Position numbers and translations under genes: made by a program | The notes under the pieces: generated by a model | The model's input: the letters and a program-made list of their open reading frames with translations, nothing else | Database searches by the model: none | Told to the model about the DNA's origin: nothing | Virus record (IMG/VR): IMGVR_UViG_3300020036_009553 | Location: 32,001-96,000 of that record | Source of the DNA: a virus | Lineage: Duplodnaviria > Caudoviricetes | Length of the DNA stretch: 64,000 bases | Reading direction: 5' to 3' (one strand) | In this document: in pieces, positions 1 through 64,000 of the stretch | How positions within the stretch are numbered: the stretch's first letter is position 1 | Layout of the letters: each line of letters begins with the position of its first letter

Positions 1-951
1 TTGGTTGTTTTCTATGGACGAACGAAGATAGGCGATGGTAGTTAACCATCGCCCAACTATGAAATTACCCTATTACAAATATATTCTAAAGGGTCAAATC
101 ACCGTATTGCCCTATTATTACAATAGAGGAACCTTTCAGGAAAAGTCAACAAATATTTCATTTATTTTCCCATTTGCCCTGTAGAATCAGGTGGTTAGTT
201 CCATCGTAGAACCACGACGTTGGCTATTCACAGAAAACTTTTTGGATAAATCAACAGGGCAACTTTGAAGTGAACGCATAGTATTTTCATTATACATCAT
301 CCCAATGAAACCGTCAACAGGGCGGACGATGGTTCTAGGAATGATAGGCGCTCTCGCCGTCCATCCCGAGGTCTGCTCTTCGAATCAGTACGTATATTAT
401 CCCACATTACACGTGGGAAGACAACTACTGTTTCGTTGGACGACAAGAAACTCACCTCATACTACCAGTGATAAAATAGACTGCAGTGTATATCTGCATG
501 TTAACAGGTCTGTACAGGATGACCATTTCCAGTTGTATTGAAGACACCACTCTTGATACAAATCGCCGAGTTACTACCGGTTGTTGAGAACTGTATCTGC
601 CTCATGAACACATTGTGTGAGAAGTTTGTATCTATTAGTTAGCCGGTTCATGTTCTCGGGACTCACGCTTAAATGTTTCGGCCGCCCGCATTACTTTACG
701 TCACTACCTAATGTGATATTGTTCATTCCAACGCAACACATTCCCTGTTATTTAGTCGTCTCCGTAAAAATTCCATTATTTTTGAGTTTGCCATTGTGGA
801 ATTTTGACATTACTAGCCGAAGGAATGAAGTGGCAATTAACGGAGGAATGCGGGTTTGATACACTCCCAACAATTTGGTAGAAATGCTAACGTATTGATA
901 TTATTAAGGTTTTGATCCTCTCTCAAAGGAACAAACGAAAGTGTTGTGTCT

Positions 952-1175
952 TGTTGATTTATTTGCATGGATGAGATATAATTATTGAACTGTCAAACGC
1001 AACAAGTGGAGAAGATTTAGATGTTGACATTCTCCAGCAATTAAAGTAAAATGTCTTCACTGTAGTAAATCAAGCACCGAAAGAAGTAGTGAACAAGTTT
1101 TTGAAACGCAGTAAAAAAGATGTTGACATGAGCAGTAAATTGATGTAGAATGTCCTTACTGTAGTAGATCAAGAG
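952..1175 (+). promoter_or_regulatory. Three tandem sigma70-type early promoters upstream of the 1230 ORF
   Basis: TTGATT-17-TATAAT (~953), TTGACA-17-TAAAAT (~1024) and TTGACA-17-TAGAAT (~1124); the last two share the downstream motif ACTGTAGTARATCAAG. Confidence 0.8.
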
Positions 1176-1229
1176 TAGTTGAACAAATAACCCTTTCTTT
1201 TTTATCTCTCTTTTTTGAGGAGTTGCACC

Positions 1230-1799
1230 ATGGAAAATATCAACATGACCACCGATACCAACACCACCGAATCCAACGTTCCGGCCTTCAACGATGAAGC
1301 GTTTGACGCCGCCCAAGTTGTGGTGAAGTCGCCTGCTGACATCGCCGCCGAAATGGCCGCGACCGCCGCCGCCAAGAAGGCCGAACGCGACGCCGAAGTC
1401 GCCAAGGCCGCCGCCGAGAAGGCCGAGCGGAAGGCTCAACGTGAAGCCGACAAGATCGCTCGCGACGCGGCGAAGGCCGAGACCAAGGCGACCAACGAAG
1501 CGAACCGTGAAGCCGCCAAGGTTGCCCGTGAAGCCAAGGTTGCTGCCGAAAACGAAGTCAAGGCGGCCAACAAGGCCAAGCGTGAAGCCGAAAAGGCTGC
1601 TCGTGATGCGCTGAAGGCCGACAAGGTCGAAAAAGGTCCTTCCAAGCGGTCGATCGTTCAGCCGATCATTGTTGCGAACATCGCGGCCGGCGTTGCCCGT
1701 AAGGACACGATTGATCTGCTCATGGCCAACTACGGCATGACGAAGTCGGGCGCTGCGACGTACTACCAGAATGTCCACAGCGGTGCGTGGACGAAGTAA
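1230..1799 (+). CDS. Ala/Lys/Glu-rich coiled-coil protein with C-terminal GA.TYY(Q)N helical (HTH-like) domain
   Basis: GAGGAG RBS before ATG 1230; GC-rich codon bias; C-terminus LLMANYGMTKSGAATYYQN is shared with three other ORFs in the window. Confidence 0.85.
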   Translation: MENINMTTDTNTTESNVPAFNDEAFDAAQVVVKSPADIAAEMAATAAAKKAERDAEVAKAAAEKAERKAQREADKIARDAAKAETKATNEANREAAKVAREAKVAAENEVKAANKAKREAEKAARDALKADKVEKGPSKRSIVQPIIVANIAAGVARKDTIDLLMANYGMTKSGAATYYQNVHSGAWTK

Positions 1800-1810
1800 C
1801 CAGTAAGGTA

Positions 1811-1845
1811 GAAAAGGGGGGAGGTTTTCCCCCTTTTCTATTTTC
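1811..1845 (+). terminator. Intrinsic terminator
   Basis: GAAAAGGGG/CCCCTTTTC stem followed by a T-rich tract. Confidence 0.75.
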
Positions 1846-1905
1846 GTTGATTTCTTCTTCGGGGTAAGATATAATAATCGCATTGATTTGAGGAGTTCAA
1901 CGAAA

Positions 1906-2073
1906 ATGAAACCATACGGACATTGCAGGAGAGACAAACTGGAGTGCAAATTTGGTTGTTGCACTACCAAGAGCGGAAAGAAAATGTGTTGCCGCAAGCT
2001 GGTTGATCGTGCAAACAAAAAGGCAGCGCGTCAATTCGCGAAAAAATTGATCAAACTTGTGTTTGGAGAATAG
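1906..2073 (+). CDS. Small basic Cys-rich hypothetical protein
   Basis: Own promoter (~1847) and GAGGAG RBS. Confidence 0.65.
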   Translation: MKPYGHCRRDKLECKFGCCTTKSGKKMCCRKLVDRANKKAARQFAKKLIKLVFGE

Positions 2074-2543
2074 CATGTATCGGAGAAACAGTCAGCAATT
2101 TGCCATTGGAACTCGGGTGGAGTTTTTTACGAGCCCCCACACCAAGGATTTTTCATGTGGCACAATAGTTGGCCGTGCCGATAACTATATGTTGATTGTA
2201 CAATTGGATACCCCCCTGACAGATGGATCAACGGCCATTGTACTCGACACGAAGATGGTTACGATCATTTAATCAATGAACGAGCCTAAAAAACAAATCA
2301 ATAACCTTGGTGAAGTGAGCATTTACATTCGTGCTAGGAGGGAAGAACTCACCCAGCAATGGGAGAAGACCAAGGAGACCAGCATACTGTCAAGGATGCA
2401 CGAACTGCAGAAACTTTACAATTTGATTAACTCGAAAGATTCATAATTGAATCTTTCACAGAAGTGTATTTTTTAACGGGCGGTTAGCTCAGTTGGTTAG
2501 TAGCAGTGGACTCTCACCGATGCCTTGAATTATCGAGGTGTCT

Positions 2544-2591
2544 TGTCCCTCATAAAGCATAAATAAGTAAAAGGTGCTTTATGAGGGGACA
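2544..2591 (+). promoter_or_regulatory. RBS-sequestering hairpin with late promoter CATAAATA (2558-2565) at its loop
   Basis: TGTCCCTCATAAAGCA pairs with TGCTTTATGAGGGGACA, covering the SD of ATG 2595; same layout as T4 homing endonuclease control. Confidence 0.75.
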
Positions 2592-2594
2592 GAA

Positions 2595-3056
2595 ATGAGT
2601 GTTTTGTATTCAGTAGATATGTTAAGAGATGCTGTAAGTGAGTCTTTGTGTTATAGTGATGTAACCAGAAAATTGGGAGTGTCTTTGTGCACATTCAATT
2701 TTAAACGCATCCAGAAGTTGTGTGATGAATATGGTATATCAGTTGACCATTTTGACGTAAAGAAGGCGTTTCGAAGAAACAAAAAGGAATACGGCAAGAA
2801 TGAGATTTTTGTAGAAAACAGTAGAATATCACGAAGTCGGTTGAGACCAGCGTGTATCAGGCTAGGAATTTACCCTGGAAAATGCGGAGAGTGTGGTATT
2901 GAAGAAGTTTGGAATGGCAAACCTCTAATCATTGAGGTTGACCACATAAACGGAAACAGTACTGATAATCGACTAGAGAATTTACGGTTTTTATGCCCTA
3001 ATTGTCATTCCCAGACTCACACATATCGAAGGCGGATTTCCCGCCGTACTGAATAA
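2595..3056 (+). CDS. HNH homing endonuclease inserted in the tRNA
   Basis: CGECG...EVDHINGNSTDNRLENLRFLCPNCHSQT HNH/zinc motif; stop codon TAA 3054-3056 is the start of the tRNA 3' half. Confidence 0.92.
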   Translation: MSVLYSVDMLRDAVSESLCYSDVTRKLGVSLCTFNFKRIQKLCDEYGISVDHFDVKKAFRRNKKEYGKNEIFVENSRISRSRLRPACIRLGIYPGKCGECGIEEVWNGKPLIIEVDHINGNSTDNRLENLRFLCPNCHSQTHTYRRRISRRTE

Positions 3057-3298
3057 TCCATTGGTCACTGGTTCGAGTCCAGTACCGCCCACCATATTCA
3101 CACGGAGGTAACGATGAGCAACAAACAAATCAAACAAGATCGAGATCGATATCTACAACTGTTGGCCGAAGTGGCTGAGTTGTTGAACGGCATTCAACCA
3201 CCGTTGACCTCTGCACAAAAACAGGGTGTTCTTGACGGAACTCTCAAGCTGAAAACTGATGCCGATGGTGGGATCACTGTTGAATAGGGCATAATTTA

Positions 3299-4528
3299 AT
3301 GAAAAGTAATCTGTATATTCCCAAAACCATCACGGTTGGGTTTCGAGAACGCAGTGACACGTTCACAGGAAAGCTCGGTTATGTAATTTATACCGACCAC
3401 AAAGGCGTGTTGCGGAAACAGGCATCGTGGAATTCGTGGAGAGATTTGAAGATTGCAACAATTCAACTCGATAATACTCCACAACCTGGATTCTGCCTGA
3501 ACAAAGGCGTCCAACGGGATGGATATTGGGGTAATGGACGCTCTGTCATTCGTGTCTGGGATCCTCGGGATTTTGAGTTTGAGATTTCTGTTGATAACTT
3601 GATCGGCATTTTAATGCATGCCGATGTCTCAAAGCGGGATATCACCGAACCTTGTGTGTTTGCTTGGAATGGGACAGAGTTGATCTTGCTGCCAACAAAT
3701 TCTGTGGAATATCAACAGTCGGTGGAACATACCGCAAAACAATGTGTCACATTTTCCAGTAGGTCTCTGGTGGCTGGATATACCTATTCTGTTCGCGCGG
3801 ATAATCTTTCTGTTGTGTACCTGGGATACCTCCAACGATGGGAGGCTGTCAACCACACATATAGTTACCGGCGTGATACGGATGTCCCGCCGTCGCTGAA
3901 ACAACTCAAAAAACGTAAAGGACACGTGTTCATCGATCCATCCACGAAACGAATTTACGTCAAAGACCCATCAGCGTTTATCTCGGGCGTCGAGGTCGAA
4001 GAATGTCACAACAAGTTTGCAGATTTATTGCAAGCATATTACGGTGACATTAACAGCCAACCGTGGATCGGTTGCAGCATTCTACCCGCTACTGAGGGGT
4101 ATCGTACTAGGCTATGGGGAAGAATTAACAATACAGATTTCGTCGAATTTGCTTTTACTGATGATTTTATCGGGTATGATAATAACCGTAGACCACCTAA
4201 GGTAGAAGTGACGAGGTTTGGTCGGTATGATCCGTCTGTTCCTGGTTTTACATTTTCTAGTACTGACCAACAGCCTAATTATTGGACAGCTCGTGGAAAG
4301 ACTGTCCCAAGGTTAGCTGGGTTGGCTATCGATCAACCGGAAGTAATTGCTTTGGGAGGGCTTATTCTAAGTCATCTGGTTGCAAACCCATCCGATAAAA
4401 CGTCTTTTACGTGGCAACAAAAGAAAATTCACATGAAGAAGATATTCGCTGAGATGTACACAAATTCCAACATTGGAGAGCTTTCTGTCGTATTGTCTGA
4501 TGGGAAAATCGCCAAAACTGAAATATAA
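3299..4528 (+). CDS. Hypothetical phage protein (409 aa)
   Basis: Long ORF in gene-dense context. Confidence 0.8.
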   Translation: MKSNLYIPKTITVGFRERSDTFTGKLGYVIYTDHKGVLRKQASWNSWRDLKIATIQLDNTPQPGFCLNKGVQRDGYWGNGRSVIRVWDPRDFEFEISVDNLIGILMHADVSKRDITEPCVFAWNGTELILLPTNSVEYQQSVEHTAKQCVTFSSRSLVAGYTYSVRADNLSVVYLGYLQRWEAVNHTYSYRRDTDVPPSLKQLKKRKGHVFIDPSTKRIYVKDPSAFISGVEVEECHNKFADLLQAYYGDINSQPWIGCSILPATEGYRTRLWGRINNTDFVEFAFTDDFIGYDNNRRPPKVEVTRFGRYDPSVPGFTFSSTDQQPNYWTARGKTVPRLAGLAIDQPEVIALGGLILSHLVANPSDKTSFTWQQKKIHMKKIFAEMYTNSNIGELSVVLSDGKIAKTEI

Positions 4529-4542
4529 AAGGAATTGATAAC

Positions 4543-4986
4543 ATGACAACACAAATTGATAGTAAAATCACAGCGATGTTCGCCAAGGTGAGCGAACGCA
4601 AAGCAAAGTGTAAAGAACTCCGGCAGCAAATCTCTGCACCATGGAAAACAAACTGTTCGTTCATCCCACTGGGGGCTACTGTTCCAGTGAATATTCAAAC
4701 AGCTTCGGCTGAAATGGTGTACTCTATTGCTACAACGTTGGGAGTATTGATCGTTGGAGCTACGTGTGCAAGTGAGAATTTTGGTTTGACCATCACCGTA
4801 AAAATCCAAGGGTATGTCCCAACTGATTGGTTTACTGATCTGAAGAAGCGGCTTGCTGCGATTAACATCCGCGACGAAGAGAAGCAACTGGCTGACATTG
4901 AAGAACGACTGACAAAAGTTCTCTCTCCGGAAGAACAACGTCGGTTGGAGGTTGAAATGCTGGCCAAAGAAATTGGGCTTGAGTAA
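4543..4986 (+). CDS. Hypothetical coiled-coil protein
   Basis: AAGGA RBS, operonic with the preceding ORF. Confidence 0.75.
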   Translation: MTTQIDSKITAMFAKVSERKAKCKELRQQISAPWKTNCSFIPLGATVPVNIQTASAEMVYSIATTLGVLIVGATCASENFGLTITVKIQGYVPTDWFTDLKKRLAAINIRDEEKQLADIEERLTKVLSPEEQRRLEVEMLAKEIGLE

Positions 4987-5060
4987 TTATTGTTGACAAT
5001 GAGTGGAAAATTAGAGATAATACTATTTTAACTTTCCACTAATGACAAGGATATATCATT

Positions 5061-5507
5061 ATGTCCCAACCGGATGATATTTTTGACCAGGCTGCCAAGC
5101 GAAGTGTTCGTGATGTGGTGGAGGCAGCGATTAAACTCGCGTTGACTACCACTCCACGGGAGGTGTTGGACATTATGCTGATCGCCTGTGCACTTCAGGC
5201 AGGGCTCAAGTATTGCGTAGCTAATGCTAATCGCCGCGAAGTTTCTCAATCTATGAACTGGTATTCGAACTGTCACGATTTTGTGAACACTACAGCAGTC
5301 GGCCATCCAGATTTGGAAGTTGCTTTGAAAGATGCCATTCGTGGGGTTGATCATTATGTCGAGATAGTGGATTCTCTCAAAGACAAGTATGGAATTAATT
5401 TGATGGATTATTTCATGTTTAGCCGTAACAGCCATCTGGACCAGCGCCCCACGTACGCAGTGCTGGAAACGGACGCGAGGAGACGCCTGGGAATAATAAA
5501 TCTGTAG
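5061..5507 (+). CDS. Hypothetical protein
   Basis: Own promoter (~4993) and AAGGA RBS. Confidence 0.7.
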   Translation: MSQPDDIFDQAAKRSVRDVVEAAIKLALTTTPREVLDIMLIACALQAGLKYCVANANRREVSQSMNWYSNCHDFVNTTAVGHPDLEVALKDAIRGVDHYVEIVDSLKDKYGINLMDYFMFSRNSHLDQRPTYAVLETDARRRLGIINL

Positions 5508-5515
5508 TGCCGCCC

Positions 5516-6154
5516 GCCCGGGTGGTGAAATCGGTAGACACAAGGGACTCAACAGGGTCACTAGCGAAAAATGAATTGGTAGCCAGAAAACGTTGATATA
5601 TTATGATCAGCTAATCCAGGCGTAACAAGTCAAGGGAAACCCGCTAGTAGTATTTCCGTAAATTCGGCGAACGCTAAAACAAGCAGACGGCAAGGCATCT
5701 CGGTAAGAGCAAGGGACGAGGAAATAGTAACACTCGTGGTTAAATCTACTTATTGAGATGGTTAAAACTAGAATGCTTGTTATGCCAACGCCGAGCCGAG
5801 CCTGTACTTTGAACGGTGGACCGTTTAACTAAGTACCGTAGTGAGGATGCAACTGGCTTACTTAAATGTAAACAATGATAGTATCTGTGCCAGTAGAACC
5901 ATAAAGGTAAGTATAGGAAGGTGTAGAGACTAGAGACGGAATGCCTGGGCGGTAGGCTTACGGGATGCTGATATAATCCCGCCGAGTAACCGTATGGTGA
6001 TAGCATAGTCCAGACCACGAACAATCGCTCACGATTAGAAAACGAGTGAGTAATAGCTAAAGCAACGGGTAGCTAGATTGGCGGCGAAAACCGAAGTGGT
6101 AAGTAAAATCCCTCGCCGTAAGGCATGCGGGTTCGATTCCCGCCCCGGGCACCA
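5516..6154 (+). tRNA. tRNA-Leu(TAA) with group I intron (exons 5516-5549 and 6104-6154)
   Basis: GCCCGGG/CCCGGGC-A-CCA acceptor, AGGGA-CT|TAA-AA-TCCCT anticodon arm after splicing, long variable arm GCC-GTAA-GGC. Confidence 0.88.
5550..6103 (+). ncRNA. Group I self-splicing intron, no convincing ORF
   Basis: 5' exon ends in U; P1 GACUC-AACA-GGGUC with U.G; P AAATTCGGCGAA (~5660), Q AACGCCGAGC (~5787), R GTAGAGACTA (~5922), S CATAGTCC (~6004); terminal G6103. Confidence 0.88.
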
Positions 6155-6518
6155 ACAAAAAACTCATCTGCTATAATAATAAGTGTTGCTTAACGAAAGC
6201 GACCAATGAACTGCTTCGGGCATTATTAACATTCTAATGCCTTTCCATAGTCCGCCAGATGGGACGATAGTGGATAAAGTGGTGCTGGACATTCTCCGTT
6301 AGTGGAGCCGGCCAACAGCAAATAGAATACTAACTAACCATATGATTAATGGCGGCTATATTACTGGGGTGGCTGGTTAACCAGGCGAGCGACTGACCAT
6401 ACGATGGCTTGGGCGAATAGCCCAGGCTGTTTCTCCTTCCCGCCGATAGTGGTAATGTTGATATAGTGTAAACTTTTATGTATAATTTCTCTATTGAAAA
6501 ATTCACATGGAGAAAACA

Positions 6519-7028
6519 ATGTCCAACAATTACGTATACATTGGATGGTATGTAGAAGCGCAAACCATTGGTGGAACGGAATATGAAGGAAGCCGAGTTT
6601 GTTCGCATCATCCCGAACATCCAATAATGCAAGGTGGGGACTTCTGTCCTATTTGTGGCAATCAAGTTGTATTTGCAGCCGTCGCTAGACATACACAGCG
6701 CCATTTTTCTGCCTTGTTAAAAATGTCCTGGCAGCCTCCCTTCCATCAGGAAGATTGGCGATCTTCTGTTCCTGAACAAGATAAATCAACTCTGGTATTG
6801 TATTTTGGTAACTTATCGCAAGATAAGTCATTGAGACAGCCGGGGGTGGATGTTGTTTATCCTATTGACTCATGCTGTTACAGGATTATTGATCTCCCTC
6901 CACATAGGAGAATATCAGTCTCTCCTTCGTTGGAACGCCCCAATGACGACATGGTTGCTTTGCTGGCACGGACGATGAAATATTCTTCCTATGAAGTAAA
7001 ATACGGAATGGTGTGGTTAGAAGATTGA
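6519..7028 (+). CDS. Hypothetical protein with zinc-ribbon (FCPICG)
   Basis: Promoter ~6458, GGAG RBS, CxxC motif. Confidence 0.7.
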   Translation: MSNNYVYIGWYVEAQTIGGTEYEGSRVCSHHPEHPIMQGGDFCPICGNQVVFAAVARHTQRHFSALLKMSWQPPFHQEDWRSSVPEQDKSTLVLYFGNLSQDKSLRQPGVDVVYPIDSCCYRIIDLPPHRRISVSPSLERPNDDMVALLARTMKYSSYEVKYGMVWLED

Positions 7029-7089
7029 CATTACAGTAATGATGCTGTATACTTGTCAGTATTGAAACAGTCCAAAAAGGAAATAGCAA

Positions 7090-9348
7090 ATGATCACGAA
7101 TCAATTCCAAGCTCCTGTTGAACGTTCCGGTGTTGCGGCTGAAAGTGTATTTCACATCAATGCCAGTGCAAAGGCATTTGAGATCCTTTCTTCCACATTG
7201 TACTCGGACAAAATTCAAGCGATCGTTCGGGAGCTAGCGTGCAATGCCTACGATGCTCACGTCGCTGCAGGAAATCAAGATACGCCGATTGAGATCCATT
7301 TGCCATCACCATTGGATGCCACATTTTACGTTAAGGATTTCGGCACGGGGTTATCCCGCGAACAAGTTGTTGGGCATACTGATGCCACGGGCCGTTTTAT
7401 TCCTGGGATCTATCAGACGTTTTTTGATAGCGACAAGACTGACAGTAATAATTTTATTGGTGCTCTCGGGCTTGGGTCAAAGTCACCATTTTCGTACACC
7501 AGTCAATTTACTGTGGAATCGCGGTTCAATGGAACATGCTACGTCTTCCTGGCGTTTAAGAATGAGGAAGGATTGCCATCAATTGTTGAAATCTCTCATG
7601 CTCCAACAATTGACCCTAATGGTCTGACAGTATCGTTGTCGGTTCGTTCGGAGGACATTGGTAAGTTTTTTAACGCTGCAAAGTTGGCGTTGATGTATTT
7701 CAATCCAGCTCCAACGGTTCTCGGGCGGTGGGATTTTGGATCTGCTCACAGGTTGGTTCACACCGTGTCAGGCACAAATTGGAAGATTCGTGAGGCGGAT
7801 TATTATGCCAATATGATTGGCCCTCGTGTTGTGCAGGGGTTTGTATCATATCCAGTTCTGACCCACATGTTATCTCAACATGTTGCTTTATCTGTAGGCG
7901 CCGCCGGATTGTTGAGCACAGATGTTGATTTGTACGTACCAATTGGAGAGATTGATGTTGCTCCCTCTCGTGAAGCGTTGTCTTATAACAAGAAAACATG
8001 CGTTAGTTTGATTACAGCTCTGGAACAGGCCGCCGATGAGATGCGGGCAGGGTTTCAGAGTTCATTCGACAAGTGCGCCACCAGGTGGGAGATGCTTTGT
8101 CTTCTCGAGAAGCTGACGAAGAGTTCTTCGCAGAAGTTCAATGCAGTATTTGCTTCAATGCATAAAAGCATCCCATTCACCTGGAACGGGGATGAAATTG
8201 CGGATGTAGTATCCATGGACCTGAGTGAGTGCTATCTCATGGGCATCCAGCGTGTATCACGATCAGTTAATCGTCGTGGTATTATGGCCCGCAAAGTGAA
8301 CATGTCGGACGTATGGGGGAAGGGTCGGGGAAGTTCAGATACTGCTGAGCTGCCATGTACTAATCCAAGCAAGATTAAGTTTTTGGTGGAGCGGACTGGG
8401 AAGGTGCTCGGGCCTGTGTTCTTTCAAGCATACACAGATACCTTTGGAGCTACGGAAGATCATCTGTTGTATGTGATTCGGTCCATTCCTGGTTGTGGGT
8501 ATTCTGCGGCTGAAACAAAGATGATTCTCGAGCAATTTGGGAATCCTCCCGTTGAGTATGCTGATGAGGTGATGGCAAAGGTACAAGTCGTTAAAAAACA
8601 ATACGTTAAGAAAGATAAAGAAGTTAAAATGTTTTGGACGGGGTTCCGTACCAAGCGCGTTCGTGGGAGGATGGTTGAAAATAATTCATACTCCCGTCTC
8701 ACATGGGACAATGCTACTTTTGATCCTTCGGAAGGTGGGTATTACGTAGTTGTTGATCGTTTTACGCCAATGAACGGTGATCAGCCAGTAGCCAACCTCA
8801 AACAATTCATTGGGGCTGCCCAGACGTTACATTATATCCCAGAAGGGGTTACGATATGGGGGCTAACGAAGAATGATGCTCGTGAAATCGAAGACGATGA
8901 GCAATGGATTAATGTGGTTACCGACACAGCTCTCCAATTCGAAACTGATAATGAACAAGGAGAGTTGACGAACAAGGTCAATGTAACAACCACACTGAAT
9001 CAAGTTCATCGTACCATGGGATGGGCATATTCGCGCATTGTCGGTGTGTGGACGCCTTCTATATCCCAAACATGTTGCGATGGAGAATTTAAGACATATA
9101 TTGAAAAAATCTATCAACTCATTCAAACTGCTGATGAGCCATGTGAAATAAAAGCAATCCGGTGCTTGGCTACTCAGTTTGGTGATTGTCTTCAGCAGAC
9201 GCCTGAGGCGATAGCCGCTATCACTTCTCAATGGGAAGCCATCCTCAAGAAATACCCAATGTTACAATTTATTGATTGTTCATACACTCATTCATCCGAG
9301 TTAGTTGCAATTATACTCGAATATATTGGGTTGGTGGAACGGAAGTAG
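7090..9348 (+). CDS. rIIA: rIIA-like protein (N-terminal GHKL/Hsp90-like ATPase)
   Basis: KAFEILSSTLYSDKIQAIVRELACNAYDAH, DFGTGLS, IGALGLGSKSPFSYT, PSREALSY motifs. Confidence 0.92.
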   Translation: MITNQFQAPVERSGVAAESVFHINASAKAFEILSSTLYSDKIQAIVRELACNAYDAHVAAGNQDTPIEIHLPSPLDATFYVKDFGTGLSREQVVGHTDATGRFIPGIYQTFFDSDKTDSNNFIGALGLGSKSPFSYTSQFTVESRFNGTCYVFLAFKNEEGLPSIVEISHAPTIDPNGLTVSLSVRSEDIGKFFNAAKLALMYFNPAPTVLGRWDFGSAHRLVHTVSGTNWKIREADYYANMIGPRVVQGFVSYPVLTHMLSQHVALSVGAAGLLSTDVDLYVPIGEIDVAPSREALSYNKKTCVSLITALEQAADEMRAGFQSSFDKCATRWEMLCLLEKLTKSSSQKFNAVFASMHKSIPFTWNGDEIADVVSMDLSECYLMGIQRVSRSVNRRGIMARKVNMSDVWGKGRGSSDTAELPCTNPSKIKFLVERTGKVLGPVFFQAYTDTFGATEDHLLYVIRSIPGCGYSAAETKMILEQFGNPPVEYADEVMAKVQVVKKQYVKKDKEVKMFWTGFRTKRVRGRMVENNSYSRLTWDNATFDPSEGGYYVVVDRFTPMNGDQPVANLKQFIGAAQTLHYIPEGVTIWGLTKNDAREIEDDEQWINVVTDTALQFETDNEQGELTNKVNVTTTLNQVHRTMGWAYSRIVGVWTPSISQTCCDGEFKTYIEKIYQLIQTADEPCEIKAIRCLATQFGDCLQQTPEAIAAITSQWEAILKKYPMLQFIDCSYTHSSELVAIILEYIGLVERK

Positions 9349-9411
9349 TTGACATTTGTAAAACACGTGGGTATAATGTTGTTATAGTATTCCACCACAA
9401 AGGAAAAAACG

Positions 9412-10368
9412 ATGATTTACATCAAAACACAAACAGGATTTGCAGGGCTGGCGGATGGTAAGCCATTTACGGTAGCGGACACACATCCGTGCTTTGGTGA
9501 AATCGAGCAAGCGATTCGTAATAACAATGAGCAATTAGTTCATCAGTTGATTAATCGATCAACCATGCTGGCTACTAACCCACACGTTGTGCACCAGCGA
9601 GTAGAAGTTGATCCAGTGGCAGGGGTGATCTATGTGGATGGTCTCCCGATTGAGAACACCCTCGTCAGCAGAGTAATTTCAATGGCGTTGGAAGGGTATC
9701 AAATTGAATCAATGGTTGCATTCATTGACAATTTGTACCAGAATCCATCCAAGAAAACAATCGATCGTATCTATGCTTGGTTGGAAGCTGGTGAAATGCC
9801 GATTACCGACGATGGGCATTTCATTGCTTATAAGCGAGTTAACAACGACCTGACCTCATTCTACGATAACACGACGAAACATGTCGTCGGTGAAGTGACA
9901 GCAATGGAACGATATCGTTGCGACGACCGAACAGAAGAGACGTGCTCCACTGGGCTGCACTTTTGCTCTTATGGATATCTCTCAAAATATTATTCGGGCA
10001 TGGGCCGAATTTTGGTGCTCAAAATCAATCCAGCGGACGTTGTTGCTATTCCCGACGATTATGGAACATCAAAAGGTCGGGCTTGTAAGTATTTGGTCGT
10101 TGGGGAATTGACCATTGAACAAACATCTGAAGTTGAAACTGTTAATGTTCTGTCAATGCCTGTAATGATTATTGATGAGCAAGACACTATTCCCGAGGAA
10201 CCAACTACCAGTCCTACATATGAACAAGGATATGTGAGGGGATATGCTGTCGCTCGCCAGCAGAAGTTTATCCCTGACATGCCGGATGATGCCAACAGTG
10301 ATTATATTGAAGGGCATTCAGCAGGGTATAGTGACGGCATCTACCACAAAAAACGGATGTATCGGTAG
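9412..10368 (+). CDS. rIIB: rIIB-like protein
   Basis: ITDDGHFIAYKRV, CSTGLHFCS, KINPADVVAIPDDY..KGRACKY; adjacent to rIIA. Confidence 0.92.
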   Translation: MIYIKTQTGFAGLADGKPFTVADTHPCFGEIEQAIRNNNEQLVHQLINRSTMLATNPHVVHQRVEVDPVAGVIYVDGLPIENTLVSRVISMALEGYQIESMVAFIDNLYQNPSKKTIDRIYAWLEAGEMPITDDGHFIAYKRVNNDLTSFYDNTTKHVVGEVTAMERYRCDDRTEETCSTGLHFCSYGYLSKYYSGMGRILVLKINPADVVAIPDDYGTSKGRACKYLVVGELTIEQTSEVETVNVLSMPVMIIDEQDTIPEEPTTSPTYEQGYVRGYAVARQQKFIPDMPDDANSDYIEGHSAGYSDGIYHKKRMYR

Positions 10369-10650
10369 TTTACTAGTAAACACGCGCGTATATGTGTGAA
10401 ATACCAGCTCCAGGTACAGTGTATCATTTATCAAATGCGACAGTGCGGTCGGTACTGTCGCATTTTCTGAAAGTTGACCCGGATCAAGTAGATTTGTCCT
10501 GGGATCTACGCCAAACACCTGATTCCGATCCTGCTGATCCTGATTATGAAGTTCACCAGTTAGTGGTAACAATTCTCCCGCCCACTGGACAATAATTGTT
10601 GAGTTTTACCCATATATACGATATAATTAATTCTTTTGGAGGGTAAAACG

Positions 10651-10869
10651 ATGGACAAGATTACAGGGAAATTGCCGAAACCGCGGCATAAGATCCTCAA
10701 TGATTTACTGAGGACAAAACGGTGTGAGGCCCATGAACCAAAAGCTGGTGATCACACCAACCGAGCAAGATCAAAACAGCAACACATAAAAAACCTTCGC
10801 CAAGAAGGTTTTTTATTGTGTGGAGTTGTGAGTCACAAAAATTGTTGTTCCACATTTTTGGGATTGTGA
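10651..10869 (+). CDS. Small basic protein, possible ArfA-like ribosome rescue factor, with a terminator inside the CDS
   Basis: GGAGG RBS, own promoter (~10598); KPRHK...R...AH...R..KQ pattern; hairpin 10786-10816 lies before the stop codon. Confidence 0.5.
   Translation: MDKITGKLPKPRHKILNDLLRTKRCEAHEPKAGDHTNRARSKQQHIKNLRQEGFLLCGVVSHKNCCSTFLGL
10786..10816. terminator. Bidirectional intrinsic terminator within the 10651 CDS
   Basis: ATAAAAAACCTTC-GCCAA-GAAGGTTTTTTAT. Confidence 0.8.
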
Positions 10870-11168
10870 AATTATCATCATTTTCGTAACCACGAAACTA
10901 CCAAGAATTGTTTGGTAGTCACAAAAAGTCAACAGGGCAGAATGAATTTTCTTGTTTGACTAACCTTTCATTATACTCCGCCCAACGTACAAAAGTCAAC
11001 AGGGCTGTCGTGACTTTTAGGAACGATAGGCGCTCTCGCCGTCCACCCCCCTCTGTTCGATAAGTCCATTATACTCGGAATACAGCCAAAGGACAACGAA
11101 AATTGTAAGTTGACAATCATTGTGAGACGTCGTATAATATGATTTTCCCTCAACAACCGAGATATATC

Positions 11169-11381
11169 ATGTGCACCACAGAATTAGCCCATGCCATCGC
11201 AATTGCCCGTCGTTGCCGTCATCTGTTTGATGCGGATATTCAGTTCCGTTCTGCCGTTCAAACGTCGTCAGAGTTCTACAACGCCTGCATTGCGTATTGT
11301 GGAGCTGAGAACGTGCCTGACATGGGCACCGCCGAGTATGAAGAAATCATCATTGAACTCGAGCAGTGTTTCCTCCAGTAA
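11169..11381 (+). CDS. Hypothetical protein
   Basis: Promoter TTGACA-17-TATAAT at ~11110. Confidence 0.6.
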   Translation: MCTTELAHAIAIARRCRHLFDADIQFRSAVQTSSEFYNACIAYCGAENVPDMGTAEYEEIIIELEQCFLQ

Positions 11382-11391
11382 GGAGTAACAT

Positions 11392-11616
11392 ATGAGTAAC
11401 GATTGGATGCCTTCAAAAGAGGATGTGAAAATCCTCTGTGAAGCAGTTTTGGAGAATTATGTCTCCCAGGATAGAAACACTGGGGGAGATTATTGTTCAC
11501 AATGTGGGAAGCATTATGGAAATGTCCAATACTATTGGGAAGAGGGCAAGAGAGAACCCCATAACCCCAATTGCCCTGTTCTTGTTGCGCAAGATGTAAT
11601 GACAGGAATCGGTTGA
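11392..11616 (+). CDS. Small zinc-finger protein
   Basis: AAGGAG RBS; YCSQCG...H.PNCP. Confidence 0.7.
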   Translation: MSNDWMPSKEDVKILCEAVLENYVSQDRNTGGDYCSQCGKHYGNVQYYWEEGKREPHNPNCPVLVAQDVMTGIG

Positions 11617-11671
11617 CATTATCGATTAGATAAGGGATAATATCTCCATCAACTGACGAAAGGGAATAAAC

Positions 11672-12259
11672 ATGCAATCCGCAATCGACACCCTCATGGC
11701 GATGGACTTTCCTGTTCATAGCCCCAATTTGCTTGCCCAACAAGTCAGAGAGCACATTGAGAATTCTCCTTCTCCGTTGGAGACTGCCAAACGCGTGATC
11801 TACAACATCACGAGTATCGCCGTGGATTACACCGATCTTCTCCTTGCTCGGCATGTCGCTCAAGGTGTCGCGATTGATGCGATTACACGCGATTCTTACG
11901 CGTTTGAAGACAGTGTTCAACGTGCTGAAGATCATCATCGCAAACTCCTCACGAAAATGCCCTACATTTCTCTGGCATATACACCAGCTGAAGTGTCTCT
12001 CAGTGGTGCGACAAAGACAACAACTTCTGTTGCAGTTGCCGAAGGAATCACAACCACAGTTGAAGTGAAAGCTGATGGAAAGATCAAGAAGGGCGGCAAG
12101 CAAGTTTTGGCCGTAGAGATGTATCAACTTCATGTGACCAATTCGCCCACACCAATGACGAATCAAGAGTTCATTGCTCTGTTGATGAAAGAACTCCAGA
12201 TGACCAAACCTGGGGCAACGACATACGCATACAATTGCCGCAAAGCAGCCCAAAAATGA
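11672..12259 (+). CDS. Hypothetical protein with C-terminal GA.TY helical domain
   Basis: LLMKELQMTKPGATTYAYNCRK; own promoter ~11613. Confidence 0.8.
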   Translation: MQSAIDTLMAMDFPVHSPNLLAQQVREHIENSPSPLETAKRVIYNITSIAVDYTDLLLARHVAQGVAIDAITRDSYAFEDSVQRAEDHHRKLLTKMPYISLAYTPAEVSLSGATKTTTSVAVAEGITTTVEVKADGKIKKGGKQVLAVEMYQLHVTNSPTPMTNQEFIALLMKELQMTKPGATTYAYNCRKAAQK

Positions 12260-12478
12260 TCATTCGTGGCATGATTTATAATGCGAGTTATAGCGGGTGT
12301 GAGGGGTGGTCTCGTCACCTTGTTCGTGAGATCCGCTTCACGACAACCGCCGCGCGAGCAACAGCAGCAAAGCGTAGAGCAGAAATCCGGGTTGCTTCAA
12401 CAGCACCCACGTACACGAGACGAATCATCAAATGGGTCAATTGACCCCATATTGTAACCCAACAACAAGGAAACACAG

Positions 12479-12703
12479 GTGTATTGGACAGATTACCCAT
12501 TTAAAGAGTTGGGAGACATTCCTTTCACGATTGCTCCAATTCGTCCCGTTATCGTAAAGGAGTGGGACAGAAACAAATATGTCCGTGTTGAGGTGGAAGG
12601 ACAGGAGTTTGAAATTAAAGAGGGGTATATTTACACTGAACCAGGCCGGTGTGGGTCAGTCCCGGGTCTCAAATTTCCACGGACACACATCTCTCAATAT
12701 TGA
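12479..12703 (+). CDS. Small hypothetical phage protein
   Basis: AAGGA RBS, GTG start. Confidence 0.6.
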   Translation: MYWTDYPFKELGDIPFTIAPIRPVIVKEWDRNKYVRVEVEGQEFEIKEGYIYTEPGRCGSVPGLKFPRTHISQY

Positions 12704-12756
12704 GTTGTATTTCTCTTGGAGGTGTGGTATAATGACATCTTTGAGAGGAGGACACA

Positions 12757-12945
12757 ATGGATGTTGCAATATTGGCAGATGGCCGTGTCTGCAAACTCAT
12801 ACGTGATGATGTTGATGTCCAATTCAGCAACCTTCCAGGTTGGAGCCTCGTTGCTCGTCCATTGGAGGTTCCGATCCTCACGCATCAAACGGCTTGGTGG
12901 GTTCAATCAACCGAAATCAAAAATCGCTTTACAATATCCACGTAA
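12757..12945 (+). CDS. Small hypothetical protein
   Basis: GAGGAGG RBS, promoter ~12705. Confidence 0.6.
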   Translation: MDVAILADGRVCKLIRDDVDVQFSNLPGWSLVARPLEVPILTHQTAWWVQSTEIKNRFTIST

Positions 12946-12977
12946 TGTGGTATACTGATATTTTTGGAGATACTTCA

Positions 12978-13304
12978 ATGGTCATGAGTAGTTTTGCCGC
13001 TCAACAGAATTTGCCACGTCATTCCGCATCGTTGTTCTCGATCTTGCCGAAATCCAAGGTATATTATGCAGATGTCACCGATCTACCAAGGCCCGTAGCA
13101 AGCCGCGTTGACGGCACGACTGCTGTTGGGTTTGTGATGGTATCTGTCATCACACCTGGTGATACCGCCACGTTCACGTGCGATGAGACTCCAGCTCGTG
13201 GTGAAGATGGGGATCTTGAGTTTTGGGTGTTTAGTCCTACTGCGGAGACGATCGCAACTCACCCCAAACTGAAGGGATGGACAGTGAAGATTTTCAACGA
13301 TTAA
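12978..13304 (+). CDS. Hypothetical protein
   Basis: GGAG RBS before ATG 12978. Confidence 0.6.
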   Translation: MVMSSFAAQQNLPRHSASLFSILPKSKVYYADVTDLPRPVASRVDGTTAVGFVMVSVITPGDTATFTCDETPARGEDGDLEFWVFSPTAETIATHPKLKGWTVKIFND

Positions 13305-13535
13305 CCGTTGATTATTAACAGTATTTGTGAGATAATGACATTTTGAGGAGAAAACGACGATGACACGCAAAGAAGAATTTGACGGATGGAAACGATTCAT
13401 GGATCGTGAAGATTTGAAGGCGGAGAAGGGCGAGAGTTCTGTCTTCCCCGCCGATCATCGTTGGACGTTTGTTGAGGACAAACAAGGCAACCCAAAAAAT
13501 GGAGCAGCTGCGATGCATGATCGGTACGGCTCGTT

Positions 13536-13769
13536 TTGATGGAAACATTGTTCAACATAATGAGCATTCCAATCTTATTTCTCACTGTCATGCTATTGGT
13601 GGGAGCTGGTTCATATGTGGTGTTCTTGTTGGGCCAGTTCCTTGTCAACCAGTATTTGAATGGGCGTGGGTCTGCGGAAACAGAAGATGTGGCATCGATC
13701 GTGGTGGGCTTGATCGTGTTAATCGTGGTTTATCTGATTTGCTTTGTGGGGTATCGTTGGCTGTTTTAA
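13536..13769 (+). CDS. Small two-TM membrane protein
   Basis: Two hydrophobic stretches. Confidence 0.55.
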   Translation: MMETLFNIMSIPILFLTVMLLVGAGSYVVFLLGQFLVNQYLNGRGSAETEDVASIVVGLIVLIVVYLICFVGYRWLF

Positions 13770-13985
13770 TTGTTGACATCGCCAGTGAGTTACTGTACAA
13801 TGTCTTTATTGAATCAAACAACAGGAGTTTTAAAGAGATGAAGTATATAGAGATCGGGCTGTACTGACAAGAGCCCGCCCAAAAGTCAGCCTCGGTAGTG
13901 ACGACTATTAGAGGATAGAGATCAACGGAAGACGGATCCGATAACGCAATAAACCATTTCTCAACTGATATCAAGGAGTTACATT

Positions 13986-14285
13986 ATGTCCAGCAACAGC
14001 AAATCCGCTCGCCGTGTCGCCCTCCGCAAGGCCATCACCGCCACTCACAAAAATGGTGACAAGGTCGGCGCCTCCACCCGCAAGAATACCAACCGCAACG
14101 GTTGGGCACAGGTCAAGGACGAAAACGGTCGCCTCGCGATCTTCCGCGAACGTGATCAGGAAGCCAAGAACGCCGAACAGGCTGCTCTGAAAGAAGAGCA
14201 GGCAGCGGCGAAAGCAGCTGCAAAGGCCGAGCGAGAGGCCGCGAAAGTGGCAGGACGAAACAAACGTGGTCGCTTGGACGACTAA
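13986..14285 (+). CDS. Basic Ala-rich protein, probably highly expressed
   Basis: AAGGAG RBS, GC-rich codon bias, followed by a terminator. Confidence 0.8.
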   Translation: MSSNSKSARRVALRKAITATHKNGDKVGASTRKNTNRNGWAQVKDENGRLAIFRERDQEAKNAEQAALKEEQAAAKAAAKAEREAAKVAGRNKRGRLDD

Positions 14286-14290
14286 CACGA

Positions 14291-14318
14291 AAAAAAGGGA
14301 GATTCGTCTCCCTTTTTT
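14291..14318 (+). terminator. Intrinsic terminator
   Basis: AAAAAAGGGAGA-TTCG-TCTCCCTTTTTT. Confidence 0.85.
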
Positions 14319-14639
14319 GTTGACAATTCGTGAGAATTGTTATATAATTACCTCATTGACTAACAAATCCACGGAAAACAAATGAAAATCGTCTCCGCTT
14401 CTGATTTTGGTGTTGTCGCTTCAATGGAACATAGCTGTGGACACATTGTGGAAATGTGGTATGCAGCTGAGGAGTTTGCACTCTCGGACGTGGAGTCCAT
14501 GAAAGCTCGTCCTTGCCTCCAGTGCAGGGTCGGCTTTCCTCTCCCCATTCCTCATTGTCAAGATCGTTGACTCCCATACCAATTTATGGTATAATGATTA
14601 TTGTCAACTGACATAATGATTGCCAAGAGGAGCTTTAAC

Positions 14640-14921
14640 ATGTTTAATGTTCGTATGTGGGACTGTACTAAGCCAATAGCGGCAAAATCGTTGGCAAAAC
14701 CACCTGGTACCCTCATCTTCTCAGGGGAGGATGGTGAAGCAGCATTGGAAATAGTGCAGACTCTCATTACATCTGTGTTGGCCGAAGATGGTGTTCGCTT
14801 CACCGCCGCCTCCGTCCACGAAGATGATGACAACATCCTTACCATTGTCCTCAATAACGCGGATAATTCGTGCCGAATGGTAATCGTTGTCACTTGTCTC
14901 CCCAACTCCGACCCTAGTTGA
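14640..14921 (+). CDS. Hypothetical protein, tandem paralogue A
   Basis: GED.E.AL...Q.L..SVLAEDGV..F.ASV..D.DNI.TIVL.NAD shared with 14991. Confidence 0.75.
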   Translation: MFNVRMWDCTKPIAAKSLAKPPGTLIFSGEDGEAALEIVQTLITSVLAEDGVRFTAASVHEDDDNILTIVLNNADNSCRMVIVVTCLPNSDPS

Positions 14922-14990
14922 TTTCCCATCCCATTCGTAGTATAATGATCGCTGTCAATCGACATAATCATCACCAAGAGGAGCTTTAAC

Positions 14991-15287
14991 ATGGTTAACG
15001 TGTGCGTGTGGGACTATACACAATCAGTAGCAAAATTGATGGCAGGTCCAACTACTGTCACCAGTTTTCCGGGGGAGGACAGCGAGGGAGCTCTAGTGAT
15101 GGCCCAAGCCCTCGTCGTCTCTGTGTTGGCTGAAGATGGGGTTCATCCATTCTCCGCCTCTGTTAACGATGATAGCGACAATATTTTTACCATTGTCCTC
15201 GATAACGCCGACCATTCACACCGGATGGCAATCGTTGTCACCCGCTCTTCCATCCTGCCTCTTGTTGATCTTCCATCCCATTCGTAG
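14991..15287 (+). CDS. Hypothetical protein, tandem paralogue B
   Basis: Paralogue of 14640, including leader CCAAGAGGAGCTTTAACATG. Confidence 0.75.
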   Translation: MVNVCVWDYTQSVAKLMAGPTTVTSFPGEDSEGALVMAQALVVSVLAEDGVHPFSASVNDDSDNIFTIVLDNADHSHRMAIVVTRSSILPLVDLPSHS

Positions 15288-15334
15288 TATAATGATCTTC
15301 GTCAACTGACGCAACCACAACCAAGGAGATTCAA

Positions 15335-15898
15335 ATGATGACCACCAATCCTCTTACCACCCTCATCGGCAAAACCGTCCTCAATGGCATGACTGAAATG
15401 ACGATCACCGCATTCCTCGACAAGCAAGGCACGATCAAGAGCGGCGATCGTCTTCCGTACATCCAACTCGTCGGCGGAGATACGGAACTGTCCCTCCATC
15501 CGCAGCATGCCATGTCGTTGATGAAAACGGGCAAGTACAAGGAGCTGTCCATCCTCAGCGAAATCGCCGGCGAGCAAGTCGTTCTCGATTCGTCCTCCGC
15601 TACCAACGAAGGTGAGGCTGAAGTCGAAGTCGAGGTCGAAGCCGCTCCTGTTGAAGTCGAAGCCGCTCCTGTTGAAGTCGAAGCCGCTCCTGTTGAAGTC
15701 GAAGCCGCTCCTGTTGAACCCACTCCTGCAAAGGAGAAAAAGGTGAACAAGCGCCAACAAACCGAAGAGTTGTACATTGAAGGTCACAAGCAAGGACTGA
15801 CCCGCAAAGCAATCATTACTCAAATGAAGGCACAACTGGGCATGAGTGATGCTGGGGCAAATACGTACTACCAGAACGCCAAGACCAAGCTTGGGTAA
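15335..15898 (+). CDS. Protein with acidic VEAAPVE linker repeats and C-terminal GA.TYYQN domain
   Basis: RKAIITQMKAQLGMSDAGANTYYQN; AAGGAG RBS. Confidence 0.85.
   Translation: MMTTNPLTTLIGKTVLNGMTEMTITAFLDKQGTIKSGDRLPYIQLVGGDTELSLHPQHAMSLMKTGKYKELSILSEIAGEQVVLDSSSATNEGEAEVEVEVEAAPVEVEAAPVEVEAAPVEVEAAPVEPTPAKEKKVNKRQQTEELYIEGHKQGLTRKAIITQMKAQLGMSDAGANTYYQNAKTKLG
15635..15718 (+). repeat. In-frame tandem repeat, 4 x 21 bp (GTCGAAGCCGCTCCTGTTGAA)
   Basis: Four identical copies encoding VEAAPVE. Confidence 0.95.
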
Positions 15899-15902
15899 CA
15901 TC

Positions 15903-15931
15903 AACGGTGGGGAGAGATCCTCCCCACCGTT
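15903..15931 (+). terminator. Terminator-like hairpin
   Basis: AACGGTGGGGAG/CTCCCCACCGTT. Confidence 0.7.
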
Positions 15932-16594
15932 GTCTTTGGTAGTGTTTACTAGTATAATGCCTTTATCAAATGAGACATTGCAGTAGTAATCATTAACCAA
16001 CAAGGACAATATCATGTACACAGTTTTTGGATATGATTGGGATGGTACGGACTTCCGCTTCACATTCGATAGCTTCGTTGCAGCAGTCAAGTGTTTCAAA
16101 AGCTGGAGTTTCACAGTCGTATTCATCAAGCGGGACACAATCGGTTCGTGCAGGTTTGTTCAGTAATAAAAAAGGGACAGGATGATGAAAAACAAATTGA
16201 GGCCATTTCTAACGTGGCAAGAATTGAAAGACAGGATTGCTTCGTTCACCCCTGAACAACTGGCGAACGATGTGATTGTGTACAATACGTTGGATGGTGA
16301 TGCGTGGGGAGTGAGGTCAGTACTTGTGGTAGGGGTGGATGAAGAGGATCCCGCTGCCATGACCAGCGATCTGTTTGATCAAGGACAACCCTACTTGACG
16401 TTTAACGAGCCATAACTATTTCATCGGCATGAAAATAGGGTGGGACTTAGTTTTAGGGCAATTGCGGTTGCCCTAAAAGTGATTTGTCGTCAATGAAGAC
16501 AAGTCTACAGTAGGTCCATGTCAAAAGTCAACGGTTGATTTTCATCACATCATGTAGTACAATGTCTCTACCGACTAACAACACAGGACTAATC

Positions 16595-16909
16595 ATGGCC
16601 CACCCCTATTATGAAGCTGTTGCGATTTGCGCAAAGTGGATTGCTGAACGCGTCATTGAAAACGCCAACGACAACGACGAGGACGCCACACTGTATTCCA
16701 CCGATGAAGAGGTTGTCAACCTCTACCTTCGTGAACTCGCAGCTGACATCAGCAAGGCCTTGCCTGCCGCGATTACCGAGTCCCTGGCTGATGACGAGTA
16801 TGATGACGATTCTGGGATGACAGACGCTGAGGCTGATGCTGATGCGTTGGCCTCAGCAGGGTGGGGGACGGATGAAGACTACGGTGATTATGGAGGGTAT
16901 GACGACTAA
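16595..16909 (+). CDS. Highly acidic small protein
   Basis: D/E-rich; AGGA RBS; own promoter ~16535. Confidence 0.75.
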   Translation: MAHPYYEAVAICAKWIAERVIENANDNDEDATLYSTDEEVVNLYLRELAADISKALPAAITESLADDEYDDDSGMTDAEADADALASAGWGTDEDYGDYGGYDD

Positions 16910-16910
16910 C

Positions 16911-17374
16911 TGTTGACTTTGTGAGCCATTTGAGATATAATGGCTCCATCAACTGGAGAACAACATGACCACCACCCCTGTTATTGTTACTCGTGACTCT
17001 CTCACCAAAATGATCACCAACCCGAACGCTGAATACGTTAAACGCGTCCTTGGCAAGGCATTGGTGGCAATCTTCAAGAGGCAGACTGAAGCAGAACAAA
17101 CCACCGACTCCACTCAAAACGATAATGGGGTGGGGTTTGCGGGATGTGATGCACGTTCTGGGTCGCTCACAGCAAAGTTCTTCATGAAACACAACACTCT
17201 TGCTGACTGGCAGGTCGCTGCGTGGACACGCGTTGGAAAGAACGGATATGCCCGAATCTGCAAGTATCACGCTCAACTGAATGAAATTGCAACATCTCGT
17301 CCACAACGGACAGCAAGTCTGTAATTGTTGACTTTGTGAGCCATTTGAGATATAATGGCTCCATCAACTGGAGA
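16911..17374 (+). repeat. Identical 49 bp promoter cassettes (16911-16959, 17326-17374) flanking one gene
   Basis: TGTTGACTTTGTGAGCCATTTGAGATATAATGGCTCCATCAACTGGAGA occurs twice. Confidence 0.9.
16965..17324 (+). CDS. Hypothetical phage protein
   Basis: Own promoter cassette and RBS; NGVGFAGCDA motif. Confidence 0.8.
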   Translation: MTTTPVIVTRDSLTKMITNPNAEYVKRVLGKALVAIFKRQTEAEQTTDSTQNDNGVGFAGCDARSGSLTAKFFMKHNTLADWQVAAWTRVGKNGYARICKYHAQLNEIATSRPQRTASL

Positions 17375-17379
17375 TACAT

Positions 17380-17667
17380 ATGACGACATCTGTTGTTAGA
17401 AAACATGTGAAACAAATCAAACAAGTCGTTGCAAAGCACTACAATTTTTGGAGAGTGTTCAACGACAAGCGCCTATATGGTCGTCGTCTGAAATTCATGA
17501 AAAACGGATACAAATACACAGACGAAGAATACAAACAAATTGTTGATAACATCGTGAAGGAGTTGAAAGCTCACAATATCCCACACATCAAAGTGTACAA
17601 AGCAGTTAGTGTCCGTTCATTTTATGGGCCATACACGTTTCTGGCTGTTACGTTGATCGACGACTGA
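17380..17667 (+). CDS. Basic protein of the FNDKR..GRRLK family (paralogue of 29276, 30023)
   Basis: VFNDKRLYGRRLKF. Confidence 0.75.
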   Translation: MTTSVVRKHVKQIKQVVAKHYNFWRVFNDKRLYGRRLKFMKNGYKYTDEEYKQIVDNIVKELKAHNIPHIKVYKAVSVRSFYGPYTFLAVTLIDD

Positions 17668-17747
17668 CCACACTAAAGATTGTTGACTTTCGTCGTCAGT
17701 TGGTGGATAATGATCTTCATCAACTGACGACAACCGAGGAGATTCAA

Positions 17748-17990
17748 ATGAACAAAACTCTTGAACAAAGTTCCCTCATACCTCTTACCGAATATGCGAA
17801 ACGTGTGTGGAGCGCACCATCACTTGACGCAAAGCGTCAGATCATTCACGAGGCGATTGCGGTGTTCAAGTTCAAAGGAAAGGCTGAACGTTTTCGTCGT
17901 CAGATTGATGCTGAATGCAAGGCATCACGACTCGACCAGTTCGCCGCAAACTTGGTCTTACTCGAATCTGGTGACAAAGTAATTCACTGA
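17748..17990 (+). CDS. Hypothetical protein
   Basis: Hairpin promoter 17682-17731, GAGGAG RBS. Confidence 0.7.
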   Translation: MNKTLEQSSLIPLTEYAKRVWSAPSLDAKRQIIHEAIAVFKFKGKAERFRRQIDAECKASRLDQFAANLVLLESGDKVIH

Positions 17991-17995
17991 GAAAA

Positions 17996-18307
17996 TTGAT
18001 GAAAATCACAACATTCAACAAGTTGAAAGCTGAACTTCAACTCTATTTGTTGGAAACAGCATTAGTAGACAACCAAACAACGGATGACGATGTCAAGCGA
18101 TTTGTTGCCATGATGCTCGCAAGTGAATGTGCTGATATGAATCGTCGAGAAATGATCGACTTGTTCGTTGATGGAGTTCCGCCGATGACCAAAAAACGTG
18201 TTGTTGGATGGTTGAAAAACTGTGAGGAATGTGCAGAAAACGACGACGATGCACGTCCTCCCTGGCCCTTGTTGTTCAAAGAATTCTACGGACCAAAGAG
18301 TCGTTGA
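17996..18307 (+). CDS. Hypothetical protein
   Basis: Operonic ORF. Confidence 0.65.
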   Translation: MMKITTFNKLKAELQLYLLETALVDNQTTDDDVKRFVAMMLASECADMNRREMIDLFVDGVPPMTKKRVVGWLKNCEECAENDDDARPPWPLLFKEFYGPKSR

Positions 18308-18365
18308 CTTTGTGGTTCGGGTATGAGATAATACATTTTTCAACACACACGAGACGGAGTGATAA

Positions 18366-18704
18366 ATGTACAACGATGACGTTGAAATGAAGTACGGAGA
18401 TATCTACGAAATAGAGAAAGACTCTCCTCTTCTTGGCATGGTGACCGCCCTCAAAGAGGGGAAGACGATTACCGAATTCGAAGTGGAGGAAGATTGGAAA
18501 GACGACCACGAAATCTGTCTTGGATGTCGGGTAGTCGTCGATGGTGTTGAATATCGGGTCGGTTTGTTGTGGTTGAATTTCTGCGGAATTCGGATGGCAT
18601 TAGGAGCAGAATTTCAGGATGCCGAAAGTATCACATCGTTGACCGAATTCATTCTCGACAGCGCCACATTTGTCGATGACGACACCGATGAAGTTGATGA
18701 GTAG
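18366..18704 (+). CDS. Acidic protein (paralogue of 27040)
   Basis: EEDWKDDHEICLGCRVVVDG. Confidence 0.75.
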   Translation: MYNDDVEMKYGDIYEIEKDSPLLGMVTALKEGKTITEFEVEEDWKDDHEICLGCRVVVDGVEYRVGLLWLNFCGIRMALGAEFQDAESITSLTEFILDSATFVDDDTDEVDE

Positions 18705-19093
18705 AGATTAACATCTCCGTTGACGGAAGAGGACATTTGGTAGATAATGTCCTCTTTCCATCACCATCTCTCCTCATGTCCTATCATTTCCACTACCAAA
18801 TCATCAAACGAACTAACACTCGGTCAACATCCTATTCGTGGGCATCAATAAAGGCCGTATTAGATCGTAACGGTTTGTCATATGAACTCCCGAATGTCTT
18901 AATTGTGGATGTACGAGTCTCCTTTGACACCAGAGAAGAGGCCGTAATATTCCGTACTAGGTTTGAACAGGACTTGAGAATTGTCCACCGTAACGTAACG
19001 TACACAGTCAAAATAACCAAAACTTGAGTTGACATCTGTCGTCAGTTGGTGGATAATGATCTTCATCAACTGACGACACATGAGGAATTCTAA

Positions 19094-19867
19094 ATGATCA
19101 CTGCCACTCTTCACAAACAAGTTGTTGATACTGTTGTTGATGCATTGTCTACAGCTCAGACGAAGTACAAGACAGCGTTCAAGATGCCGTCAATCGTTTA
19201 TACCAAGCGTGGAACGACTGCAGGAACAGCTGACTACACCAAGTGGGAGATCAACCTCAATCCTGTTCTCCTCGTTGAAAATGTTGAGACGTTTCTCAAG
19301 CGCACTGTCATTCACGAAGTCGCTCACTTGGTTCATTTCATCGTTTGCCCAAAAGACCATGATCGTCGCTATGGCAAGAGAGATGTTCATGGGACAAATT
19401 GGCAGCGTGTGATGTCATCTTTGGGTGGCGAAGATGTGTCTCGTTGTCATTCATACGATGTGTCGTCAGTCATGCAAAACAGGGTGCGGTACGCACACAA
19501 GTGTTCAGTATGCGGCAACGAAGTCCAAGCAGGCCCCAAGTACCACAGCAGAATTGAAAACGGTGAGCGGTTCTTCCACAAGTCTTGTGGTCGTAATAGT
19601 TATCTCATGCCATCGTCGTCTACGGCAGTAAAAGCTACAACTGGTGTCAGCACACCAACGACGTCAAACAAATCGTCTACGGCGGTGAAAACACCAGCTA
19701 AAGGCAGTAAAATCCATCAGTGCTATGAGATGTACAAGATGTATCATCAAAAATACTCCAGGTCTATGATGATCAACGTATTCGTACAAAATTGTGACTG
19801 CACGCCTGCTGGGGCATCTACGTACTACCAAACATGTAAAAAAATGTACGATGCTGGTGTGGTATAA
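19094..19867 (+). CDS. SprT-like zinc metalloprotease with C-terminal GA.TYYQ domain
   Basis: RGTTAG.A, INLNPVLL.EN, HEVAH, HG..W..VM, zinc ribbon CSVCG; C-terminal CTPAGASTYYQ. Confidence 0.85.
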   Translation: MITATLHKQVVDTVVDALSTAQTKYKTAFKMPSIVYTKRGTTAGTADYTKWEINLNPVLLVENVETFLKRTVIHEVAHLVHFIVCPKDHDRRYGKRDVHGTNWQRVMSSLGGEDVSRCHSYDVSSVMQNRVRYAHKCSVCGNEVQAGPKYHSRIENGERFFHKSCGRNSYLMPSSSTAVKATTGVSTPTTSNKSSTAVKTPAKGSKIHQCYEMYKMYHQKYSRSMMINVFVQNCDCTPAGASTYYQTCKKMYDAGVV

Positions 19868-19934
19868 TCGTTGACCTAACGAGGGAATTAGAGGATAATT
19901 CCCTCATTGACTAACACAACCACGAAAGAAACAA

Positions 19935-20360
19935 ATGAACCTGACCACTACCCAAGTTCGCAACCTCGTCAATTTCATCTCGGCGAAGAATCCTTCAGTC
20001 AGAGAGCTCATGGAAGCTGGGGTGTTGTCCGTTGTTGCTGCAATGATGGACAATATCACGGAAGCTCCCGTCCCCACGTATGTGTATATGGACATGACTG
20101 AAGCCCTGAAATTTAGCTCCCAGATCAGCCCCAAAGTCTCCGGGATCAAGGCAATTCGGTTGTTAACTGATCTTGGATTGACAGAAGCAAAAGAATTGTA
20201 TGAGCAACTCTCTATTAACGATCACTCTCCCATAATTGGGCCAATCATGACTGTTGGGGATGGAGTGGATGAATCAGCGTTGAGGGTGCTGGTGGAAGAG
20301 ACGGAGAAAAGGTTTGATGCTAATGGTATCAGGGGAATTAAATATCTGGTGATGTGTTAG
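19935..20360 (+). CDS. Protein containing a ribosomal L7/L12 C-terminal-like motif
   Basis: KVSGIKAIRLLTDLGLTEAKELYE resembles bL12 K..VIK.VR..TGLGLKEAK.LVE. Confidence 0.65.
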   Translation: MNLTTTQVRNLVNFISAKNPSVRELMEAGVLSVVAAMMDNITEAPVPTYVYMDMTEALKFSSQISPKVSGIKAIRLLTDLGLTEAKELYEQLSINDHSPIIGPIMTVGDGVDESALRVLVEETEKRFDANGIRGIKYLVMC

Positions 20361-20638
20361 TCGTTGACACGGCAAGGGAATTAGAAGATAATTCCCTTGC
20401 CGTTAATACCCCCACGAAGGAATCAAATGAAAATCTCGTCAGACCAAGCTGGAACTCCTGTCAGGTTTTTCAAGGAAAGTGAGCGTGACTCAATCCGGGA
20501 ATTAGCGAGATTCATTCTCCTCGTGTTGTTAATGGAGGTATCTCCGTTGTTTGAAGAGGAGAATGTTATCAAACACAACGGCGTTGATTTCCCACCGAAT
20601 TCGTAAGATAATTAATTTTTGATAGAAAGGGTTACGTT

Positions 20639-20842
20639 ATGAAAAGACAACTTGGATTTACCCTCATTGAGCTACTGATCGTCGTTGCCATCGTGGGCAT
20701 CTTGGGAGCAATCGTTGTTCCAGCAGTTGGAAGATTGTTCAATGGAGGAGAAGCATCCACCGCATCATCTCCGCCACCACAGCAATTCATGGAACAGCAA
20801 GCTCCTCTCGTGGCTCCACGTCCGAGCAACGGACAGTACTAA
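20639..20842 (+). CDS. Miniature prepilin-type N-methylation-motif protein
   Basis: MKRQLG|FTLIELLIVVAIVGILGAIVVP, then a short Pro/Ser/Gln tail. Confidence 0.8.
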   Translation: MKRQLGFTLIELLIVVAIVGILGAIVVPAVGRLFNGGEASTASSPPPQQFMEQQAPLVAPRPSNGQY

Positions 20843-20845
20843 TCA

Positions 20846-21283
20846 ATGCTGGCCGCTCCACTAACTCCAGAATTGGCTACGATAATCGACAACATCGTAG
20901 CCAATTCTGAACCATTAGGCCCAGAATTTGAAAAGGTGTGGGCAGAGAATCATGATGTGCTATATGAGACGGATGGACTTGCGGAACGAAGCAGAGTTCC
21001 TGTGAACTGGAACGTTTTTGGAGAAAAATTCCAGTCCCTGTTTCATGACAAGGTAGCGGATTCGACGAAAACAGCCAGAATCTACCCAATATATGAGGGA
21101 GACACCGTTACGGTAATTGAAATATCGTTGTTTCCCACAGTTACGGTGTCCGAAGAAGAGGAACTAGCAGCAAGAGCAACTATACAATACTTGTGCAGAG
21201 ATTATCAACGGTACCACATTCGCAATGCATCAGAGTATCCTGGCACCACGTGCAGAGATTTATTGGTAGAAATAGTGTTGTAA
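20846..21283 (+). CDS. Hypothetical protein
   Basis: Operonic ORF. Confidence 0.6.
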   Translation: MLAAPLTPELATIIDNIVANSEPLGPEFEKVWAENHDVLYETDGLAERSRVPVNWNVFGEKFQSLFHDKVADSTKTARIYPIYEGDTVTVIEISLFPTVTVSEEEELAARATIQYLCRDYQRYHIRNASEYPGTTCRDLLVEIVL

Positions 21284-21339
21284 CGGTTGACATTTTTCAT
21301 TAAATACCGTATAATTACTCCATTAACTGGAGAAATCAA

Positions 21340-21570
21340 ATGACCGTTGCTGATATCAATGGCTTGGAACCTGATGGTTACTCCATTAACTGGAGAAAAG
21401 AAATGTTTGGTGATGTGCAGACAAAAGAGATGTTCTTCCTCTATTCCCGTCCGGAAGACTACACCATGTCACGACCCTTGACAAAAGAGGAAAATGATGC
21501 GAGAATCGCTGAAGATAACAAGCCCGTTCCAAGTCGGTTGTTATCATCTTTGATAGCTCGCATTGTATAA
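21340..21570 (+). CDS. Hypothetical protein
   Basis: Own promoter ~21287, GGAG RBS. Confidence 0.65.
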   Translation: MTVADINGLEPDGYSINWRKEMFGDVQTKEMFFLYSRPEDYTMSRPLTKEENDARIAEDNKPVPSRLLSSLIARIV

Positions 21571-21580
21571 ATACACAAAT

Positions 21581-21652
<72 letters not shown>

Positions 21653-21992
21653 CAGATCAATTGGTTACGAAGCGAGTACTTTTGCTGCTTCCGCGTTCAG
21701 TGCTACCATACCCTTGAGGAGATGTTCCTCAATAAACAGCACGTGTTGAGCATCGAGGTCGTTCCATGTATTAACTGTTTCGCATTCAACGACGCCCTTT
21801 GAATCGGTTAGTTCAAATGTAACCGTAACAGTCTTTTTGTTTGCCATTTCATTCCTTTCAAATTTCGGGCGCGAGAAACAATTCCTCGGCATGTTTATTT
21901 ATGTAAAATCGGCAATAGTGCTCCTTTTAATTAAAATTGTTGACTTCACTTGAACATTCCTGTATAATTTCTTCATTAACTGGAGACAATAA

Positions 21993-22214
21993 ATGACTGG
22001 TTGGGGATTTTTGAGAGAGCTTAACAAACTTTGCCACTTTCAAACAAGAGAGGGAAAGAAGGTTGGGCCGGTGAGTTCATCTGAATTGAAGAGATGGCTT
22101 CAACAAAAAGCTGTTCTTGTCAATGGTGAGCCTCTTGATTGGGACGAAGAGATGGACTTTGTGATCCATTCGTGTGTCCTCTTCCCGAAAGGTAATACGG
22201 TTACTTTGTGGTAG
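21993..22214 (+). CDS. Small S4-like hypothetical protein
   Basis: SSSELKRWLQQKAVLVNG resembles the S4 RNA-binding motif; own promoter. Confidence 0.6.
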   Translation: MTGWGFLRELNKLCHFQTREGKKVGPVSSSELKRWLQQKAVLVNGEPLDWDEEMDFVIHSCVLFPKGNTVTLW

Positions 22215-22468
22215 TTAGTTGACTTTGTTGTGTATGTAAAGTATAATGACTACACCAACTGACGGAGAGATGAAAATGAATACATGGAAATTTACCAAAG
22301 ATAATGCTACCTTCTGGGACACTTGTAGTATTGAGGTGGTTAATGAGTGGATCAGTAAGGGCTGGAACGCCGTTATCTGCCGGTAGAAGAAGACAGCTGC
22401 CCACCCAGCATGTTGTTGACATTGCTTGAACTTTCCTGTATAATCTGTTCATTAAATGGAGAAAACAG

Positions 22469-22840
22469 ATGTCCACAATCAATGAACAAATCGTTGCTCG
22501 TACCAAAATCTTGGTTGAGAGCCAAATTTTATACGATTGCCCGTCGTTTCCAACTGGAAGAGACCCGTACAACAATGTCGCGATCGACATCGGCCGTGAT
22601 ATAGCGGTTGAGACTATTGGGGAAACGGGCCTTCTCGATATTGTCAGGGGGGCTGAACTGCTTTCGGATGCTTCCCTCCTTCAACTTGCGGCTGAAATCA
22701 CACTTCACAAATTGTTCAGTTTCAATAGCTGGATTGAGGAAGTCAGGGATTATATGATCAAGCATCAAGATCAATGTGTTCCTTTGTGGAATTATATGGA
22801 ATCGTTGGGACTACCAGCGGTCGTTGAAAAAAGTCGTTGA
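22469..22840 (+). CDS. Hypothetical protein
   Basis: Own promoter ~22415, GGAG RBS. Confidence 0.7.
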   Translation: MSTINEQIVARTKILVESQILYDCPSFPTGRDPYNNVAIDIGRDIAVETIGETGLLDIVRGAELLSDASLLQLAAEITLHKLFSFNSWIEEVRDYMIKHQDQCVPLWNYMESLGLPAVVEKSR

Positions 22841-22934
22841 TTTCTCATTATAAATACAGTATAATATCTCCATCAAATAGAGAAAACAAATGAATTTTGC
22901 TGAATATAATATGTTCATCAAATGGAGAACACAA

Positions 22935-23210
22935 ATGAAGTTTGCTGACTTTGTACAGAGATGTCAACAACTTCTTCGGGAGAATCCCGAAACATCAACG
23001 ATGAAGGTATTCAACACATCGGTTATGGATTCTCCTCAACGGTTTGTGACGTCTGGGGTATATGTTGGATCTGTGACGTGTGAGGATCTAGGTGGTGAGT
23101 GTGAACGGTTTTTGATTACTGGTGATCCTGATGTAGCCCTTCTTGAACCGCTGAATGACGTTCCCGTTCAGTCATTCACAGTGGATTGTGTGGTCATTGA
23201 CGCGTATTGA
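22935..23210 (+). CDS. Hypothetical protein
   Basis: GGAG RBS before ATG 22935. Confidence 0.6.
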   Translation: MKFADFVQRCQQLLRENPETSTMKVFNTSVMDSPQRFVTSGVYVGSVTCEDLGGECERFLITGDPDVALLEPLNDVPVQSFTVDCVVIDAY

Positions 23211-23224
23211 GTATAAATAGTACA

Positions 23225-23629
23225 ATGAAGATTTGTACAAAATGTAAAGTCCTTAAAGGTTTAGACGAATTTCATCGAAGCTGTAAGGGAAAACTGGGTG
23301 TTCAGCCTGCGTGTAAAGAATGTATGAACGCTGCTTACACCATTTCTCGTAACAAAAAGCGTCAGCACTACCAGGAAGTTGGGTACGCACGTAATAGGCT
23401 CGTAACAACGAAAATTGAAGAATATAAAGCAAGTAAGGGATGTACGATTTGTGGGGAGATGGATCCTTGTTGTATCGATTTTCATCACACAGACCCCTCC
23501 AAGAAAGAAAATGCGATTTCAAATATGAGGCACTGCTCTTGGGATACTGTTCTGGTTGAGGTCGCAAAGTGTATCCCGCTTTGTCGCAATTGTCACGCAA
23601 AAGTTCACGCAGGAAAATTGAAGTTATAA
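23225..23629 (+). CDS. HNH endonuclease with N-terminal zinc finger, abutting tRNA-Pro
   Basis: KICTKCK..CKEC; CTICGE....IDFHH.DP..K...KC..LC.NCH; late promoter TATAAATA at 23212-23219. Confidence 0.88.
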   Translation: MKICTKCKVLKGLDEFHRSCKGKLGVQPACKECMNAAYTISRNKKRQHYQEVGYARNRLVTTKIEEYKASKGCTICGEMDPCCIDFHHTDPSKKENAISNMRHCSWDTVLVEVAKCIPLCRNCHAKVHAGKLKL

Positions 23630-23708
23630 CGGAATGTCGCCTAGTCAGGTTATGGCACCTGCTTTGGGAGCAGGTATAACGAGAGTTCGAATCCCTCCAT
23701 TCCGACCA
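23630..23708 (+). tRNA. tRNA-Pro(TGG)
   Basis: CGGAATG/CATTCCG-A-CCA; CCTGC-TT-TGG-GA-GCAGG. Confidence 0.9.
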
Positions 23709-23733
23709 ATTGATTTTTATGAAAGGAGTTAAA

Positions 23734-23892
23734 ATGAAAACTTACTTGGTTGCTATGGCGTGTGTTGTCCTGATGGCATCCAATGCTGCATTTGCTTATA
23801 CCGCTGCGATGGGGGATTTTAGCCGTCCCGGGCAGTATTGTACTACATCGTGTAACCAATACACCAATCAGTGTACCACCTACTGTCGATAA
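23734..23892 (+). CDS. Secreted Cys-rich micro-protein
   Basis: AAGGAG RBS, signal peptide ending AFA, four Cys in the mature part. Confidence 0.65.
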   Translation: MKTYLVAMACVVLMASNAAFAYTAAMGDFSRPGQYCTTSCNQYTNQCTTYCR

Positions 23893-23914
23893 TTTTTCCT
23901 TGAAAGGATTCAAA

Positions 23915-24076
23915 ATGAAAAACGTAATGCGTCTGGTTATTTTGGTGATTTGTTTGGGAAGTAATGTTGCTCCTTCCTTTGCTGGGAATTGTGACTACTC
24001 ATGGCAAACTGCATCAAATGGATCCTCATGTGGCGGTCGCGCCGCTGATCAACGTCCTGGTGGGAAATTTCAATGA
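23915..24076 (+). CDS. Secreted micro-protein
   Basis: AAGGA RBS, signal peptide ending SFA, C...ASNGSSCGGRAA. Confidence 0.65.
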   Translation: MKNVMRLVILVICLGSNVAPSFAGNCDYSWQTASNGSSCGGRAADQRPGGKFQ

Positions 24077-24195
24077 AATTGACGCTGCTTGTTGTGCTGC
24101 TGTTTTCGCTGGGTCCTGCGTTTGCGTATCAAAAGGACGGGTGTCCTTGTTATGATAAGCCGTATTTTCCCAACTGTATTTGTAGCAAAAAGTAG
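24073..24195 (+). CDS. Secreted Cys-rich micro-protein (40 aa, not in ORF track)
   Basis: MKLTLLVVLLFSLGPAFA|YQKDGCPCYDKPYFPNCICSKK; ATGA overlap with the previous ORF. Confidence 0.6.
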   Translation: MKLTLLVVLLFSLGPAFAYQKDGCPCYDKPYFPNCICSKK

Positions 24196-24390
24196 TTGAC
24201 ATTGAAGAGAAATTGACGTATAATGATCTTCATTGAATGAGAGATAAATTGGTTACGATAGAGCCTGATTCCACCACCGAGTGGATAGGGCCAAGAAGTC
24301 CGCAAGGACAGTATGCTAATCAACAATAAACCAAAATGTTTTTGTAGTAAAAAAGTAGTTGTCTTAACAAAGGAAAAGCAGTATAATGAT

Positions 24391-24550
24391 CTTGTTGTTG
24401 AGGGAATCAGGAAATAGAGTGAATTACGACGGAGAGCAGCCATGTACTTTTGCCAGGCATTCCGATCCACTTGATCCTGATTCAATAGTTAAAATGGTGA
24501 TTAGACATTCTAATTAGCCACCAGGAGGTGAGGCACCGATGGGCAGTTAA
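24391..24550 (+). ncRNA. Structured RNA unit 1, ending in a perfect SD and minigene ATG GGC AGT TAA
   Basis: Promoter TTGTCT-17-TATAAT; stem GAATCAGGA/TCCTGATTC; AGGAGGTGA 24523-24531; ATG 24539. Confidence 0.55.
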
Positions 24551-24694
24551 CTTGAGACACTTTAAAATATAGATAATAGTTAATTAAAGCGATTCACCCC
24601 AAGAGGAATCGGCCTCTTGGGGAACCCACCTGAGATGTCAATAATTAAAAAAGTTTCAGTTGTTGACATTTGATTCAAAATGTAGTAAAATGTA

Positions 24695-24872
24695 CTTGTT
24701 GTTGAGAGAGAAGTAAACGAACACAAATAATAACACCGGTCGGCGCATGGCCATTATACGACAGCCCAATTGCCACCGTTATGTTATGTGTATCGTCAAG
24801 GCTTCGTTAACCTTTAACATAAGTAAAAGTTACTTTAATGAACCGCCAGGAGGTGAGGCAAAAATGATTTAA
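24695..24872 (+). ncRNA. Structured RNA unit 2, ending in a perfect SD and minigene ATG ATT TAA
   Basis: Promoter TTGACA-17-TAAAAT; long imperfect hairpin; AGGAGGTGA 24848-24856; ATG 24864. Confidence 0.55.
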
Positions 24873-24904
24873 GATCCAAATATAATGTAAGTTTATTATA
24901 GAGG

Positions 24905-25238
24905 ATTAATAATTGTTACGCTTACGACTGTAGTGAATGGTGAAAGCAGGTAACTACACGAGTGGCTCTGGGAAACAAGGACAGACAGAATGCTGTCCGA
25001 AGAAGGGATGGAACGATTGAGAAATGGTTCCATGTGTGAAGAGCGTGAGGAGGGGCTACTTCACAAATTCTCTGAAAAATCCTTGATCGTCAGTTGAGGA
25101 TGCTCCGGAAGTACCTGGTGGTAGAAACTTCCGTGTAATTATTTCTTTAACAAAAGAGATAATATTGGTCAACCACATCCGAATTCATGGTTTGAGGGGT
25201 GGTAGTAGCGACAAATCGCTCCCATCCCTCTCTTTTTT
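24905..25238 (+). ncRNA. Putative multi-hairpin non-coding RNA
   Basis: No ORF; stems TGTAGT/ACTACA, GGACAG/CTGTCC, ATGGAAC/GTTCCAT, TGTGAAG/CTTCACA, GGAAGT/ACTTCC; U-tract end. Confidence 0.5.
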
Positions 25239-25303
25239 GTTGACATTATCGCCGATACGTTGTATAATGATCTTCATCAGCTGACAACACGAGGAGAAAG
25301 AAA

Positions 25304-25930
25304 ATGCAATTGTACACTATCGCAGCTCAAAGCAAGTACATGCTGTTCATTGAACAAATCGTCGACATTGAAGATGCTGGTGACGATTTCATTACGGCTG
25401 AAGAGATGTGCGAAATGACGGGCGAAGAGTTCAACGAAGCACGTAGGTATTACTTTGATGATCGTGTCTTTCGTCGTGATGCGATTAAGGAGGCACTCGG
25501 TGTTCTTGCTGACGAGATTCGCAAAACAGGCAAAAAGTCAGTTCTTATCAAAGATGATGAGTTGCTGGAGGTGTTTAAACAAGGGTATTCAATTTCTGAA
25601 TTCGCTGAAGGTTTTCGTCGTGTTGGTAACCGCTTGTTTTTACAAGAGAAAAAGCCAAATGGCCCCAAAAAGGCTAATATGAATGTGTTGGCTTATCGTG
25701 TACAACAAACTGTCAATAACGGCAACAAGTACGAGATCGAAATAAAGTATGCAAGTCATGACGTTCCTGGTACAATTGCGTTGTGCAAGAAGCTGGTTTC
25801 ATGGGAAGATATCTTGTGGGAAGACAACGGGTACAAAAACGTGAATGACGAAACGATCGGTTTTTGCAAGCAGATTTGGGACAATCCCAACATTTTCAAT
25901 ACTGCCAAAAAAGAAGCATCGCCCACTTGA
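25304..25930 (+). CDS. Hypothetical protein (208 aa)
   Basis: Promoter cassette 25239 (identical ~41 bp copy at 26631), GAGGAG RBS. Confidence 0.8.
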   Translation: MQLYTIAAQSKYMLFIEQIVDIEDAGDDFITAEEMCEMTGEEFNEARRYYFDDRVFRRDAIKEALGVLADEIRKTGKKSVLIKDDELLEVFKQGYSISEFAEGFRRVGNRLFLQEKKPNGPKKANMNVLAYRVQQTVNNGNKYEIEIKYASHDVPGTIALCKKLVSWEDILWEDNGYKNVNDETIGFCKQIWDNPNIFNTAKKEASPT

Positions 25931-25994
25931 CTTGATCGCGATTTCGTAGTATAATCACTATACCAACTGACGTAACACAACTAGGAGATTCAAA

Positions 25995-26582
25995 ATGACC
26001 CAAACTCAAGCCATCGCCATCAGCACCATGACTTCAAACATCAACGTGGGCATGGACGAAGTTGTTTCGGTGTTCGTGGCAAAGTACGAAAGTGGACTTT
26101 TTGCAAAAAAGGACGATCTTTCTGCGAAGATTAAGGCGATTAAGCAGGAAATTGAACAAATCGATCGTGATCTGGTGAAGTCGGTTGATTCGACTGATTA
26201 CGACGTGACTGTTCCTAAGCTTGGTCTGTTGTTCAAGATGGGAGAAGTTCTTATTCATTGGGGTGAAACGTATCATCATGCCAAGAACACGATGATGATC
26301 GAAATTGCGATGTTCGATAAGTCGGATGATTATCAACGTGCGATATTCACGAAAATGGAAAATCGCCCAATTCCGGCTGATGTGGTGACAAAACGCGACG
26401 AAGCGAAAAGTCAACTGGCCGTTTTGACTGGTGAGTTGATGGAGGTGATGGGACTGATCAAATCGGTCAGTCGTAAAGAACGTCAAATTCGTGGGAAGAT
26501 TTCGGAGATGAAGTTGGCTGAAAGTGGCAAGGCTGGTTTGTTGGACAATCCCGAAATGTTGCAGTTGATTCAAATCAACTAA
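25995..26582 (+). CDS. Hypothetical coiled-coil protein
   Basis: AGGAG RBS; terminator AAGAGGGC-TGAAAG-GCCCTCTT follows. Confidence 0.8.
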   Translation: MTQTQAIAISTMTSNINVGMDEVVSVFVAKYESGLFAKKDDLSAKIKAIKQEIEQIDRDLVKSVDSTDYDVTVPKLGLLFKMGEVLIHWGETYHHAKNTMMIEIAMFDKSDDYQRAIFTKMENRPIPADVVTKRDEAKSQLAVLTGELMEVMGLIKSVSRKERQIRGKISEMKLAESGKAGLLDNPEMLQLIQIN

Positions 26583-26684
26583 CCTGAATGTTGTAATGTA
26601 AGAGGGCTGAAAGGCCCTCTTTTCGTTTCCGTTGACATTATCGCCGATACGTTGTATAATGATCTTCATCAACTGGAGACAATC

Positions 26685-26972
26685 GTGGCAACTTTCTATA
26701 CAGATGAATTTAAGTGGGCGGCAGCATCCAAGTCCTTCATTCAAGATGCCGCATATCTTGGTGGACATCCATTCCATGATCTGGGACAAGGACAGCATGG
26801 GCTAATACTCGTCAATAATTACAGCGATGTTGGAGTATTCACGATTGATCGGTGCTTCTCCGACGTCAAGTCAAAAAAAGTAACTGTGTCGTTGTCATCT
26901 CGTCCAGTAGGTAGTTGGTTTGATGCGATGGGGGTCGTTGTTGAAAACATGAATCAAGATTGGTTCATGTGA
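26685..26972 (+). CDS. Hypothetical protein
   Basis: GGAG RBS, GTG start, own promoter. Confidence 0.6.
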   Translation: MATFYTDEFKWAAASKSFIQDAAYLGGHPFHDLGQGQHGLILVNNYSDVGVFTIDRCFSDVKSKKVTVSLSSRPVGSWFDAMGVVVENMNQDWFM

Positions 26973-27039
26973 GTTGACAATGGCTATCGGTTGTTGTATA
27001 ATGACTCCATCAACTGACAAATCAACCAAAGAAAATACC

Positions 27040-27342
27040 ATGCCCGATCCAACAGATAAGTACCTGGATCTTATTGACCCAGAAGAAGGAAGTGGAGTCA
27101 ATCCGTTACTTTGCACCATGTTCAACGACATTACATATGGTCACGCGATTGCAGAATTTGCAATCGAAGAGCATTGGGAGGATGATCATGAATTTTGTCT
27201 TGGGTGCAGGGCTGTTGTTAACGGGACAGTTTATTACTTCGCAATGATGTGGTTGCGTCTTTCAGATATCAGAATGGCATTTTGTGCTGAAACAGACGAC
27301 CGATCCAAGCTAGTCAAATACCTATTTGAATATGTTTCTTGA
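27040..27342 (+). CDS. Acidic protein (paralogue of 18366)
   Basis: EEHWEDDHEFCLGCRAVVNG. Confidence 0.75.
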   Translation: MPDPTDKYLDLIDPEEGSGVNPLLCTMFNDITYGHAIAEFAIEEHWEDDHEFCLGCRAVVNGTVYYFAMMWLRLSDIRMAFCAETDDRSKLVKYLFEYVS

Positions 27343-27404
27343 TTGTTGACTTGATGGAGTCATTGTTGTATAATGATCTTCATCAACTGACGAAAGGACC
27401 TCAA

Positions 27405-27719
27405 ATGTACGTATGTTTCAGCAATGCTGGCAATTGGGACGAACAATGTCTCGGATTCATTGGAACAATCAATGACGAGGACGTCATAAACAAGGGCGTG
27501 GATGGTGCTGTTCGTGATTTTCTTGCCAATGAACCATCAGCAGATTTTACCAATCCCAAGTTTGCCATCCATAGTTACGATGCCGATACAGCTGAAGCAT
27601 ATCGAGACATGCTCGATGACAATGAATTCTCCTGCTACTTCAATGCTACTCCGTCATTCTACGCTGTGTTCCCTGGTGGTGATTATGTTGACGCTATCTT
27701 TGTTTTTGCACGCGTTTGA
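27405..27719 (+). CDS. Acidic hypothetical protein
   Basis: Own promoter cassette, AAGGA RBS. Confidence 0.7.
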   Translation: MYVCFSNAGNWDEQCLGFIGTINDEDVINKGVDGAVRDFLANEPSADFTNPKFAIHSYDADTAEAYRDMLDDNEFSCYFNATPSFYAVFPGGDYVDAIFVFARV

Positions 27720-27791
27720 CAACAGTTGACATTTGAAGTTGATGGAGCTATAATGGCTCCATCAACTGACAAACACACAAGGAGAGACACG

Positions 27792-28139
27792 ATGACCACA
27801 ATGTATTATTTCGGGAATGTTTGTTGTCGTGGAGATACCCGCAAAATGTCTGGCACCATTGACTCGGAGAAGATTGACGAAGCATTTGCTGTGAGGGGCA
27901 ATGAAGAGTTGGTTGAAGAATACTGCGATGGGCAAGAAATCACCTCATCCAACTTCGACGAAGTCAATTTACTCTGTGGTATCGCTCAACCTTTCCTGCA
28001 CGACGCCGCCGAGTTTGAGAACTGGAAGAACAACAGGGCCTTCGTCCTTCTCATGGAGGAATGTGAATATGCTGTTGCCCCAACTCTTCGTGATGCCAAA
28101 GTAGCATGGGCTGAAATCGAAATAGACGTTGACTTTTGA
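27792..28139 (+). CDS. Acidic hypothetical protein
   Basis: Hairpin promoter 27725-27770, AAGGAG RBS. Confidence 0.7.
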   Translation: MTTMYYFGNVCCRGDTRKMSGTIDSEKIDEAFAVRGNEELVEEYCDGQEITSSNFDEVNLLCGIAQPFLHDAAEFENWKNNRAFVLLMEECEYAVAPTLRDAKVAWAEIEIDVDF

Positions 28140-28317
28140 CCCTGATGGAGCTATAATGGCTCCATCAACTGACAACACCACATAAATAAGGACTGAAATG
28201 GAAACGATCAAACTGGTAGCAATGGTGGTAGTGGTTATTCTCTTTGCCCCAACCATGTGCCGCATCGTCGCCGCTCTGGCAAGTGACGAAGACTTGACCA
28301 AATAATAAGGAACCACT

Positions 28318-28563
28318 ATGTCCAATCCCAACTCCAAAGAACTTTCCTCAAGGGATGCGCAAGCAATGCACCGCGATGCGCAACGTAACAAGTTTGCAGC
28401 TCTCAGGGCCGACACCCGCATCCATGTGTTCGATGGCTCCACATTGGTTGCTACTGTAGCTGACAAGGATGAGCTGGTCCGTCGTCGGCTGGAGTGGTTC
28501 AAGCTGCAGCACCCATTCATCATGGCAGCATCGGGGGATGAAATCAGCTTGCGCAGTCTCTAA
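28318..28563 (+). CDS. Hypothetical protein
   Basis: AAGGA RBS. Confidence 0.6.
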   Translation: MSNPNSKELSSRDAQAMHRDAQRNKFAALRADTRIHVFDGSTLVATVADKDELVRRRLEWFKLQHPFIMAASGDEISLRSL

Positions 28564-28712
28564 TATCCATCCACTAGTAAACATTCTACGTCATATGCAA
28601 GACAAGGGATGTTTACTAGTGGAACCGTGTTGTAATGGAGTCGCAATCACCACGAGCTCGACTATATTAGTTTTGCTTCGTATCTGGCAATCTTTCCAAG
28701 GAGTTCTATGCC

Positions 28713-29024
28713 ATGACGATTAGAGCGTTTACCAGGATAGCTGGAACCCTGAAAGAATCCGTGGAAGATGGTGCCTCTCCACAATTTTTCCTATCCGAGC
28801 TCTACGATCGTGGGGATCTCCTTCAGCTAATGAAGTATGAGGCTATGGAAACAATGTGCGAGATCATAGCTTCTCATGGGAATGGAACATATGATGTTCG
28901 GTTTGAGGACGGCCACGTCCTCAACAAGGTCCGGCATCATTTCCTCAATGGAGTAACCGAGCACGGGCTGGCGGTGTCGTGGACAACACTTCAAGCTAGT
29001 GACGATTGTGTGCTACTGGGATAA
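28713..29024 (+). CDS. Hypothetical protein
   Basis: AAGGAG RBS. Confidence 0.6.
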   Translation: MTIRAFTRIAGTLKESVEDGASPQFFLSELYDRGDLLQLMKYEAMETMCEIIASHGNGTYDVRFEDGHVLNKVRHHFLNGVTEHGLAVSWTTLQASDDCVLLG

Positions 29025-29275
29025 AGGAAGCCTACAACATGTGGTCATTTTCAATAGACGTGTTTTATCTTTGAGCCTTCTCCGTCTGCCCTATAAATGA
29101 CTTACAAAGTCAAATTTGCCCTTTGAAGTTAGAAACATCATCTTCAATCCAATGTAGAAATTGTACTTGGTTGTCTCTGTGAAATCAACAGGGAAGAACT
29201 GCCCTATTGACTTTTTGTCCATCTTGTTGTATAATGGTTCTTGTCAACTGACAAACAACTCGAGGAGAAAATGAG

Positions 29276-29548
29276 ATGGTACCAATTGGGCGGAGATTAA
29301 AAGGGTGCATTCAACGAGTTGCAAAAACAGAAGAAGTGGTGATCGATAATCCGTTGATTTTCAACGATAAAAGGAAAACTTTTCGGCGGTTGAAATGGTG
29401 GGGTGGGTATGGGTGTTATTATAAACAAAACAGGGAAAGGTTTTTTCAAAAACTTGATGAAGAAGTCAAGAGGGAATTTGGTAACGAGTTGATTGTTGCC
29501 CAAGTTGACGGTGAATCGTATTGTGTGCATATTCACTTGAATAATTGA
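29276..29548 (+). CDS. FNDKR..RRLKW family protein
   Basis: IFNDKRKTFRRLKWWGGY...FFQKLDEEVKREFG. Confidence 0.7.
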   Translation: MVPIGRRLKGCIQRVAKTEEVVIDNPLIFNDKRKTFRRLKWWGGYGCYYKQNRERFFQKLDEEVKREFGNELIVAQVDGESYCVHIHLNN

Positions 29549-29628
29549 CAAAAGTCAACGTTGATGTTTGGCAAGAATCATGTATAATGGTTCTTGTCAA
29601 CTGACAAACAACTTGAGGAGAACACGAG

Positions 29629-29901
29629 ATGCCCAAAACCAAGAAAAACGAGAAAGTTGTTTTTACTGTTGCTGTTCCTGTAACGGATGCCAAACTTCAG
29701 ACCTTCATCAATAAGATCAACAAATACTGGCTGGATGAGGATGATGAGAGACTGACGCTTGAACGGGTTGTAAATGATGTTTCTCTGTTGACTTACATTT
29801 GCGAATCTGCTGTTGAAGATGGAGTCGCGATGTATGACCCAGAAACTTTTGCAGGAGAAGGGGATGGGTGGTGTGACTGGAAGGATTATGTGACAAAATA
29901 A
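29629..29901 (+). CDS. Acidic hypothetical protein
   Basis: Own promoter, GAGGAG RBS, downstream terminator. Confidence 0.7.
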   Translation: MPKTKKNEKVVFTVAVPVTDAKLQTFINKINKYWLDEDDERLTLERVVNDVSLLTYICESAVEDGVAMYDPETFAGEGDGWCDWKDYVTK

Positions 29902-30022
29902 CATTAAAGAAAAAGGGGGCTGATTGCTTGCTCCCTTTTTGTTATCGGTTACGTTGACTTCTTCAGGTGGTTGGTATATAATCGTCCTTGTCGATTGACA
30001 AACAACGTTTACGGAAGGACAT

Positions 30023-30322
30023 ATGATGGCAACCAATACCAGTCGTTTTCATGATTGCATCGTTCGTACGAGGACTGATGCTAACCGGAACGTAACCGTA
30101 GCAATCTTCGATGACAAGCGGGTACATGGCCGTCGTCTGAAGTGGTGGGACGGATATCATGAATACCAAGGCAATGACAAGGAACTGTTTTTCAAGCGGC
30201 TTGACGAGGAGGTTCGGAAAGAATTCGGCAGACTGGTCAAAGCAACCAGGATCAAAAAGGATCAGAACAAATATTCGGGCGGCAACTGCATTTCGTATTG
30301 TCTGTATCTTCATAACAGCTGA
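30023..30322 (+). CDS. FDDKR..GRRLKW family protein
   Basis: IFDDKRVHGRRLKWWDGY...FFKRLDEEVRKEFG. Confidence 0.75.
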   Translation: MMATNTSRFHDCIVRTRTDANRNVTVAIFDDKRVHGRRLKWWDGYHEYQGNDKELFFKRLDEEVRKEFGRLVKATRIKKDQNKYSGGNCISYCLYLHNS

Positions 30323-30400
30323 CAACTGTTGACAAGGCAAGGACGATGTTGTATAATCGTCCTTGTCGATTGACAAACAACATTCACAAAGGAAACATCA

Positions 30401-30595
30401 ATGAAAACATCCTTCAACTTCAACCTGTTCGTCTTTTGGGTAATTACGCTTTTGTTCGGTTTGTCGGCGGCAAATGCATCGGTGACCGTCGTGAACGAAG
30501 TTCCTGAGCCATCCACGATGTTCATGGTCGTTCTTGCCGTTGCGATCATGTTCGTCTGCGACTACCTTGGCCGTCGTTTCCATCGTCGATCGTAA
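30401..30595 (+). CDS. Miniature PEP-CTERM protein
   Basis: Signal peptide (..SAANA), about 7 residues, then VPEPST, TM helix and RRFHRRS. Confidence 0.75.
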   Translation: MKTSFNFNLFVFWVITLLFGLSAANASVTVVNEVPEPSTMFMVVLAVAIMFVCDYLGRRFHRRS

Positions 30596-30597
30596 TC

Positions 30598-30648
30598 GTT
30601 GTCAGTTGATGGAGTCATTGGAGTATAATGGCTCCATCAACTGACAAC
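30598..30648 (+). promoter_or_regulatory. Palindromic sigma70 promoter cassette (22 bp arms, one T.G pair)
   Basis: GTTGTCAGTTGATGGAGTCATT-GGAGTAT-AATGGCTCCATCAACTGACAAC; related copies at 30992, 32848, 33199, 27725, 28128. Confidence 0.85.
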
Positions 30649-30665
30649 AACCAAGGAGAAACAAA

Positions 30666-30986
30666 ATGAAAACCATCACAGCAACAGGAGAATTTGTGGT
30701 ATCATTCAACTGCTCGTTTGGTGGTATTGACTGTGGTGAGTCCAACAGGTACACGGTGGATTATGCAGGGGATGATGTATCTTCCCTTGCAAGGGAAGTC
30801 ATTGATGATGATCCAAACTTCCCCATGGACTTCATCACAAAAGCACAAGCTGCTGAAATGCTTGGTCCTCACGATGAGGATAATTGGGCGGTGAGTCTGC
30901 CTGATTTTGTTGTGGGGGTATTTGTTGAGAAAGGAAACGAGCTCACATGGCCTGTTGCCATAATGGTTTCATCCAAATACTTCTAA
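30666..30986 (+). CDS. Acidic hypothetical protein
   Basis: AAGGAG RBS in cassette. Confidence 0.75.
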   Translation: MKTITATGEFVVSFNCSFGGIDCGESNRYTVDYAGDDVSSLAREVIDDDPNFPMDFITKAQAAEMLGPHDEDNWAVSLPDFVVGVFVEKGNELTWPVAIMVSSKYF

Positions 30987-31057
30987 CAGCCGTTGACTTG
31001 ATGGAGTCATTGGAGTATAATGGCTCCATCAACTGACAACAACCAAGGAGAAACAAA

Positions 31058-31288
31058 ATGAAAACCACCACTCAAACTCAGTTTCAACAAATTGACGGCT
31101 ATCTTTCATTGGAGGAAGCCACCGCAAGTTTGGTACACGTTGCGAAGTGCATGCAATCCACCCACACCGCCGCATCCTTCAACAGCAACAAAGACATCCA
31201 AGTTCGCCTGTTTGATGCGAGAAAAGCAAGTGTCAGAGTTCTCCTTAGCCTGATCGAACAGTATATTGACCAAATACCTGACGAGTAA
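31058..31288 (+). CDS. Hypothetical protein
   Basis: Same cassette and MKT start as 30666. Confidence 0.7.
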   Translation: MKTTTQTQFQQIDGYLSLEEATASLVHVAKCMQSTHTAASFNSNKDIQVRLFDARKASVRVLLSLIEQYIDQIPDE

Positions 31289-31356
31289 TTTGTGTTGACT
31301 TCTGTTGTTAGTTATTGTATACTTTGTTTTTCAACTAACAACAGAAGGAAAACAAA

Positions 31357-31773
31357 ATGTTTTCAAAAAGAATGTACATTAACGATGGTGACATGGGCAC
31401 TTTTGTTGGTGAACAAGTTGTTGGTTTAACGGAAACGTGGGTTAATAGTGATGGAACAACAACTGAATTTGATTACTGGAAGGAGTTGTTTGAAAATCAC
31501 TTTGTTGTGTACAACAACAAAGAGGAGTGCTTGAAAGAGTTTAATGAATGTGTTTTTGATGAAGATAAACATTTTAAGACTGACAAGGAATACTTTAGTA
31601 ACATGAAACGTATCAGTAACGTAAAACGTATGATTACGTTGTTGTGTGAAAAAGAAGAAGGGAAACAGGGCAAGTGGTTTGTTGGAGGAAACGGGGAATA
31701 TGATGTTATTGTTATTGTTGGGTTTGAGTTTGAAAGTGATAACGATGAACAAATAACATATTACGAAGAATAA
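31357..31773 (+). CDS. Acidic protein (paralogue of 31999-32361)
   Basis: INDGDMG...KEEC..EF...KWFVGGNGEYDV; no Ala or Pro. Confidence 0.75.
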   Translation: MFSKRMYINDGDMGTFVGEQVVGLTETWVNSDGTTTEFDYWKELFENHFVVYNNKEECLKEFNECVFDEDKHFKTDKEYFSNMKRISNVKRMITLLCEKEEGKQGKWFVGGNGEYDVIVIVGFEFESDNDEQITYYEE

Positions 31774-31782
31774 GTGTAACAA

Positions 31783-31817
31783 AACGAAAAGAACTGTACT
31801 GTACAGTTCTTTTCGTT
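31783..31817. terminator. Bidirectional terminator
   Basis: AACGAAAAGAACTGTAC-T-GTACAGTTCTTTTCGTT. Confidence 0.75.
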
Positions 31818-31998
31818 GTCTTCTCTGGTTAGGCTCAGTAATTGACTAGTAAACATTTAAGACCCTGAAACATCCAAGGGGATTGGAGTAATGATTGATC
31901 GCAAGGGATCGAACAGATACTCAACAGGGCATGTGATAAGTATAACTAATAAAAGAGAGAGAGAATTAATCTCTCTCTCTCTTCTCTCTTCTTCTTAT

Positions 31999-32361
31999 TT
32001 ACTCATACACAAATTCATAAATTTCATCAAGTTCATAAAGTTCATAATCAAATTCATCAACATTAACTTCACAAACAAAGCCCCATAATACTTCATATTC
32101 ACCATCATCACCCATAAACCACTTTTTCTCTTCATCATATAATAAAATCATTTCTTTAAAATCTTTCAGCCCTTTTTCATAAACTTCTCTCAACTCTTCT
32201 TTCTCAACTCTCAACATTTTAACAAACTTCTCTTCACACTCTTCTTGAGTGCCCCACTCTTTATTCAGTTCATCAAAATAAACTTCACTCTCTTTCATCA
32301 TTTTCAACATAAAACCTCTATCACTATCACTAATACAAACAACTTTCTCAAACATATTCAT
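31999..32361 (-). CDS. Very acidic protein encoded by a nearly C-free coding strand
   Basis: ISDSDRG...EEC...KWFMGDDGEYEV; promoter TTGTTT-17-GATAAT (~32417-32445); terminator 31951-31983. Confidence 0.8.
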   Translation of the reverse strand: MNMFEKVVCISDSDRGFMLKMMKESEVYFDELNKEWGTQEECEEKFVKMLRVEKEELREVYEKGLKDFKEMILLYDEEKKWFMGDDGEYEVLWGFVCEVNVDEFDYELYELDEIYEFVYE

Positions 32362-32605
32362 TTTTCTCTCTCTTTCTCAATCAATTAATATTAACTTCTC
32401 TCTTTACAACAAGAACATTATCTCACAAAACAAACAAAAAAACAACTACTTTTTCAAACATACAGTCTCTCATTAAATAACAACACCATACTACAATCCA
32501 ACACACCATTCAACAACTCTAATTCTAAATGAACAGTCCTGTTGATTTTAATAGAGAGATATTGTATAATGGTTTCATCAACTGACAACACACAAGGAGA
32601 TTCAA

Positions 32606-32842
32606 ATGACCAGATTGTTATTCCTTGAAATCAACCTGTACACAGGGAGTGTTGAAGATGTAAAACAACTGGAGAACGACAACAGACCACTCAAGGATCA
32701 ATTGGATGATTATCTTATGTCCGAGTCGGAGTGGGAACAAGTCCCTAGTTCAAATCCTTATTACCAAATCCACCAAACCAAAACGTCCGTCACTTTCCAG
32801 GGAGAGGAAGGATCGTTCCAATTGCTCCTTGTTGATCTGTAA
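32606..32842 (+). CDS. Small acidic protein
   Basis: Cassette promoter, AAGGAG RBS. Confidence 0.7.
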   Translation: MTRLLFLEINLYTGSVEDVKQLENDNRPLKDQLDDYLMSESEWEQVPSSNPYYQIHQTKTSVTFQGEEGSFQLLLVDL

Positions 32843-32912
32843 AGATTGTTGACTTGATGGAGCCATTGTTGTATAATGTCTCCATCAACTGACAACAACC
32901 AAGGAGATTCAA

Positions 32913-33197
32913 ATGATCAAGGTGTTGTATCGTGAAGGCGATGTTCATTCCACAGAGGAACTGGCAGAATTCTCAGTTGCTGGTTGTTTGGCTTCAATCA
33001 ATCTGACACAAGACGATTGTGTTCCTGAGAACGATGACGATGCAACAGCATTGACTGTTCAGTCGTATGATATCGGTGGTCGCAACGACTCCTGTCGCCA
33101 ACCAAGTCGCCGTGATCAATTGGTTGTGGTGTGCTATTCCAATAGCGATGGCGAACTTAGGACATGGACTGGTCCTGCTTCTTGTTTTGTGGGCTGA
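32913..33197 (+). CDS. Small acidic protein
   Basis: Cassette promoter, AAGGAG RBS. Confidence 0.7.
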   Translation: MIKVLYREGDVHSTEELAEFSVAGCLASINLTQDDCVPENDDDATALTVQSYDIGGRNDSCRQPSRRDQLVVVCYSNSDGELRTWTGPASCFVG

Positions 33198-33263
33198 TGT
33201 TGACTTGATGGAGTCATTGGAGTATAATGGCTCCATCAACTGACAACACACAAGGAGATTCAA

Positions 33264-33788
33264 ATGAACTTCGCCATTCTCGAAGAACTGATGAAAGAAG
33301 TCAATGGTGCGACGTTCGTATCGATCGATACGATCACGAGCGTGACGTTACCAGGTGGCAAGAAAAACGAGTTCAATGGTCGTGTGACGAAGTTGGTGGA
33401 AGGATCGTCGGTCATGGTCTTTCAAAACAAGAACTCGAATGCTTACGAGAACATGGTCAACAGGAGACTGGAGAAGGAGGGAGTTTCAGTCGCAACGTTC
33501 AAAGTCGGTCCTCGTGCGTGGGGCACTCGTATCCAAGATACTCCATTCGTCGAACACAACGGACAGATGTACCTTGAAGTCATCTTCCTTCACGCAGGGG
33601 AAGCATCGTACCTGCTCGACGGCCAAAAGACAACAGACCCACGCTGCATTCCTCCTTCGAAGGAAACTGGTGAAGGGAACGGTTTCGAGCAGGGCGGCTT
33701 GAACAACAAGGTGATTATTCGTACCTACAAGGTCGATTCCATCGTCGGCATTACGATCAACAAACAGCGATTCGAGATCAAGAGGTAA
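33264..33788 (+). CDS. Hypothetical phage protein
   Basis: Cassette promoter; YENMVNRRL..EG, PRAWG.R...PFVEHNG..YLE. Confidence 0.8.
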   Translation: MNFAILEELMKEVNGATFVSIDTITSVTLPGGKKNEFNGRVTKLVEGSSVMVFQNKNSNAYENMVNRRLEKEGVSVATFKVGPRAWGTRIQDTPFVEHNGQMYLEVIFLHAGEASYLLDGQKTTDPRCIPPSKETGEGNGFEQGGLNNKVIIRTYKVDSIVGITINKQRFEIKR

Positions 33789-33792
33789 CATA

Positions 33793-33852
33793 ATGTTGCA
33801 TTCTCCTCTTCGATATTGTACAATGACTTCTTTGAAGAGGAGAATGCAACAT
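33793..33852 (+). promoter_or_regulatory. Promoter within a perfect 19 bp inverted repeat covering the SD and start codon
   Basis: ATGTTGCATTCTCCTCTTC ... GAAGAGGAGAATGCAACAT; TTGCAT-17-TACAAT. Confidence 0.8.
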
Positions 33853-34093
33853 GGTACAAAGAATCAAAGTACAGGGAAGGCTTTGTGTGTATCGTGATGG
33901 ACACATTAAGCAGTTTCTTGCTGCGGAATTAATCGTGGGAAGGGAACGGTTTCATTATTATCCCTGTCCGAAATGTTTTGAGGATCTCGTCACTGCCCTT
34001 GATAATGAGTGTGACATTGAAGTTGTGGTGAATGGTGGAGATGATGTGTGGGTGAGAGGTCGTAATCCGAGAAATCCGAAACGATTGTCATGA
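33851..34093 (+). CDS. Hypothetical protein (CPKC)
   Basis: GAGGAG RBS. Confidence 0.65.
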   Translation: MVQRIKVQGRLCVYRDGHIKQFLAAELIVGRERFHYYPCPKCFEDLVTALDNECDIEVVVNGGDDVWVRGRNPRNPKRLS

Positions 34094-34159
34094 TTTTTTC
34101 TTGACTTGAAAGAATTGATGTGAGATAATGAACGTTCTTTTAAGTTGAGGAGAAACAAC

Positions 34160-34345
34160 ATGAACACCATCACCCCCCTTTCCAACGATTTATATGTGTA
34201 CTTTGATGCAACTGGTGCAGGAAGCATGCCTAGTGTTGTTGCAGGCCCCTTTCCTACACAAGAAGCGGCCGATCAATACATGATCGCTGAAGGGATGACT
34301 GATCCTCAGTTGTACTTCACCGATGTCCTGTACGACGAGGAATAA
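34160..34345 (+). CDS. Small acidic protein
   Basis: GAGGAG RBS; AGPFPTQEAAD. Confidence 0.65.
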   Translation: MNTITPLSNDLYVYFDATGAGSMPSVVAGPFPTQEAADQYMIAEGMTDPQLYFTDVLYDEE

Positions 34346-34407
34346 AAAGCAGCGTTGTATCTTCTTCAGTAAGGTTGTATAATGTCTTCTTTGACGAGGA
34401 GAGACAA

Positions 34408-34728
34408 ATGAAAAATATCACCTGCGAGTGTATCACACTTCAAGTTCAGGGAGATGGAAAAGTTTTGGTGTTTGATGGGTTCGACAGGTTTGATATTAAA
34501 ATGTTGACGAATGGACAGGGCGCCGGCGATTGTGTCAAAGAACAAATTTTTGAAATGAAGGAGTTTTTGGCTGAGGAAGAGGTTGAATTTGATGAAAATG
34601 AGTTCAAACAGAAAGAGGAGGAGTTCTTTGCGTTGCTGGGGCAAAAAAAGAACGACAACGTGATGAAAATCGTTTTGTGGAGTAGTGAATATGATAGTGC
34701 GGTAAGTGTGATGTATCTGAAAGAATGA
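34408..34728 (+). CDS. Acidic protein
   Basis: GAGGAG RBS; E-rich. Confidence 0.7.
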   Translation: MKNITCECITLQVQGDGKVLVFDGFDRFDIKMLTNGQGAGDCVKEQIFEMKEFLAEEEVEFDENEFKQKEEEFFALLGQKKNDNVMKIVLWSSEYDSAVSVMYLKE

Positions 34729-34745
34729 AGTAGTTATGAGACAAC

Positions 34746-34776
34746 AATAAAGGGAGATCTCAGTCTCCCTTTATTG
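34746..34776. terminator. Bidirectional terminator between convergent genes
   Basis: CAATAAAGGGAGA-TCTCAG-TCTCCCTTTATTG. Confidence 0.8.
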
Positions 34777-34792
34777 TGTGGTGATGTGATCG

Positions 34793-35104
34793 TTACTTCA
34801 CTACTTTGGGACGATGTGCACAGTAAAAGATGACTGCCACCACACATTCATCCGAATTAACGAACACGGTAGTGATGGTTCCTTCCCCCACTGATGCGAA
34901 ACGATCACGGAGATGATGTGTACGATCAATGACGACATCATCTCCCTTCTTGTTGAGGAACTTCAACACCGTGTCTTCGAGGAGGGAGAGATCATTACCC
35001 ACCCAGTCGATGGTGTGAGTGTCCTCACCACCTCCGACGATGATAGGATCGAGGACACTACCACACTGACAGTTGTGTGAACATCCATACCGATATGACT
35101 TCAT
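34793..35104 (-). CDS. Hypothetical protein
   Basis: GAGGAG RBS and minus-strand promoter 35130-35159. Confidence 0.7.
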   Translation of the reverse strand: MKSYRYGCSHNCQCGSVLDPIIVGGGEDTHTIDWVGNDLSLLEDTVLKFLNKKGDDVVIDRTHHLRDRFASVGEGTITTVFVNSDECVVAVIFYCAHRPKVVK

Positions 35105-35128
35105 GTCTACTCCTCTCATTAAAGAAGT

Positions 35129-35191
35129 CATTATACATCATTGTGAGTCGTGAGTCAACTGTTGACTTCTTTGATTGAATGATGTATAATG
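35129..35191. promoter_or_regulatory. Back-to-back divergent sigma70 promoters
   Basis: CATTATACATCATT...GTCAAC-T-GTTGAC...AATGATGTATAATG. Confidence 0.8.
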
Positions 35192-35320
35192 TAGTCTAAT
35201 GAGTGAGAGATAGATTAAGAGAAAAGTTAAACAGGGCAGTCGAGTTATATACAAATATATAGACGATGGTCGTGTATGTCAGGTACCTGGTACACGTTCA
35301 TATATCAATTTATTTTCCAC

Positions 35321-35391
35321 ATTCCAATTTAACATTTCCATCCACATTCCAACTCAACAATTCCAATTTAACATTTCCATCCACATTCCAA
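35321..35391 (+). repeat. 32 bp direct repeat x2 in a G-free tract
   Basis: ATTCCAATTTAACATTTCCATCCACATTCCAA at 35321 and 35360. Confidence 0.85.
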
Positions 35392-35517
35392 TTTAACAAT
35401 TCTGAAACAATATTTTTAAAAATCTCGTTTTCAAAAATTTTTTTTGAAATTTTTTACCCGTGAAAATGGGTTTCTCTCTGCACCACTTATCCAATAGTTA
35501 TAGGAGCATTATTAAAA

Positions 35518-36369
35518 ATGACCACATTTATTAGTCCGCAACGACACAATATCGCTACTATTGAGGGTGATGTGATCGTGAAAATCAACAATCAACAATT
35601 TCTCACGACCACTGCATATTTCACAAAAAATAAAAATAATTCCGATTCCTTTTATGCTGGGCAATGCAGTAAGACTGGTCGGTGTTCCAAAATGTTATCA
35701 GCCGCAAAAATAACTGTACCACACAAAGCAACAACTGAATTCTTTCTGGATCTGGTCGATTCTGTTATTGATAATGTCACATCAAATTACACACGTATTC
35801 CTGCCCCAGTCCGTACTATATCCCTATGGGGAGCTATCTGGATTTTCATTTCTGAAATCGACGAGCGTTGCAATTTGCATATCACTTGTGCGATTTATCC
35901 GGATCGGCTTACTGCGATCCCAATGAATGTTGGAGATGGAGCGTTTTATTGGGGGGTAGATGAGGAAACACATTTTATTACAAAGAAAGAAGAACTCAAG
36001 AAAGAAGGAACAACGTCCCCAAAAAATGAAATTAAATTCATTCATGGTCGGTGGTATGATACTCGCGTGGGGGAGGGGAATAGTGGGCTTGTACCAACTG
36101 GGGGATATACTATTGCATATCGTGACAATGGGAATGGGACATATACATTTGGTGGAACGCGGTGTAGTGAAGATGATGTGTTCTGTAAACAGACGGGTCG
36201 GGATGTTGCTGCAGTCAGGTTGAATACAGCAAGATTTTCAAATGGAACGAAACAGTCACATACGATTGAGTGTTTATCAGATAAAGTCTTCTATGATGGT
36301 GTGGTGAAGGCGTTTGCTTCACTGGTGTATCCACGACAACGACATTATACACTGAGAACAAAAAAATAA
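35518..36369 (+). CDS. Paralogue 1 of the IKFIHGRW...CS.DD.F.K..GRD.A family
   Basis: C-terminal domain shared with 36410 and 37764. Confidence 0.8.
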   Translation: MTTFISPQRHNIATIEGDVIVKINNQQFLTTTAYFTKNKNNSDSFYAGQCSKTGRCSKMLSAAKITVPHKATTEFFLDLVDSVIDNVTSNYTRIPAPVRTISLWGAIWIFISEIDERCNLHITCAIYPDRLTAIPMNVGDGAFYWGVDEETHFITKKEELKKEGTTSPKNEIKFIHGRWYDTRVGEGNSGLVPTGGYTIAYRDNGNGTYTFGGTRCSEDDVFCKQTGRDVAAVRLNTARFSNGTKQSHTIECLSDKVFYDGVVKAFASLVYPRQRHYTLRTKK

Positions 36370-36409
36370 TTTTTACAAAAATACCAAATACCAAAGGATA
36401 AATCTCACA

Positions 36410-37213
36410 ATGAGTACACATACCTCCCCTGTCCAAAAACATAACATCCCGGAGATTCCGGGCGATGTTATTGTAACGATTAATAATCGTCAATTGTATT
36501 CTGTTGCTTCATTGATAACAATATACAATCCAGAGTTGATTCGTCATGAAGCGTATTCTACTCCTGTTAGGAAGAATGATTCGACCCCATCCCCAATGTC
36601 TCCATTGCAAGAGGCTGCAATTCAATTCATTATCAGCACAATGCAGCGGTATATTGAAGATATTACAAATAATTTTACCCAAATTCCTGATCATGTTCGG
36701 GTAATGTCAACGGGGGGAATTGTTTGGGTAATTAATTCGTCCGTCGAGCAATCGAATTTGCACATTGATTGTTCTATTTATTTGGATGCGTATATTGCGT
36801 GTTTGTATACACCAGAAATCGTGGGAGGATCCAAAACGATGGAAGATACGCAAATTATCATTACAAATGCATCTGCTCAATCACCGGCGAAATCTGAAAT
36901 TAAATTCATTCATGGTCGGTGGCATGATAGTGATGGCTCTATTATTTCAAAGGGTGGGTGCACGATTGCGTTTCGGGATAATGGAGATGGAACATATACC
37001 TTTGCTACATCTCAGTGCAGTAATGATGACGCTTTTAATAAACAAGTTGGTCGCGACCTCGCTGCGGAGCGGTTGGAAGAAGGGTCGGTGGCAAAAACTG
37101 TTGCCGTGAAGTCTAATGTGACGAATAGCGATCAGTTTCGACATATTACGTCACTGTTCTTCCATACAATGCATCATCGTAAACATCCGCAATATTATAT
37201 GGCAGCAAAATGA
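36410..37213 (+). CDS. Paralogue 2 of the same family
   Basis: EIKFIHGRWHD...GGCTIAFRDNGDGTYTF..SQCSNDDAFNKQVGRDLA. Confidence 0.8.
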   Translation: MSTHTSPVQKHNIPEIPGDVIVTINNRQLYSVASLITIYNPELIRHEAYSTPVRKNDSTPSPMSPLQEAAIQFIISTMQRYIEDITNNFTQIPDHVRVMSTGGIVWVINSSVEQSNLHIDCSIYLDAYIACLYTPEIVGGSKTMEDTQIIITNASAQSPAKSEIKFIHGRWHDSDGSIISKGGCTIAFRDNGDGTYTFATSQCSNDDAFNKQVGRDLAAERLEEGSVAKTVAVKSNVTNSDQFRHITSLFFHTMHHRKHPQYYMAAK

Positions 37214-37763
37214 AAAAAATTTTAAATCGATTATTCTTTTGTACTGATAAACCTCAGCGGAATGGTGAGGAGAGGGATCGGGATATCCCTCCACGCGCTC
37301 ATAGAAATCCTCCTCGTTGGGCGTGCATATTGATAACAATATTGGCAATTGTTATATTTGGTTATGCGTTGTTTTCGTTGATGCGGTTGTTTCACGAATT
37401 GATTTATAATGAATTTTACTATCATAGATCTGTCCATTTGTTCTACATTAGATAGGGAGAGTGCCAAGTGACATATTCCAACTTTATTAAATTGTTGATT
37501 GTTGGGTTGATTTGTTGTCAACCTAGTTATGGGCAGACAACACAGCCAACGACAACCAGGGGAGAGTCAGCAAGTGAGACACAACGGCGGTGGCAAGCAG
37601 AGGAACGGGCAGCGAATGAAAAGCGTGCGAATGATGCTCACCGTCGGGCGGAAGAACGGCACTGGAAACAGATGGAACAAAAAAATAAACAGAAATAATA
37701 TGTTGACATGTCGCGCAATCTATTAGATAATACCTGCATTATGAATAGGAGTAATTAAATATA

Positions 37764-38612
37764 ATGAATACGAATACAGATAATTCTTTGAAGAACAATG
37801 AGATTAAACTGCTCGAAAGTACACCACGAGTTATGATTAACCCCGATCAATTGGATCGTGCGGTCAGTTGGATTGTTTTGTTAGATGAATTGTACGCCAC
37901 TGCTCGAGAAACGGGTAAACCATCGCCGACTGTCGATCGTGCCACACAACAAGCACAGGTAAAAACATTGGCTGAATTACTGACACAATTGATTCATAGG
38001 CAGGTGAAAAAGGATACAAATAATCATCAACATGTACCGGTTATGGCAAGGTCAAGTTTTGAGTATGGTAATATTTCGGTAATAATTGATTATGTTGTTT
38101 CTCCAGGGATTGAACATACCATTTCTCCGGGGACTACGCCGTTGGCAAGTACGTATTCGCGGTATCACTTGACGGCGGATGTCACTATATCTGATGCGTT
38201 TTCCAAGTGGACGGCAGAAATTTTTCGAATCCCCACCCCCGTTGTTGCTCCTAATAAAAATATTGTCAAGACCGATATCACAACTTATGATCAATCAGAT
38301 TTGGCCCGGATGAAATTCCTCCACGCGAGGTGGGCGGATGTAAATGAGCCAGATCCGAAGAAGCGGCTTCGTCCTAAGGGAGGATATACAATTGCTGTAT
38401 ATGACAACATGGATGGAACGTTGGTGTATGCTATCTCTCGTTGCAGTGACAATGATTTGTTTTGTAAGAAAACTGGTAGGGATGTTGCTATGAGTAGGTT
38501 GGGGAATGGGTACACCGTCAAGTGTTCATTCAATGATTTCAGAAAAACGATTTCTCAAATTATCACCACATGGACAGCAGTTAAACCATCCCGCCGCCCC
38601 AAAAAGAAATAA
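37764..38612 (+). CDS. Paralogue 3 of the same family
   Basis: MKFLHARW...GGYTIAVYDNMDGT...SRCSDNDLFCKKTGRDVA. Confidence 0.8.
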   Translation: MNTNTDNSLKNNEIKLLESTPRVMINPDQLDRAVSWIVLLDELYATARETGKPSPTVDRATQQAQVKTLAELLTQLIHRQVKKDTNNHQHVPVMARSSFEYGNISVIIDYVVSPGIEHTISPGTTPLASTYSRYHLTADVTISDAFSKWTAEIFRIPTPVVAPNKNIVKTDITTYDQSDLARMKFLHARWADVNEPDPKKRLRPKGGYTIAVYDNMDGTLVYAISRCSDNDLFCKKTGRDVAMSRLGNGYTVKCSFNDFRKTISQIITTWTAVKPSRRPKKK

Positions 38613-39003
38613 TAACTTGTGAACTAGCAATAACTGGGCATTATGGAGCAGTTTTTGGGATGACCAATCATTAGGTCAAACAGGGCTTGGGATAAATACA
38701 GGGAATGTTTTGAAATACAGGTAAGGATGGTTGATATGATGAAATTTTTATATCACACATATTTAATTTTACTCGGTGTTGTTATAGGACTAGCACTATG
38801 ATCGCTCCCCAATCAGATAGAATTTATTTGTTGCGACAGCAAGATACTCCTACCCCTTGGGACCTAGATATTCCAGGAGATATTGTAATTGGCTTCACCA
38901 ATTTGTTGGAAGAAGCTGAACGATGGGCAGCTAGCACAAATTCTAAATGGACGAGGGCATATACAGGAGTTTTTAAGATGAACCAAAAAATCTTGGATAA
39001 ACT

Positions 39004-39276
39004 ATGAATAAAGCGTTGCTAGCTAACATAATTGGGACAAGACTGGCTGTTTCGTCTAAACAAGGGGGAATGAAAAAGATTCCCTCTTATTCGTTCCGTG
39101 GGAGTGAACACAGATTACCATCTGTGGACACAGAAGTAACAGGAGGAATGGTCAAACAGGTCATTCCTGCGTATAGTGGGACAGCATGTGTTGGAATATC
39201 AACCATGCATAAATCAAATGCTGTTCCCGTATTCTCAAAACAAGACATTTTAGACATTTCAACCATGCGACGGTAA
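39004..39276 (+). CDS. Small hypothetical phage protein
   Basis: YSGT..VGI.TMHKSNAVPVF motif. Confidence 0.7.
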   Translation: MNKALLANIIGTRLAVSSKQGGMKKIPSYSFRGSEHRLPSVDTEVTGGMVKQVIPAYSGTACVGISTMHKSNAVPVFSKQDILDISTMRR

Positions 39277-39746
39277 AGGAACCAAATCATGACATTAACA
39301 AAAAAACAGCAACTCTTAATCGGAATTATCATTGTGTCCCTCCTTGGAATTGCCGCTATATGGGTTGGGCCAGCGGTCATTATTTCCATTGTATTATTAT
39401 CGGCTAGCGTTGGGTTTGTGGCTGCATATATTCATGCGTCTTTTATGATTCGGGACACCCCCCAAGAAGTATTTACAGATGATATTCCGGTCCTAACCCT
39501 CGACGATGAAAATAGTGAAAAAGGTAGTTGATTTTTTCCGGGGAATCATGTATCATATGATTTTCGTTCAATAATCAAAGGAATACAATCATGGATTTTT
39601 TAAACATTGAGAAAATTGCTGATAAGCATCCAGCGGCACTAACAATCATTATTAATGCTGTTAACATTGCGTTAATGTTGACTGGTGGATTGATCGTTAC
39701 GATTATTCAAAACCTGTACGGGTAATCATTCTTGTGGTGATAAGAA

Positions 39747-40481
39747 ATGAGAATCATTTCTAAATTCAAAGATTATTACGATTATATTGCCCATTTATAT
39801 GGTAGTGATCCGATGATCGTGTATCATCGTAAAGATCTCGACAAAGGGGTAGTAAAAGGTAATGTGTGTTATTATGACACGATCAACATCACCAAAAAGT
39901 CATCGTTTGGACATTTTACATTTAGCGCGCAAGGCAGGTTGTCACCCGATTCAGCAGATTATAAGTGGAGAATGTATGATTTAATGTATCTTTGTATTAA
40001 TGGATCATCATATCTCTGCCTGCGGGATACATCAATACCAAAGAGTTCATGGCAATATTATGAAAATATCCCTGGAGCTAGTGAACATGTTACCATCCGG
40101 TATTTTAATCCAAAAAAATGGTATTGGGTTAATACCAAATTAACAATCGGTCAATTAAATGGAACGGTTGTGTTTCCTGAATTGGTAGAAATTTGTAGGG
40201 AATTACAAGCTCCAGTATTTTTATTCAAGGTTAACCATCTCATTGATGATAAGGTAGAGTTTGTTATCGAAGGAAAGGTGCCAGTTCTATCTGAATTGGG
40301 GATGGCTAAAATATATCCTCCAACGCAATTGTACCAAGACCTATCATATTTCATGGCAAACACAATAAGACCATCTCCTGATACCACCCCTCCTGTCAAA
40401 TTAACAGATACTCAAAGAATATCTCAGCGTGGATTTGATTTAGTTACATCTTTTAGAGGACCTCGTAATGGCAAAACGTAA
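39747..40481 (+). CDS. Hypothetical phage protein
   Basis: MRIISKFKDYYD N-terminus, GFDL.TSFR C-terminus. Confidence 0.8.
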   Translation: MRIISKFKDYYDYIAHLYGSDPMIVYHRKDLDKGVVKGNVCYYDTINITKKSSFGHFTFSAQGRLSPDSADYKWRMYDLMYLCINGSSYLCLRDTSIPKSSWQYYENIPGASEHVTIRYFNPKKWYWVNTKLTIGQLNGTVVFPELVEICRELQAPVFLFKVNHLIDDKVEFVIEGKVPVLSELGMAKIYPPTQLYQDLSYFMANTIRPSPDTTPPVKLTDTQRISQRGFDLVTSFRGPRNGKT

Positions 40482-41337
40482 GAATCTTGTACAACCATTT
40501 TCATTTGCGGACGCGAAGACAAAAGCTCTTCGTGATTTTGAATTTGATTATGATCGTACTCCATTTGAGCTGCAACCCCTTCCCACTCGTAGATTTGAGG
40601 TAGGAGAAAGCATTATTGTTGGGCGGTTAGATCAATGTGTTGTTGAGGAAGTGCTGTTCGATGGAATGGCGTATCTATATTCTGCGATGTGGAAGGCACG
40701 GGAAACTGAGGAACCATCGCGTGTGTGTCGCGTATCGTGGTGGTTTGAAATATTCAAAAAAGTGAATAATGATGGGGTTCCTTGCTTAATGACTCCATCA
40801 TCTCGTCACCATCCTACCTCGGGAGTACTTGGATCTATCATGCATTTTTTGCTGTGTGGTGGATTGGTGTGTGATCCTACGTACCAACGAGAATACGTAT
40901 GGTCAGAAGCAGATAAAGATTCGTTAATTGAATCAATTTTTGATCGTGTTCCAATTGGATCAGTGTTGTTGGTTCGTCATGCTGGGTATAATCATTCGGG
41001 TGATCGCACTCTCCGAAAATATACAACCCTTGCTGGCATTGCAGTCACTGTTGAGGCAGGTAATGATTACACTATTTCAATCGTGGACGGTCAGCAACGA
41101 TTGACGACGATTGTCGATTTCGTGATGGATAAACGTTCATTCAAAGGGCGATACTTTTCACAATTGAACATTAGAGACATTCGTGATTTTGATAATACTC
41201 CAATCACATATTGGCTGATCAAGGAAGAAGAAACAACCCAAAAAGAAATAATTAAATTGTTCTTGCAGTGTAACCGTGGGGTTTCTCAAACACCCGCACA
41301 TTTGGAAAAAATTCGTGCACTATACGAAGAAATGTAA
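40468..41337 (+). CDS. DUF262 / ParB-like domain protein
   Basis: PTYQREYVWS...LIESI...PIG, IVDGQQRLTT, F...N.G. Confidence 0.85.
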   Translation: MAKRKNLVQPFSFADAKTKALRDFEFDYDRTPFELQPLPTRRFEVGESIIVGRLDQCVVEEVLFDGMAYLYSAMWKARETEEPSRVCRVSWWFEIFKKVNNDGVPCLMTPSSRHHPTSGVLGSIMHFLLCGGLVCDPTYQREYVWSEADKDSLIESIFDRVPIGSVLLVRHAGYNHSGDRTLRKYTTLAGIAVTVEAGNDYTISIVDGQQRLTTIVDFVMDKRSFKGRYFSQLNIRDIRDFDNTPITYWLIKEEETTQKEIIKLFLQCNRGVSQTPAHLEKIRALYEEM

Positions 41338-41658
41338 TTATGTTAATTATTACTCGTGAGTTAGATGAAATTGTTGATTTGGTCAAAGCGAAGAAACTGC
41401 TTCAGTCTGTGACCCCTCCATATGTTCCAAAGAAATTTCAATCGTTGCCCGAAAATGAGTTGCTAGAACTATTGCTTGTTCAACTGATCAGCCGTGCTGG
41501 TGAGCGTGATATCGATTTGTTGTCATATAATTTTCAAAACTTCGGTTGTGGCTGTATGGGTCCAATGAGTGGTGATACGTTTTGCGGATGTGAATTTTCT
41601 TCATTAGTGAAAGAATACAAAGAAGGGTTGGCGCTGTTGTATTTGACCCGCCACGATC

Positions 41659-42291
41659 ATGATTAAGTATCCACGTACAGTCCACCTTCCATCATCTCCT
41701 GGTGCCACAAATGATGATAAAATCATTCGTAACATGGATGCGTTTATTGGTGAAGAGATTGTCATTACGGAAAAGGTAGACGGGGAGAATACTACCATAT
41801 ATTCCAATGGGCGCTGTCATGCCAGAAGCATTGATTCTCGGTCTCATGAAAGTAGAAATTGGATTAAACAATTTGCTGCTTCCATTGCACATAACATTCC
41901 TGAAGATTGGAGGATCTGTGGAGAGAATTTGTATGCTCAACATACCCTGCCGTACAATGATCTATTGAGTTACTTTTATGGGTTCTCTGTTTGGGATGAA
42001 AAGAACGACTGTATCAGTTGGGATAATACAACGTATGTATTTGGAGAAGTTGGTGTTATCGCAGTTCCAGTCCTATATCGCGGACCTTTTCAAATGTCAT
42101 TGGTGACAGAGATAATTAATGAATTAGATTTAACCACCCAAGAAGGGATAGTCATGCGAGTATCCCGAAGGTTCCCCTTTAGCGAATTTAGCAAGAGGGT
42201 AGCAAAATGGGTACGTAAAGATCACGTAATGACGGATGTACATTGGATGCACAAAGAAGTCACACCAAATAAATTAAGAAACACACTTTAA
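41659..42291 (+). CDS. ATP-dependent RNA ligase family protein
   Basis: KYPRT.HLP.SPG, TEKVDGEN (KxDG), ICGE, EGIVMR, KWVR. Confidence 0.88.
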   Translation: MIKYPRTVHLPSSPGATNDDKIIRNMDAFIGEEIVITEKVDGENTTIYSNGRCHARSIDSRSHESRNWIKQFAASIAHNIPEDWRICGENLYAQHTLPYNDLLSYFYGFSVWDEKNDCISWDNTTYVFGEVGVIAVPVLYRGPFQMSLVTEIINELDLTTQEGIVMRVSRRFPFSEFSKRVAKWVRKDHVMTDVHWMHKEVTPNKLRNTL

Positions 42292-42590
42292 TTTTTAGAG
42301 AGGTATATCATGGAAGAAAAAACTGCTGCACTTACTCAATATCATTCATCAACAATTCTTACAGCAACAGCCGTCGTTAACATTTTGATGGATTGTACAG
42401 ATAAGGTTGTTGAAATTGTTACTTCTGATGGAATTGATCCAATATTTTTTGAAAAATACCCCATGTTGCTAAACTCAAACACTATTAATTATATTAGAGA
42501 CAGGAGCGGATATTGTTGTGAGAGTATTTCATTTAGTGTGATATCTCGTGTAAAAGCGGCGACAGTTCGGTTGGTTCGGGTGGTAGCCTA

Positions 42591-43067
42591 ATGCGCACCG
42601 TTGATAAAAAATTGGCGGGTCAACTGTTCAGTCCTGGTACTGACCGGGAAGTAGATTTAACAGTGTATGTATACCAACGTCCCCACATGAGAGATGCTTC
42701 ACTTGAGTTTGAACTATATATGGGCCGAAAAGTACTTGATGGTATATTTGATGATTACCGCATGATGCCAGATGTGCGTGAGGTTACCTTGCCATTTCCA
42801 GAAAATTGGTTGAATATTATTGAGCAACGACTGTTGTATCGAAGATTGGGATATTATTGTCCAAATTTAAAAACTGTAATGATCAAGACTCAATCCGTGT
42901 ATATCATACAATGCACATGTGCTCAAAATTTAAAAATCATTCATTATGATAGCCCAACCCCTGATGAATCAAATGCCGATGGTACAATAAATTTAACAGG
43001 TAAAACTTGGCAACCAATGGTCGGCAATGTTGTTAATCTTGATGTGTTGAATCAAATGCACGTTTAA
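42591..43067 (+). CDS. Hypothetical protein
   Basis: Operonic ORF. Confidence 0.65.
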   Translation: MRTVDKKLAGQLFSPGTDREVDLTVYVYQRPHMRDASLEFELYMGRKVLDGIFDDYRMMPDVREVTLPFPENWLNIIEQRLLYRRLGYYCPNLKTVMIKTQSVYIIQCTCAQNLKIIHYDSPTPDESNADGTINLTGKTWQPMVGNVVNLDVLNQMHV

Positions 43068-43163
43068 TGAAAATATGTTGATATTTCTCTTAGTATAGGG
43101 GATAATTTTCCTGTTATAAATCTATTCACCTGTTAATTCATTTACCTGCAAGAGGTATAAATC

Positions 43164-43589
43164 ATGTCGTCACCTACTGTCTCTGCAACACCCATTTCTC
43201 CTATGAACGCATTTCACAACTCGTTCCCACCTTTTCCCGATGAAATTATTCAAGTTGCAAATCAATTGATTAGTGATAACTTGACTTTGGAAGGTCATTA
43301 CATAGTTGCAAAATTTTCTCGTGGAGAATTTCTGCGTAAATCAGTAGAAGCCATTATAAAGTGGAGAGGGTTGTCTTTAAACCAGCCGAACCTTGTTGCC
43401 CTTATCGAAGATGAAATTAAATCCAAGAAATGGTTAGATATTGCTCCGATGTTTCAGGCCATTGCGTGGGTCGTGAGAATTGTAACTGTGGGAGAGGATC
43501 ACAGGTATGAATTTGAGGCTAAATTACCAACGACTGTGATTTCTCGCGCAGTCAGTCTTGCCCCACACATCCCCCCACAAGGCGAATAA
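43164..43589 (+). CDS. Hypothetical protein (paralogue of 43592)
   Basis: PDEII...N.LI...L, WLDI.PMF...W.V. Confidence 0.7.
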   Translation: MSSPTVSATPISPMNAFHNSFPPFPDEIIQVANQLISDNLTLEGHYIVAKFSRGEFLRKSVEAIIKWRGLSLNQPNLVALIEDEIKSKKWLDIAPMFQAIAWVVRIVTVGEDHRYEFEAKLPTTVISRAVSLAPHIPPQGE

Positions 43590-43591
43590 TC

Positions 43592-43888
43592 ATGCCCATC
43601 ACACCTCAAGAAGCATGCGAGCGAAAACTCAAATCCATCCCCGAAGAAGTGTACGAAGCATTTGATGAGTGCATTGTGGCTCATCTAACGCTAGGTGGGC
43701 GTTCTAGTTTTACATTTGATGAGGTGATTGACCGCATCGTGTACAAATATGACATAAAGGGGGTGGCTGTGGCCCGCAACGACATTTATAATCATAATTG
43801 GCTCGATGTTGAGCCCGTCTACCGACACATCGGCTGGAAAGTAACATGTGAAGGTTCTGGTTTTATTTTTCATACTAATAAAGGCTAA
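43592..43888 (+). CDS. Hypothetical protein
   Basis: PEEVYEAFD..I...L, WLDVEPVY...GWKV. Confidence 0.7.
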   Translation: MPITPQEACERKLKSIPEEVYEAFDECIVAHLTLGGRSSFTFDEVIDRIVYKYDIKGVAVARNDIYNHNWLDVEPVYRHIGWKVTCEGSGFIFHTNKG

Positions 43889-43900
43889 AAAGGGTAATTT

Positions 43901-44863
43901 ATGGATATTCATTACGGAAGAAAACGGTCCGGCATCATCAGGGAATTGGATGCCAAGATTAATGATTGGTTGGATTCGATCACAGACGAAGAGGTGCAAA
44001 AACTGGCAAGACGGGATGTTATTGTTACAGGTGGGAGCATTGCATCAATGTTAATGGGTGATGCGGTTAATGACTATGACCTGTATTTTACCGAAAGGGA
44101 TACAGCAATAGCTGTTGCTAAATATTATGTGGATAAGTTCAATGCAGCAAGAGTAGCAAAAGTGGCTGCTGGTGCTGCGCCTGATGAAGTAGAAGCTATT
44201 CCATATGTGAAGATTACTCCTGATGTACCAAACGTCAAAGGTGATTTGGAGGAACGAATCACGATTTATATAAAATCAGCAGGTGTGGCGGGAGAAAGCC
44301 AAGATCCATATACTTATTTTGAAGAACATCCTGGGCAAGAAGCAGAGCAATTTGCTGAATCATTGATTCATGATGTTGGTACCGATAAGGGGGAAAAGTA
44401 TCGGCCTGTGTTCTTATCACAAAATGCAATCACACTTTCTAATAAAGTTCAAATTATTATTCGGTTTTTTGGATCTCCCAAAGAGATTCATGATAATTAT
44501 GATTTTGTTCATGCTATGTGTTATTATGATTTTGCGGCCAAGAATTTAGTCTTGCCTGCTGAAGCGTTGGAATCAATGCTTAGTCGTACGCTTGTGTACA
44601 AGGGTAGCTTGTATCCTGTCGCTAGTATTTTTCGCATGAAAAAATTCATTGAGCGCGGGTGGAGGATTACAGCAGGGCAACAACTCAAAATCATGTGGCA
44701 AATTAGTGAGATTGATCTAACTAACGCTGTTATCTTCACGGAGCAGCTAACAGGAGTGGACCAAGCGTATATGTATCAATTAATTCAAGCGCTGGCTGGC
44801 GTTGATCCTGAACGAATCAATAGTGCATATGTGTCTACCATTATTGATAGGATTTTTGATTAG
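43901..44863 (+). CDS. Nucleotidyltransferase-fold protein
   Basis: IVTGGSIASML.G..VNDYDLYF (GG...DxD), YDFVH; R.KKF..RGW. Confidence 0.75.
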   Translation: MDIHYGRKRSGIIRELDAKINDWLDSITDEEVQKLARRDVIVTGGSIASMLMGDAVNDYDLYFTERDTAIAVAKYYVDKFNAARVAKVAAGAAPDEVEAIPYVKITPDVPNVKGDLEERITIYIKSAGVAGESQDPYTYFEEHPGQEAEQFAESLIHDVGTDKGEKYRPVFLSQNAITLSNKVQIIIRFFGSPKEIHDNYDFVHAMCYYDFAAKNLVLPAEALESMLSRTLVYKGSLYPVASIFRMKKFIERGWRITAGQQLKIMWQISEIDLTNAVIFTEQLTGVDQAYMYQLIQALAGVDPERINSAYVSTIIDRIFD

Positions 44864-45225
44864 TGAAAACACATGCCTCCTTTGTTAAAGTACTGGACCA
44901 CCGAGGTACATACGGCAAGGGGGTTAGTGATTTTGTTTGTTATGTAAATTGGAGACGACAAGATGGTGATTTATCATCTCGTACTGCGTTAATGTCGTTT
45001 TGGGAATCTGAGCATTTGACATTATTGTTACGATGTGGGGTATCAGTGCTACACGCGTGTCGTTATCATCATGGATGCTATGATATGGTCGTACTATATC
45101 TTCGGCGCATGCCCCCGTTGGTAACCAGATACGGCACCCACCAGCACACCACCTCGCCCACTCAGATTGAACGTGCTATTATGAATAGTTTGTCTTCAGC
45201 AGCAAGTTTCATGAATAAGATGTGA
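44863..45225 (+). CDS. Hypothetical protein (H.GTY...VCY..W family)
   Basis: Motif shared with minus-strand ORFs 45238 and 45611. Confidence 0.55.
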   Translation: MKTHASFVKVLDHRGTYGKGVSDFVCYVNWRRQDGDLSSRTALMSFWESEHLTLLLRCGVSVLHACRYHHGCYDMVVLYLRRMPPLVTRYGTHQHTTSPTQIERAIMNSLSSAASFMNKM

Positions 45226-45237
45226 TTCAAGCTATGT

Positions 45238-45651
45238 TTATGATTGATCATAAATTCCATTGCGTTTCAAGTCTTCTTTAATAAGCGCATCAAAGTTATG
45301 CTTGATGTCTTCACATCGCGGTGGTGTGATGTTTTTCAGCACCCCCAGATATAATACAAAGACCATATATTGTCCACGATCGTTCCCCTCCTGGTGAATT
45401 ATCTCTAATTGGTAAAAACCTACTATAGCATCAATGGCGTCATACACAGCATCTTCCATTAGGGTATGGTGGTCAGGCCATTTTTTCCAGGTGATGTAGC
45501 AGACATATTCGCTAGTTTCTCCATGATATGTGCCAACATGATTTTTAATTTTAAAGTTGGGAATCTCAGGTATTTTATAGGTTGTTGATAGAGGATTGTT
45601 TTTCATAGAGTTAATATTGTCGTGAATACATTGATCGTTGATGGGCGGCAT
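45238..45651 (-). CDS. Hypothetical protein (H.GTY...VCY..W family)
   Basis: HVGTYHGETSEYVCYITWKK; true start may be the downstream MKNN. Confidence 0.6.
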   Translation of the reverse strand: MPPINDQCIHDNINSMKNNPLSTTYKIPEIPNFKIKNHVGTYHGETSEYVCYITWKKWPDHHTLMEDAVYDAIDAIVGFYQLEIIHQEGNDRGQYMVFVLYLGVLKNITPPRCEDIKHNFDALIKEDLKRNGIYDQS

Positions 45652-46093
45652 CTTGTTGGGCTGCTGCGTCAGCTTTTGCTCTGGCTTGTTTTAACACTTC
45701 TGTTGCCATATCCAAACACTCGTCCAATGTTGATCGAAGAGTAGTTACCATTTCAGGAACGTTATCACTAGCATTTTTAAATTGAAGATATTCAAATCCA
45801 AATAACCAAGCGCCGTGCTCCTGGGAATCATTATTGACCAAAACTATATTCGGCAATTCTTTAAAAAATCTATTAAAACAACGCTCTAACATTAAATCAG
45901 CCCACTCATTGTTAGATGGAGCTCTCCATTTTATTATAAATGTATATGAATCATCCCACCCACTAGGTAATGTTCCTGGATGGTATCGAACACTGAAGAC
46001 AATTGGAGCTGGCAAGAATTCTTCTATATCGGAGGCATCATCGGATGAATAATAAGTTTCTTTTATTACGGGTTTTATAAGTTGTAACTTCAT
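45611..46093 (-). CDS. Hypothetical protein
   Basis: HPGTL.....Y.FIIKWR, a distant family member. Confidence 0.65.
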   Translation of the reverse strand: MKLQLIKPVIKETYYSSDDASDIEEFLPAPIVFSVRYHPGTLPSGWDDSYTFIIKWRAPSNNEWADLMLERCFNRFFKELPNIVLVNNDSQEHGAWLFGFEYLQFKNASDNVPEMVTTLRSTLDECLDMATEVLKQARAKADAAAQQDAAHQRSMYSRQY

Positions 46094-46385
46094 TGTTGGT
46101 TGCCCTCAGGGGATAAAAAATCGTTGACCCAATCAAAAATTCGGTGTATACTAATATTTATCAAATTAATTCATGTGAGGAAAATTTAATGAGCGAAAAA
46201 TCCCAACCAGTCTCTGTTCCACCTTCCTTGGTACTGTTTGACACAAAAACTAATTTATATTCGCATTTCATTGGAAAAACCAAAACGTGCGAAATTCGTG
46301 CATCGTGGCCAATGGACGCAGAAATGTTAGAGGAGTTTCGCGTGAACCCATTGGCATTACTTGGTGAAGATGGAGATCAACTAGC

Positions 46386-46844
46386 ATGAAAATCAATAAA
46401 AACTCATGGCATTGGCGGCTTGCAACGGTATATTCCACCCTTCATCCGCATCAATATCGTGGATATCACGGACGGTGTCTTTTAAACATGTGTGAGTACG
46501 TGTCATACGTATTGAGTGGAGCTGTTGTAGCCATGATATTTGGTATTATCGGTGCAACAATTGGATTAATGATAGTGTGTTCCGGGATGTGGTGGTGGTT
46601 CTTTTTGTACTATGGGTTGGTAATTCCTATTGCTATGCACGAAGGAATAGTAGGAGGGTTTGCTGGGATGGGGATGATAATTGTTTGTGGAATAATTGTT
46701 TTTTTGTTAATGATGCTTTGTAGGTTGTGGTACCTTTCAATGAAGAAAAAGATTACCACAGGTTCGTTGCAACCATCTTTCATTGGCCATGTTATTGCTG
46801 GTTGGCGTAATAAAGTATGTACAACTGTGGAGTTTGATGATTAA
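46386..46844 (+). CDS. Membrane protein
   Basis: MKINKNSWHWRL N-terminus, hydrophobic segments, NKVC..VEF C-terminus. Confidence 0.75.
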   Translation: MKINKNSWHWRLATVYSTLHPHQYRGYHGRCLLNMCEYVSYVLSGAVVAMIFGIIGATIGLMIVCSGMWWWFFLYYGLVIPIAMHEGIVGGFAGMGMIIVCGIIVFLLMMLCRLWYLSMKKKITTGSLQPSFIGHVIAGWRNKVCTTVEFDD

Positions 46845-47228
46845 ATGAATATATCACATGAACGAGTGGTTGAAGAAATGACATCCGCTGTCCTTGCTTT
46901 TCTAAATGGACGCCTTCGAAACCAATGGCTTACTGATAGTAATGGTATAGTTGATTTGTACGTCCGTAAAGGCGTCCATGCTGTTAACGGACAATTATTG
47001 CACACTTTTGATATTGCTAGCATGACGATTCACGCGGATCATAGAAACAAATCAATTGGACAACGCATCATAGATAACATCCACAATCAACACGATCGAG
47101 AGGCAACATACATTGAAAGCCTGTTAAATCCACGATTTTATGCTCATTTACTTGACGAAAAATGGATTGATGTTACAAATACTGACCCACCGTGTGTTAT
47201 TAAATTTAAGCAACAGTGGGAAAAATAG
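46845..47228 (+). CDS. GNAT-fold-like protein
   Basis: DIASMTIHADHRNKSIGQRII. Confidence 0.6.
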   Translation: MNISHERVVEEMTSAVLAFLNGRLRNQWLTDSNGIVDLYVRKGVHAVNGQLLHTFDIASMTIHADHRNKSIGQRIIDNIHNQHDREATYIESLLNPRFYAHLLDEKWIDVTNTDPPCVIKFKQQWEK

Positions 47229-47266
47229 GATAAATACCCACATCAAAGGTCGCGGTGGAGTATTCT

Positions 47267-48037
47267 ATGTTCAAGAAACATCTGGGAGTATCATTATTAG
47301 TTGTGATTATTACGTTGGTAGCGTTATTATTACCAATCGTCTCCGCAGTGTATTTTAGTTACCACAATAGTCTTCACGACCGCAGAGGACAAGCTGAAAG
47401 TATGGTTAATACAGCGATCCATATTATTAATCATCAATATCTTCATTACACAAGAGGAGATAAGACCGAGGGACAAGCACAAAAAGATGCCATCGAATTG
47501 ATCCAATTGCTTCGATTTGGAGATAATGATTATGTGTGGATAATACGGGAAATTGATGTTGTAATGCTAATGCACCCCGATGAGAGATTGGTTAACACCA
47601 ATGTGAATAATCTCTCAGATGAGAATGGAACGCGTGTTTACCAAGCAATGCAGGATGCAGTGTTTCCACTTGGGTTTGGGTATATGAGTTATTGGTGGCC
47701 TAAACCAGATCATATGGATGGCCTCTCACACGAAAAGATATCTTATATTAGACGATCTTCTAAGTGGGGATGGATAATCGGAGCAGGAATTTACACAGAT
47801 GATATACTGTTTACAATATGGCAAAGTAAATTTAGGTATTTTATATTGTTTAACATATCTGTCACCATAATAATTATTTGTTTGTATGTACATAGTAAGT
47901 TGATAGTTCAACTATCCGTTCGGTCTTCCAGCCGCCGTTTTAATGATGAACAATTATCGAAAGAGGTTCAAAATGACAACCCCACCCTCCTCCCAGAAAA
48001 GCTCCCCTCCCCTCCCCGTATGGATGCATTATTGTAA
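47267..48037 (+). CDS. TM-single Cache (sCache_2)-TM sensor with no signalling domain
   Basis: AQKDAI..I..LRFG.NDYVWI, MHP, D.NG, G.GY..Y.WPKP, K.SY.....WGWIIGAGIY.DD. Confidence 0.85.
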   Translation: MFKKHLGVSLLVVIITLVALLLPIVSAVYFSYHNSLHDRRGQAESMVNTAIHIINHQYLHYTRGDKTEGQAQKDAIELIQLLRFGDNDYVWIIREIDVVMLMHPDERLVNTNVNNLSDENGTRVYQAMQDAVFPLGFGYMSYWWPKPDHMDGLSHEKISYIRRSSKWGWIIGAGIYTDDILFTIWQSKFRYFILFNISVTIIIICLYVHSKLIVQLSVRSSSRRFNDEQLSKEVQNDNPTLLPEKLPSPPRMDALL

Positions 48038-48215
48038 GTGCAATCGTTTGCAAGATGCCATTGCATTCATTCAACATAAAGCTGAAAGTGGGTGGAATGT
48101 GATGGTTCAACCGTTTGTAACTAAACAAGATATGTTGGATCTTGGTCATGATATGACTATGCCAATTCCCACTGAATGGACTTTCATCATCTTTAAATTA
48201 TAAAGAAAGAATATC

Positions 48216-48818
48216 ATGCAGCATTTTGAAAAATTACGGTTAGCTCTTCGATATTATTTATTGGGGAAAGAATATTATGTAGCTCTGTCTGCATTAGATT
48301 ATGGTGCTCAATATCATACAGGAGTCCGAAAAAATGGTATTACTCCAGAGTATCAACATCAAATTGAAATTGCCCAATACGTAAGAACGTTATCGTTGAT
48401 TTATCCCGAAACAGCCATAGCAGTGGCTCTTTTACACGACGTTACTGAAGATTATGATGTGACTGTGAGAGATTTGTCAACAAATTTTGGGTATGATATT
48501 GCTGAAGCGTGCGAATTGTTAAATAAAAATGATAAGACAACTGAAGAATATTATAGAGGATGTGCCGAACATCCCACCGCGTCTATAGTCAAAGGTGGCG
48601 ATCGTATCCATAACATTCAAACTATGATAGGTGTGTTCACTCCTGACAAACAACGCCGGTACATTGATGATGTTAGAACACATATTCTGCCAATGATAAA
48701 AAAAGCAAAACGAGCATTCCCTCAACAAGAGTCAGCATATGAGAATATAAAACACATGCTGGTTAGTCAAATTGAATTATTAGAGCATATTTTGAAAGTA
48801 CCCCATGACACGAAGTAG
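48216..48818 (+). CDS. HD-domain (p)ppGpp hydrolase-like protein (small alarmone hydrolase)
   Basis: H.G.RK.G..P...H, ALLHDVTED, VK..DR.HN. Confidence 0.8.
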   Translation: MQHFEKLRLALRYYLLGKEYYVALSALDYGAQYHTGVRKNGITPEYQHQIEIAQYVRTLSLIYPETAIAVALLHDVTEDYDVTVRDLSTNFGYDIAEACELLNKNDKTTEEYYRGCAEHPTASIVKGGDRIHNIQTMIGVFTPDKQRRYIDDVRTHILPMIKKAKRAFPQQESAYENIKHMLVSQIELLEHILKVPHDTK

Positions 48819-49665
48819 ATATTGGTCAAACAGCGATTTCGCTAAAAAAATAACAGACACATTTGGTGGGAAGCGCAAACCAACGGCAGCAACCATGAGC
48901 GAATGGGACAAATGGCATAAAGAAGCGCAACGGCAAGCACCCTTTGTGTATTGGTTCACAGAGAAATTTCTTGACCAGGTGCAGAGCTGGGTGTGTTATC
49001 CAACAGATAAGTTATCAGATTTCCGTTATTATTTGCGCAATCGGTTTGTTGACAAGACGCATTATTGTAAAACTGGTCTACCTCCGGGGAAATATAATGA
49101 CACAGGAACTCGCATATTTCATGGCATGTTTAATGAACTTGTAGATTTTGTTGAAATTGATAAAGCCCACCAACAGGAAATATGGGGGGGGGACACAGAC
49201 GAGTTCAACGCTCCAAAGCGTAAAGGGCTTTTTATGAAATGGTGGTTTCATTGGTCACGGTGGAGATGCCCAGCCGCTGGCATTGCGTATTTAACGTGGG
49301 AATCTACATTGGTGAGCGATTCCTCCATGGGTGCGTCAATCAGCAAGGTTGTCCTTGACCCATCGTCGCAAGACGTGCAGTCAATAGAGCCGTCAATTCA
49401 GGCGATAGAAGCTAGGGAAATTCTTGATCTGTACACCTGGTGGACACAAATCCGCCCATTACGAATTGATCCATATGATGCGTCTGGTTGGTCAGAGTTG
49501 TGTAAACAATATCCGAGCTTTGATTTTGATAATGAAACACCTGAAATACGTGACCAAAAAAGCACATCCATTGATGCCTTGCATAAATTGGAAAAACAAT
49601 ATGATGATGAGGACATTGAAATGATGATTAGGTTAGTAAAAATCCATCAGCGGCTCTGGGTATAA
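48805..49665 (+). CDS. Trp-rich hypothetical phage protein
   Basis: Long ORF; EI.DLY.WW, D.EM..RL.KI. Confidence 0.75.
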   Translation: MTRSRYWSNSDFAKKITDTFGGKRKPTAATMSEWDKWHKEAQRQAPFVYWFTEKFLDQVQSWVCYPTDKLSDFRYYLRNRFVDKTHYCKTGLPPGKYNDTGTRIFHGMFNELVDFVEIDKAHQQEIWGGDTDEFNAPKRKGLFMKWWFHWSRWRCPAAGIAYLTWESTLVSDSSMGASISKVVLDPSSQDVQSIEPSIQAIEAREILDLYTWWTQIRPLRIDPYDASGWSELCKQYPSFDFDNETPEIRDQKSTSIDALHKLEKQYDDEDIEMMIRLVKIHQRLWV

Positions 49666-49725
49666 TACTTGTTGTCTTTTACATAATCCCGTAGTATAAT
49701 AAACGCTTCAATAGGAGATTTTTTT

Positions 49726-50169
49726 ATGCGCGCTTATTTTTTTACTAATATGTATCTATCCTCAATTCAACAAGGAATTCAACCACTGCACTGCATTGTT
49801 GAAATGATGGCAACCGCTTGGCCTAATCATATACGAGATATTTTATACGATTGGGCTTTTAACCATAAGACTGTTATTTGTTTAAATGGTGGAGCTACAG
49901 GCAACGTATGTGAGATTTATGACCGCGTTAAACTTCTCGGCAAAAGACTAGACCTCCCGTTTGGATCCTTCAACGAGGATGAATACTCACTATCTGGCAT
50001 AAAAACAACTTGTGGAATTATAGTTCCAAGCGTCATTTACGAATTGGCACAAGACCTGCGGTCGAATAGGTGGTTAACTAAGGACGGAGACCGAAGTATA
50101 ATGGAGGCATATAGCTCCGATGAAATCGCATTAGCCAAACTTCTAAACGAATGTTCACTGGCACATTAA
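49726..50169 (+). CDS. Putative peptidyl-tRNA hydrolase 2-like protein
   Basis: NMYLSSIQQGIQ..H, W...HKTVICLNGG, F.ED...L....T..GIIVP pattern recalls the Pth2 fold. Confidence 0.5.
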   Translation: MRAYFFTNMYLSSIQQGIQPLHCIVEMMATAWPNHIRDILYDWAFNHKTVICLNGGATGNVCEIYDRVKLLGKRLDLPFGSFNEDEYSLSGIKTTCGIIVPSVIYELAQDLRSNRWLTKDGDRSIMEAYSSDEIALAKLLNECSLAH

Positions 50170-50185
50170 TTTTTAAGGAATATAA

Positions 50186-50566
50186 ATGATCACAAAATCA
50201 CCCCATGCTGGTACCATTTCACAACACGTATTTTGCACACTCCAAGTGGAAGGCATCCACCAGTGGAGTGAATGTCCTCTTGAAGAAGTGGAATACCTAC
50301 GCCACCCACATAGGCATCTTTTCCACGTAAAAGCGATTTTGGAGGTTACACATTCAAATCGAGATGTTGAGTTCATTGTGTTGAAGCATGATATTGGAGC
50401 ATATATTAATTTAAAATATTTTGATTCTGGATGGAATCTTTGTAATTTTGGAAATATGTCATGCGAAATGATTGCAAAAGATTTATTGATTCAATTTGAT
50501 TTAACCTCATGTGAGGTTAGCGAAGATGGTGAAAATGGCGCCATCGTATCGTACCGTCGGCTGTAA
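50186..50566 (+). CDS. QueD/PTPS-like T-fold protein
   Basis: H.W...HPHRH.FHV, RDVEF, SCEMIA, EVSED. Confidence 0.6.
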   Translation: MITKSPHAGTISQHVFCTLQVEGIHQWSECPLEEVEYLRHPHRHLFHVKAILEVTHSNRDVEFIVLKHDIGAYINLKYFDSGWNLCNFGNMSCEMIAKDLLIQFDLTSCEVSEDGENGAIVSYRRL

Positions 50567-51054
50567 TGATAACATATATCACCCAGGATGTTTGTGATGT
50601 CCGCGATGGAATTATTGTCCATGGGTGTAATTCACGCGGCGTAATGGGGGCAGGAATCGCTCGGGCTATCAAAGTAAAATGGCCAAAGGCGTTTGAATCT
50701 TACAAAAAGCATTTGCTTCATTGTTCCCAACATAGAATCCCTGCGTTAGGAACTTGGGCGTTGGTAAAGGTGGATGAAACGTTGTTGGGTGATGTGTATG
50801 TAGCAAATGTTATCTCTCAATTAAATTATGGTAGGCAGCCAGGGTATGCATATGCTAGTGTTACGGCAATTGAACAAGCCCTTGCGTCTCTTTTTCGGCA
50901 CATTAACCTAAATTTTTTTGGGGTTCCAATCTACATGTCAATGATTGGCTGTAATCTCGGGGGATTAGATTGGGACCATGATGTAAGACCTATAGTTGAA
51001 TCATTAGATTCTATATATTCATCATCACTAACAATATATGTGTGCTCATTATGA
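50566..51054 (+). CDS. Macrodomain (ADP-ribose processing) protein
   Basis: IVHGCNSRGVMGAGIA..IK.KWP, IGCNLGGLDW. Confidence 0.88.
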   Translation: MITYITQDVCDVRDGIIVHGCNSRGVMGAGIARAIKVKWPKAFESYKKHLLHCSQHRIPALGTWALVKVDETLLGDVYVANVISQLNYGRQPGYAYASVTAIEQALASLFRHINLNFFGVPIYMSMIGCNLGGLDWDHDVRPIVESLDSIYSSSLTIYVCSL

Positions 51055-51677
51055 AAAAATATACTGCTATTCAAGTTCGTACAGAACGCGATGAAATTTT
51101 GGCGCATTTGTTGAGGCTATCAAAAGCTGATCGTTATTTGCGGTTTTGTCACACCGCTAGTGACGAAGCGGTAATGAAGTATGTCGATAATATTGATTTG
51201 CGTTCTTCTACTGAGGCGGTATTTGCCGTGTTTGGGAATAATCAACGCATTGTAGCAATGTGTCATATTGCCCCTTGCACAGATATTCCCAATGCTGCTG
51301 AAATAGCACTAAGTGTGGATGAAAAATTCCGCCAACGTGGGGTGGGCCGTGTGGTATTTAAACGTGGAATGTTGTATTGTGAATCTTTGGGAATAAAGAA
51401 CATCCACATGAATTGCTTAGCGAGTAATTTACCGATTCAGCGATTGGTACGTGGGTTTGGAGTAAGAATTGTAACTGAATATGGTGAATCAGAAGCTAAT
51501 ATGAAACTAAAAGACAAAAATGCAATAGTGGCATTTTTGGAAGGTGTTCAAAACGACACAATTGGTCAAATAGATTTGACGTTACGGCATGCTACACATC
51601 AATGGGTAGAACATATTAATAAAATTACGTCTATAATTACACGCCACGCACCTAAAGAACAAAAGAAAGGAAAATAA
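51051..51677 (+). CDS. GNAT acetyltransferase
   Basis: DRYLRF, AEIALSVD..FRQRGVG, CLASN. Confidence 0.8.
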   Translation: MKKYTAIQVRTERDEILAHLLRLSKADRYLRFCHTASDEAVMKYVDNIDLRSSTEAVFAVFGNNQRIVAMCHIAPCTDIPNAAEIALSVDEKFRQRGVGRVVFKRGMLYCESLGIKNIHMNCLASNLPIQRLVRGFGVRIVTEYGESEANMKLKDKNAIVAFLEGVQNDTIGQIDLTLRHATHQWVEHINKITSIITRHAPKEQKKGK

Positions 51678-52309
51678 TGTTAATCGCTATTAGCGGATCC
51701 CAAGGATCAGGCAAATCAACAATTATTGAAACCCTAATTAAAAATAATCCTACTTATCATTGTGTTGATAGGAAAACATCGCGTTCAATATTGTCTGATT
51801 GGGGAGTGTCTTTAGCAGAAGTCAATGCTGACCCAGCCCTGACTTTGAGGTTTCAGGAAGAGATTTTGGAGCGCAAAGTGGCAGATGATCGTAATGCGGT
51901 ATTATCAAATGGAATTTGGTTTACTGAAAGAACTCCAATTGATTTGTTGGGGTACGCAACTGTTCAGCTCGGTGCCGATAATCAATATTCTACTTGGTTG
52001 GATGATTACGCCACTCGGTGTTTATCTGTTGTAAATAACTTATCCCTTTATGATCATATCTTTTTCCTGACGGCAGGACATTTCTCGGTATCATCAGATG
52101 GGGTACGAGGACACAATCAATATTACAGTACATTGGTGGATGCTGCCATGGCAAAATTTCATACCAAATATGTGCAATCACACTTGATTACTGTGATTGA
52201 TAGTCCTGATATGGACGAACGACTCAATCAAATCAATAATAAAATACTAAAACTCACCACGCGTCAATTTCATAAGAATGACTGGAACATTGACGGTAAA
52301 ACAACATAG
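51677..52309 (+). CDS. P-loop nucleotide kinase-like (AAA_28-type) protein
   Basis: IAISGSQGSGKST, ERTPID, DGVR. Confidence 0.8.
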   Translation: MLIAISGSQGSGKSTIIETLIKNNPTYHCVDRKTSRSILSDWGVSLAEVNADPALTLRFQEEILERKVADDRNAVLSNGIWFTERTPIDLLGYATVQLGADNQYSTWLDDYATRCLSVVNNLSLYDHIFFLTAGHFSVSSDGVRGHNQYYSTLVDAAMAKFHTKYVQSHLITVIDSPDMDERLNQINNKILKLTTRQFHKNDWNIDGKTT

Positions 52310-52317
52310 GAAAAATA

Positions 52318-53247
52318 ATGACAGATACTACAGCACAAAAAACAGAAACAAAACCATTTGATTGGGAGTTAGCAATCACAAAAGATGATATTCCTGATCC
52401 ACAGAATTATCATTTGAATACCCATGCAAAAATCACAATTCCAAAAGTAGGGATTACCAAACTCCATCTTCCTATAAATGTTGCTAGACGTGATGGTGAA
52501 ACGATCACCGTCAAAGGTACTGCGAGTGCATACGTGTCGTTGGATAGTGTAGAATCTCGTGGTATTAACATGTCAAGATTGGCTAAGGGATTCTACGAGC
52601 ACGTAGATGGTGCGGGCCGAACGGTGTTGCTTGATTTTATTAAAGTCGTTCAAGGGTACAAGGAGAGTCTTCCAGCCAAAGATGGATATTTGAAAGTTCG
52701 TTTTGATTATCCATATCAACAAAAACATTGGAGAGAAGATCATTTTGGTTGGTTGTATTATCCAACAACATTTGAAGTTTGTGATGTTGGTGGCTTACTC
52801 AAAACATATTTGACTGTTGTGTATACTTACAATAGTGCCTGTCCGTGTTCTTATGAACTTGCGAGATATTCAAGAGAGCAACTCAATACTCCAGCAATTT
52901 CACATTCTCAACGAAGTGAAGCAACCGTTCGTATCGAATTTGACCCCCACGCAAAAGACCTTCTTTGGATTGAAGACGTGATTGATATTTGTCGTAAAGT
53001 TCAACCAGCAGAAGTGCTGTCTGGAATTGTTACACGTGTTGGTGAATTTAGTATGGCGCAACAAGTGGCGAGTGAGGAAAATATTGGGTTTGTTGAGGAT
53101 GTTCTTCGAAAGTTCTGGATGTCATTGAACAATGAACCACGTATCTTAGACTTCTCTGTTGGGGTATGTCATTATGAGTCACTAAACGATAATTATGCTG
53201 CTGGGTTCATCAATAAGTCGTTAATGTCCAATACCGGGCTGAGTTAA
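52318..53247 (+). CDS. folE2: GTP cyclohydrolase IB
   Basis: VGI, RGINMSRL, SACPCS, HSQRS, FVED..R, H.ESL. Confidence 0.88.
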   Translation: MTDTTAQKTETKPFDWELAITKDDIPDPQNYHLNTHAKITIPKVGITKLHLPINVARRDGETITVKGTASAYVSLDSVESRGINMSRLAKGFYEHVDGAGRTVLLDFIKVVQGYKESLPAKDGYLKVRFDYPYQQKHWREDHFGWLYYPTTFEVCDVGGLLKTYLTVVYTYNSACPCSYELARYSREQLNTPAISHSQRSEATVRIEFDPHAKDLLWIEDVIDICRKVQPAEVLSGIVTRVGEFSMAQQVASEENIGFVEDVLRKFWMSLNNEPRILDFSVGVCHYESLNDNYAAGFINKSLMSNTGLS

Positions 53248-53394
53248 TAGTCGGTAGTTTTTCAATTTTGAACTTATTAAAAACCGTCTTTTTATGACGG
53301 TTTTTAATTTGGGTACAAAGTTTTATGTTGAGAATTTTTACATGTGTAAAGAAATTGCTGGCATAAATATAGATTATTACTAAGGAACACAGGT

Positions 53395-53961
53395 ATGAAA
53401 CTCTTACAAGAAGCACTTCGGGACGTTAAACGGTTGGATGATGAAGATATTGATTTGCCAAATGATAAGTCGGGTGATGAAGATTCGAACGATATGGACA
53501 TTGATCTCGACGCCGAAATAAACGATTCCGACGGGGGAAATCTGGATTTAGAAGATGATTTTGATATGAGTGAATTAGAAGATGATCCACAAGATGGTGA
53601 ACCAGATTTTGATGATCAATTAGATAATCCTGATGAAGAATCGGACGAAGACCCAGAAGATGCAAAAGAACTAGATGATGTTGCTGATGAAGCAACGCAA
53701 GACCCCAATAAAGCAGGAGTAATTCGTACTGTACCAAATGCCCATCTGGTATATAAGCGCGAAAGTGAAGAGGGTGGATACGAAGAACTGTGGGTGTACA
53801 ATGTAGGAGATTATAAATCCAATTTAGATACTAAAAAAGAAATATTGTCCGGCACTGATATCCCCGTCAACAAGACCTCATCAGATGATGGGAAGCAAAC
53901 ATACACAATGTGGTCAGCAGGGAATGCTGAAATGATACACATTAAAGGATTAGTAAATTAG
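53395..53961 (+). CDS. Asp-rich late protein
   Basis: Late promoter CATAAATA 53362; acidic N-terminal half. Confidence 0.8.
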   Translation: MKLLQEALRDVKRLDDEDIDLPNDKSGDEDSNDMDIDLDAEINDSDGGNLDLEDDFDMSELEDDPQDGEPDFDDQLDNPDEESDEDPEDAKELDDVADEATQDPNKAGVIRTVPNAHLVYKRESEEGGYEELWVYNVGDYKSNLDTKKEILSGTDIPVNKTSSDDGKQTYTMWSAGNAEMIHIKGLVN

Positions 53962-53984
53962 TCGTACATATAAACATAATAAAA

Positions 53985-54335
53985 ATGGAGAATTTCATGG
54001 TAGAAGAAATAGTATTAGAATCCCCCAATGATATTTCGCAGCAACTGGAAACTCGTGTTGAATGGTTAACAAAATATGTAAACTCTATAACCACACTTCT
54101 CAATGAAATGATCGTTGATGCAACAAAATTGTTCGATAAAATATCGACAGCCAAAACATCCACAAAACGAAAGTATTACCAAAATAAGTTTAATGTGAAA
54201 AAACAAGCTATAGTGGATGGAACAATAGGGTTGCAACAAGCCTCTACCACGTTACAGAAAGCCCGCGCAGCACTAGAGCAAATTCTAAAAGAAGAGAGTA
54301 CGGGCGATGCAGCCATTCCTTCAATCGAGTCGTAA
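53985..54335 (+). CDS. Hypothetical coiled-coil protein
   Basis: Operonic ORF. Confidence 0.65.
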   Translation: MENFMVEEIVLESPNDISQQLETRVEWLTKYVNSITTLLNEMIVDATKLFDKISTAKTSTKRKYYQNKFNVKKQAIVDGTIGLQQASTTLQKARAALEQILKEESTGDAAIPSIES

Positions 54336-54660
54336 TCTTCCTAAGTGTGCTACTCCACTACTTTTTCCTGCGGAAGAATTGGTCGTTCAAGTAGTAACAG
54401 CAAAAAGTGAATATGAATTGCAGTGCGCGGATAGGTTGAGAGGGAATACTTCTCCATTACCTTGTATTCGCGAGAGTGTAACGATATCAGCTGATGGACA
54501 CATTACCGTGATCATTGATACAAATAAAATTGATGATAGTAGCACGGGTCAAGTAATTTCAATGGTATCTAAAGCTGTTGATGAACTAGATGGAGATATT
54601 GGTACAGTATATTTTGGGGAATCGTTGTTTGCAACTACTCCATGGATTACGTATCATTAA
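54307..54660 (+). CDS. Hypothetical protein
   Basis: Operonic ORF. Confidence 0.6.
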   Translation: MQPFLQSSRNLPKCATPLLFPAEELVVQVVTAKSEYELQCADRLRGNTSPLPCIRESVTISADGHITVIIDTNKIDDSSTGQVISMVSKAVDELDGDIGTVYFGESLFATTPWITYH

Positions 54661-55484
54661 TTGACATCTTTAGGCGTTATCTGCTGTAATTGTTGTTGGA
54701 GTCGAGTAACAATTTCATACACATTTGGGGTAATTCGTTGGTTGGTCTGCCCCAAGTATGGTGATGAAAAGGCTTCTACTATTTGTTTAATTACGGGGGA
54801 ACGAAGGCTATCATTCCAAAACATTGCAATAATATCAAACTTATCTTTCAGCCATCTTTCCTTGAATGATGATATTCCATTTGGATCCACACCATAAGTT
54901 ATTACATTTTGAGGAACATCTTGAGATCGAATGATAAAATATACTTGGCTGTTTTGTATTGCTTCCCGCTGAGCTTCCAACGCAGGAACTGGTTTACTTC
55001 CTAACCAATGATTCCAACTTCTCCAATTATCATAAACTAAATCAGGCCGTGCTGGGATATCATCGGGCTTATCCCCTGATGGGCTTTTGCAAAACTCCAT
55101 CCACTCACGGTATGATCTTAGTTTTAATTTATGTACCCATAGAATTGAATCATTCAAAGAACGATATTTGACATTTTTCCTTGTGTTAAATTCATTGCTG
55201 GTACCAAGAAAATCGTTCCATGATTGCCATTCTTTGTATACACGATAAGGAAATCGTGGAATTGCCTTGGGTTTATTTCTATCCCACCATTCCTCAAACT
55301 TGCTACGAGATGGGATCATCTCCTCCCGTATAAAATCTCTTGCATCATTAAACGATAAGAAATTTTCGTTTTTTGGACGGCCTTTTTTCTTTATTTCTGG
55401 CTCTGCTTCAACTTCGTCCCCCCGGGCTTTCCCAACGGGTTCATATGAATCGTCAATATCAGACAATCGTGGCAAATCGGTCAT
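54657..55484 (-). CDS. Protein with two internal IP..P..VY..W.SWN..LG repeats (possible endonuclease/DNA-binding protein)
   Basis: IPRFPYRVYKEWQSWNDFLG and IPARPDLVYDNWRSWNHWLG. Confidence 0.7.
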   Translation of the reverse strand: MTDLPRLSDIDDSYEPVGKARGDEVEAEPEIKKKGRPKNENFLSFNDARDFIREEMIPSRSKFEEWWDRNKPKAIPRFPYRVYKEWQSWNDFLGTSNEFNTRKNVKYRSLNDSILWVHKLKLRSYREWMEFCKSPSGDKPDDIPARPDLVYDNWRSWNHWLGSKPVPALEAQREAIQNSQVYFIIRSQDVPQNVITYGVDPNGISSFKERWLKDKFDIIAMFWNDSLRSPVIKQIVEAFSSPYLGQTNQRITPNVYEIVTRLQQQLQQITPKDVN

Positions 55485-56064
55485 TTACACAATTCCAATC
55501 TATTAAGTTCCATACTGCTTCAAGATAAGCTCTTTTTTCAGCAGGATATTGTAAGTAATAAGCATGTTCCCATCCATCAATAACTATAAGTGGCGTAAAC
55601 CCAGCATTAGACAGGTGAGACCCAGCATTTGGGATATTTTTTAGGCGTAGTTGATTCCCACGTATCAATAACTGTGACCAATGTGATCCAACAGCTTTCA
55701 TGGCATTATCAATAAACGATTGACGTAGCCCTGCAATTGAGTCAAACTCAATTGTAATTAATTTTTGTAGTGCACGACACGGTTCTCCACAATTATCAGG
55801 TGGGCATAGCCCTCCCCAATACAGTTGGTGATTTCCCGCTTGGTTTAGATTATCCAAAAGAGTCATACTCGGAGCAAAGGTGGTGTTATTAATAGCTGTT
55901 AGGGGGTCTGCACCAACGGTTATTCCGAATTTATCTAATTCTTCGTTAGCTAAATCAAAATATCGAACCGTATGTTTATAATAATGGATGTCTACTACTT
56001 GGCGTGACAGGTAGGGCTCGAGAGCAGATACATCATATTTTAGTGGGGGTAATACAAGTGCCAT
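55459..56064 (-). CDS. sod: Fe/Mn superoxide dismutase-like protein
   Basis: LPPL.Y...ALEP, H..KH, NH.LYW, DGWEHAYYLQY. Confidence 0.88.
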   Translation of the reverse strand: MALVLPPLKYDVSALEPYLSRQVVDIHYYKHTVRYFDLANEELDKFGITVGADPLTAINNTTFAPSMTLLDNLNQAGNHQLYWGGLCPPDNCGEPCRALQKLITIEFDSIAGLRQSFIDNAMKAVGSHWSQLLIRGNQLRLKNIPNAGSHLSNAGFTPLIVIDGWEHAYYLQYPAEKRAYLEAVWNLIDWNCVNDRFATIV

Positions 56065-56156
56065 GATTAAATATTCCTTTTTCAATATTTACAGAGGTTT
56101 AAAGATTGGAGACCAATATGTTGTATAAATAATAGTGCGCATTTTGGAGCAAGCAA

Positions 56157-56624
56157 ATGACAACAGAGAAACAATTGAAACCCGCAAAGAATCAACAAGA
56201 TAAAAAACAAAGTGAAGTAATAATTGAACCTCATCCAGTTGGATATGATGGGTTTCCGTTTATCACATTAGTGCAATACCGTAAATCTCCAATGTTGGTT
56301 ATTGTTGATAATATTGATGATTCTATAATGAGAACCTTTTTATTAGATTTGTGTGGTCCAGAAGGTGTTGATGAAGAAATGATAATATCAGTAGCGGAGC
56401 AGTGGTATAATGTAAATCGGTCATTATTTCCAATATCAGTAGAATTTTCAAAACGTGGACTAACACATATAACATCAAAGATTTATAAGGCACTCAATGT
56501 TGAGTTTATCTCGAGAATTATTGGACCAGCTCCAAAATACCCCATGGTTAATGTTAAAAGTGTTAAGCGTCGTAGGAGAAAGGTCATATCTCCTAACATG
56601 GAACAACGGATATTACATACGTAA
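56157..56624 (+). CDS. Hypothetical late protein
   Basis: Late promoter TATAAATA 56124-56131. Confidence 0.75.
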   Translation: MTTEKQLKPAKNQQDKKQSEVIIEPHPVGYDGFPFITLVQYRKSPMLVIVDNIDDSIMRTFLLDLCGPEGVDEEMIISVAEQWYNVNRSLFPISVEFSKRGLTHITSKIYKALNVEFISRIIGPAPKYPMVNVKSVKRRRRKVISPNMEQRILHT

Positions 56625-57053
56625 TACTTGCTGTAACAGAGTTAAACTCTCGTTTCTTGCCCCACCCGTCGCGGTAGGTGGAGGTGGCGGAACATCCAAA
56701 GCGTCATCTTCTGGATTTTCAAGACTCATATCATCCATTCCCATTGATGGATCTGTCGGTTGGGAGATTGGAGCAGCAGCCCCTCCAACCAAGGCTTGTC
56801 CTGCATCAGTTAATTGACCAGATTCATCAGCAATATCTTCTTCAACCGCCAAGTTTGTTCCAAGTTCTGTCAGATGTGCCTCATTTTCAGTAAATGTAAT
56901 AATTCCAAGGTTAGCCAATAAGTTACGGGCTGTTTGTAGATTATGATTAGCTGCAATATCAGTTGCGGCCTTTTTAGGAGTAGGAGCAGCCACAATCTTT
57001 GCAATGACTTGTTTTTGAAAAGCTGATAGCGTGAGAGTTTGGAGTAATTTCAT
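56613..57053 (-). CDS. Hypothetical late protein
   Basis: Minus-strand TATAAATA 57083-57090. Confidence 0.75.
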   Translation of the reverse strand: MKLLQTLTLSAFQKQVIAKIVAAPTPKKAATDIAANHNLQTARNLLANLGIITFTENEAHLTELGTNLAVEEDIADESGQLTDAGQALVGGAAAPISQPTDPSMGMDDMSLENPEDDALDVPPPPPTATGGARNESLTLLQQVLRM

Positions 57054-57085
57054 TATGGTATCCTTGGTGGTATCATTCGTATTAT

Positions 57086-57658
57086 TTATAGCTGGCCCAT
57101 CTCTATTAGATGAAGTTGTAAAACGATTGTTAACGCATAACTAATTGCGTGACTTCGTTTGAAATAATAATTAGTTGATTTGGTGTATAATTCTTGCTGC
57201 CTAATTTTCATTTTATCTGCTTCGTATGCATCGACTAAATGTTTTTTTGCTGGTCTCAATAAGGCTATAACGTCAGCTAGATCCTGTACAGACCTTGGTC
57301 GCAACCTTGCAAGTAGTGCCGAGTGTTTGCTTATTTGAAATAATTTTTTAACTACATTGTCATCTAATAACAAATCCCAATTTGGATTTTTGGCTATTAG
57401 ATTTCGCATCTGTTGTTTGCTTGTGAATTTTTCTAAAAGTGTTAAATGGAGAAAATCAAATTTAAAATACCCTAATATTTCTGCTTCTTCATATGGGATA
57501 GCTGCTAAATTAGTTATTTGATCAATGGGGATTTGTTGAAAGTATACTCCACAAGGATGTTTTTTGAGGGTATCATCTTGTATCATTGATGCCAAAACAG
57601 ATTGAGGAAAAATCTGTTTTGGCTCAAATGAAGAAGTAACATCAATATCAATATCCAC
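57086..57658 (-). CDS. Short DNA polymerase III alpha (DnaE)-like protein
   Basis: DIDID, KHPCGVY, KFDFL.L, LFQI, ALLRP, F.RSHA.SYA. Confidence 0.8.
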   Translation of the reverse strand: MDIDIDVTSSFEPKQIFPQSVLASMIQDDTLKKHPCGVYFQQIPIDQITNLAAIPYEEAEILGYFKFDFLHLTLLEKFTSKQQMRNLIAKNPNWDLLLDDNVVKKLFQISKHSALLARLRPRSVQDLADVIALLRPAKKHLVDAYEADKMKIRQQELYTKSTNYYFKRSHAISYALTIVLQLHLIEMGQL

Positions 57659-57704
57659 AATAAACCTTTAATAAGGGAATATTGATATTATATACTATTT
57701 TATG

Positions 57705-59378
57705 TTATTTGACAAGTCTCAAAGTAGAAAAACTCATATTTCCAGCGGCATCCTTTGCTGTAAAAGTTACTACGTGAGTTCCGGCTGGGACACTTGATAG
57801 ATACCACCGAAAACTTAATGTGCTTCCCGTCACGGTTTTTCGTACCACATTATCAATCGTCAATGTTTGAGTAATTCCAGTTGCGCCTGAATCGTCAGTG
57901 GCAGTACTGTACAATGTGATTGCAGATTTGTTGGTAATGGGACTGTTATCAACAGGGGACACCACTGTAATTACAGGAGGAGTCTTGTCGTTAAAGATAG
58001 ATACATTAATAGGTGCTGATTCGCCAACGTTGCCAGAAGTATCAATAGCGATAGCCTTGACAACTCCTGTCCCATTTGTGAGTGTTCTTGTATCAACAGA
58101 GAACACATATGGGGGAGACAGTAACGTTCCGTACATAGTGCCGTTGACTGCTAGATTCACACTTTCAACGCCCTTATCGTCTGTTGCAGTGACAGTTATA
58201 TTGGTCATCCCTGTAATTGTTCCTGATGTGGGTGTTATGGTTACAACAGGAGGAGTACGATCAGGAGTTGGAACATTTATTGAACTGGCTAGTTTTAATG
58301 CTGCTCCCACATTAATGCGTCCATACCCATAATATATATCTTTACCAGGGGTTCCTAGATCTACAGCAGATGTTTGTATAATATTTTGGACTTCATCGGG
58401 TGTTAGCGCTGGGTTGACCGAAAATAACAACGCTGCTAATCCTGCTACTTGTGGACTAGAAAAAGACGTTTTTGACCAGGCACTGTACCCTCCCTCTCTA
58501 TTTGTGGTTAGGATTCCTTGACCTGGTGCTGCTACTGATATGTGATTGCCATAGTTCGAATATGTTTGCCACACGTCGTTAGCATCGGTTGCTGCCACGA
58601 CGATTGAATTGTTAGAGGTTGCTGCTACGTTCTGTAATAATCCATTGTTGCCAGCACACATAACAACGACCCCGCCCTTGCTTTTGAAATAGGCCGCTGC
58701 ATCATTAACGATGGCACTGCTTGCTACACTAGATACACTAATATTAGCAACCTTAGCTCCATTATCCGCAGCCCACCGAAGTCCTGCAGCCACCGTACTA
58801 TAATAAGCATATCCAAGGTCATCTGTTACTCTGATTGGCATGATTCTTGCATTATACGCAACAGAAGCAATCCCTAATGCGTTATTTCCTACAGCTGCTG
58901 CCACCCCAGCGACGGCAGTCCCGTGCCGAGATACATCAGCGGTATTGTTTGTATTATTCCACACATTCCACCCTGGTACTAAATTATTAATTAAATCAGG
59001 GTGAGTAGCCAGGACTCCACTGTCAAGAATTGCAATAATTACCCCAGTTCCTGTTGACGCGTCCCACCCTACTGGTGCGTTAATTTTTGATAAGTGATAC
59101 TGGCTGGGAAAAGATGGATCATTAGGTGTACCATCTAGAGGCACTCTTTTATCTACTTCAATGTGTTTAGTATTTGGATCTTTGGCGGCGTCCGACATAG
59201 CGTCGGCCACACTTTTTCCTTTTGGAACTACAATTTTTTTAATTTCCGGCGCTGCAGCATCAGACTTATTGGTAGATTGAATTAACAACACCGTTTCTTT
59301 TGTTGGGGGCGGCGTTGGCTGTCCCGCTGTTGCTGTTCCAATAGATAATGCAGCGAGTATTGGTATTAGAAATTTCAT
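57705..59378 (-). CDS. Secreted subtilisin (S8) protease with two Ig-like domains
   Basis: Signal peptide; ILDSG, HGTAVAG, AGN, TSFSSP; D.TPP.V Ig repeats; late promoter 59404-59411. Confidence 0.9.
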   Translation of the reverse strand: MKFLIPILAALSIGTATAGQPTPPPTKETVLLIQSTNKSDAAAPEIKKIVVPKGKSVADAMSDAAKDPNTKHIEVDKRVPLDGTPNDPSFPSQYHLSKINAPVGWDASTGTGVIIAILDSGVLATHPDLINNLVPGWNVWNNTNNTADVSRHGTAVAGVAAAVGNNALGIASVAYNARIMPIRVTDDLGYAYYSTVAAGLRWAADNGAKVANISVSSVASSAIVNDAAAYFKSKGGVVVMCAGNNGLLQNVAATSNNSIVVAATDANDVWQTYSNYGNHISVAAPGQGILTTNREGGYSAWSKTSFSSPQVAGLAALLFSVNPALTPDEVQNIIQTSAVDLGTPGKDIYYGYGRINVGAALKLASSINVPTPDRTPPVVTITPTSGTITGMTNITVTATDDKGVESVNLAVNGTMYGTLLSPPYVFSVDTRTLTNGTGVVKAIAIDTSGNVGESAPINVSIFNDKTPPVITVVSPVDNSPITNKSAITLYSTATDDSGATGITQTLTIDNVVRKTVTGSTLSFRWYLSSVPAGTHVVTFTAKDAAGNMSFSTLRLVK

Positions 59379-59418
59379 ATTTGTTTCTCCTATTATTATG
59401 GTTTATTTATATGTTAAA

Positions 59419-62400
59419 TTAGAAGGCTGCAATTGCCACTCTTCTCCAACCTGTTGCTCCGTACACATAAAAGAAACTATCATCCGCAAACCAATTTCCA
59501 GCATATCCAGCAGATCCAGAGTTAGCTGGCGCAGCAGCAGTTCTGGTTCCTACTAATTGCCACGATTGCTTGGCAGTAGATGGGTTAGTGGTATCACTAC
59601 ACAGGGCTTGGCTTTTTGCTGAAGGAACAGCGCCACCGACAGATACTACCCCCGTCGCCAAGATGCTTAATGAACCCAACCCAGCTGTTATGTTAAATTG
59701 TCCGTTCGCGGCTGTTCCGATCCCTGTTGTGAGGGTTATATTACCACCCGTGCCAGCAGATCCTTGTCCGCCCGTAAGTGTGATATTACCTCCGTTTGTT
59801 GATCCGTTTCCTCCAGCTATTGACACATTTCCTCCAGCTCCACCAGCGTTAGTGCCCGCTGTAGCTGTTATTCCAGCCGCTCCTCCAGAAGCAACTGGGG
59901 TTCCGGTTAGTGTAATAGTTGTAGCATCAATTAATAAATTTACGTTTATGCCATCAGCAGATCCTGTAATGGTGTTATTGAACACTGTAGCGGCTGTAAA
60001 AGTCTTTGCCCCTGTTAATGTTTCAATGCCAGCTTTGTGTACAGCGAGGGTGTCTGTTGTTTTAAGAGCTAATTGTGTATCCACATATGTCTTAGAAGTA
60101 GCAGCACCTCCAGCAGAAGGAATGGCTGGTAGCCCCAACACCTCTCCTGTTCCGCCAAATGTAATGTTTACATTATTAGTTAACACAGTGGAGAGAAGTT
60201 TGGATACAAACCCGTCATCAACATATTGTTTTGTTGCTGCTCCTAATGGAACAACTGGGTCAGCAGCGAGAATCAGCGGACCAGTAAGTGTACCCCCACT
60301 AGATCCAAATTTAGTATCAGCATATGTTTTATTGACGGCATCTGTTCCAACTACAGGAGCATTTGGTAGAGTGATTCCAACCCCAGCGCCTGATAATATC
60401 AATGAACCAGTTATCGTGTCTCCAGCTTTGTTCACACGAGTTGCTATTGCGTTGTCCACATATATTTTATTTGTGGCGTCACTATTATTAACCGGAACGG
60501 GTAACCCTGTTGTTGTTCCGGCGGTAAAAGTCAGATTTCCTGCGATTGAATCCCCGTTTTTACTAACACGGAGAGCGTCTTGTGTATCAACATATGTTTT
60601 GTTGGCGGCATCAGATGCTAGAGTTGGAGATGTTACGTTGTTAATTTGATGATTTCCAAGATTGAGCGATCCTGTCATCGGCAAAGTTCCATCTAATCTC
60701 AAATAAATGGTGTCAATGTATGATGTGTTAATTTTAACAGTGTCTGCGTTAACAGTAATTCCATCACCAGCTCCTACGTTTAATATGCTACCATTGTATT
60801 TTAATCCGCCCCCCGCTACCAACATATTTGGCCCTGAAAATTCAATCCACTTGTAGGTTGAACCATATGATCCCACCCCCCATGTTCCTCTAAATGTGTA
60901 GGAATGTCCAAAATGGGGAGATTGGCTGCTGATATTTGATCCGGTAACTGTTGGACCAACGCCTGTGACAGAAAACGCGTATGGTTCTGTTGGTGTATAA
61001 AATGAATATGTATATGGACCAATACCTGTAACTGTTGCTATTTTACCAGCTGATCCTGCAACTCCCCCTGAAGGGAGTAAGGTGAGGGGATCTTCAGGAT
61101 CTGGTTCTACAAATACCCCAAATCTATCACCAACTTGGACGTTCCTGCCTAAAATATCTATCCATCCCCATGTTTGGACCTGAGTAATTGGATCAATACT
61201 AACTACCCCATATGTAACTATTCTGTTCGCTTTTCCAACCCAAGCACCCGTGGGAGCAGCCCCAACGATATATGCTTTGTGCATTGCTATAGATGTGTCT
61301 GTTGCGGTACCATTGTTACCAACGCCAACAGGAATAGTGTTAGCAGATACAGTAACATCAGTGTCTCCTCCGTTGTTTGCTGCTGACACAACGACGTATG
61401 ACATGTTAGCACCTGGGAAGGTATTATCCGTAATGGTTAATATTTGCCCAGCAGTAAACAATGATGCATAATTTCCGGATAATTTCCATATATTTGCTGG
61501 TCCTGTGGTAGCAGATAGTACCGTGGCTGTAATAAAAGGAGGAGTTGACACAATATCTGAAAATAAATTAGGTTCCAACACAGGTTGAAGCCAAATAATT
61601 CCGTTTGCCAGTCCGTCAACATACGCTTTATTAGCTCCATCTGCAGGCAGGGTAGGGGTACTTACGTTTATGATTTTGTTTGACCCGAGATTCAACACAT
61701 TTTGATCAGGAACGGATGTGGTAAATGTCATTGTTGGAGCTAGACCAATGTTATTTTGAATAACCACCGTATTTGCGCCTGTTCCAACAGTTACGTTTCC
61801 TTTATCGATCAGTACATTGCCTGCTCCTTGAATATGGAAATCTCCTGTGCTCGCTGGATCAAACACGATGTCTGATGTACCATATGCGCGGGTTGGAACA
61901 CTTGAAAGATTCAACCCTAGTACATCTGGTTTTCCTCCTGGTAGGGGTCCAATATTGAGCGATCCTGTCATTGATCCTGATCTAGTTCCTGCTACACCAG
62001 AGTAGCCACCAGTTTTTGCAATATATAATTCATCAGATGTTTTTAAATTAACAGCATCTAAAGGAAGAATAGGATCAGCCATATTAGTAATCTGGTTTCC
62101 TCCCATGTCCACAAAGTCCGCAAATGGAACAGTTCCAACCAATACGCCTTGTTTATTTGTCTTACTTGTGTATGCATATAACTGAGGGGCAGATACATCG
62201 AACCAAAGTTGTCCTATTAGTGGGTTGGCGGGCTCTTCGCCAGCTCCAATAAACACCCCATCACCAACTACGGTTCCGGGGATATTTTGAGAGAATGTTA
62301 ACTTTGTAAAATCTCCGTCTAATTCATTTGTGGTAAGTGTAAGAACTTGATCAGCCACTCCTGTATCATCAATATATTGATAATCTCTTCCAACGACGAG

Positions 62401-63942
62401 AGCATTATCATTATAGAACTTTGCTGGTAAGAAAATTTTACTATTGACTCCTGGTACCACATTATGTACAGTGGTACGAATTCCCGTTGCAAAATTTTCA
62501 GTTATATGGAGGTCATTACGTTGAATAGCTTCCCCCCATGTTATAGTGTCATTAAATGATGCTGATCCCTTACCTATAAGTGCCAGTGGGGAAAGATCAT
62601 TTAACACATCATATTGTAAATACCCATATGATGGAACAGGCACAGGATAAAAAATCTCGCCAGTATCGTTAATGACGGGAGTTCCTGAAGTGTGTACGAG
62701 ATGGGTTACAATTTCAGTAACATTACCACCAATGTTATAAGATATGGACTCGATGGGGAGTTCATTGTAAGAGTAATAATTATTGCCTTTAACTATGATT
62801 GGACATCCCACAGTAAATTTATCTACCTGGTTTCCAGAAATTCTCCAAATCACCAAATAATTGTTTGGGGTGGTTAGCTGGATGGAGGGAGCGGAAGCCA
62901 ATGGTCCATACCCAACCGTTGGTTGAGTTGTTAACATTCCATCGTTGCCGACACCAATAGGAATCGTTCCTGTTACGGTCACAAGTGAGACAGGAGGATA
63001 CATCATTGTTTTACCACTCGCAGTAGTAGCAGGAGATATTGCTTCCGTGGTAGTAATAACAGTGTTAGCACCGGAGTTAATCGCTGATGCTACAGTGTAT
63101 TCAGCATTTGCTGTGTTTGATATAACACGAAATTTCTGATTGTGAGGATATAGATTTGCCTTATTTCCCACAATAGTGATGGTTTGAGCAGGAATGTTGA
63201 GCCCAATGATTAGATCAGTACCACTATTAGCTAATGATTGCACAGTGTATACATCATTTGCTCCTGGCAAACTGTTAGATCCAATTGAGAAATCAGAGCC
63301 GGCCGGAAGACTACACGCTGCATTTGACGCTCCGAGGAAGGTGAACGTTCCGTGTAATCCTGATGAAGCTGCAATTACGGGAAATTGTGGAGTTATTAAC
63401 GTTGTGCCAGGAAACAATGGGATAATGGTGCGATCGTTAACATAGGACGCTCCAATTGGATCCATTAGGTACGTACCATCGTATGCTCCACCAAGGATAT
63501 TAAATTGCTTGATAGTTGTCATTGTTCCAATGGCTGTTATTCCTGAAAACACCCCATCTAATGTGATAACAGTATTAGGACCAACATTAGCTGTTGCTGT
63601 AATACGATGAATACCATCTGCCGGCCCATTATTGGATATAAGAATAGCGTAGCCAACTTGAAAATCTTCGTTGCTAGTGTAATTTCCAGCAATTGTTATA
63701 GATCCATATGATACCCCCAACGCCCCAGCTGTTACAGCAACAATTGGTGCGTCAATTACTGTACTAGCGTCAAATTGTCGTGTTACTTCATCAGCAATCA
63801 CAATACGTGGCGGAGTAGTAGAAAAATCAATATCGACAATTTGGCGAGGGACTGATTGAGCGCCCGCCCCATTTCCTTCGAGAGGATATACTGTTCCTAA
63901 TACTTGCCCACTGGATAATTTAAATACATATTCTGAAGCCAT
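59419..63942 (-). CDS. Tail fibre / virion structural protein (1507 aa)
   Basis: ENFA, GQLWFD, repeated P....DA.NK.YVD and G.TM.G.L fibre motifs, Gly-rich C-terminus, W.RVAI..F end. Confidence 0.85.
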   Translation of the reverse strand: MASEYVFKLSSGQVLGTVYPLEGNGAGAQSVPRQIVDIDFSTTPPRIVIADEVTRQFDASTVIDAPIVAVTAGALGVSYGSITIAGNYTSNEDFQVGYAILISNNGPADGIHRITATANVGPNTVITLDGVFSGITAIGTMTTIKQFNILGGAYDGTYLMDPIGASYVNDRTIIPLFPGTTLITPQFPVIAASSGLHGTFTFLGASNAACSLPAGSDFSIGSNSLPGANDVYTVQSLANSGTDLIIGLNIPAQTITIVGNKANLYPHNQKFRVISNTANAEYTVASAINSGANTVITTTEAISPATTASGKTMMYPPVSLVTVTGTIPIGVGNDGMLTTQPTVGYGPLASAPSIQLTTPNNYLVIWRISGNQVDKFTVGCPIIVKGNNYYSYNELPIESISYNIGGNVTEIVTHLVHTSGTPVINDTGEIFYPVPVPSYGYLQYDVLNDLSPLALIGKGSASFNDTITWGEAIQRNDLHITENFATGIRTTVHNVVPGVNSKIFLPAKFYNDNALVVGRDYQYIDDTGVADQVLTLTTNELDGDFTKLTFSQNIPGTVVGDGVFIGAGEEPANPLIGQLWFDVSAPQLYAYTSKTNKQGVLVGTVPFADFVDMGGNQITNMADPILPLDAVNLKTSDELYIAKTGGYSGVAGTRSGSMTGSLNIGPLPGGKPDVLGLNLSSVPTRAYGTSDIVFDPASTGDFHIQGAGNVLIDKGNVTVGTGANTVVIQNNIGLAPTMTFTTSVPDQNVLNLGSNKIINVSTPTLPADGANKAYVDGLANGIIWLQPVLEPNLFSDIVSTPPFITATVLSATTGPANIWKLSGNYASLFTAGQILTITDNTFPGANMSYVVVSAANNGGDTDVTVSANTIPVGVGNNGTATDTSIAMHKAYIVGAAPTGAWVGKANRIVTYGVVSIDPITQVQTWGWIDILGRNVQVGDRFGVFVEPDPEDPLTLLPSGGVAGSAGKIATVTGIGPYTYSFYTPTEPYAFSVTGVGPTVTGSNISSQSPHFGHSYTFRGTWGVGSYGSTYKWIEFSGPNMLVAGGGLKYNGSILNVGAGDGITVNADTVKINTSYIDTIYLRLDGTLPMTGSLNLGNHQINNVTSPTLASDAANKTYVDTQDALRVSKNGDSIAGNLTFTAGTTTGLPVPVNNSDATNKIYVDNAIATRVNKAGDTITGSLILSGAGVGITLPNAPVVGTDAVNKTYADTKFGSSGGTLTGPLILAADPVVPLGAATKQYVDDGFVSKLLSTVLTNNVNITFGGTGEVLGLPAIPSAGGAATSKTYVDTQLALKTTDTLAVHKAGIETLTGAKTFTAATVFNNTITGSADGINVNLLIDATTITLTGTPVASGGAAGITATAGTNAGGAGGNVSIAGGNGSTNGGNITLTGGQGSAGTGGNITLTTGIGTAANGQFNITAGLGSLSILATGVVSVGGAVPSAKSQALCSDTTNPSTAKQSWQLVGTRTAAAPANSGSAGYAGNWFADDSFFYVYGATGWRRVAIAAF

Positions 63943-64000
63943 TATTTTTGTCCTTTGTTTATTATTGTGATACTAATATTTCTAATACATTGCCATTTGG

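What the first reader, a model, noticed from the sequence alone, without database searches (positions are those of the whole stretch)
2478..3094. tRNA split in the anticodon loop by an HNH gene with no ribozyme core
Seen: both tRNA halves are intact, including CCA, but are separated by 539 bp. The insert contains only a small hairpin (2515-2540), a late-promoter/RBS-occluding hairpin (2544-2591) and an HNH ORF whose stop codon is the first three bases of the 3' half. I find no group I P/Q/R/S elements or group II domain V, unlike the intron at 5550, and no clear bulge-helix-bulge. The junction register is ambiguous: CT|T gives Lys(CTT), C|AT gives Ile2/Met(CAT), |AAT gives Ile. Known: bacterial tRNA introns are normally self-splicing. 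Inference: either a protein-dependent splice/repair route (an RNA ligase is encoded at 41659), a tRNA that works as two halves, or a recent disruptive insertion. The intact halves argue for retained function. This is the best candidate for a new system.
Basis: partly seen in the sequence, partly recalled or inferred. Interest (0 to 1): 0.88.

Follow-up and report, generated by a model that had tools for sequence, protein, structure and literature searches.

The report
Ribozyme-less homing endonuclease splitting phage tRNA
A selfish DNA-cutting-enzyme gene with no self-splicing RNA sits exactly inside the anticodon of a phage tRNA(CAU) gene, most likely silencing a dispensable tRNA; cultured Acinetobacter phages carry the same arrangement with an unrelated nuclease, so rejoining of the halves can be tested at the bench.

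Summary
ARAGORN with introns allowed finds one tRNA at 2478-3094, split by 539 bp. The insert holds two leader hairpins and a 153-aa HNH ORF (2595-3056).

No ribozyme was found. Rfam gives nothing, but it also misses the window's real group I intron at 5550-6103. I therefore built two covariance models from the group I cores that follow this HNH family's ORFs in relatives. They hit those relatives (E 1e-46 to 1e-10) and intron 5550, but nothing in 2478-3094.

Uninterrupted relatives fix the anticodon as CAU, with the insertion between nt 34 and 35.

The HNH groups with free-standing endonucleases that lie directly upstream of tRNA-Met(CAU), not with intron-borne ones.

Seven cultured Acinetobacter phage isolates (AM101, AB-Navy97, AC4 and others) carry the same architecture at the same site of a closely similar tRNA-Met, with an unrelated PD-(D/E)XK-like nuclease. 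Near-identical phages keep the tRNA intact.

Best reading: a DNA-level homing insertion that interrupts a dispensable tRNA. Protein-dependent splicing is not excluded (about 0.12).

This scan has noted the same phenomenon before, on more than 80 other genomes.

The parts
2478..2513 (+). 5' half of tRNA(CAU): acceptor 5' strand, D-arm, anticodon stem 5' strand, C32-U33-C34
   Evidence: ARAGORN -i. blastn matches nt 8-36 at 96.6% to tRNA-Met of Acinetobacter phages. An uninterrupted relative lies in run X1. The half has one extra T in the D-arm (TTAG-T-AGC), which gives C13.U22.
2514..3052 (+). 539-bp insert: ribozyme-less homing-endonuclease cassette
   Evidence: Boundaries come from comparison with uninterrupted alleles. 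No Rfam hit at E<=10. No hit of custom group I models R1 and R2 with filters off.
2519..2542 (+). Leader hairpin 1 (10 bp, loop AUUA); function unknown
   Evidence: strand folding: -12.6 kcal/mol, z -4.66. Not seen in the leaders of L001 or L002.
2543..2592 (+). Leader hairpin 2, with the SD (GAGGGG, 2583-2588) in its 3' arm and CATAAATAA (2558-2566) in its loop; a T4-style 'late promoter inside an RBS-sequestering hairpin' (inferred)
   Evidence: strand folding: -24 kcal/mol, z -7.27. The same architecture occurs in L002, L072 and L125. AM101 (L166) also has TATAAATA within a leader hairpin just upstream of the ORF. The promoter motif is not enriched genome-wide.
2595..3056 (+). HNH homing endonuclease ORF (153 aa); stop TAA = tRNA nt 36-38
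   Evidence: Pfam HNH and HNH_3; phrog_10822. Clade with free-standing L001 and L002, SH-aLRT 96. Relatives at 50-79% identity.
3031..3045 (+). Small GC hairpin inside the ORF tail, 7 nt before the 3' junction; weak
   Evidence: strand folding: -9.6 kcal/mol, z -2.0. Absent in L001, L002 and AM101.
3053..3094 (+). 3' half of tRNA(CAU): A35-U36-A37-A38, anticodon stem 3' strand, variable loop, T-arm, acceptor 3' strand, A73, CCA
   Evidence: ARAGORN -i. 88-90.5% identity to tRNA-Met/Ile(CAT) of Cobetia, Aeromonas and Acinetobacter phages.
5516..6154 (+). Internal control: tRNA-Leu(UAA) with an ORF-less 554-nt group I intron (5550-6103) between U33 and U34
   Evidence: ARAGORN -i. Model R1 hits 5868-6104 (E 1.2e-5) and 5659-5831 (E 3.4e-3). 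Rfam finds nothing.
41659..42291 (+). RNA ligase (nucleotidyltransferase domain only, 210 aa); context for the rival reading, not shown to be linked
   Evidence: PF09414, E 1.6e-32.

Best explanation
The insert is a mobile homing-endonuclease cassette: two leader hairpins plus an HNH gene, with no ribozyme. It sits at the DNA level exactly between nucleotides 34 and 35 of a phage tRNA(CAU) (Met or Ile2) gene.

The enzyme belongs to a large family that lives on phage tRNA genes. Most members are wedged between tRNAs. Some ride in group I introns of tRNA anticodon loops. This one and its nearest relatives are tied to tRNA-Met(CAU).

Inferred mechanism:
1. The nuclease cuts the uninterrupted tRNA(CAU) gene of a co-infecting relative, in or near the anticodon arm.
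2. Repair copies the cassette, with exact flanks, from the carrier genome.
3. The insertion destroys the enzyme's own target, so the carrier is immune.
4. The ORF is probably expressed late, from a promoter inside an RBS-sequestering hairpin, and ends on the UAA formed by tRNA nt 36-38.

Because nothing in the insert can splice itself, the tRNA is most probably not rejoined and the gene is silenced. This would be tolerated because the tRNA is dispensable.

Shown: the anatomy, the absence of a ribozyme, the family context, and the presence/absence polymorphism in the analogous Acinetobacter-phage case. Inferred: the cleavage target, the homing itself, late expression, and loss of tRNA function.
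For: 1. No ribozyme. Rfam finds nothing at E<=10. Model R1 was built from ORF-less tRNA introns (40 bp, 21 covarying). It finds the cores downstream of this HNH family's ORFs in relatives at E 2e-46 to 7e-10 and the window's own intron at 5868-6104. It finds nothing in 2478-3094 with filters off. Model R2, for the second core type, also finds nothing. Only 81 nt precede the ORF and 0 nt follow it.

2. Family context. In 149 distinct loci, 81 HNH genes lie next to a tRNA and 17 lie inside split tRNAs with 690-1000-nt introns. In 42 loci the ORF stop lies within -20 to +10 nt of the next tRNA's 5' end.

3. Tree. The window's HNH forms a clade (SH-aLRT 96) with L001 and L002. Both are free-standing, lie directly upstream of tRNA-Met(CAT) and overlap it by 10 and 15 nt. 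Most intron-borne members fall in two other clades.

4. An independent twin in cultured phages. In Acinetobacter phages AM101, AB-Navy97, Apostate, DLP2, MD-2021a and AC4, a closely similar tRNA-Met is split at the same place by 666-667 bp (identical anticodon arm; 88% identity over the 3' half and 96.6% over nt 8-36). The insert is a 40-nt leader with TATAAATA within a leader hairpin, plus a 209-aa PD-(D/E)XK-like/NUMOD3 ORF whose stop is again U36-A37-A38. AB-Navy1, DLP1, Stupor, AbTZA1 and others have the intact tRNA at the same place. Free-standing relatives of that nuclease in PhaxI and Kuja overlap tRNA-Met by 10 nt, as L001 does.

5. A signature of homing. AC4 has 8 private changes in the 78 nt of the halves but only 4 in the 630 nt of the ORF. 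This means the same cassette sits in a different tRNA allele.

6. Signs of damage near these elements. The window's D-arm has a 1-nt insertion. fHyAci03 has a tRNA-Pyl/tRNA-Met chimera, and IME13 has a 'tRNA-Pseudo-CAT'.

7. No tRNA splicing endonuclease or RtcB in the 128-kb record.
Against: - Both halves are complete and the junction loses or gains no base.
- Among the closest HNH proteins (50-79% identity), 22 of 42 end in Glu and 12 end in Thr-Glu, despite tails of different length. Among more distant ones, only 4 of 77 end in Glu. This suggests the last bases of the insert (..GA before A35-UAA) are conserved, and that the clade has stayed at this kind of junction for a long time. A purely selfish, tRNA-killing element does not obviously predict that.
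- AC4's T-stem differences are fully compensated. Co-conversion explains this as well.
- The record is only about 57% complete, so missing enzymes prove little.
- No RNA data were available.
Confidence: 0.62

Rival explanations
1. The insert is a true intron removed by proteins. A host or phage endoribonuclease would cut at both junctions of the folded pre-tRNA, and an RNA ligase (the phage's PF09414 enzyme or a host one) would reseal the anticodon loop, giving a working tRNA(CAU).
For: - The architecture recurs at the same site with two unrelated nucleases.
- Glu-stop at the C-terminus is conserved in 22 of 42 close homologues against 4 of 77 distant ones. This points to constraint on the 3' junction.
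- Both halves are complete, with an encoded CCA.
- The phage encodes an RNA ligase.
- No terminator is predicted inside the insert, so one precursor could carry both halves.
Against: - No splicing endonuclease (PF01974) or RtcB in the record.
- The junction bases differ between the window (..CUGA|A) and AM101 (..UUAG|A, or shifted by 1-2 nt), so there is no shared splice-site rule.
- No bulge-helix-bulge is evident in the fold.
- Intact and split alleles coexist in near-identical viable phages, so no function need be preserved.
- The window's 5' half has an indel in the D-arm.
I did not check that myself.
Confidence: 0.13
2. The insert is the relic of a group I intron. An HNH-bearing intron once sat in this anticodon loop, and a deletion removed the ribozyme core, leaving the ORF abutting the 3' exon. 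The tRNA is now dead.
For: - The same HNH family is carried by group I introns in phage tRNA anticodon loops, with cores 190-500 nt downstream of the ORF.
- The position 34|35 matches the classic tRNA-Leu(UAA) intron site seen in L135 and L052.
- The same phage has a group I intron in tRNA-Leu.
Against: - The nearest relatives are free-standing, not intron-borne.
- No remnant of either core type is present.
- The ORF tail is full length compared with homologues.
- A deletion ending exactly at the 3' splice site is improbable.
- The unrelated AM101 nuclease shows the same core-less layout.
- The 5' exon ends in C, not U.
Confidence: 0.12
3. Cryptic RNA catalysis. Either a ribozyme overlaps the ORF, or the excised tRNA-Leu intron (whose guide GGUC pairs with GACU, a sequence present in both tRNAs) acts in trans. 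Splicing would be at U33|...G3051|A34 and would give anticodon AAU.
For: - In that register the 5' exon ends in U and the insert ends in G, as in group I introns.
- Intron 5550 also sits at 33|34.
- Both 5' exons end in GGACU.
Against: - No core signal under three kinds of model.
- The HNH motif occupies the last 170 nt.
- P1 pairing is only 3 bp plus U.U.
- Homologous uninterrupted tRNAs have CAU, not AAU.
- AM101 has no U...G boundaries in any register.
Confidence: 0.04
4. The two halves work as a non-covalent two-piece tRNA.
For: The halves are complementary and complete.
Against: The break lies inside the anticodon, between nt 34 and 35. From established knowledge, cuts in the anticodon loop are what anticodon nucleases use to inactivate tRNA. 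In addition, 539 nt would still have to be trimmed off precisely.
Confidence: 0.02

Closest known systems
Free-standing homing endonucleases of T4-like phages and intronless homing (for example SegB in the T4 tRNA gene cluster; PMC2330249; review PMC3984707)
   Same: A small nuclease gene with its own late-type expression signals, lodged in a phage tRNA region. It spreads by double-strand-break repair with co-conversion of flanks and shows a presence/absence polymorphism among close relatives.
   Different: SegB and its kind lie between genes. Here the cassette lies inside the tRNA, in the anticodon itself, so the host gene is interrupted with nothing to splice it out. SegB is GIY-YIG; this enzyme is HNH.
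Group I introns of tRNA anticodon loops carrying endonuclease genes (the Synechocystis tRNA-fMet intron with I-Ssp6803I, cited in PMC3984707; and the HNH-bearing phage tRNA introns seen here in L023, L028, L052, L056, L073, L079)
   Same: The same target (a tRNA anticodon loop), the same HNH family in the phage cases, and the same homing logic.
   Different: Those have a 190-500-nt ribozyme core downstream of the ORF. The window has none.
Split tRNA-Met of Acinetobacter phages AM101, AB-Navy97, Apostate, DLP2, MD-2021a and AC4 (GenBank records; the ORF is annotated only as 'endodeoxyribonuclease I' or hypothetical, and the split is not annotated)
   Same: A closely similar tRNA with an identical anticodon arm (88% over the 3' half, 96.6% over nt 8-36), the same insertion site, a hairpin leader with a TATAAATA-like motif, an ORF stop formed by U36-A37-A38, and no room for a ribozyme.
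   Different: An unrelated nuclease (PD-(D/E)XK-like with NUMOD3, 209 aa), a 666-bp insert, and a 2-nt ambiguity (AT) at the junction.
Genes split by homing-endonuclease insertion that keep function (Aeh1 nrdA/mobE, from my own knowledge; fractured genes with split inteins, PMC2677866)
   Same: A homing endonuclease gene inserted inside a host gene without a conventional intron.
   Different: Those are protein genes whose pieces reassemble as proteins. No comparable rescue is known for a tRNA cut in its anticodon.
'Enigmatic' tRNA introns of Lak megaphages (Devoto et al. 2019, PMC6784885)
   Same: Inserts in phage tRNA genes that Rfam does not classify, and that are identical across samples where present.
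   Different: Those were not described as endonuclease cassettes, and I did not examine their sequences here.

Membership tests
Group I intron | Conserved catalytic core (P3-P9 with a G-binding P7) | tested here: not met
   Rfam at E<=10 finds nothing. Custom models R1 and R2 detect the cores in relatives and the window's own intron at 5550, but find nothing in 2478-3094 with filters off.
Group I intron | 5' exon ends in U paired with G of an internal guide (P1); intron ends in G | tested here: not met
   In the CAU register fixed by homologues, the exon ends in C2513 and the insert ends in A3052. The alternative U33/G3051 register gives AAU and only a 3-bp P1 with U.U.
Group I intron | Self-splicing in vitro | not testable with these tools
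   Needs transcription of 2478-3094 and incubation with GTP and Mg.
Group II intron | Domain V/VI RNA and a reverse-transcriptase ORF | tested here: not met
   No Rfam hit at E<=10. The ORF is a 153-aa HNH protein only.
Archaeal/eukaryal protein-spliced tRNA intron | Bulge-helix-bulge at the junctions, and a splicing endonuclease plus ligase | tested here: inconclusive
   No PF01974 or RtcB in the record, but the record is about 57% complete and the host is unknown. No BHB is visible in the MFE fold. The site is 34|35, not 37|38.
HNH homing endonuclease (free-standing type) | Intact HNH/zinc-finger catalytic motif | tested here: met
   Pfam HNH E 6.6e-7 and HNH_3 E 5.5e-6. CxxC, DH..N..N and CPNCH are invariant in the alignment of 17 relatives.
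HNH homing endonuclease (free-standing type) | Presence/absence polymorphism of the gene at one site among related genomes | tested here: inconclusive
   For this HNH there is only one uninterrupted relative of the tRNA, on a 302-nt contig of run X1 with a different flank. For the analogous AM101 cassette the polymorphism is clear.
HNH homing endonuclease (free-standing type) | Cleaves the insert-less allele and is inherited preferentially in mixed infection | not testable with these tools
   Needs a cleavage assay and co-infection crosses.
tRNA(CAU) (elongator Met or Ile2) | Cloverleaf with a 7-nt CUCAUAA loop once the halves are joined | tested here: met
   ARAGORN -i gives a cloverleaf. Joining at C2513|A3053 reproduces the anticodon arm of the homologues exactly. 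Caveat: the D-stem has C13.U22 because of a 1-nt insertion. Met and Ile2 were not told apart.

The most novel reading that the evidence does not exclude
Ribozyme-free endonuclease inserts in phage tRNA anticodon loops are genuine introns. The folded pre-tRNA would be cut at both junctions by a protein and resealed by an RNA ligase. That would be a protein-dependent tRNA splicing pathway in bacteria or their viruses, with the conserved ..GA|A-UAA end of this HNH clade as part of the signal.
Probability: 0.12. Interest if true: 0.9.

Novelty: new variant of a known kind. Interest (0 to 1): 0.5.

Why it matters
Homing endonucleases are thought to survive inside essential or useful genes only when an intron or intein makes them phenotypically silent. 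Here, and in cultured therapeutic Acinetobacter phages, endonucleases of two unrelated families sit bare inside the anticodon of closely similar tRNAs.

There are two possibilities. Either selfish nucleases routinely sacrifice phage tRNAs, which bears on why phage tRNA sets are so variable and on how mobile introns arise from free-standing endonucleases. Or there is an undescribed way to rejoin such tRNAs.

The Acinetobacter phages make this directly testable by RT-PCR or tRNA-seq.

A practical point follows as well. Standard tRNA finders and Rfam miss both these split genes and real group I introns in phage tRNAs, so phage tRNA counts are biased.

Tried and rejected
- **Rfam.** Gathering and E<=10 thresholds on the window and on 14 relatives gave no intron hit anywhere, even for obvious group I introns. 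A negative Rfam result alone is therefore worthless here.
- **megablast and blastn of 2000-6000 against phages.** No relative of this phage; only short HNH and tRNA matches.
- **Neighbour gene (409 aa) in viral contigs.** Three distant loci, with no tRNA nearby.
- **Exact 3'-half pattern in viral contigs.** Nothing.
- **Sequencing runs.** No RNA holder is listed. The one run labelled RNA-Seq looks like DNA and covers only tRNA-like parts. The joints seen are mostly unrelated tRNAs of other organisms.
- **Looking for P0014 in viral contigs and P0026 in genome contigs.** Their own contigs are not held.
- **Pattern GAATAA + T-arm in viral contigs.** 118 matches, none a relative of this HNH. One AM101-like nuclease in a split tRNA (L411) and one rearranged tRNA-Gly locus (L358) turned up.
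- **T4-type late promoter.** TATAAATA is not enriched in the genome (6 found, 7.4 expected). Only 9 of 124 family leaders carry it. 'Late promoter' therefore stays an inference.
- **A conserved stem between the insert's end and the anticodon arm, as earlier notes describe for other families.** I found only a 5-bp CAGUG/UACUG possibility by eye, with no comparative support.
- **PDB sequence search.** Nothing useful for the HNH. Weak T7 endonuclease I similarity for the AM101 ORF.
- **Selection test on the Acinetobacter split alleles.** They are 98-100% identical, which is too close to tell selection from recency. AC4's compensated T-stem is explained by homing into another allele.
Full report
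**1. The observation**

The window is bases 32001-96000 of a 128,415-bp IMG/VR phage record that CheckV rates about 57% complete. The phage has rIIA/rIIB (7090-10368) and no close relative among GenBank phages.

Plain ARAGORN and Rfam see only tRNA-Thr and tRNA-Pro. With introns allowed, ARAGORN finds two more tRNAs:
- a tRNA at 2478-3094 with a 539-nt insert;
- tRNA-Leu(UAA) at 5516-6154 with a 554-nt insert.

The first is the finding. Its halves join into a cloverleaf with a perfect 7-bp acceptor stem, a canonical T-arm, A73 and an encoded CCA. The one blemish is a C13.U22 mismatch, caused by an extra T in the D-arm compared with every close homologue.

The insert holds two strong hairpins and one ORF:
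- hairpin 2519-2542 (-12.6 kcal/mol, z -4.7);
- hairpin 2543-2592 (-24 kcal/mol, z -7.3), with the Shine-Dalgarno sequence buried in its 3' arm;
- ORF 2595-3056, a 153-aa HNH protein (Pfam HNH 6.6e-7; phrog_10822 2.4e-42).

**2. The register**

Uninterrupted relatives settle it.
- A 302-nt contig in an activated-sludge run carries the same acceptor stem and an unbroken anticodon arm reading GTGGA-CTCATAA-TCCAT. That run also holds this phage at 100% identity.
- The best GenBank matches of both halves are tRNA-Met/Ile(CAT) genes of T4-like Acinetobacter, Aeromonas and Cobetia phages, with the same arm.

Only one join reproduces this arm: C2513 (nt 34) to A3053 (nt 35). The insert is therefore 2514-3052, and the ORF's TAA is U36-A37-A38.

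**3. Is there a ribozyme?**

Rfam finds nothing at E<=10. But it also finds nothing in the window's second insert, nor in 14 relatives whose inserts show textbook group I R and S elements by eye. The Rfam negative therefore carries no weight.

I built two covariance models instead.
- R1 comes from four ORF-less, roughly 200-nt tRNA introns found in the related loci (40 pairs, 21 with compensatory changes).
- R2 comes from a second core type that follows the longer HNH ORFs.

R1 hits the stretch downstream of the HNH ORF in relatives at E 2e-46 to 7e-10. It hits the window's tRNA-Leu intron at 5868-6104 (E 1.2e-5) and at 5659-5831 (E 3.4e-3).

With filters off and E up to 10, neither model reports anything on the + strand within 2478-3094 beyond a 1.1-bit noise hit.

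Only 81 nt precede the ORF and none follow it. The last 170 nt encode the HNH motif. The insert has no group I core of either kind used by its own family, no group II signal, and no evident bulge-helix-bulge.

**4. What the HNH family does elsewhere**

Scans of viral and metagenome contigs gave 149 distinct loci.
- In 81 loci the gene lies beside a tRNA.
- In 42 loci its stop codon falls within -20 to +10 nt of the next tRNA's 5' end. In 12 it falls at exactly -10, so the tRNA's U8-A9-G10 serves as TAG.
- In 17 loci the gene lies inside a split tRNA with a 690-1000-nt intron that has a group I core after the ORF.

This is a homing-endonuclease family specialised on phage tRNA genes, with both free-standing and intron-borne members.

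In a maximum-likelihood tree, the window's protein groups (SH-aLRT 96) with L001 and L002. Both are free-standing, lie immediately upstream of tRNA-Met(CAT), and overlap it by 10 and 15 nt. Most of the intron-borne proteins fall in two other clades.

L002's leader has the same hairpin as the window, with CATAAATAA in the loop and the SD in the 3' arm. This matches the T4 way of delaying endonuclease expression (my own knowledge of the I-TevI and Seg literature; review PMC3984707). However, the promoter motif is not enriched in this genome.

**5. An independent twin in cultured phages**

The halves' blastn matches showed that six named Acinetobacter Lazarusvirus phages (seven records; AM101, AB-Navy97, Apostate, DLP2, MD-2021a with two assemblies, AC4) carry a closely similar tRNA-Met split by 666-667 bp. 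In many near-identical relatives (AB-Navy1, DLP1, DP45, Stupor, Abraxas, Konradin, AbTZA1, Maestro and others) it is intact at the same place, between a suppressor tRNA and tRNA-Cys.

ARAGORN -i calls the AM101 gene tRNA-Met(cat) with a 666-nt insert. The layout is the window's:
- the 5' half;
- a 40-nt leader with TATAAATA within a leader hairpin;
- an ORF whose stop is U36-A37-A38;
- the 3' half.

No intron family matches.

The nuclease is unrelated to the window's. It is 209 aa, with a NUMOD3 motif and a PD-(D/E)XK-like domain weakly similar to T7 endonuclease I. Its more distant relatives in PhaxI and Kuja are free-standing and overlap tRNA-Met by 10 nt.

Two unrelated nuclease families thus show the same two configurations on tRNA-Met(CAU): just upstream of it, and inside its anticodon.

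AC4 carries the same cassette (4 private changes in 630 nt) in a different tRNA allele. That allele has 8 private changes in 78 nt, including two compensated T-stem pairs. This is the pattern expected from homing with a short co-conversion tract.

Rearranged or pseudo tRNA-Met genes occur nearby in fHyAci03 and IME13.

I found no mention of the split in the phage-therapy genome paper that describes AB-Navy97 and AC4 (PMC9247103), nor in five literature searches.

**6. Weighing function**

For silencing:
- There is nothing to splice the RNA.
- Intact and split alleles coexist in viable, near-identical phages.
- The window's D-arm carries an indel.
- The window and AM101 share no junction nucleotides.
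- The record has no splicing endonuclease or RtcB.

Against silencing:
- The junction is exact and the halves are whole.
- One new observation stands out. A large protein search found closer relatives of the HNH (50-79% identity). Of these, 22 of 42 end in Glu and 12 end in Thr-Glu, although their basic tails differ in length. Only 4 of 77 more distant proteins end in Glu.

In the window the last codon is G3051-A3052-A35, followed by U36-A37-A38. The signature therefore suggests that this clade habitually ends on ..GA|A-UAA. That means it stays in tRNA(NAU) anticodon loops and keeps its last two bases. This could reflect an RNA-level signal. It could equally reflect descent with constraint on the protein's end.

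**7. Verdict**

The insert is a ribozyme-less homing-endonuclease cassette in the anticodon of a tRNA(CAU) gene.

The most likely consequence is a silenced, dispensable tRNA (0.62). A group I relic as its origin (0.12) and protein-dependent splicing (0.13) remain open. Cryptic ribozymes (0.04) and two-piece tRNAs (0.02) are unlikely.

Earlier notes of this scan describe the same class of insert in more than 80 other genomes. One of them records that a later check priced the protein-splicing claim at 14/100. I did not verify that check, and my own estimate was reached separately.

What this report adds:
- the HNH case on tRNA(CAU);
- custom-model proof that the core is absent;
- the link to free-standing relatives upstream of tRNA-Met;
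- the convergent twin in cultured Acinetobacter phages, which makes the question testable at the bench;
- the Glu-stop signature.

Noticed in passing
window 5516-6154: tRNA-Leu(UAA) carries an ORF-less 554-nt group I intron (5550-6103). It is inserted between U33 and U34, one base 5' of the classic U34|A35 site seen in L135 and L052. Large extra segments split the R1 match into 5659-5831 and 5868-6104. Rfam misses it entirely.
   Followed up: partly
L001-L163 (e.g. L001 3447-3456; L002 1487-1501; L180 1233-1242; L181 1236-1245): Endonuclease ORFs in phage tRNA clusters very often run into the next tRNA and stop on its U8-A9-G10 (TAG). Among the HNH loci, 12 of 149 overlap by exactly 10 nt and 42 stop within -20 to +10. 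The unrelated PhaxI and Kuja nucleases also overlap by 10 nt. RNase P cleavage at the tRNA's 5' end would then remove the mRNA's stop codon. This is a possible coupling of tRNA processing and endonuclease expression.
   Followed up: partly
L022, L023, L026-L028, L031, L050, L052, L056, L060, L067, L071, L073, L079, L093, L122, L161: Phage tRNA genes (Leu and others) carry HNH-bearing group I introns of two core types. None reaches Rfam's gathering score, but custom models find them at E down to 1e-46. Phage tRNA introns look much more common than annotation suggests.
   Followed up: partly
L022 2953-3858, L027, L071: In three loci the long HNH ORF stays open right through about 150 nt of the group I core, because the stop present in L026 (GCT TAA) is absent. 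ORF and ribozyme overlap there.
   Followed up: no
L175 (Acinetobacter phage fHyAci03) 121-188; L176 (KARL-1) 151-225: fHyAci03 has a chimera of the suppressor tRNA's 5' part and the 3' part of tRNA-Met. KARL-1 has a tRNA-Met allele with a different anticodon stem (CAGA/TCTG), possibly a nuclease-resistant target variant.
   Followed up: no
window 40468-41337 and 41659-42291: A GmrSD_N-domain protein (PF03235, E 8.8e-20) lies two genes upstream of the 210-aa RNA ligase (PF09414), which has a nucleotidyltransferase domain only.
   Followed up: no
L358 6990-7700 (also L385, L406): A tRNA-Gly-like gene appears to be split by an insert that holds a complete second tRNA-Gly(UCC) plus a different HNH ORF. 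A 14-nt repeat (AATAAATTATGC-like) lies at both joints. It looks like a recombination product of tandem tRNAs around an endonuclease.
   Followed up: no
L045, L075, L076, L022 and others: ARAGORN calls several phage tRNAs with A at the wobble position (Pro-AGG, Val-AAC, Leu-AAG, Ile-AAT, Asn-ATT), which is unusual for bacteria. They may be real or may be miscalls.
   Followed up: no

Follow-up and report, generated by a model that had tools for sequence, protein, structure and literature searches.

The early region of this large uncultivated phage, a member of a distant T4-related lineage with a genome of ~225 kb, holds a clear new example of the composite promoter/stem-loop cassette. It is not a new kind of element, because such a cassette has already been described in T4-type phages. 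The elements are probably of the PeSL (promoter-early stem-loop) type, set in a hyperplastic early region, and their stems probably work as generic hairpins that insulate against read-through. The phage encodes rIIA/rIIB, UvsX, a gp32-like SSB and a gp44-like clamp loader; its rIIA has its best relatives among KVP40-like proteins, and the related genome G001, with which it has ~25 proteins in common, has a Gp23 capsid protein.

The early region comprises ~40 small genes, each with its own near-perfect host-type (sigma-70-type) promoter. Besides these ~40 promoters and their genes, mostly ORFans, the array contains two tRNAs and two small RNA units, and a divergent promoter pair (35130-35190) forms its 3' limit. 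In the window, that is, the whole 64,000-nt stretch of DNA that was analysed, exact GTTGAC-N18-TATAAT sites (equivalent to TTGACx, a 17-nt spacer and TATAAT) occur 25 times against 0.06 expected, and a relaxed scan returned 43 promoter sites on the plus strand of positions 1-36000. The -35 hexamers of the array start anywhere from 4 nt upstream to 15 nt downstream of where the preceding stop codon ends, which bears out the consensus promoters at stop codons described in an earlier, sequence-only reading, and the gaps from gene to gene are mostly 55-80 nt. The ORFs separated by these promoters are small, unrelated and mostly ORFans; comparison of 64 of them gave four weak pairs only. If one mismatch is allowed, the leader CATCAACTGAC is found 20 times where 1.7 would be expected, and its minus-strand matches at 17695, 19041 and 30601 are 5' arms of stems.

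In the embedded stems, the 5' arm is formed by the -35/spacer, the loop by the whole -10 or its first half, and the 3' arm by the discriminator, from which it runs into the conserved leader CATCAACTGAC. Every stem that the sequence-only reading had listed was recovered in its place (30598, 33795, 31299, 20369, 17692, 19038, 18727, 19881, 27737 and 16923; Table 1). Folding of 75-nt segments against shuffled controls confirmed the enrichment, with z < -2 for 17 of the 32 promoters between 16.9 and 35.2 kb. Stems are therefore a feature of about half of the promoters; the statement that almost every early gene has such an element stands for the promoter array and not for the stems. Pairing of each 5' half with the 3' half of the same promoter has a mean duplex energy of -15.6 kcal/mol; the value is -11.5 kcal/mol when the 3' half is shuffled and -11.7 kcal/mol when it is taken from other promoters. 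Among the 153 distinct elements of the phage group, 27% reach a stem score of at least 8 and 16% a score of at least 10, compared with 4.3% and 0.3% in shuffles. What follows the embedded stems is A/C-rich and not U-rich, so they are not canonical intrinsic terminators, and a terminator scan picked up none of them.

Table 1. Promoters, stems and terminators of the early array and its surroundings (window coordinates; z, fold energy relative to shuffled controls)
Position	Strand	Feature	Arms (5' / 3')	Remarks
5002-5040	+	Stem of the embedded type, outside the array, one A.C	5002-5013 / 5029-5040	Promoter at 4993; z -3.1
10599-35191	+	Whole early array		Single-gene, occasionally two-gene cassettes; downstream of rIIA/rIIB
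14290-14348	+	A-run/G-run hairpin and T-run terminator (14290-14318)		Promoter 14320-14348 directly after; KVP40/nt-1 PeSL form
16913-16946	+	Promoter, 8-bp stem	GAGCCATT (16923-16930) / AATGGCTC (16939-16946)	Identical copy 17328-17361
17683-17731	+	Promoter, 14-bp stem, one G.T	17692-17705 / 17718-17731	5' arm repeats the leader in inverted orientation; z -3.8
18720-18756	+	Promoter, 11-bp stem	18727-18737 / 18746-18756	z -4.6
19029-19077	+	Sister of 17683 promoter, 14 bp, one G.T	19038-19051 / 19064-19077	z -7.7
19871-19905	+	Promoter, 10-bp stem	19881-19890 / 19896-19905	3' arm contains TAAT of the -10
20364-20403	+	Promoter, perfect 15-bp stem	20369-20383 / 20389-20403	z -4.2
25194-25268	+	Canonical terminator 25194-25238, then plain promoter 25240-25268		No embedded stem
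26600-26660	+	Canonical terminator 26600-26628, then plain promoter 26632-26660		Same layout at the orthologous place in G001
27346-27386	+	Promoter, bulged stem	27351-27364 / 27372-27386	z -2.7
27726-27767	+	Promoter, 12-bp stem	27737-27748 / 27756-27767	Loop TATAATG
	+	Sister of 27737 stem, shorter	28143-28151 / 28159-28167	
29910-29982	+	Canonical A-run/G-run terminator 29910-29940, promoter 29954-29982		No significant embedded stem
30329-30365	+	Promoter, 10-bp stem	30338-30347 / 30356-30365	z -4.5
30598-30648	+	Longest stem, 22 bp, one T.G	30598-30619 / 30627-30648	z -12.3; relative to the 30993 copy, a 2-nt insertion gives a longer stem and a degraded -35 (TTGTCA, 19-nt spacer)
30993-31032	+	Promoter, 14-bp stem, one T.G	30998-31011 / 31019-31032	Sister copies 32849-32888, 33200-33239
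31295-31347	+	Promoter, perfect 15-bp stem	31299-31313 / 31333-31347	19-nt loop contains the -10; z -3.9
33795-33853	+	19-bp stem, one G.T	33795-33813 / 33832-33850	-35 (TTGCAT) in 5' arm; SD in 3' arm, ending 1 nt before ATG at 33851; z -8.3
34094-34155	+	G.U-rich stem	34094-34114 / 34135-34155	One side spans the -35, the other the SD belonging to the gene at 34160; z -4.4

Arm sequences vary between copies and between relatives while their complementarity is kept, so that, as had been proposed, it is structure and not sequence that is conserved. In two register groups, 6 of 13 and 10 of 15 pairs have changed on both sides; as the sequences were picked for having stems, these counts show kept complementarity and not enrichment. 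Relative to the phage, the related genome L080 has three double compensatory changes and one change from G.U to C-G. At least ten unrelated arm sequences are present in at least seven registers, all centred within ~6 nt of the -10. Such unrelated arms, several registers, covariation and the compensatory changes in L080 suggest that the hairpin is generic and not a specific site. Stems have been gained and lost between relatives at orthologous promoters: the L080 ortholog of the 25240 promoter has an embedded 12-bp stem and no terminator, whereas the phage has a terminator followed by a plain promoter. Because the embedded stem of the relative stands where the phage has a terminator and plain promoter, the stems are best read as generic hairpins on read-through RNA. 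Embedded stems are mostly absent from the four promoters preceded by terminators; they are found where the -35 abuts the stop codon, which leaves no room upstream. The two forms seem to replace one another. The hairpin is optional, since ~12 promoters of the array, about a third, lack both an embedded stem and a terminator ahead of them.

The same type of element is known from RB49, the type phage for PeSLs (Arbiol 2010, PMC2839356; Comeau 2014, PMC4122927). In RB49 and phi1, as here, small ORFan genes in a hyperplastic region are separated by near-perfect TTGACA-N17-TATAAT promoters (PMC2839356), with a stop codon just upstream, SD/ATG at the 3' end, a stem-loop within or across the promoter, G-T pairs in the stems, and single genes flanked by repeated copies. 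Kinship with the mobile early cassettes of T4-type phages was correctly recognized; the contrast implied in saying that here the stem spans the promoter is not upheld. In our scan of RB49, the -10 lies at the centre of the stem in 10 of the 23 stem-bearing promoters: the spacer supplies the 5' arm, the loop takes in the start of the -10, and the 3' arm extends to about +1. Stems between -35 and -10 or overlapping the -10 have already been listed by Arbiol et al. (PMC2839356), who also demonstrated terminator activity and minicircles for RB49/phi1 (2010). There are differences too: arms here are longer, up to 15-22 bp compared with 7-10 bp in RB49, and take in 6-13 nt of the transcript; GGGGATC..GATCCCC, the most frequent form in RB49 and confined there to the spacer, is seldom found here; the leader is CCATCGAAAC in RB49 and CATCAACTGAC here; and the bearer is a distant uncultivated phage of ~225 kb.

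The PeSLs of KVP40/nt-1 and of T4/PST have a consensus A3-4G3-loop-C3T3-4 hairpin just ahead of the promoter (Comeau et al. 2014, PMC4122927). This hairpin-promoter form, that of KVP40/nt-1, is found here at 14290-14348 and 29910-29982, with a looser likeness at 25194-25268 and 26600-26660. KVP40-like rIIA relatives and the density of elements in an ORFan-filled region are further likenesses. In those phages, however, the figure legends show the stem ahead of the -35, and the promoters match the consensus less closely (PMC4122927), whereas most stems here are embedded in promoters that are at consensus.

The hairpins would be expected to act in RNA. The full hairpin can form only in read-through RNA or unwound DNA, as had been pointed out, because the 5' arm is upstream of +1. 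RNA-level action is supported by an excess of G.T over A.C among internal mismatches (9 vs 2 in 42 stems), by RNA-compatible loops of 5-19 nt and by the SD-covering stems at 33795 and 34094. The earlier observation that most mismatches are G.T holds by raw count; as a strand bias it is weak, the sense/antisense energy difference being non-significant after control for base composition (p = 0.14). Cleavage by RNase III, which had also been suggested, fits the two longest stems only (30598 and 33795) and not the remainder. REP-type palindromes and the T7 early-gene RNase III hairpins have conserved sequences or stems of ~20 bp, without promoter overlap. They resemble the present stems as intergenic hairpins in polycistronic RNA that need no U-tract and set the stability of the upstream message; unlike in T7, only those two stems are of RNase III length.

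A different possibility, which we consider unlikely, is that the stems act in DNA, where a hairpin or cruciform at the -10 would mark cassette borders for breakage, strand exchange or template switching, so that structure itself, beyond repeat homology, would drive the gain and loss of cassettes. The dyad always sits on the AT-rich -10, a T4-type recombination set (UvsX and the gp32-like SSB) is encoded, relatives differ in gene order, and in the 30598 copy the leader seems to have served as template for the 5' arm. However, many loops are 8-19 nt long and several stems contain G.T pairs, both poor for cruciform extrusion; the mismatch count favours one strand; an ordinary RNA terminator occupies an orthologous place in the phage; the coverage of two SDs, in one case to within 1 nt of the AUG, is sensible only in RNA; and a structure-specific recombinase was not found adjoining the array. 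Integron attC sites are folded as single strands for the dedicated recombinase IntI, and integron cassettes are promoterless. They offer an analogy only: one-gene cassettes are likewise bordered by folded inverted repeats whose structure and not sequence is conserved, but no such recombinase is seen here and each unit has its own promoter.

It is more doubtful still that the stems are a non-adaptive by-product, with gene conversion or template switching between quasi-palindromic promoter copies spreading the inverted leader in a spacer that tolerates any sequence. Several 5' arms are indeed literal inverted copies of the leader, and both the turnover of stems at orthologous promoters and the third of promoters without any structure agree with such an origin. 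Against it, the stems at 19881, 20369, 30338, 31299, 33795 and 18727 are leader-independent and of unrelated sequence, double changes keep complementarity, the feature recurs in the distant phages RB49 and G001, and canonical terminators and embedded stems appear interchangeable.

Tuning of the promoter itself, by a non-template-strand hairpin that exposes part of the -10 in single-stranded form or by a cruciform that blocks RNA polymerase, making initiation topology-dependent, seems very improbable. Region 2 of sigma-70 reads the -10 as single-stranded DNA and the early promoters of phage N4 are hairpins, both in its favour, and T-12, A-11 and T-10 lie in the loop in most copies (the whole hexamer at 27737 and 28143). 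Yet the last three -10 bases, including T-7, are within the stem in most copies, the stems of G001 and RB49 are confined to the spacer or include the -10 in their pairing and thus have no fixed relation to polymerase contacts, and promoters already at consensus need no help.

In the T4 genes e, soc, 49 and I-TevI, a promoter inside a hairpin frees the ribosome site: read-through RNA folds and masks the SD/AUG, while promoter-initiated RNA is open. The elements at 33795-33853 and 34094-34155 resemble this arrangement; the T4 promoter is late and serves as a temporal switch, whereas those here are early sigma-70 promoters, and across the array most copies leave the SD uncovered. The predicted unpaired fraction of the ribosome-binding site (RBS) falls from 0.85 in the promoter's own transcript to 0.00 in read-through RNA at 33795 (33796) and from 0.52 to 0.19 at 34101, it is also lower in the read-through context at 32849 and 21940, and in the relative L030 the spacer pairs with its SD. 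As the general purpose of the stems, such translational insulation, with each gene translated only from its own promoter's transcript, is least credible of all, since over 30 elements the RBS was no less accessible with the real than with shuffled upstream sequence (0.42 vs 0.48, p = 0.09) and in most copies 10-20 nt separate the end of the 3' arm from the SD. The occlusion of ribosome sites that had been envisaged is accordingly specific, on these predictions, to 2-4 copies.

Insulation against read-through by generic hairpins is thus the reading we prefer. Within ~70 nt, from stop to next start codon, each unit combines a near-consensus sigma-70 promoter, a leader and a Shine-Dalgarno sequence, with the predicted +1 at the A of cATCAACUGAC, within the conserved initiating leader. 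The arms occupy the only bases that the hexamers leave free in this tight space, namely the spacer for one arm and, for the other, the discriminator with the first transcribed bases. The promoter's own mRNA would lack the hairpin, the 5' arm being upstream, and only RNA coming from an upstream cassette would form it in full; there it may be a generic structural stop or barrier that attenuates or pauses read-through and shields the 3' end of the upstream message, and in a few copies it may also mask the ribosome site of the next gene.

Cassette genes have been reordered among relatives. Near-identical copies flank genes, as had been noted, at 16907/17322 (16911/17326 in the earlier reading; 86% over 77 nt, core identical), 25239/26631 and 30606/30998 (99% over 74 nt). 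Orthologs of cassette genes in L037, L064 and L080 are in changed order with other neighbours. Because the relatives are so diverged (35-79% identity), a rearrangement breakpoint could be linked to an element only once; nucleotide homology between L080 and the phage sets in immediately downstream of the -10 in the 25240 element. Near-identical repeats of 45-75 nt would be substrates for homologous recombination, by which cassettes may be reordered, deleted and inserted. Where a hairpin is present it would insulate the one-gene unit, a task that falls to ordinary terminators at other junctions of the array.

The exact sequence GTTGAC-N18-TATAAT occurs 25 times in the window, where 0.06 occurrences would be expected, and a relaxed scan (at least five of six matches per hexamer, 17-nt spacer) returned 43 sites, on the plus strand of the first 36 kb. 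About 40 promoters are packed into 25 kb, from just past rIIB (10.6 kb) to a divergent pair at 35.13–35.19 kb. The genes of this array are 35–260 codons long and mostly 55–80 nt apart, with the first base of the -35 hexamer falling anywhere from 4 nt upstream to 15 nt downstream of the last base of the previous gene's stop codon. Each element occupies an intergenic position, with a stop codon upstream and a Shine–Dalgarno (SD) sequence and start codon at its 3′ end, among small and mostly ORFan genes. Eight of ten cassette proteins examined belong to no Pfam family, and the cassette proteins are mutually unrelated, with just four weak pairs among 64 ORFs. The sequence-only reading had reported identical promoter copies on both sides of some genes; near-identical pairs are indeed found at 16907/17322, 25239/26631 and 30606/30998 and, since the flanked proteins are unrelated, they are not relics of gene duplication. 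A search of positions 10000–36500 against Rfam 15 at the gathering score returned two tRNAs as the sole matches, so the embedded stems, that is, hairpins with their arms within the promoter and leader, match no RNA family described there. Further features of the array and its surroundings are listed in the table.

Features in and around the cassette array (window positions unless a contig is named)
Feature	Position	Strand	Remark
QueE-like radical SAM protein	L010:4035-4934		L010 is a piece of the same record; gene 27 kb before the window; 47-48% identity to proteins of Stenotrophomonas phages, 63% to that of G001
rIIA	7090-9348		
rIIB	9412-10368		
Four to five tandem 21-nt repeats	15629-15733	+	within gene 15335-15898; encode a repeated seven-residue unit
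SprT-like metalloprotease-domain protein	19094-19867	+	cassette gene; Pfam E = 9e-17; G001 homolog 33% identity
67-aa ORF with type IV pilin-like N-terminal methylation motif	20639-20842	+	Pfam N_methyl, E = 2.7e-9; MKRQLGFTLIELLIV...; unusual among early phage genes
tRNA gene	21581-21652	+	inside array; Rfam tRNA, 62 bits
tRNA gene	23630-23705	+	inside array; Rfam tRNA, 55 bits
Promoter-driven unit without long ORF	24359-24550	+	predicted small RNA (24394)
Promoter-driven unit without long ORF	24663-24872	+	predicted small RNA (24698)
Terminator-like hairpin	31783-31817		16 bp
(GA)n/(TC)n palindrome	31953-31985		AAGAGAGAGAGAATTAATCTCTCTCTCTCTT; within a gene-poor stretch of 500 nt in the array
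Divergent consensus promoters, back-to-back	35130-35159	-	downstream end of cassette array
	35161-35190	+	
GmrSD N-terminal-domain protein	40468-41337	+	downstream of array
RNA ligase	41659-42291	+	downstream of array
Cache-sensor-domain protein	47255-48037	+	downstream of array; domain unusual for a phage

Every stem that had been listed from the sequence alone was found where it had been placed, and folding the promoters against shuffled controls, as had been proposed, showed the stems to be enriched: folded as 75-nt segments, 17 of 32 promoters in the region 16.9–35.2 kb had z < -2, the most extreme values being -12.3 (30598), -8.3 (33795) and -7.7 (19029). The 5′ halves of the elements pair with their own 3′ halves at a mean duplex energy of -15.6 kcal/mol, compared with -11.5 kcal/mol with shuffled 3′ halves and -11.7 kcal/mol with the 3′ halves of other promoters, which indicates that the complementarity is specific to each element and does not arise from motifs that the promoters have in common. 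Relative to the first base of the -10 box, the dyad centre of the best ungapped stems falls from about 2 nt upstream to 6 nt downstream. The 5′ arm lies within the spacer, at times reaching the -35 hexamer, the loop consists of the whole -10 box (27737, 28143) or of its first three bases, and the 3′ arm begins in or past the -10 box and extends across the discriminator to take in the first 6–13 bases downstream of the predicted start. Judging from the spacing, transcription would begin 7 nt past the -10 box, at the A of cATCAAC, in which case the promoter's own RNA would lack the 5′ arm. Most stems are 8–16 bp long, and only those at 30598 (22 bp) and 33795 (19 bp) reach about 20 bp. Internal mismatches are G.T in nine cases versus A.C in two, which favours folding of the sense strand; the difference in folding energy between sense and antisense strands is nevertheless not significant once composition is controlled (-1.6 kcal/mol versus -0.9 kcal/mol in shuffles).

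The arms comprise at least ten unrelated sequences in at least seven registers. Elements of the same register, including those of metagenome relatives, were placed in two ungapped alignments, in which 89% and 92% of cells are paired, as against 30–55% and 29–52%, respectively, with the partner slid (by 1–3 columns in the first alignment); the first alignment has 6 of its 13 pairs changed on both sides, the second 10 of 15. As the members had been chosen for having stems, these counts demonstrate that pairing persists while the letters change, and do not bear on stem enrichment. Comparison with a relative is cleaner: contig L080 carries an ortholog of the gene at 25304-25930 with 79% DNA identity, and its stem family GATGTGGCTATT/AATAGCCACATC differs from GATGGAGTCATT/AATGGCTCCATC of this phage by three double compensatory changes and one change of G.U to C-G. 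The earlier suggestion that structure rather than sequence is conserved is thus borne out. Among 153 distinct elements from this phage and its relatives, a stem score of at least 8 is reached by 27%, versus 4.3% of shuffles, and a score of at least 10 by 16%, versus 0.3%. The relatives also place stems wholly in the spacer, between the -35 hexamer and bases past the -10 box, or between the spacer and the SD.

With at most one mismatch, the leader CATCAACTGAC is found at 20 places (1.7 expected), and three minus-strand matches are themselves 5′ arms, so that these stems contain the leader in inverted form. The first transcribed bases, counted from the predicted +1, follow the conserved pattern (C)ATCAACTGAC(A/G)A, in contrast to the freely varying discriminator immediately before them. 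These bases are found at about 20 promoters of the window (for example, 17718, 27008, 30635 and 33234), in the relatives' contigs L028, L037, L047, L064 and L080, in the related 257-kb phage G001, and on about 35 promoters of metagenome contigs as large as 375 kb. A search with a degenerate pattern (TATAAT, 3 nt, T, 1 nt, CATCAACTGAC) gave 7 stretches in viral contigs, where an exact 24-mer of the element had no match, and 74 in metagenome contigs; about 35 of the latter are genuine promoters, with a correctly spaced -35 hexamer and an SD/ATG downstream, some of them on contigs of 330–375 kb. RB49, the type phage for such elements, has CCATCGAAAC at the same position, and T7 A1 has CCATCGAGAG. 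The conserved bases may represent an optimal initiating sequence or a common 5′-end signal on early mRNAs; a literature search for the motif returned unrelated primer matches only and no description. The two predicted small RNAs of the array both start with GUUGUUGAG and end with AGGAGGUGAGGCA, followed by a minigene of 2–3 codons. Their 5′ GUUGUUG could pair with its complement CAACAAC, which stands after CUGA in only three to four cassette leaders (30635, 31027, 32883).

The source record, of which the window covers bases 32001–96000, is an IMG/VR virus record 128 kb long, with a CheckV completeness of 57%, and includes no capsid gene. The closest matches of rIIA in phage records are from KVP40-like Vibrio phages (35–37% identity). 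A query with rIIB found no related loci, megablast of 6 kb found no DNA-level match in phage records, and tblastn of one cassette protein found none in the same records. Outside the window are genes for a UvsX-like recombinase, a gp32-like single-stranded DNA-binding protein, a gp44-like clamp loader and a giant protein that resembles a baseplate wedge subunit. G001 has about 25 proteins in common with the compared part (27–63% identity) and its major capsid protein is of the Gp23 type. The late-promoter motif of T4, TATAAATA, shows no enrichment (6 found, 3.3 expected). On the strength of rIIA and rIIB, the UvsX/gp32/gp44-like set, the KVP40-like kin of rIIA and the Gp23 of G001, we provisionally place the phage, as a distant and uncultivated member, in the T4-like assemblage. 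Its QueE-like protein suggests that the phage DNA may carry 7-deazaguanine modification.

Elements of this kind have been described before. [quoted passage not shown] In that work one stem, tested in a single construct, cut reporter expression as strongly as rrnB T1. PeSLs were later extended to T4/PST and KVP40/nt-1, where the stem lies just upstream of the promoter, that of nt-1 having the form A3-4G3-loop-C3T3-4 (Comeau et al., PMC4122927). The PA5oct paper adds nothing further on embedded stems. Our scan of RB49 found 39 promoter elements, 23 of them with a stem score of at least 7, in two classes: GGGGATC..GATCCCC within the spacer, and ten stems whose centre lies at the start of the -10 box. 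One of the latter, GGGTGTAT-AGCATA-ATACACCC, has a 3′ arm extending to about +1, which is the geometry of the present array. The nt-1 type is represented here as well, by units in which an A-run/G-run/T-run terminator immediately precedes the -35 hexamer, at 14290 and 29910 and, in looser form, at 25194 and 26600. With both the RB49-like geometry and the nt-1-type units, the elements show every feature by which a PeSL is defined at the sequence level. A stem spanning the promoter had been taken as a departure from known cassettes, which it is not, given the same geometry in RB49 and in the published set (PMC2839356). The feature is real and statistically solid and belongs to the PeSL kind; it is neither a new mechanism nor a new kind of element.

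The variety of arm sequences and registers excludes a sequence-specific operator or an RNA of specific shape and points to a generic hairpin. Such a hairpin could act on RNA arriving from the upstream cassette. Embedded stems are found where the -35 hexamer abuts the stop codon, whereas the four promoters with a terminator just upstream lie 45–52 nt past the stop codon and are mostly free of such stems. One junction can be compared between orthologs: the stem embedded in the L080 promoter is replaced in this phage by a terminator and a plain promoter. Moreover, the stems at 33795 and 34094 cover the SD, the former ending 1 nt before the AUG, and such coverage is relevant only in RNA. This alternation with available space, the exchange in L080 and the SD coverage suggest that the hairpin does a terminator-like job on RNA from upstream. 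The geometry is then explained without any link to polymerase contacts: in an intergenic space of 70 nt, only the spacer and the discriminator/leader are left unfixed by the hexamers, and a hairpin built from these free bases must have the -10 box in its loop.

Occlusion of the ribosome-binding site, one of the functions proposed earlier, fits 33795 and 34094 and, to a lesser extent, 32849 and 21940, where the 3′ arm sits on the SD or start and the promoter's own transcript would be free of the 5′ arm, but it is not general (accessibility 0.42 with the real upstream sequence versus 0.48 with a shuffled one, p = 0.09). Cutting by RNase III, also proposed, agrees in length with the stems at 30598 and 33795, whereas most stems fall short of the approximately 20 bp of double-stranded RNA of T7 early sites. 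As intrinsic terminators the embedded stems fail, being followed by A/C-rich sequence such as CTGACAAC in place of a U-run and absent from the terminator scan, in which a G+C-rich hairpin directly before a U-run was found only in the four upstream hairpins. An operator for a dimeric DNA-binding regulator is contradicted by arms that differ between promoters and by changes on both sides that keep the pairing. The lack of a U-run also bears on how the favoured terminator-like hairpin would work: pausing, attenuation or a barrier to 3′ exonucleases is more likely than classical termination.

A role in DNA recombination is compatible with the crossover data from RB49, in which flanking copies recombined to give minicircles, with the crossover in the loop (PMC2839356). 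Orthologs of the cassette genes in L037, L064 and L080 stand in a different order and beside different neighbours: in L064, those of the 11672 and 17380 genes precede rIIA instead of following rIIB; in L037, those of the 31357 and 30666 genes are reversed, with other genes between them; and in L080, a gene resembling that at 10651 is found 1 kb away from the ortholog of 25304. Homology of this phage with L080 at the DNA level begins just past the -10 box of the 25240 element, placing one breakpoint within an element. Gene order and breakpoint fit modular exchange at the elements, although the relatives, at 35–79% identity, give no proof that the elements mediate it. A bolder proposal is that the hairpins are structure-defined recombination sites, the lytic-phage counterpart of integron attC, by which promoter-bearing genes are resorted as circles. 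Each cassette border would fold around the -10 box where the DNA is unwound or single-stranded, and strands in the loop would be cut or exchanged by a structure-specific enzyme belonging to the T4-type recombination and repair set. A single gene, together with its promoter, would leave as a circle and re-enter at any other border, whatever the arm sequence. We regard this as very improbable.

With these observations, PeSL-type cassettes are known not only from cultured T4-like phages but also from a widespread lineage of uncultivated large phages, as judged from some 35 metagenome promoters with the same leader. The array is also unusually clean, with at least ten independent stem sequences and with canonical terminators in place of embedded stems at some junctions. 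This replacement provides a testable argument that embedded stems do the work of terminators where space is short. The array would be a good substrate for a reporter and RNA-end study of how PeSL hairpins act.

Follow-up and report, generated by a model that had tools for sequence, protein, structure and literature searches.

Two early units of an uncultured T4-type phage join a perfect Shine-Dalgarno sequence to a frame of two or three codons

Our results show that two neighbouring units, which we call B and C, each carry a strong early-type promoter and a leader without an ORF, and end in a 9-nt perfect Shine-Dalgarno sequence (SD), an AUG, one or two sense codons and UAA. The units are real and unusual for a T4-type phage, but they are an orphan pair. 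Their sequence features go beyond what chance would produce. The anatomy of the units, the uniqueness of their SD in the genome, the pattern of their conservation and the absence of an ORF can all be read directly from the DNA. Because the units are ORF-free, promoter-driven and close with an exceptionally strong start and a near-immediate stop, some ribosome-engaging role appears to be the most economical reading of them. Our preference, which we hold tentatively and a little short of even confidence, is that B and C give rise to early non-coding RNAs in which the conserved module serves to load a ribosome, and that this ribosome probably acts on the RNA itself.

Results

Genomic setting

The window that we analysed is a stretch of 64,000 nucleotides, bases 32001–96000 of a 128,415-bp IMG/VR record with a CheckV completeness of 57%. 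The closest cultured phages are KVP40-like Vibrio phages. Because their amino-acid identity is only about 35%, across half of rIIA, the source is a distant uncultured T4-type phage. It does not follow that it is a jumbo phage. Units B and C sit within a plus-strand stretch of tiny early genes, downstream of two tRNA genes (Table 1). About 50 other early sigma-70-type promoters of this phage (TTGAC, 17 nt, TATAAT) lead through 23–45 nt of leader to an SD and a real ORF. Near-identical strings of promoter, leader and ribosome-binding site (RBS) recur at many of its early genes, and its commonest stop codon is TAA.

Table 1. Positions of the two units and of the features around them, numbered from the first base of the window
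Feature	Position	Strand	Remarks
rIIA	7090-9348		
rIIB	9412-10368		
tRNA-Thr	21581-21653		just upstream of the units
tRNA-Pro	23630-23708		ends 650 nt upstream of the units
Unit B promoter	24359-24387	+	TTGTCT-17-TATAAT, preceded by AAAAAAGTAG
Unit B 5' block	24391-24402	+	CTTGTTGTTGAG; predicted transcript start; 3' arm of the promoter-enclosing stem in the read-through RNA
Unit B long imperfect hairpin	24404-24483	+	z -3.3 against dinucleotide shuffles
Unit B second hairpin	24495-24520	+	3' strand CCACC adjoins the SD
Unit B predicted ribosome-loading module	24511-24550	+	25-nt block, AGGAGGTGA at 24523-24531, 7-nt spacer, ATG GGC AGT TAA at 24539-24550
Perfect 10-bp G+C-rich hairpin	24597-24622	+	47 nt past the unit B stop; z -3.7; without a T-run
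Unit C promoter	24663-24691	+	TTGACA-17-TAAAAT
Unit C 5' block	24695-24706	+	CTTGTTGTTGAG
Unit C long imperfect hairpin	24710-24805	+	z -2.6 against dinucleotide shuffles
Unit C short hairpin	24821-24835	+	AAGUAA/UUACUU
Unit C predicted ribosome-loading module	24836-24872	+	25-nt block, AGGAGGTGA at 24848-24856, 7-nt spacer, ATG ATT TAA at 24864-24872
First terminator-like hairpin with T-run	25194-25238	+	likely common 3' end of the unit A, B and C transcripts
Third promoter/5' block cassette	32394-32445	-	TTGTTT-17-GATAAT (32445-32417), then CTTGTTGTAAAGAGAGAAGT

Anatomy of the units

A preliminary description of this DNA had reported a strong promoter ahead of both units and one long hairpin in each. 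Both features are present, and the hairpins are more stable than those of dinucleotide shuffles (Table 1). The leaders, which contain no ORF, measure about 145 nt in unit B and 165 nt in unit C, against 23–45 nt at the other early promoters. This places the SD 130–150 nt from the predicted 5' end. Both units have an A+U-rich stretch 3' of the stop codon. Within 24190–25300 the only repeats are the promoters and the SD block. Rfam 15 at permissive thresholds contained no family for the units (a single snoRNA match, E = 1.3, is a chance one), and no small ORF of this region on either strand matched PHROGs.

What follows the stop codon differs between the two units. Downstream of unit B there is one hairpin and then the next promoter. 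This hairpin (24597–24622) is unlikely to be an intrinsic terminator, since no T-run follows it. RNAs begun at the promoters of units A, B and C would probably form a nested set that ends at the first terminator-like hairpin with a T-run. Unit C forms one predicted promoter-to-terminator unit with the structured region behind it. This region, from the unit C stop to the terminator-like hairpin (24873–25240, plus strand), is 360 nt long, ORF-poor and strongly structured (z -4.2), and has no match in Rfam. It holds a possible 35-aa ORF (24990–25097) behind AAGGACAG.

Unit A lies directly upstream (24196–24350, plus strand). It has a perfect consensus promoter (12/12) and no SD-led ORF; a 30-aa frame begins about 6 nt past the likely transcript start. 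Its 3' end repeats, with a 1-nt indel, the last 30 nt and the promoter junction of the preceding 40-aa gene. Unit A was rejected as a third paralogue, for lack of any significant alignment, and as an antisense partner of unit B, because the gain from cofolding is no better than with shuffled A.

The Shine-Dalgarno module

The 15-mer CCAGGAGGTGAGGCA occurs twice in the window, at 24521–24535 and 24846–24860, and an ATG follows 3 nt after each copy. Shuffles of the window contain on average 0.05 matches, and two copies turned up in none of 100. Across the 128,415-bp record, both strands included, AGGAGGTGA is limited to these two sites, and no diverged third copy of the 18-mer exists in the 128 kb when up to 5 mismatches are allowed. 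Upstream of the starts of 153 crude ORFs (80 aa or more), matches to the anti-SD reach 6 nt at most, and the predicted SD:anti-SD duplex of the units is worth -16.2 kcal/mol, compared to -8.5 and -6.4 kcal/mol for two typical early leaders. Only half of the SD is predicted to be paired, through weak 4-bp local stems.

The preliminary description was accurate about the start sites: exactly 7 nt separate AGGAGGTGA from the ATG in units B and C, and the two short frames lie where it had placed them. The 3-nt spacer behind the conserved block differs (CCG in B, AAA in C) and the distance to the ATG is unchanged. Because the codons differ and both frames stop after 2–3 codons, neither a peptide nor a particular tRNA appears to be conserved. 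Such a pattern would be expected of a ribosome start site that is maintained for its own sake, with peptide and codons not mattering.

Likeness between the two units

The 25-nt block before the ATG is identical at 22 of 25 positions (24511–24535 and 24836–24860). Both MAFFT and local alignment confine the similarity to the 5' 12-mer, this block and the ATG. It had been proposed that the units are two homologous structured RNAs with a similar hairpin core and a short hairpin each, which our results do not support. Once the end blocks are removed, the middles (108 nt in B, 24403–24510; 129 nt in C, 24707–24835) align no better than shuffles or random genome windows and in fact score below their mean (z -1.2, p ~0.95). 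The short hairpins fall into different alignment columns and have different sizes, 27 nt and 15 nt. Likeness is thus restricted to the ends, and the fold of unit C as a whole is no more stable than that of shuffles (z -0.7 to -1.0). We found no alternative pairing that is conserved between B and C.

The 5' block

When the genome was scanned for duplexes with the 5' end of unit C, a near-copy of this end came to light on the minus strand (Table 1). There, CTTGTTGTAAAGAGAGAAGT is identical to the unit C 5' region at 18 of 20 positions, and the promoter is preceded by AAAAAGTAG, the same as at unit B. Behind it comes a 120-aa ORF (32361–31999) with a leader of about 55 nt and without a PHROGs match. 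The RBS region of this gene bears a weak resemblance to its counterpart in unit C (z 2.1, p 0.045). In RNA that reads through from A to B, promoter B, from its -35 element into the spacer, pairs with the 5' block in the predicted fold. Because the minus-strand copy heads an ordinary ORF, and because the architecture resembles that of PeSL cassettes, the 5' block can be classed by sequence as an element of promoter cassettes that is not special to units B and C. Hence, its conservation is uninformative about the minigene.

A further observation concerns the 5' end of unit B, GTTGTTGAGGGAA. A perfect 13-nt complement to it lies at 11146–11158 (plus strand), at the mRNA start of a 70-aa early gene (11169–11381). 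By a rough estimate about 0.01 such matches are expected per genome. At -24 kcal/mol the duplex is the best genome-wide, and the next windows follow close behind (-23.9 and -23.7). The complementarity may reflect shared cassette ancestry or a real RNA-RNA contact.

Codons and the Pth2-fold protein

The idea that the minigenes trap particular tRNAs finds no support in their codons. GGC AGU in unit B and AUU in unit C have nothing in common, and none of them is rare in the phage: GGC makes up 15% of Gly codons, AGU 18% of Ser codons, and AUU, with 53%, is the commonest Ile codon. Both facts argue against a specific tRNA trap. The intact tRNAs of the phage are those for Thr and Pro only, and neither reads GGC, AGU or AUU. 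In a CreT minigene toxin, changing AUA to AUU or AUC abolished activity (PMC8501985).

The preliminary description also named a Pth2-like gene as a possible counterpart of the minigenes. Its view of the fold holds up. The product of ORF 49726–50169 (plus strand, 147 aa) has a Pth2 fold according to its AlphaFold model, which was built from 64 homologues and reaches a pLDDT of 94.6. The best 12 PDB matches of this model consist entirely of Pth2 from archaea or eukaryotes or of close homologues (MJ0051, 1xty, 3erj, Bit1 and others); their probability is 1.00 and their target-normalised TM 0.60–0.74. The protein Atlas gives a Pth2 lead for this ORF too. At the sequence level identity to Pth2 structures is 11–16%, Pfam (including PF01981) contains no match, and sequence and profile searches of the PDB were negative. 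The supposed link to the minigenes is a different matter. The gene lies 25 kb away from the units, and more than 130 proteins of its family are encoded on large phage contigs, which reach 360 kb. Among the carriers are the related giant phages G001 and G002, whose homologue shares 36% identity and in which units B and C are absent. We see no specific link between this ORF and the minigenes. A cytoplasmic Pth would, we reason, help host and phage translation equally.

Search for relatives

No homologue of units B and C was found in any of the collections that we searched. With blastn, 50,697 phage records contained no homologue at the default limit and short chance matches only at E up to 10. 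DNA-pattern scans of IMG/VR returned only ordinary gene starts or repeated RBSs of unrelated phages. One contig (L099) does contain the block twice, but in a locus of 57% G+C and ahead of real ORFs. Scanning 185,579 prokaryote genomes for the pattern yielded 80 matches, none of which has an ATG at +3. Look-ups of single proteins in IMG/VR (the product of the downstream 208-aa gene, and rIIB) did not find a close relative. The 208-aa gene itself has relatives at 60–69% identity, and the identical protein is encoded on six other contigs. On the contig with the 69% relative (L049) a protein-guided metagenome scan found ordinary small early genes where the units would stand. Neither nhmmer nor a minigene scan detected a unit in the whole records of three distant giant-phage relatives.

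Several other kinds of element were considered and rejected for the units: a tmRNA or tRNA-like RNA, since ARAGORN reports tRNA-Thr and tRNA-Pro only; a group I intron inside a gene, for which Rfam has no match; recoding of the stop codon, since TAA is the commonest stop of the phage; and a real gene on the minus strand, where ORFs of 111 aa and 48 aa have no PHROGs match.

A separate case of a mini-frame was seen in the giant phages. On L066 at about 9750–9800 (G002:C1:149750-149800), and likewise in G001, a perfect hairpin with GAGGTGTGTTAA as its left arm stands between two genes. ATG ATT TAA follows this arm, and a second copy of the arm, behind this frame, starts the real downstream gene. 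This duplicated RBS has the same AUG AUU UAA mini-frame as unit C and is not homologous to the units.

Discussion

How the units could work

We suggest that B and C, in this T4-like phage, are a pair of early promoter cassettes of the sigma-70 type from which no protein is made. Their transcripts would begin with a shared leader start, which is common to the units and at least one ordinary gene cassette. A long hairpin specific to each unit would follow, and then the 25-nt module (9-nt perfect SD, 7 nt, AUG), one or two sense codons and UAA. Because ribosome loading without a product is what appears to be conserved, it is probably the selected property. A 30S subunit or 70S ribosome would be caught very tightly, initiate, and terminate or drop off almost immediately. 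Most likely, the ribosome would act on the RNA that carries it, either by covering and stabilising an untranslated early RNA or by keeping its 3' side unfolded. The carrier would comprise the upstream hairpin and the A+U-rich stretch; in unit C it would also take in the structured RNA of 360 nt behind the stop codon. The real cargo would be the hairpins or this downstream RNA. We favour an effect on the carrying RNA mainly because identical end pieces frame different hairpins, as would be the case for a generic expression or stability frame around a specific cargo.

Several observations are consistent with this reading. The SD stands alone in the genome and is extreme, only the module is conserved, its flanks being at chance level, and both middles fold better than shuffles. 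In B. subtilis, ribosomes that initiate at a strong SD are described as protecting the mRNA (PMC5737220), and CreT RNAs act by being translated and not through their peptide (PMC8501985). Other observations count against it. Unit C as a whole folds no better than shuffles, and the pair stands without a homologue in our searches. The known SD stabilisers lie near the 5' end, not 130–150 nt into the RNA, and they act against RNase J. Cassette homogenisation, instead of selection, could also explain the conserved block before the ATG, because the 5' block belongs to a recombining promoter cassette. We infer transcription, ribosome binding and action on the carrying RNA from the DNA; by sequence alone, an effect on this RNA looks the same as one exerted in another part of the cell.

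Homogenisation is also at the heart of an explanation that needs no function at all. The units could be remnants of ordinary early cassettes that lost their ORFs through recombination between cassettes, in which case the strong RBS and the tiny frame would be non-functional leftovers that homogenisation keeps alike. In T4-type phages, recombination of PeSL cassettes does delete and swap ORFs (PMC2839356). In our phage near-identical promoter, leader and RBS strings are common to many early genes, and the 5' block recurs with its AAAAAGTAGTTGT upstream context before the minus-strand 120-aa ORF, whose RBS region weakly resembles that of unit C. Yet neutral decay should erode the 25-nt block as much as its surroundings, which are at chance level while the block is not. 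No gene in the 128 kb uses the block, and none of the crude ORF starts has an SD beyond 6 nt. Two independent truncations to 2–3 codons are improbable as well (about 0.03 by a rough estimate), and ordinary cassettes have neither leaders of 145–165 nt nor a long hairpin. We consider decay unlikely. A second explanation places the effect elsewhere in the cell: early RNAs would, by their abundance, titrate out 30S subunits, initiator tRNA or release factors, or shed short peptidyl-tRNAs that load Pth, as in lambda bar or CreT. The early promoters of the units are strong, and a strong SD, an AUG, 1–2 codons, a stop and a stable downstream hairpin would match the elements that CreT toxicity requires (PMC8501985). 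Peptidyl-tRNA also builds up more with shorter minigenes, but minigene toxicity requires a Pth-deficient background or a scarce tRNA (PMC2490762). The codons of the units are neither conserved nor rare in the phage, and AUU or AUC are the very substitutions that inactivated CreT. The phage encodes a Pth2-fold protein, but so do phages without the units, and a sponge for ribosomes would, by our reasoning, starve the phage's own weak-SD mRNAs as well. Such interference strikes us as quite unlikely. We are similarly doubtful of a broader version, in which the sole product of the units would be a captured ribosome that is used elsewhere early in infection. It would divert 30S subunits, initiator tRNA, release factors or Pth capacity from host messages, or the units would serve as SD-bearing adaptors whose 5' ends pair with weak-SD early leaders to bring the ribosome along. 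The 13-nt match at the mRNA 5' end of gene 11169–11381 might be an example of an adaptor target.

We regard two further explanations as improbable. The minigene could be a regulatory mini-uORF whose occupancy sets the fate of the RNA downstream, be it read-through, Rho access, RNase E cleavage or the folding of the 360-nt RNA with its possible 35-aa ORF. This would suit unit C, which shares one predicted promoter-to-terminator unit with 24873–25240, and it would suit the A+U-rich stretch behind both stop codons. Start-Stop sites are known to modulate expression of the RNA that carries them (10.1101/520783). Downstream of unit B, however, there is just a hairpin and the next promoter, no alternative pairing is common to B and C, and PHROGs lends no support to the 35-aa ORF. 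Alternatively, the purine block may not be a ribosome site but a seed or a protein-binding motif, for example by pairing with CCUCC-containing targets or by luring away a nuclease with GGAG specificity, such as T4 RegB, which cuts GGAG in early SD regions (PMC3014915). A conserved stretch of 15–25 nt does exceed the 9 nt that pair with 16S rRNA, and because the 5' end of unit B has a perfect 13-nt complement at the 5' end of another early mRNA, RNA-RNA pairing by the units is conceivable. But in both units an ATG is kept at a workable distance and followed by a short frame that ends in TAA, and complements of the block in the genome do not exceed 10 nt. A search for RegB in the 57%-complete record gave no match; a control search was likewise blank, so this result carries little weight.

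Comparison with known systems

Among known systems the units would appear to work most like CreT RNAs and bar minigenes, yet they fail the rare-codon pair of CreT and are without a CreA partner. CreT, the toxin of CreTA modules in Haloarcula, is likewise a small RNA with a strong promoter and a strong SD, whose AUG opens a mini-ORF of a few codons; behind this mini-ORF it has a stable stem-loop (PMC8501985). An SD and start of the CreT kind are present in both units (9-nt perfect SD, AUG, 7-nt spacer). The stem-loop may have counterparts in the 10-bp G+C-rich hairpin 47 nt behind the unit B stop and in the weaker hairpins of the RNA downstream of unit C. CreT, however, requires a pair of adjacent rare codons (AGA or AUA) and ties up a single rare tRNA, whereas GGC AGU and AUU are not rare in the phage, although host usage may differ. 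CreT is also repressed by the CRISPR-like CreA RNA together with Cascade, and 24190–25300 contains no CreA-like repeat. The setting differs too, as the units lie in the early region of a lytic phage.

Lambda bar is itself phage-borne and consists of an SD, an AUG, 1–2 codons and UAA. Unit C has the bar layout of an SD, an AUG, one sense codon and a stop, and its AUG AUU UAA is a single base away from the AUG AUA UAA of bar; unit B has two sense codons. The effect of lambda bar requires a tRNA in short supply and shows in hosts deficient in Pth. To our knowledge, lambda bar sites have no dedicated promoter, long hairpin or 9-nt SD. Engineered minigenes have covered the range from 2 to 8 codons (PMC2490762).

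Start-Stop sites of E. coli resemble the units in that they are initiation sites without a possible product, and they are thought to act by ribosome occupancy (Meydan et al., 10.1101/520783). There, the stop follows directly after the start and the sites lie out of frame inside genes, whereas the units have 1–2 sense codons in between and the frame closes a dedicated non-coding unit. Hence, we would not call the units Start-Stops in the strict sense. By position they also seem unlike the described SD stabilisers (STAB-SD of cryIIIA; hbs mRNA, PMC5737220; PMC3997798). In these the SD is very strong as well, and the bound ribosome protects the RNA instead of making protein. As far as these reports describe them, they lie close to the 5' end and stop RNase J of Gram-positive bacteria. 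The units allow no protein product either, but their SD lies about 130–150 nt from the predicted 5' end and comes with a start and a stop.

Two features of T4-type phages are also worth comparing. PeSL cassettes contain strong sigma-70-like early promoters in hyperplastic regions (PMC2839356, PMC4122927). The units share this architecture: promoter B lies inside a stem formed with the 5' block, and the cassette is reused at 32445–32394 on the minus strand. PeSLs, however, are short regulatory cassettes between ORFs and lack a hairpin of 110–130 nt or a minigene. RNAC and RNAD of T4 are small non-coding RNAs that, like the units, are encoded near tRNA genes (PMC3014915). The units differ from them in having their own promoters, and blastn against the phage records, among which T4 is presumably included, gave no similarity. 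We know of no SD minigene that has been reported for RNAC or RNAD. A review of T4 gives the roles of these two RNAs as unknown and reports no trans-acting regulatory RNA of T4 with a characterised function (PMC3014915).

An early RNA that is built on the strongest RBS of a genome and a frame of 2–3 codons would be a simple and testable case of a phage that exploits ribosome occupancy itself. Such occupancy would either stabilise cargo RNAs or disturb host translation. Lambda bar, CreT, Start-Stops and SD stabilisers show that each step is feasible, but in none of these precedents does a lytic phage join a minigene with a perfect SD to both a long hairpin and a dedicated early promoter.

Other observations in the window

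Just upstream of unit A, at 23915–24195 (plus strand), lie two overlapping tiny genes of 53 aa and 40 aa. Judged by eye, both have putative signal-peptide-like hydrophobic N-termini and Cys-rich tails, and the 53-aa gene matches PHROG 14503, 'membrane associated protein'. Further along the same strand, at 35162–35517, a consensus-type promoter is followed by about 330 nt free of ORFs and then by gene 35518. This stretch holds about three tandem copies of the 27-nt unit CCACATTCCAATTTAACATTTCCAT.

Follow-up and report, generated by a model that had tools for sequence, protein, structure and literature searches.

Why should one small early gene of an uncultured T4-like phage, together with its leader, its promoter region and half of its terminator, be written almost entirely without cytosine? 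The gene lies on the minus strand of the window analysed here, a 64,000-nt stretch (positions 32,001 to 96,000) of the 128,415-bp virus record IMGVR_UViG_3300020036_009553, which is estimated to be 57% complete. A preliminary description of the window had counted only 10 G on the plus strand over 567 nt and inferred selection for expression under a base-specific attack. We find that every count it gave holds, and that its interpretation is only partly supported. Protein composition and background skew do not account for the bias, a mutational origin explains it poorly, and selection is probably keeping this one message independent of C.

A cytosine-poor predicted transcription unit

The block at 31964-32530 contains A 200, T 201, C 156 and G 10 on the plus strand. 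Across 567-nt intervals of the whole record, G averages 21.6% (sd 2.9); the block has 1.8%, the next lowest value is 12.2%, and no other base reaches so low a value anywhere. GC skew in 32001-32500 is −0.86, compared with values between −0.20 and +0.34 elsewhere in the window. The gene within the block has the lowest coding-strand C of 190 ORFs (2.2%; mean 19.6%, sd 3.6; next lowest 8.6%). The limits of the block are sharp: to the left, G resumes at 31963 in the second arm of a hairpin, and to the right at 32531, followed by 32536, 32541 and 32544, with DNA of normal composition on both sides. Read on the minus strand, the block forms a single unit, whose promoters and terminator are predicted from sequence alone, listed here with two plus-strand features beside it:

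31964-32530 (−): cytosine-poor block, 10 C in 567 nt; the longest G-free run on the plus strand is 144 nt.
32522-32551 (−): candidate upstream promoter P1, TTAAAA-18-TAGAAT; the block begins 3 nt before its −10, and its spacer holds 4 C.
32417-32445 (−): candidate promoter P2, the better of the two, TTGTTT-17-GATAAT with an extended −10 (TGaGATAAT); its −35 lacks the C of the TTGAC used by four of the five neighbouring aligned cassette promoters.
32362-32530 (−): upstream and leader DNA, 2 C in 169 nt, with a weak Shine-Dalgarno (GAGAAAGAGAGAGAAAAATG; GAGAAAGAGAGAGAAAA) and a 28-codon upstream ORF (32423-32509) that repeats the MFEKVV start of the gene.
31999-32361 (−): 120-codon ORF encoding an acidic protein (36 D+E, 15 K+R; net charge about −21); its 8 C lie in codons L32 CTG, G37 GGC, T38 ACT, Q39 CAA, L65 CTG, G94 GGC, L108 CTT and L111 CTT.
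31951-31985 (−): intrinsic GA/TC hairpin terminator with a purine-only 5′ arm (AGAAGAGAGAGAGAGA), a TTAAT loop and a 3′ arm (TCTCTCTCTCTTTT; 31963-31953) that holds the only cluster of C.
31860-31950 (+): decayed PeSL (promoter-early stem-loop) leader, CTGA-AACATCCAAGGGGATTGGAGTAATG, with SD, ATG and a truncated ORF start, abutting the block.
31357-31773 (+): convergent distant paralogue, 138 aa, with its own PeSL-type promoter (31295-31323) and terminator (31783-31817).

All G of the terminator stem sit in the first arm and all C in the second, such that the first C after the stop codon lies 35 nt downstream. The unit is inverted within an array of plus-strand one-gene cassettes, six of which, when aligned, share a promoter and stem–loop leader, GTTGACTTGATGGAG...TATAAT...CTCCATCAACTGACAAC...AAGGAGA. 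This is the PeSL architecture of T4-type hyperplastic regions (PMC2839356), and the phage also carries rIIA and rIIB. The target lies within this array but is not itself a PeSL unit, as its promoter has no such stem–loop and lies on the other strand. The decayed leader beside it looks like the remnant of a plus-strand cassette that the inverted one may have displaced. The upstream DNA does not appear to be a duplicated gene fragment, since the overall alignment is not significant and only a 19-nt repeat, matching at 17 of 19 positions, is borderline.

The ORF is real. All three stop codons are C-free, and the chance of a stop at any codon in this composition is 0.112, such that 121 open codons have P of about 6e-7; none of 20,000 shuffles gave a stop-free run as long as the observed 125 codons (longest 109). 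G occupies 44% of first codon positions. The frame is thus kept open by selection while its letters are constrained.

Bias beyond protein composition

The protein has no Ala, Pro or His and one each of Thr and Gln, which together make up 1.7% of residues, compared with a phage mean of 23.6% (sd 5.5). The phage carries tRNA-Thr(UGU) (21581-21653) and tRNA-Pro(UGG) (23630-23708), for two of the amino acids that the gene avoids. With this amino-acid sequence and the codon usage of the genome, 27 C are expected and 8 are observed (exact P = 1.7e-7), where the minimum possible is 2. The observed/expected ratio is 0.30, and among the twelve ORFs with the lowest synonymous z-scores the next lowest is 0.80. 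C at codon positions 1/2/3 is 4.1/0.8/1.7%, compared with 17.3/23.6/17.9% in the genome, a 4- to 28-fold depletion, and the 169 nt upstream of the ATG hold 1.2% C, 16-fold below the mean of 18.9% for all genes (lowest other gene 8.9%). Protein composition explains only part of the bias, and full explanation by amino-acid composition and background skew, which had been set beforehand as the refuting condition, is therefore excluded.

Searches for the function of the protein returned no named relative. There were no PHROG hits, a phmmer search of 1.8 billion representatives found only a 99% twin (P0001), which has Ala where this gene has Val101, and an Atlas search gave nothing. A single-sequence AF2 model reached only pLDDT 38; with 10 sequences it reached pLDDT 66 and a predicted beta-beta-(beta)-alpha-alpha-beta-beta layout, with no fold match (best Foldseek E-value 0.27–0.8, best VIA Z 4.2). 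With known anti-defence or DNA-mimic proteins such as Ocr, Arn and ArdA, the only shared trait is acidity. A search of RNA families gave only hairpin noise.

A profile search, however, found a handful of metagenomic proteins of 74–138 aa that share three motifs with the target and the convergent neighbour: MFxK..GDxG, KEECxKEF and GKWFVGxNGEYxVxVGFEFE. The paralogy with the neighbour, as proposed in the preliminary description, is therefore real, though distant (27% identity; E = 0.008 against 900 ORFs of the genome). All ten sequences of the family lack Pro and have at most 2 Ala, and the homologues, at 25–48% identity, contain 0–10% Ala+Pro+His+Thr+Gln. The homologue P0010, only 26% identical to the target, has none of these five in 112 residues. 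The thrift in C-requiring amino acids is thus a long-held family trait, most extreme in two distant members, rather than a recent event. At the DNA level, searches for related loci, exact searches of the viral, metagenome and genome collections, and tblastn against GenBank phages found nothing for the target or its family.

In the neighbour the effect is mild. Its CDS has 8.6% C, mostly explained by its amino acids (36 observed against 45 expected, P = 0.02), and it has no Ala or Pro. It also has no CC dinucleotide, as had been noted, but this is weak (P = 0.035 on shuffles). The PeSL unit in front of it (31278-31359) has a different stem sequence and only 5 C in its leader, compared with 8–10 in five other units, which may be a mild version of the same bias.

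Orientation alone is not the cause, as other inverted genes in the same early region (34793-35131, 27969-28523 and 26034-26798) have 21–26% C. Nine loci of related phages, found through the neighbouring gene 33264-33788 (47–57% identity), have no base-depleted stretch, and five such records have no homologue of the target. Two complete relatives (198 kb and 364 kb) have no 300-nt window below 10% of any base. Elsewhere in the genome, a T-poor tract at 1257-1823 is not the same phenomenon: it reflects an ordinary gene (1215-1799, +) for a 194-aa Ala/Lys/Glu-rich low-complexity protein written in GC-rich codons (GCC, AAG), with 5.5% T in 200 nt and codon usage that differs from the rest of the phage. 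A non-coding tandem repeat at 35300-35460 (two copies of about 40 nt, GGAATGTGGATGGAAATGTTAAATTGGAAT), between the divergent genes 34793-35131 (−) and 35518-36369 (+), is C-poor on the minus strand. It contains a 107-nt G-free run on the plus strand, the second longest in the genome, and may be a regulatory or iteron-like element.

What may keep C out of the message

We consider it well supported that selection on the nucleic acid keeps this unit C-free: the ORF is maintained, depletion is as strong at non-synonymous position 2 and in non-coding DNA as at synonymous sites, the terminator postpones C to its last arm, and the protein-level signature is shared by distant homologues. The analysis establishes the bias, its limits, the reality of the ORF, the excess over protein composition and the family-wide thrift in C, whereas selection rather than mutation, the transcript limits, the agent and the role of the product are inferred. 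The preliminary description had proposed CTP depletion, C-containing RNase motifs such as the MazF site ACA, palindromic restriction sites, or modified or ADP-ribosylated G in the template, with the product as the matching counter-defence. Selection linked to a base-specific stress is plausible but unproven, and neither an attack, its identity nor a counter-defence role is shown. Avoidance of ACA or of palindromic sites follows trivially from the lack of C. Rho and a strand-specific mutational origin were not among its candidates.

Our favoured mechanism, held tentatively, acts at the step of RNA synthesis. In this view, RNA polymerase can make the message without CTP and never reads a template G, such that the gene would still be transcribed to its end when CTP is scarce or poisoned by chain-terminating analogues, or when template G is modified, adducted or excised. 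C would reappear only in the second arm of the terminator, where a stall would no longer matter, and the product would be a fail-safe early protein, possibly a counter-defence factor. Viperin-type defences do make ddhCTP, ddhGTP and ddhUTP chain terminators (10.1101/2023.09.13.557418), and the −35 of P2 lacks the consensus C and is paired with an extended −10. However, no defence is known to deplete CTP itself, and ddh-nucleotides reportedly hit T7 RNA polymerase rather than the host enzyme that T4-like phages use (Bernheim et al. 2021). Ten C remain, four of them at sites that could change synonymously. In addition, C is missing for 120 nt upstream of P2 as well as from the −35 of P2 itself, which is awkward for every RNA-level reading: either the weaker P1 is a real start, with a leader of about 155 nt and a transcript equal to the block, or the constraint lies on the DNA. 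Sequence alone cannot separate this reading from evasion of Rho or RNases.

Somewhat less likely is immunity of the nascent or finished RNA, in which a C-free message would offer no 5′-YC sites for termination factor Rho and no C-containing motif (ACA, ACY, GCU, UAC and others) for mRNA interferases, and would survive when translation is uncoupled or toxins are switched on. Rho needs C-rich, G-poor single-stranded RNA and binds 5′-YC (PMC6144790). The sense RNA has 2 YC dimers in 567 nt, the genome minimum (mean 61, sd 13.7), and no [(YC)N9-13]6 motif, such that by composition alone it has the features of a Rho-resistant transcript. It folds weakly (−91 kcal/mol, compared with −142.5, sd 19, for random 565-nt segments), and its only C cluster is paired inside the terminator hairpin. 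A weak Shine-Dalgarno and a possibly 155-nt leader would otherwise invite Rho. ACA, UAC, GATC, GGAG, CC and CG are absent, but the absence of GGAG is not significant (P = 0.05), no RegB was found, and the other absences follow from having only ten C; two GCU sites remain. Moreover, escaping a motif does not require removing every C, and a translated CDS is already shielded from Rho.

A template free of modified guanine is unlikely, though possible. In this reading the phage replaces G in its DNA with a 7-deazaguanine, and the template strand of this gene, the one strand without the modified base, would be read at a time, at a speed or by an enzyme that modified templates do not allow. FolE2 is present (52318-53247, 154.7 bits), as the preliminary description had stated. 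The QueD-like gene it mentioned was found only outside the window, as a short PTPS/QueD-like stretch (26.4 bits) in a 306-aa protein at record positions 7892-8812 (L041:4393-5313, L041 being a locus outside the window). A NUDIX protein at 5459-5887 (L041:1960-2388) has a gene that is also C-poor (11.9%). The two complete relatives lack FolE2, TGT and any base-depleted block. Against this reading, no TGT/DpdA and no QueC was found in the 57%-complete record, and about 190 other genes, including consensus early promoters, have ordinary G in their templates. The coding strand of this gene is 27.5% G, so the duplex would still be modified, and 7-deaza bases are not known to block polymerases. A hydroxymethyl-C pathway is not supported either, as no thymidylate-synthase-family gene was found. 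FolE2 closes a run of genes (47255-53247) for a Cache-domain protein, an HD_4 (RelA/SpoT-type) hydrolase, a Macro domain, a GNAT acetyltransferase and an AAA_28 P-loop protein, which may be a nucleotide-signal or ADP-ribose counter-defence cluster. Phage proteins with a GmrSD_N (DUF262) domain and with a SprT-like domain are encoded at 40468-41337 and 19094-19867.

A mutational footprint, in which C-to-T deamination of the displaced non-template strand (through heavy transcription, R-loops or a deaminase) burnt out the C of a weakly constrained ORFan without benefit, is also unlikely but remains possible. The block coincides with the predicted transcription unit, its composition is close to that of the paralogue with C turned into T (T 34.4% vs 30.2%, C 2.2% vs 8.6%), the protein is enriched in Met, Tyr, Phe, Val, Cys and Trp, the products of C-to-T changes, and the one difference from the 99% twin is a C/T site. 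However, the ORF stayed open although CAA, CAG and CGA would become stop codons, and depletion is strongest at codon position 2, where protein constraint should resist most. No other gene shows anything similar, whether strongly promoted or inverted, and the family-wide lack of Ala and Pro points to a long-held state.

It is more doubtful still that the plus strand is the working one, as a G-free, C-rich, unfoldable RNA that loads Rho and kills read-through entering the inverted gene from the plus-strand array. The antisense RNA has 100 YC dimers (top 0.4% of windows), nine times the genome density of Rho-site motifs and an MFE of −26.7 kcal/mol, and it opens with a (UC)n run. Yet two hairpin terminators already stand between the plus-strand promoter and the block, a rut site needs about 80 nt rather than 567 nt and a remodelled protein, and other inverted genes in the array have normal composition. 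That the C-poverty is merely a by-product of an acidic, Glu/Lys/Phe/Val-rich protein and local skew, although the whole family needs few C, is refuted by the 8 C observed against 27 expected and the 1% C of the non-coding flanks.

A more speculative possibility, which we consider somewhat less likely than not, is that phages carry an undescribed class of 'three-letter' early genes, whole transcription units purged of one nucleotide so that a first-responder protein is still made when the host or the phage itself sabotages a base-specific step: an NTP pool, a chain-terminating analogue, base excision or modification of one template base. This locus would be a C-free member, and its acidic ORFan family the matching counter-measure. 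If selection is the cause, the missing letter points directly at the base-specific step under attack during infection and marks a small protein of unknown function as a likely answer to it. It would also give a simple compositional search for new counter-defence genes in metagenomic phages, and a natural 'one-NTP-free' expression cassette.

Comparison with known systems

Avoidance of short motifs, such as restriction sites or ACA, is a known viral counter-measure, whereas full-text searches found no description of natural genes lacking one nucleotide across promoter region, leader, coding sequence and terminator, at the cost of five amino acids. In ACA-less, MazF-resistant mRNAs, both natural site-free genes and the engineered single-protein-production system, a message is kept free of one trinucleotide by codon choice so that it alone survives an attack on RNA. 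The target also has no ACA, but here a whole letter is avoided, in the leader and promoter region as well as the CDS, and no toxin is identified. The G-less and C-less cassettes used for in vitro transcription let RNA polymerase run without one NTP until the first occurrence of the missing base, and the block has the same anatomy, C-poor up to the second arm of the terminator. Those are laboratory constructs, we found no natural coding example in the literature, and one methods paper states that most natural DNA and RNA lack long three-letter stretches (PMC6526412).

Phage DNA with 7-deazaguanine in place of G involves DpdA, a TGT-family transglycosylase, and the preQ0 pathway (FolE, QueD, QueE, QueC), of which FolE2 and the weak QueD-like hit are present here. 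A G-free template is the one strand that such chemistry cannot touch, although no such phage is reported to carry G-free templates. The PeSL cassettes of T4-type phages RB49 and phi1 (Arbiol et al. 2010, PMC2839356) provide the same setting, a hyperplastic region of small ORFan early genes, each behind a strong sigma-70 promoter joined to a stem–loop, but the target does not use a PeSL promoter, is inverted and carries the letter bias, and PeSL cassettes are not described as biased in composition. Finally, Rho utilisation sites and C>G bubbles (PMC6144790) belong to the only well-known bacterial machinery that reads RNA almost at the level of a single letter. The block is the extreme anti-rut on its sense strand and an extreme rut on its antisense strand, but rut regions are about 60–80 nt and non-coding or antisense, rather than a 567-nt unit with a remodelled protein.
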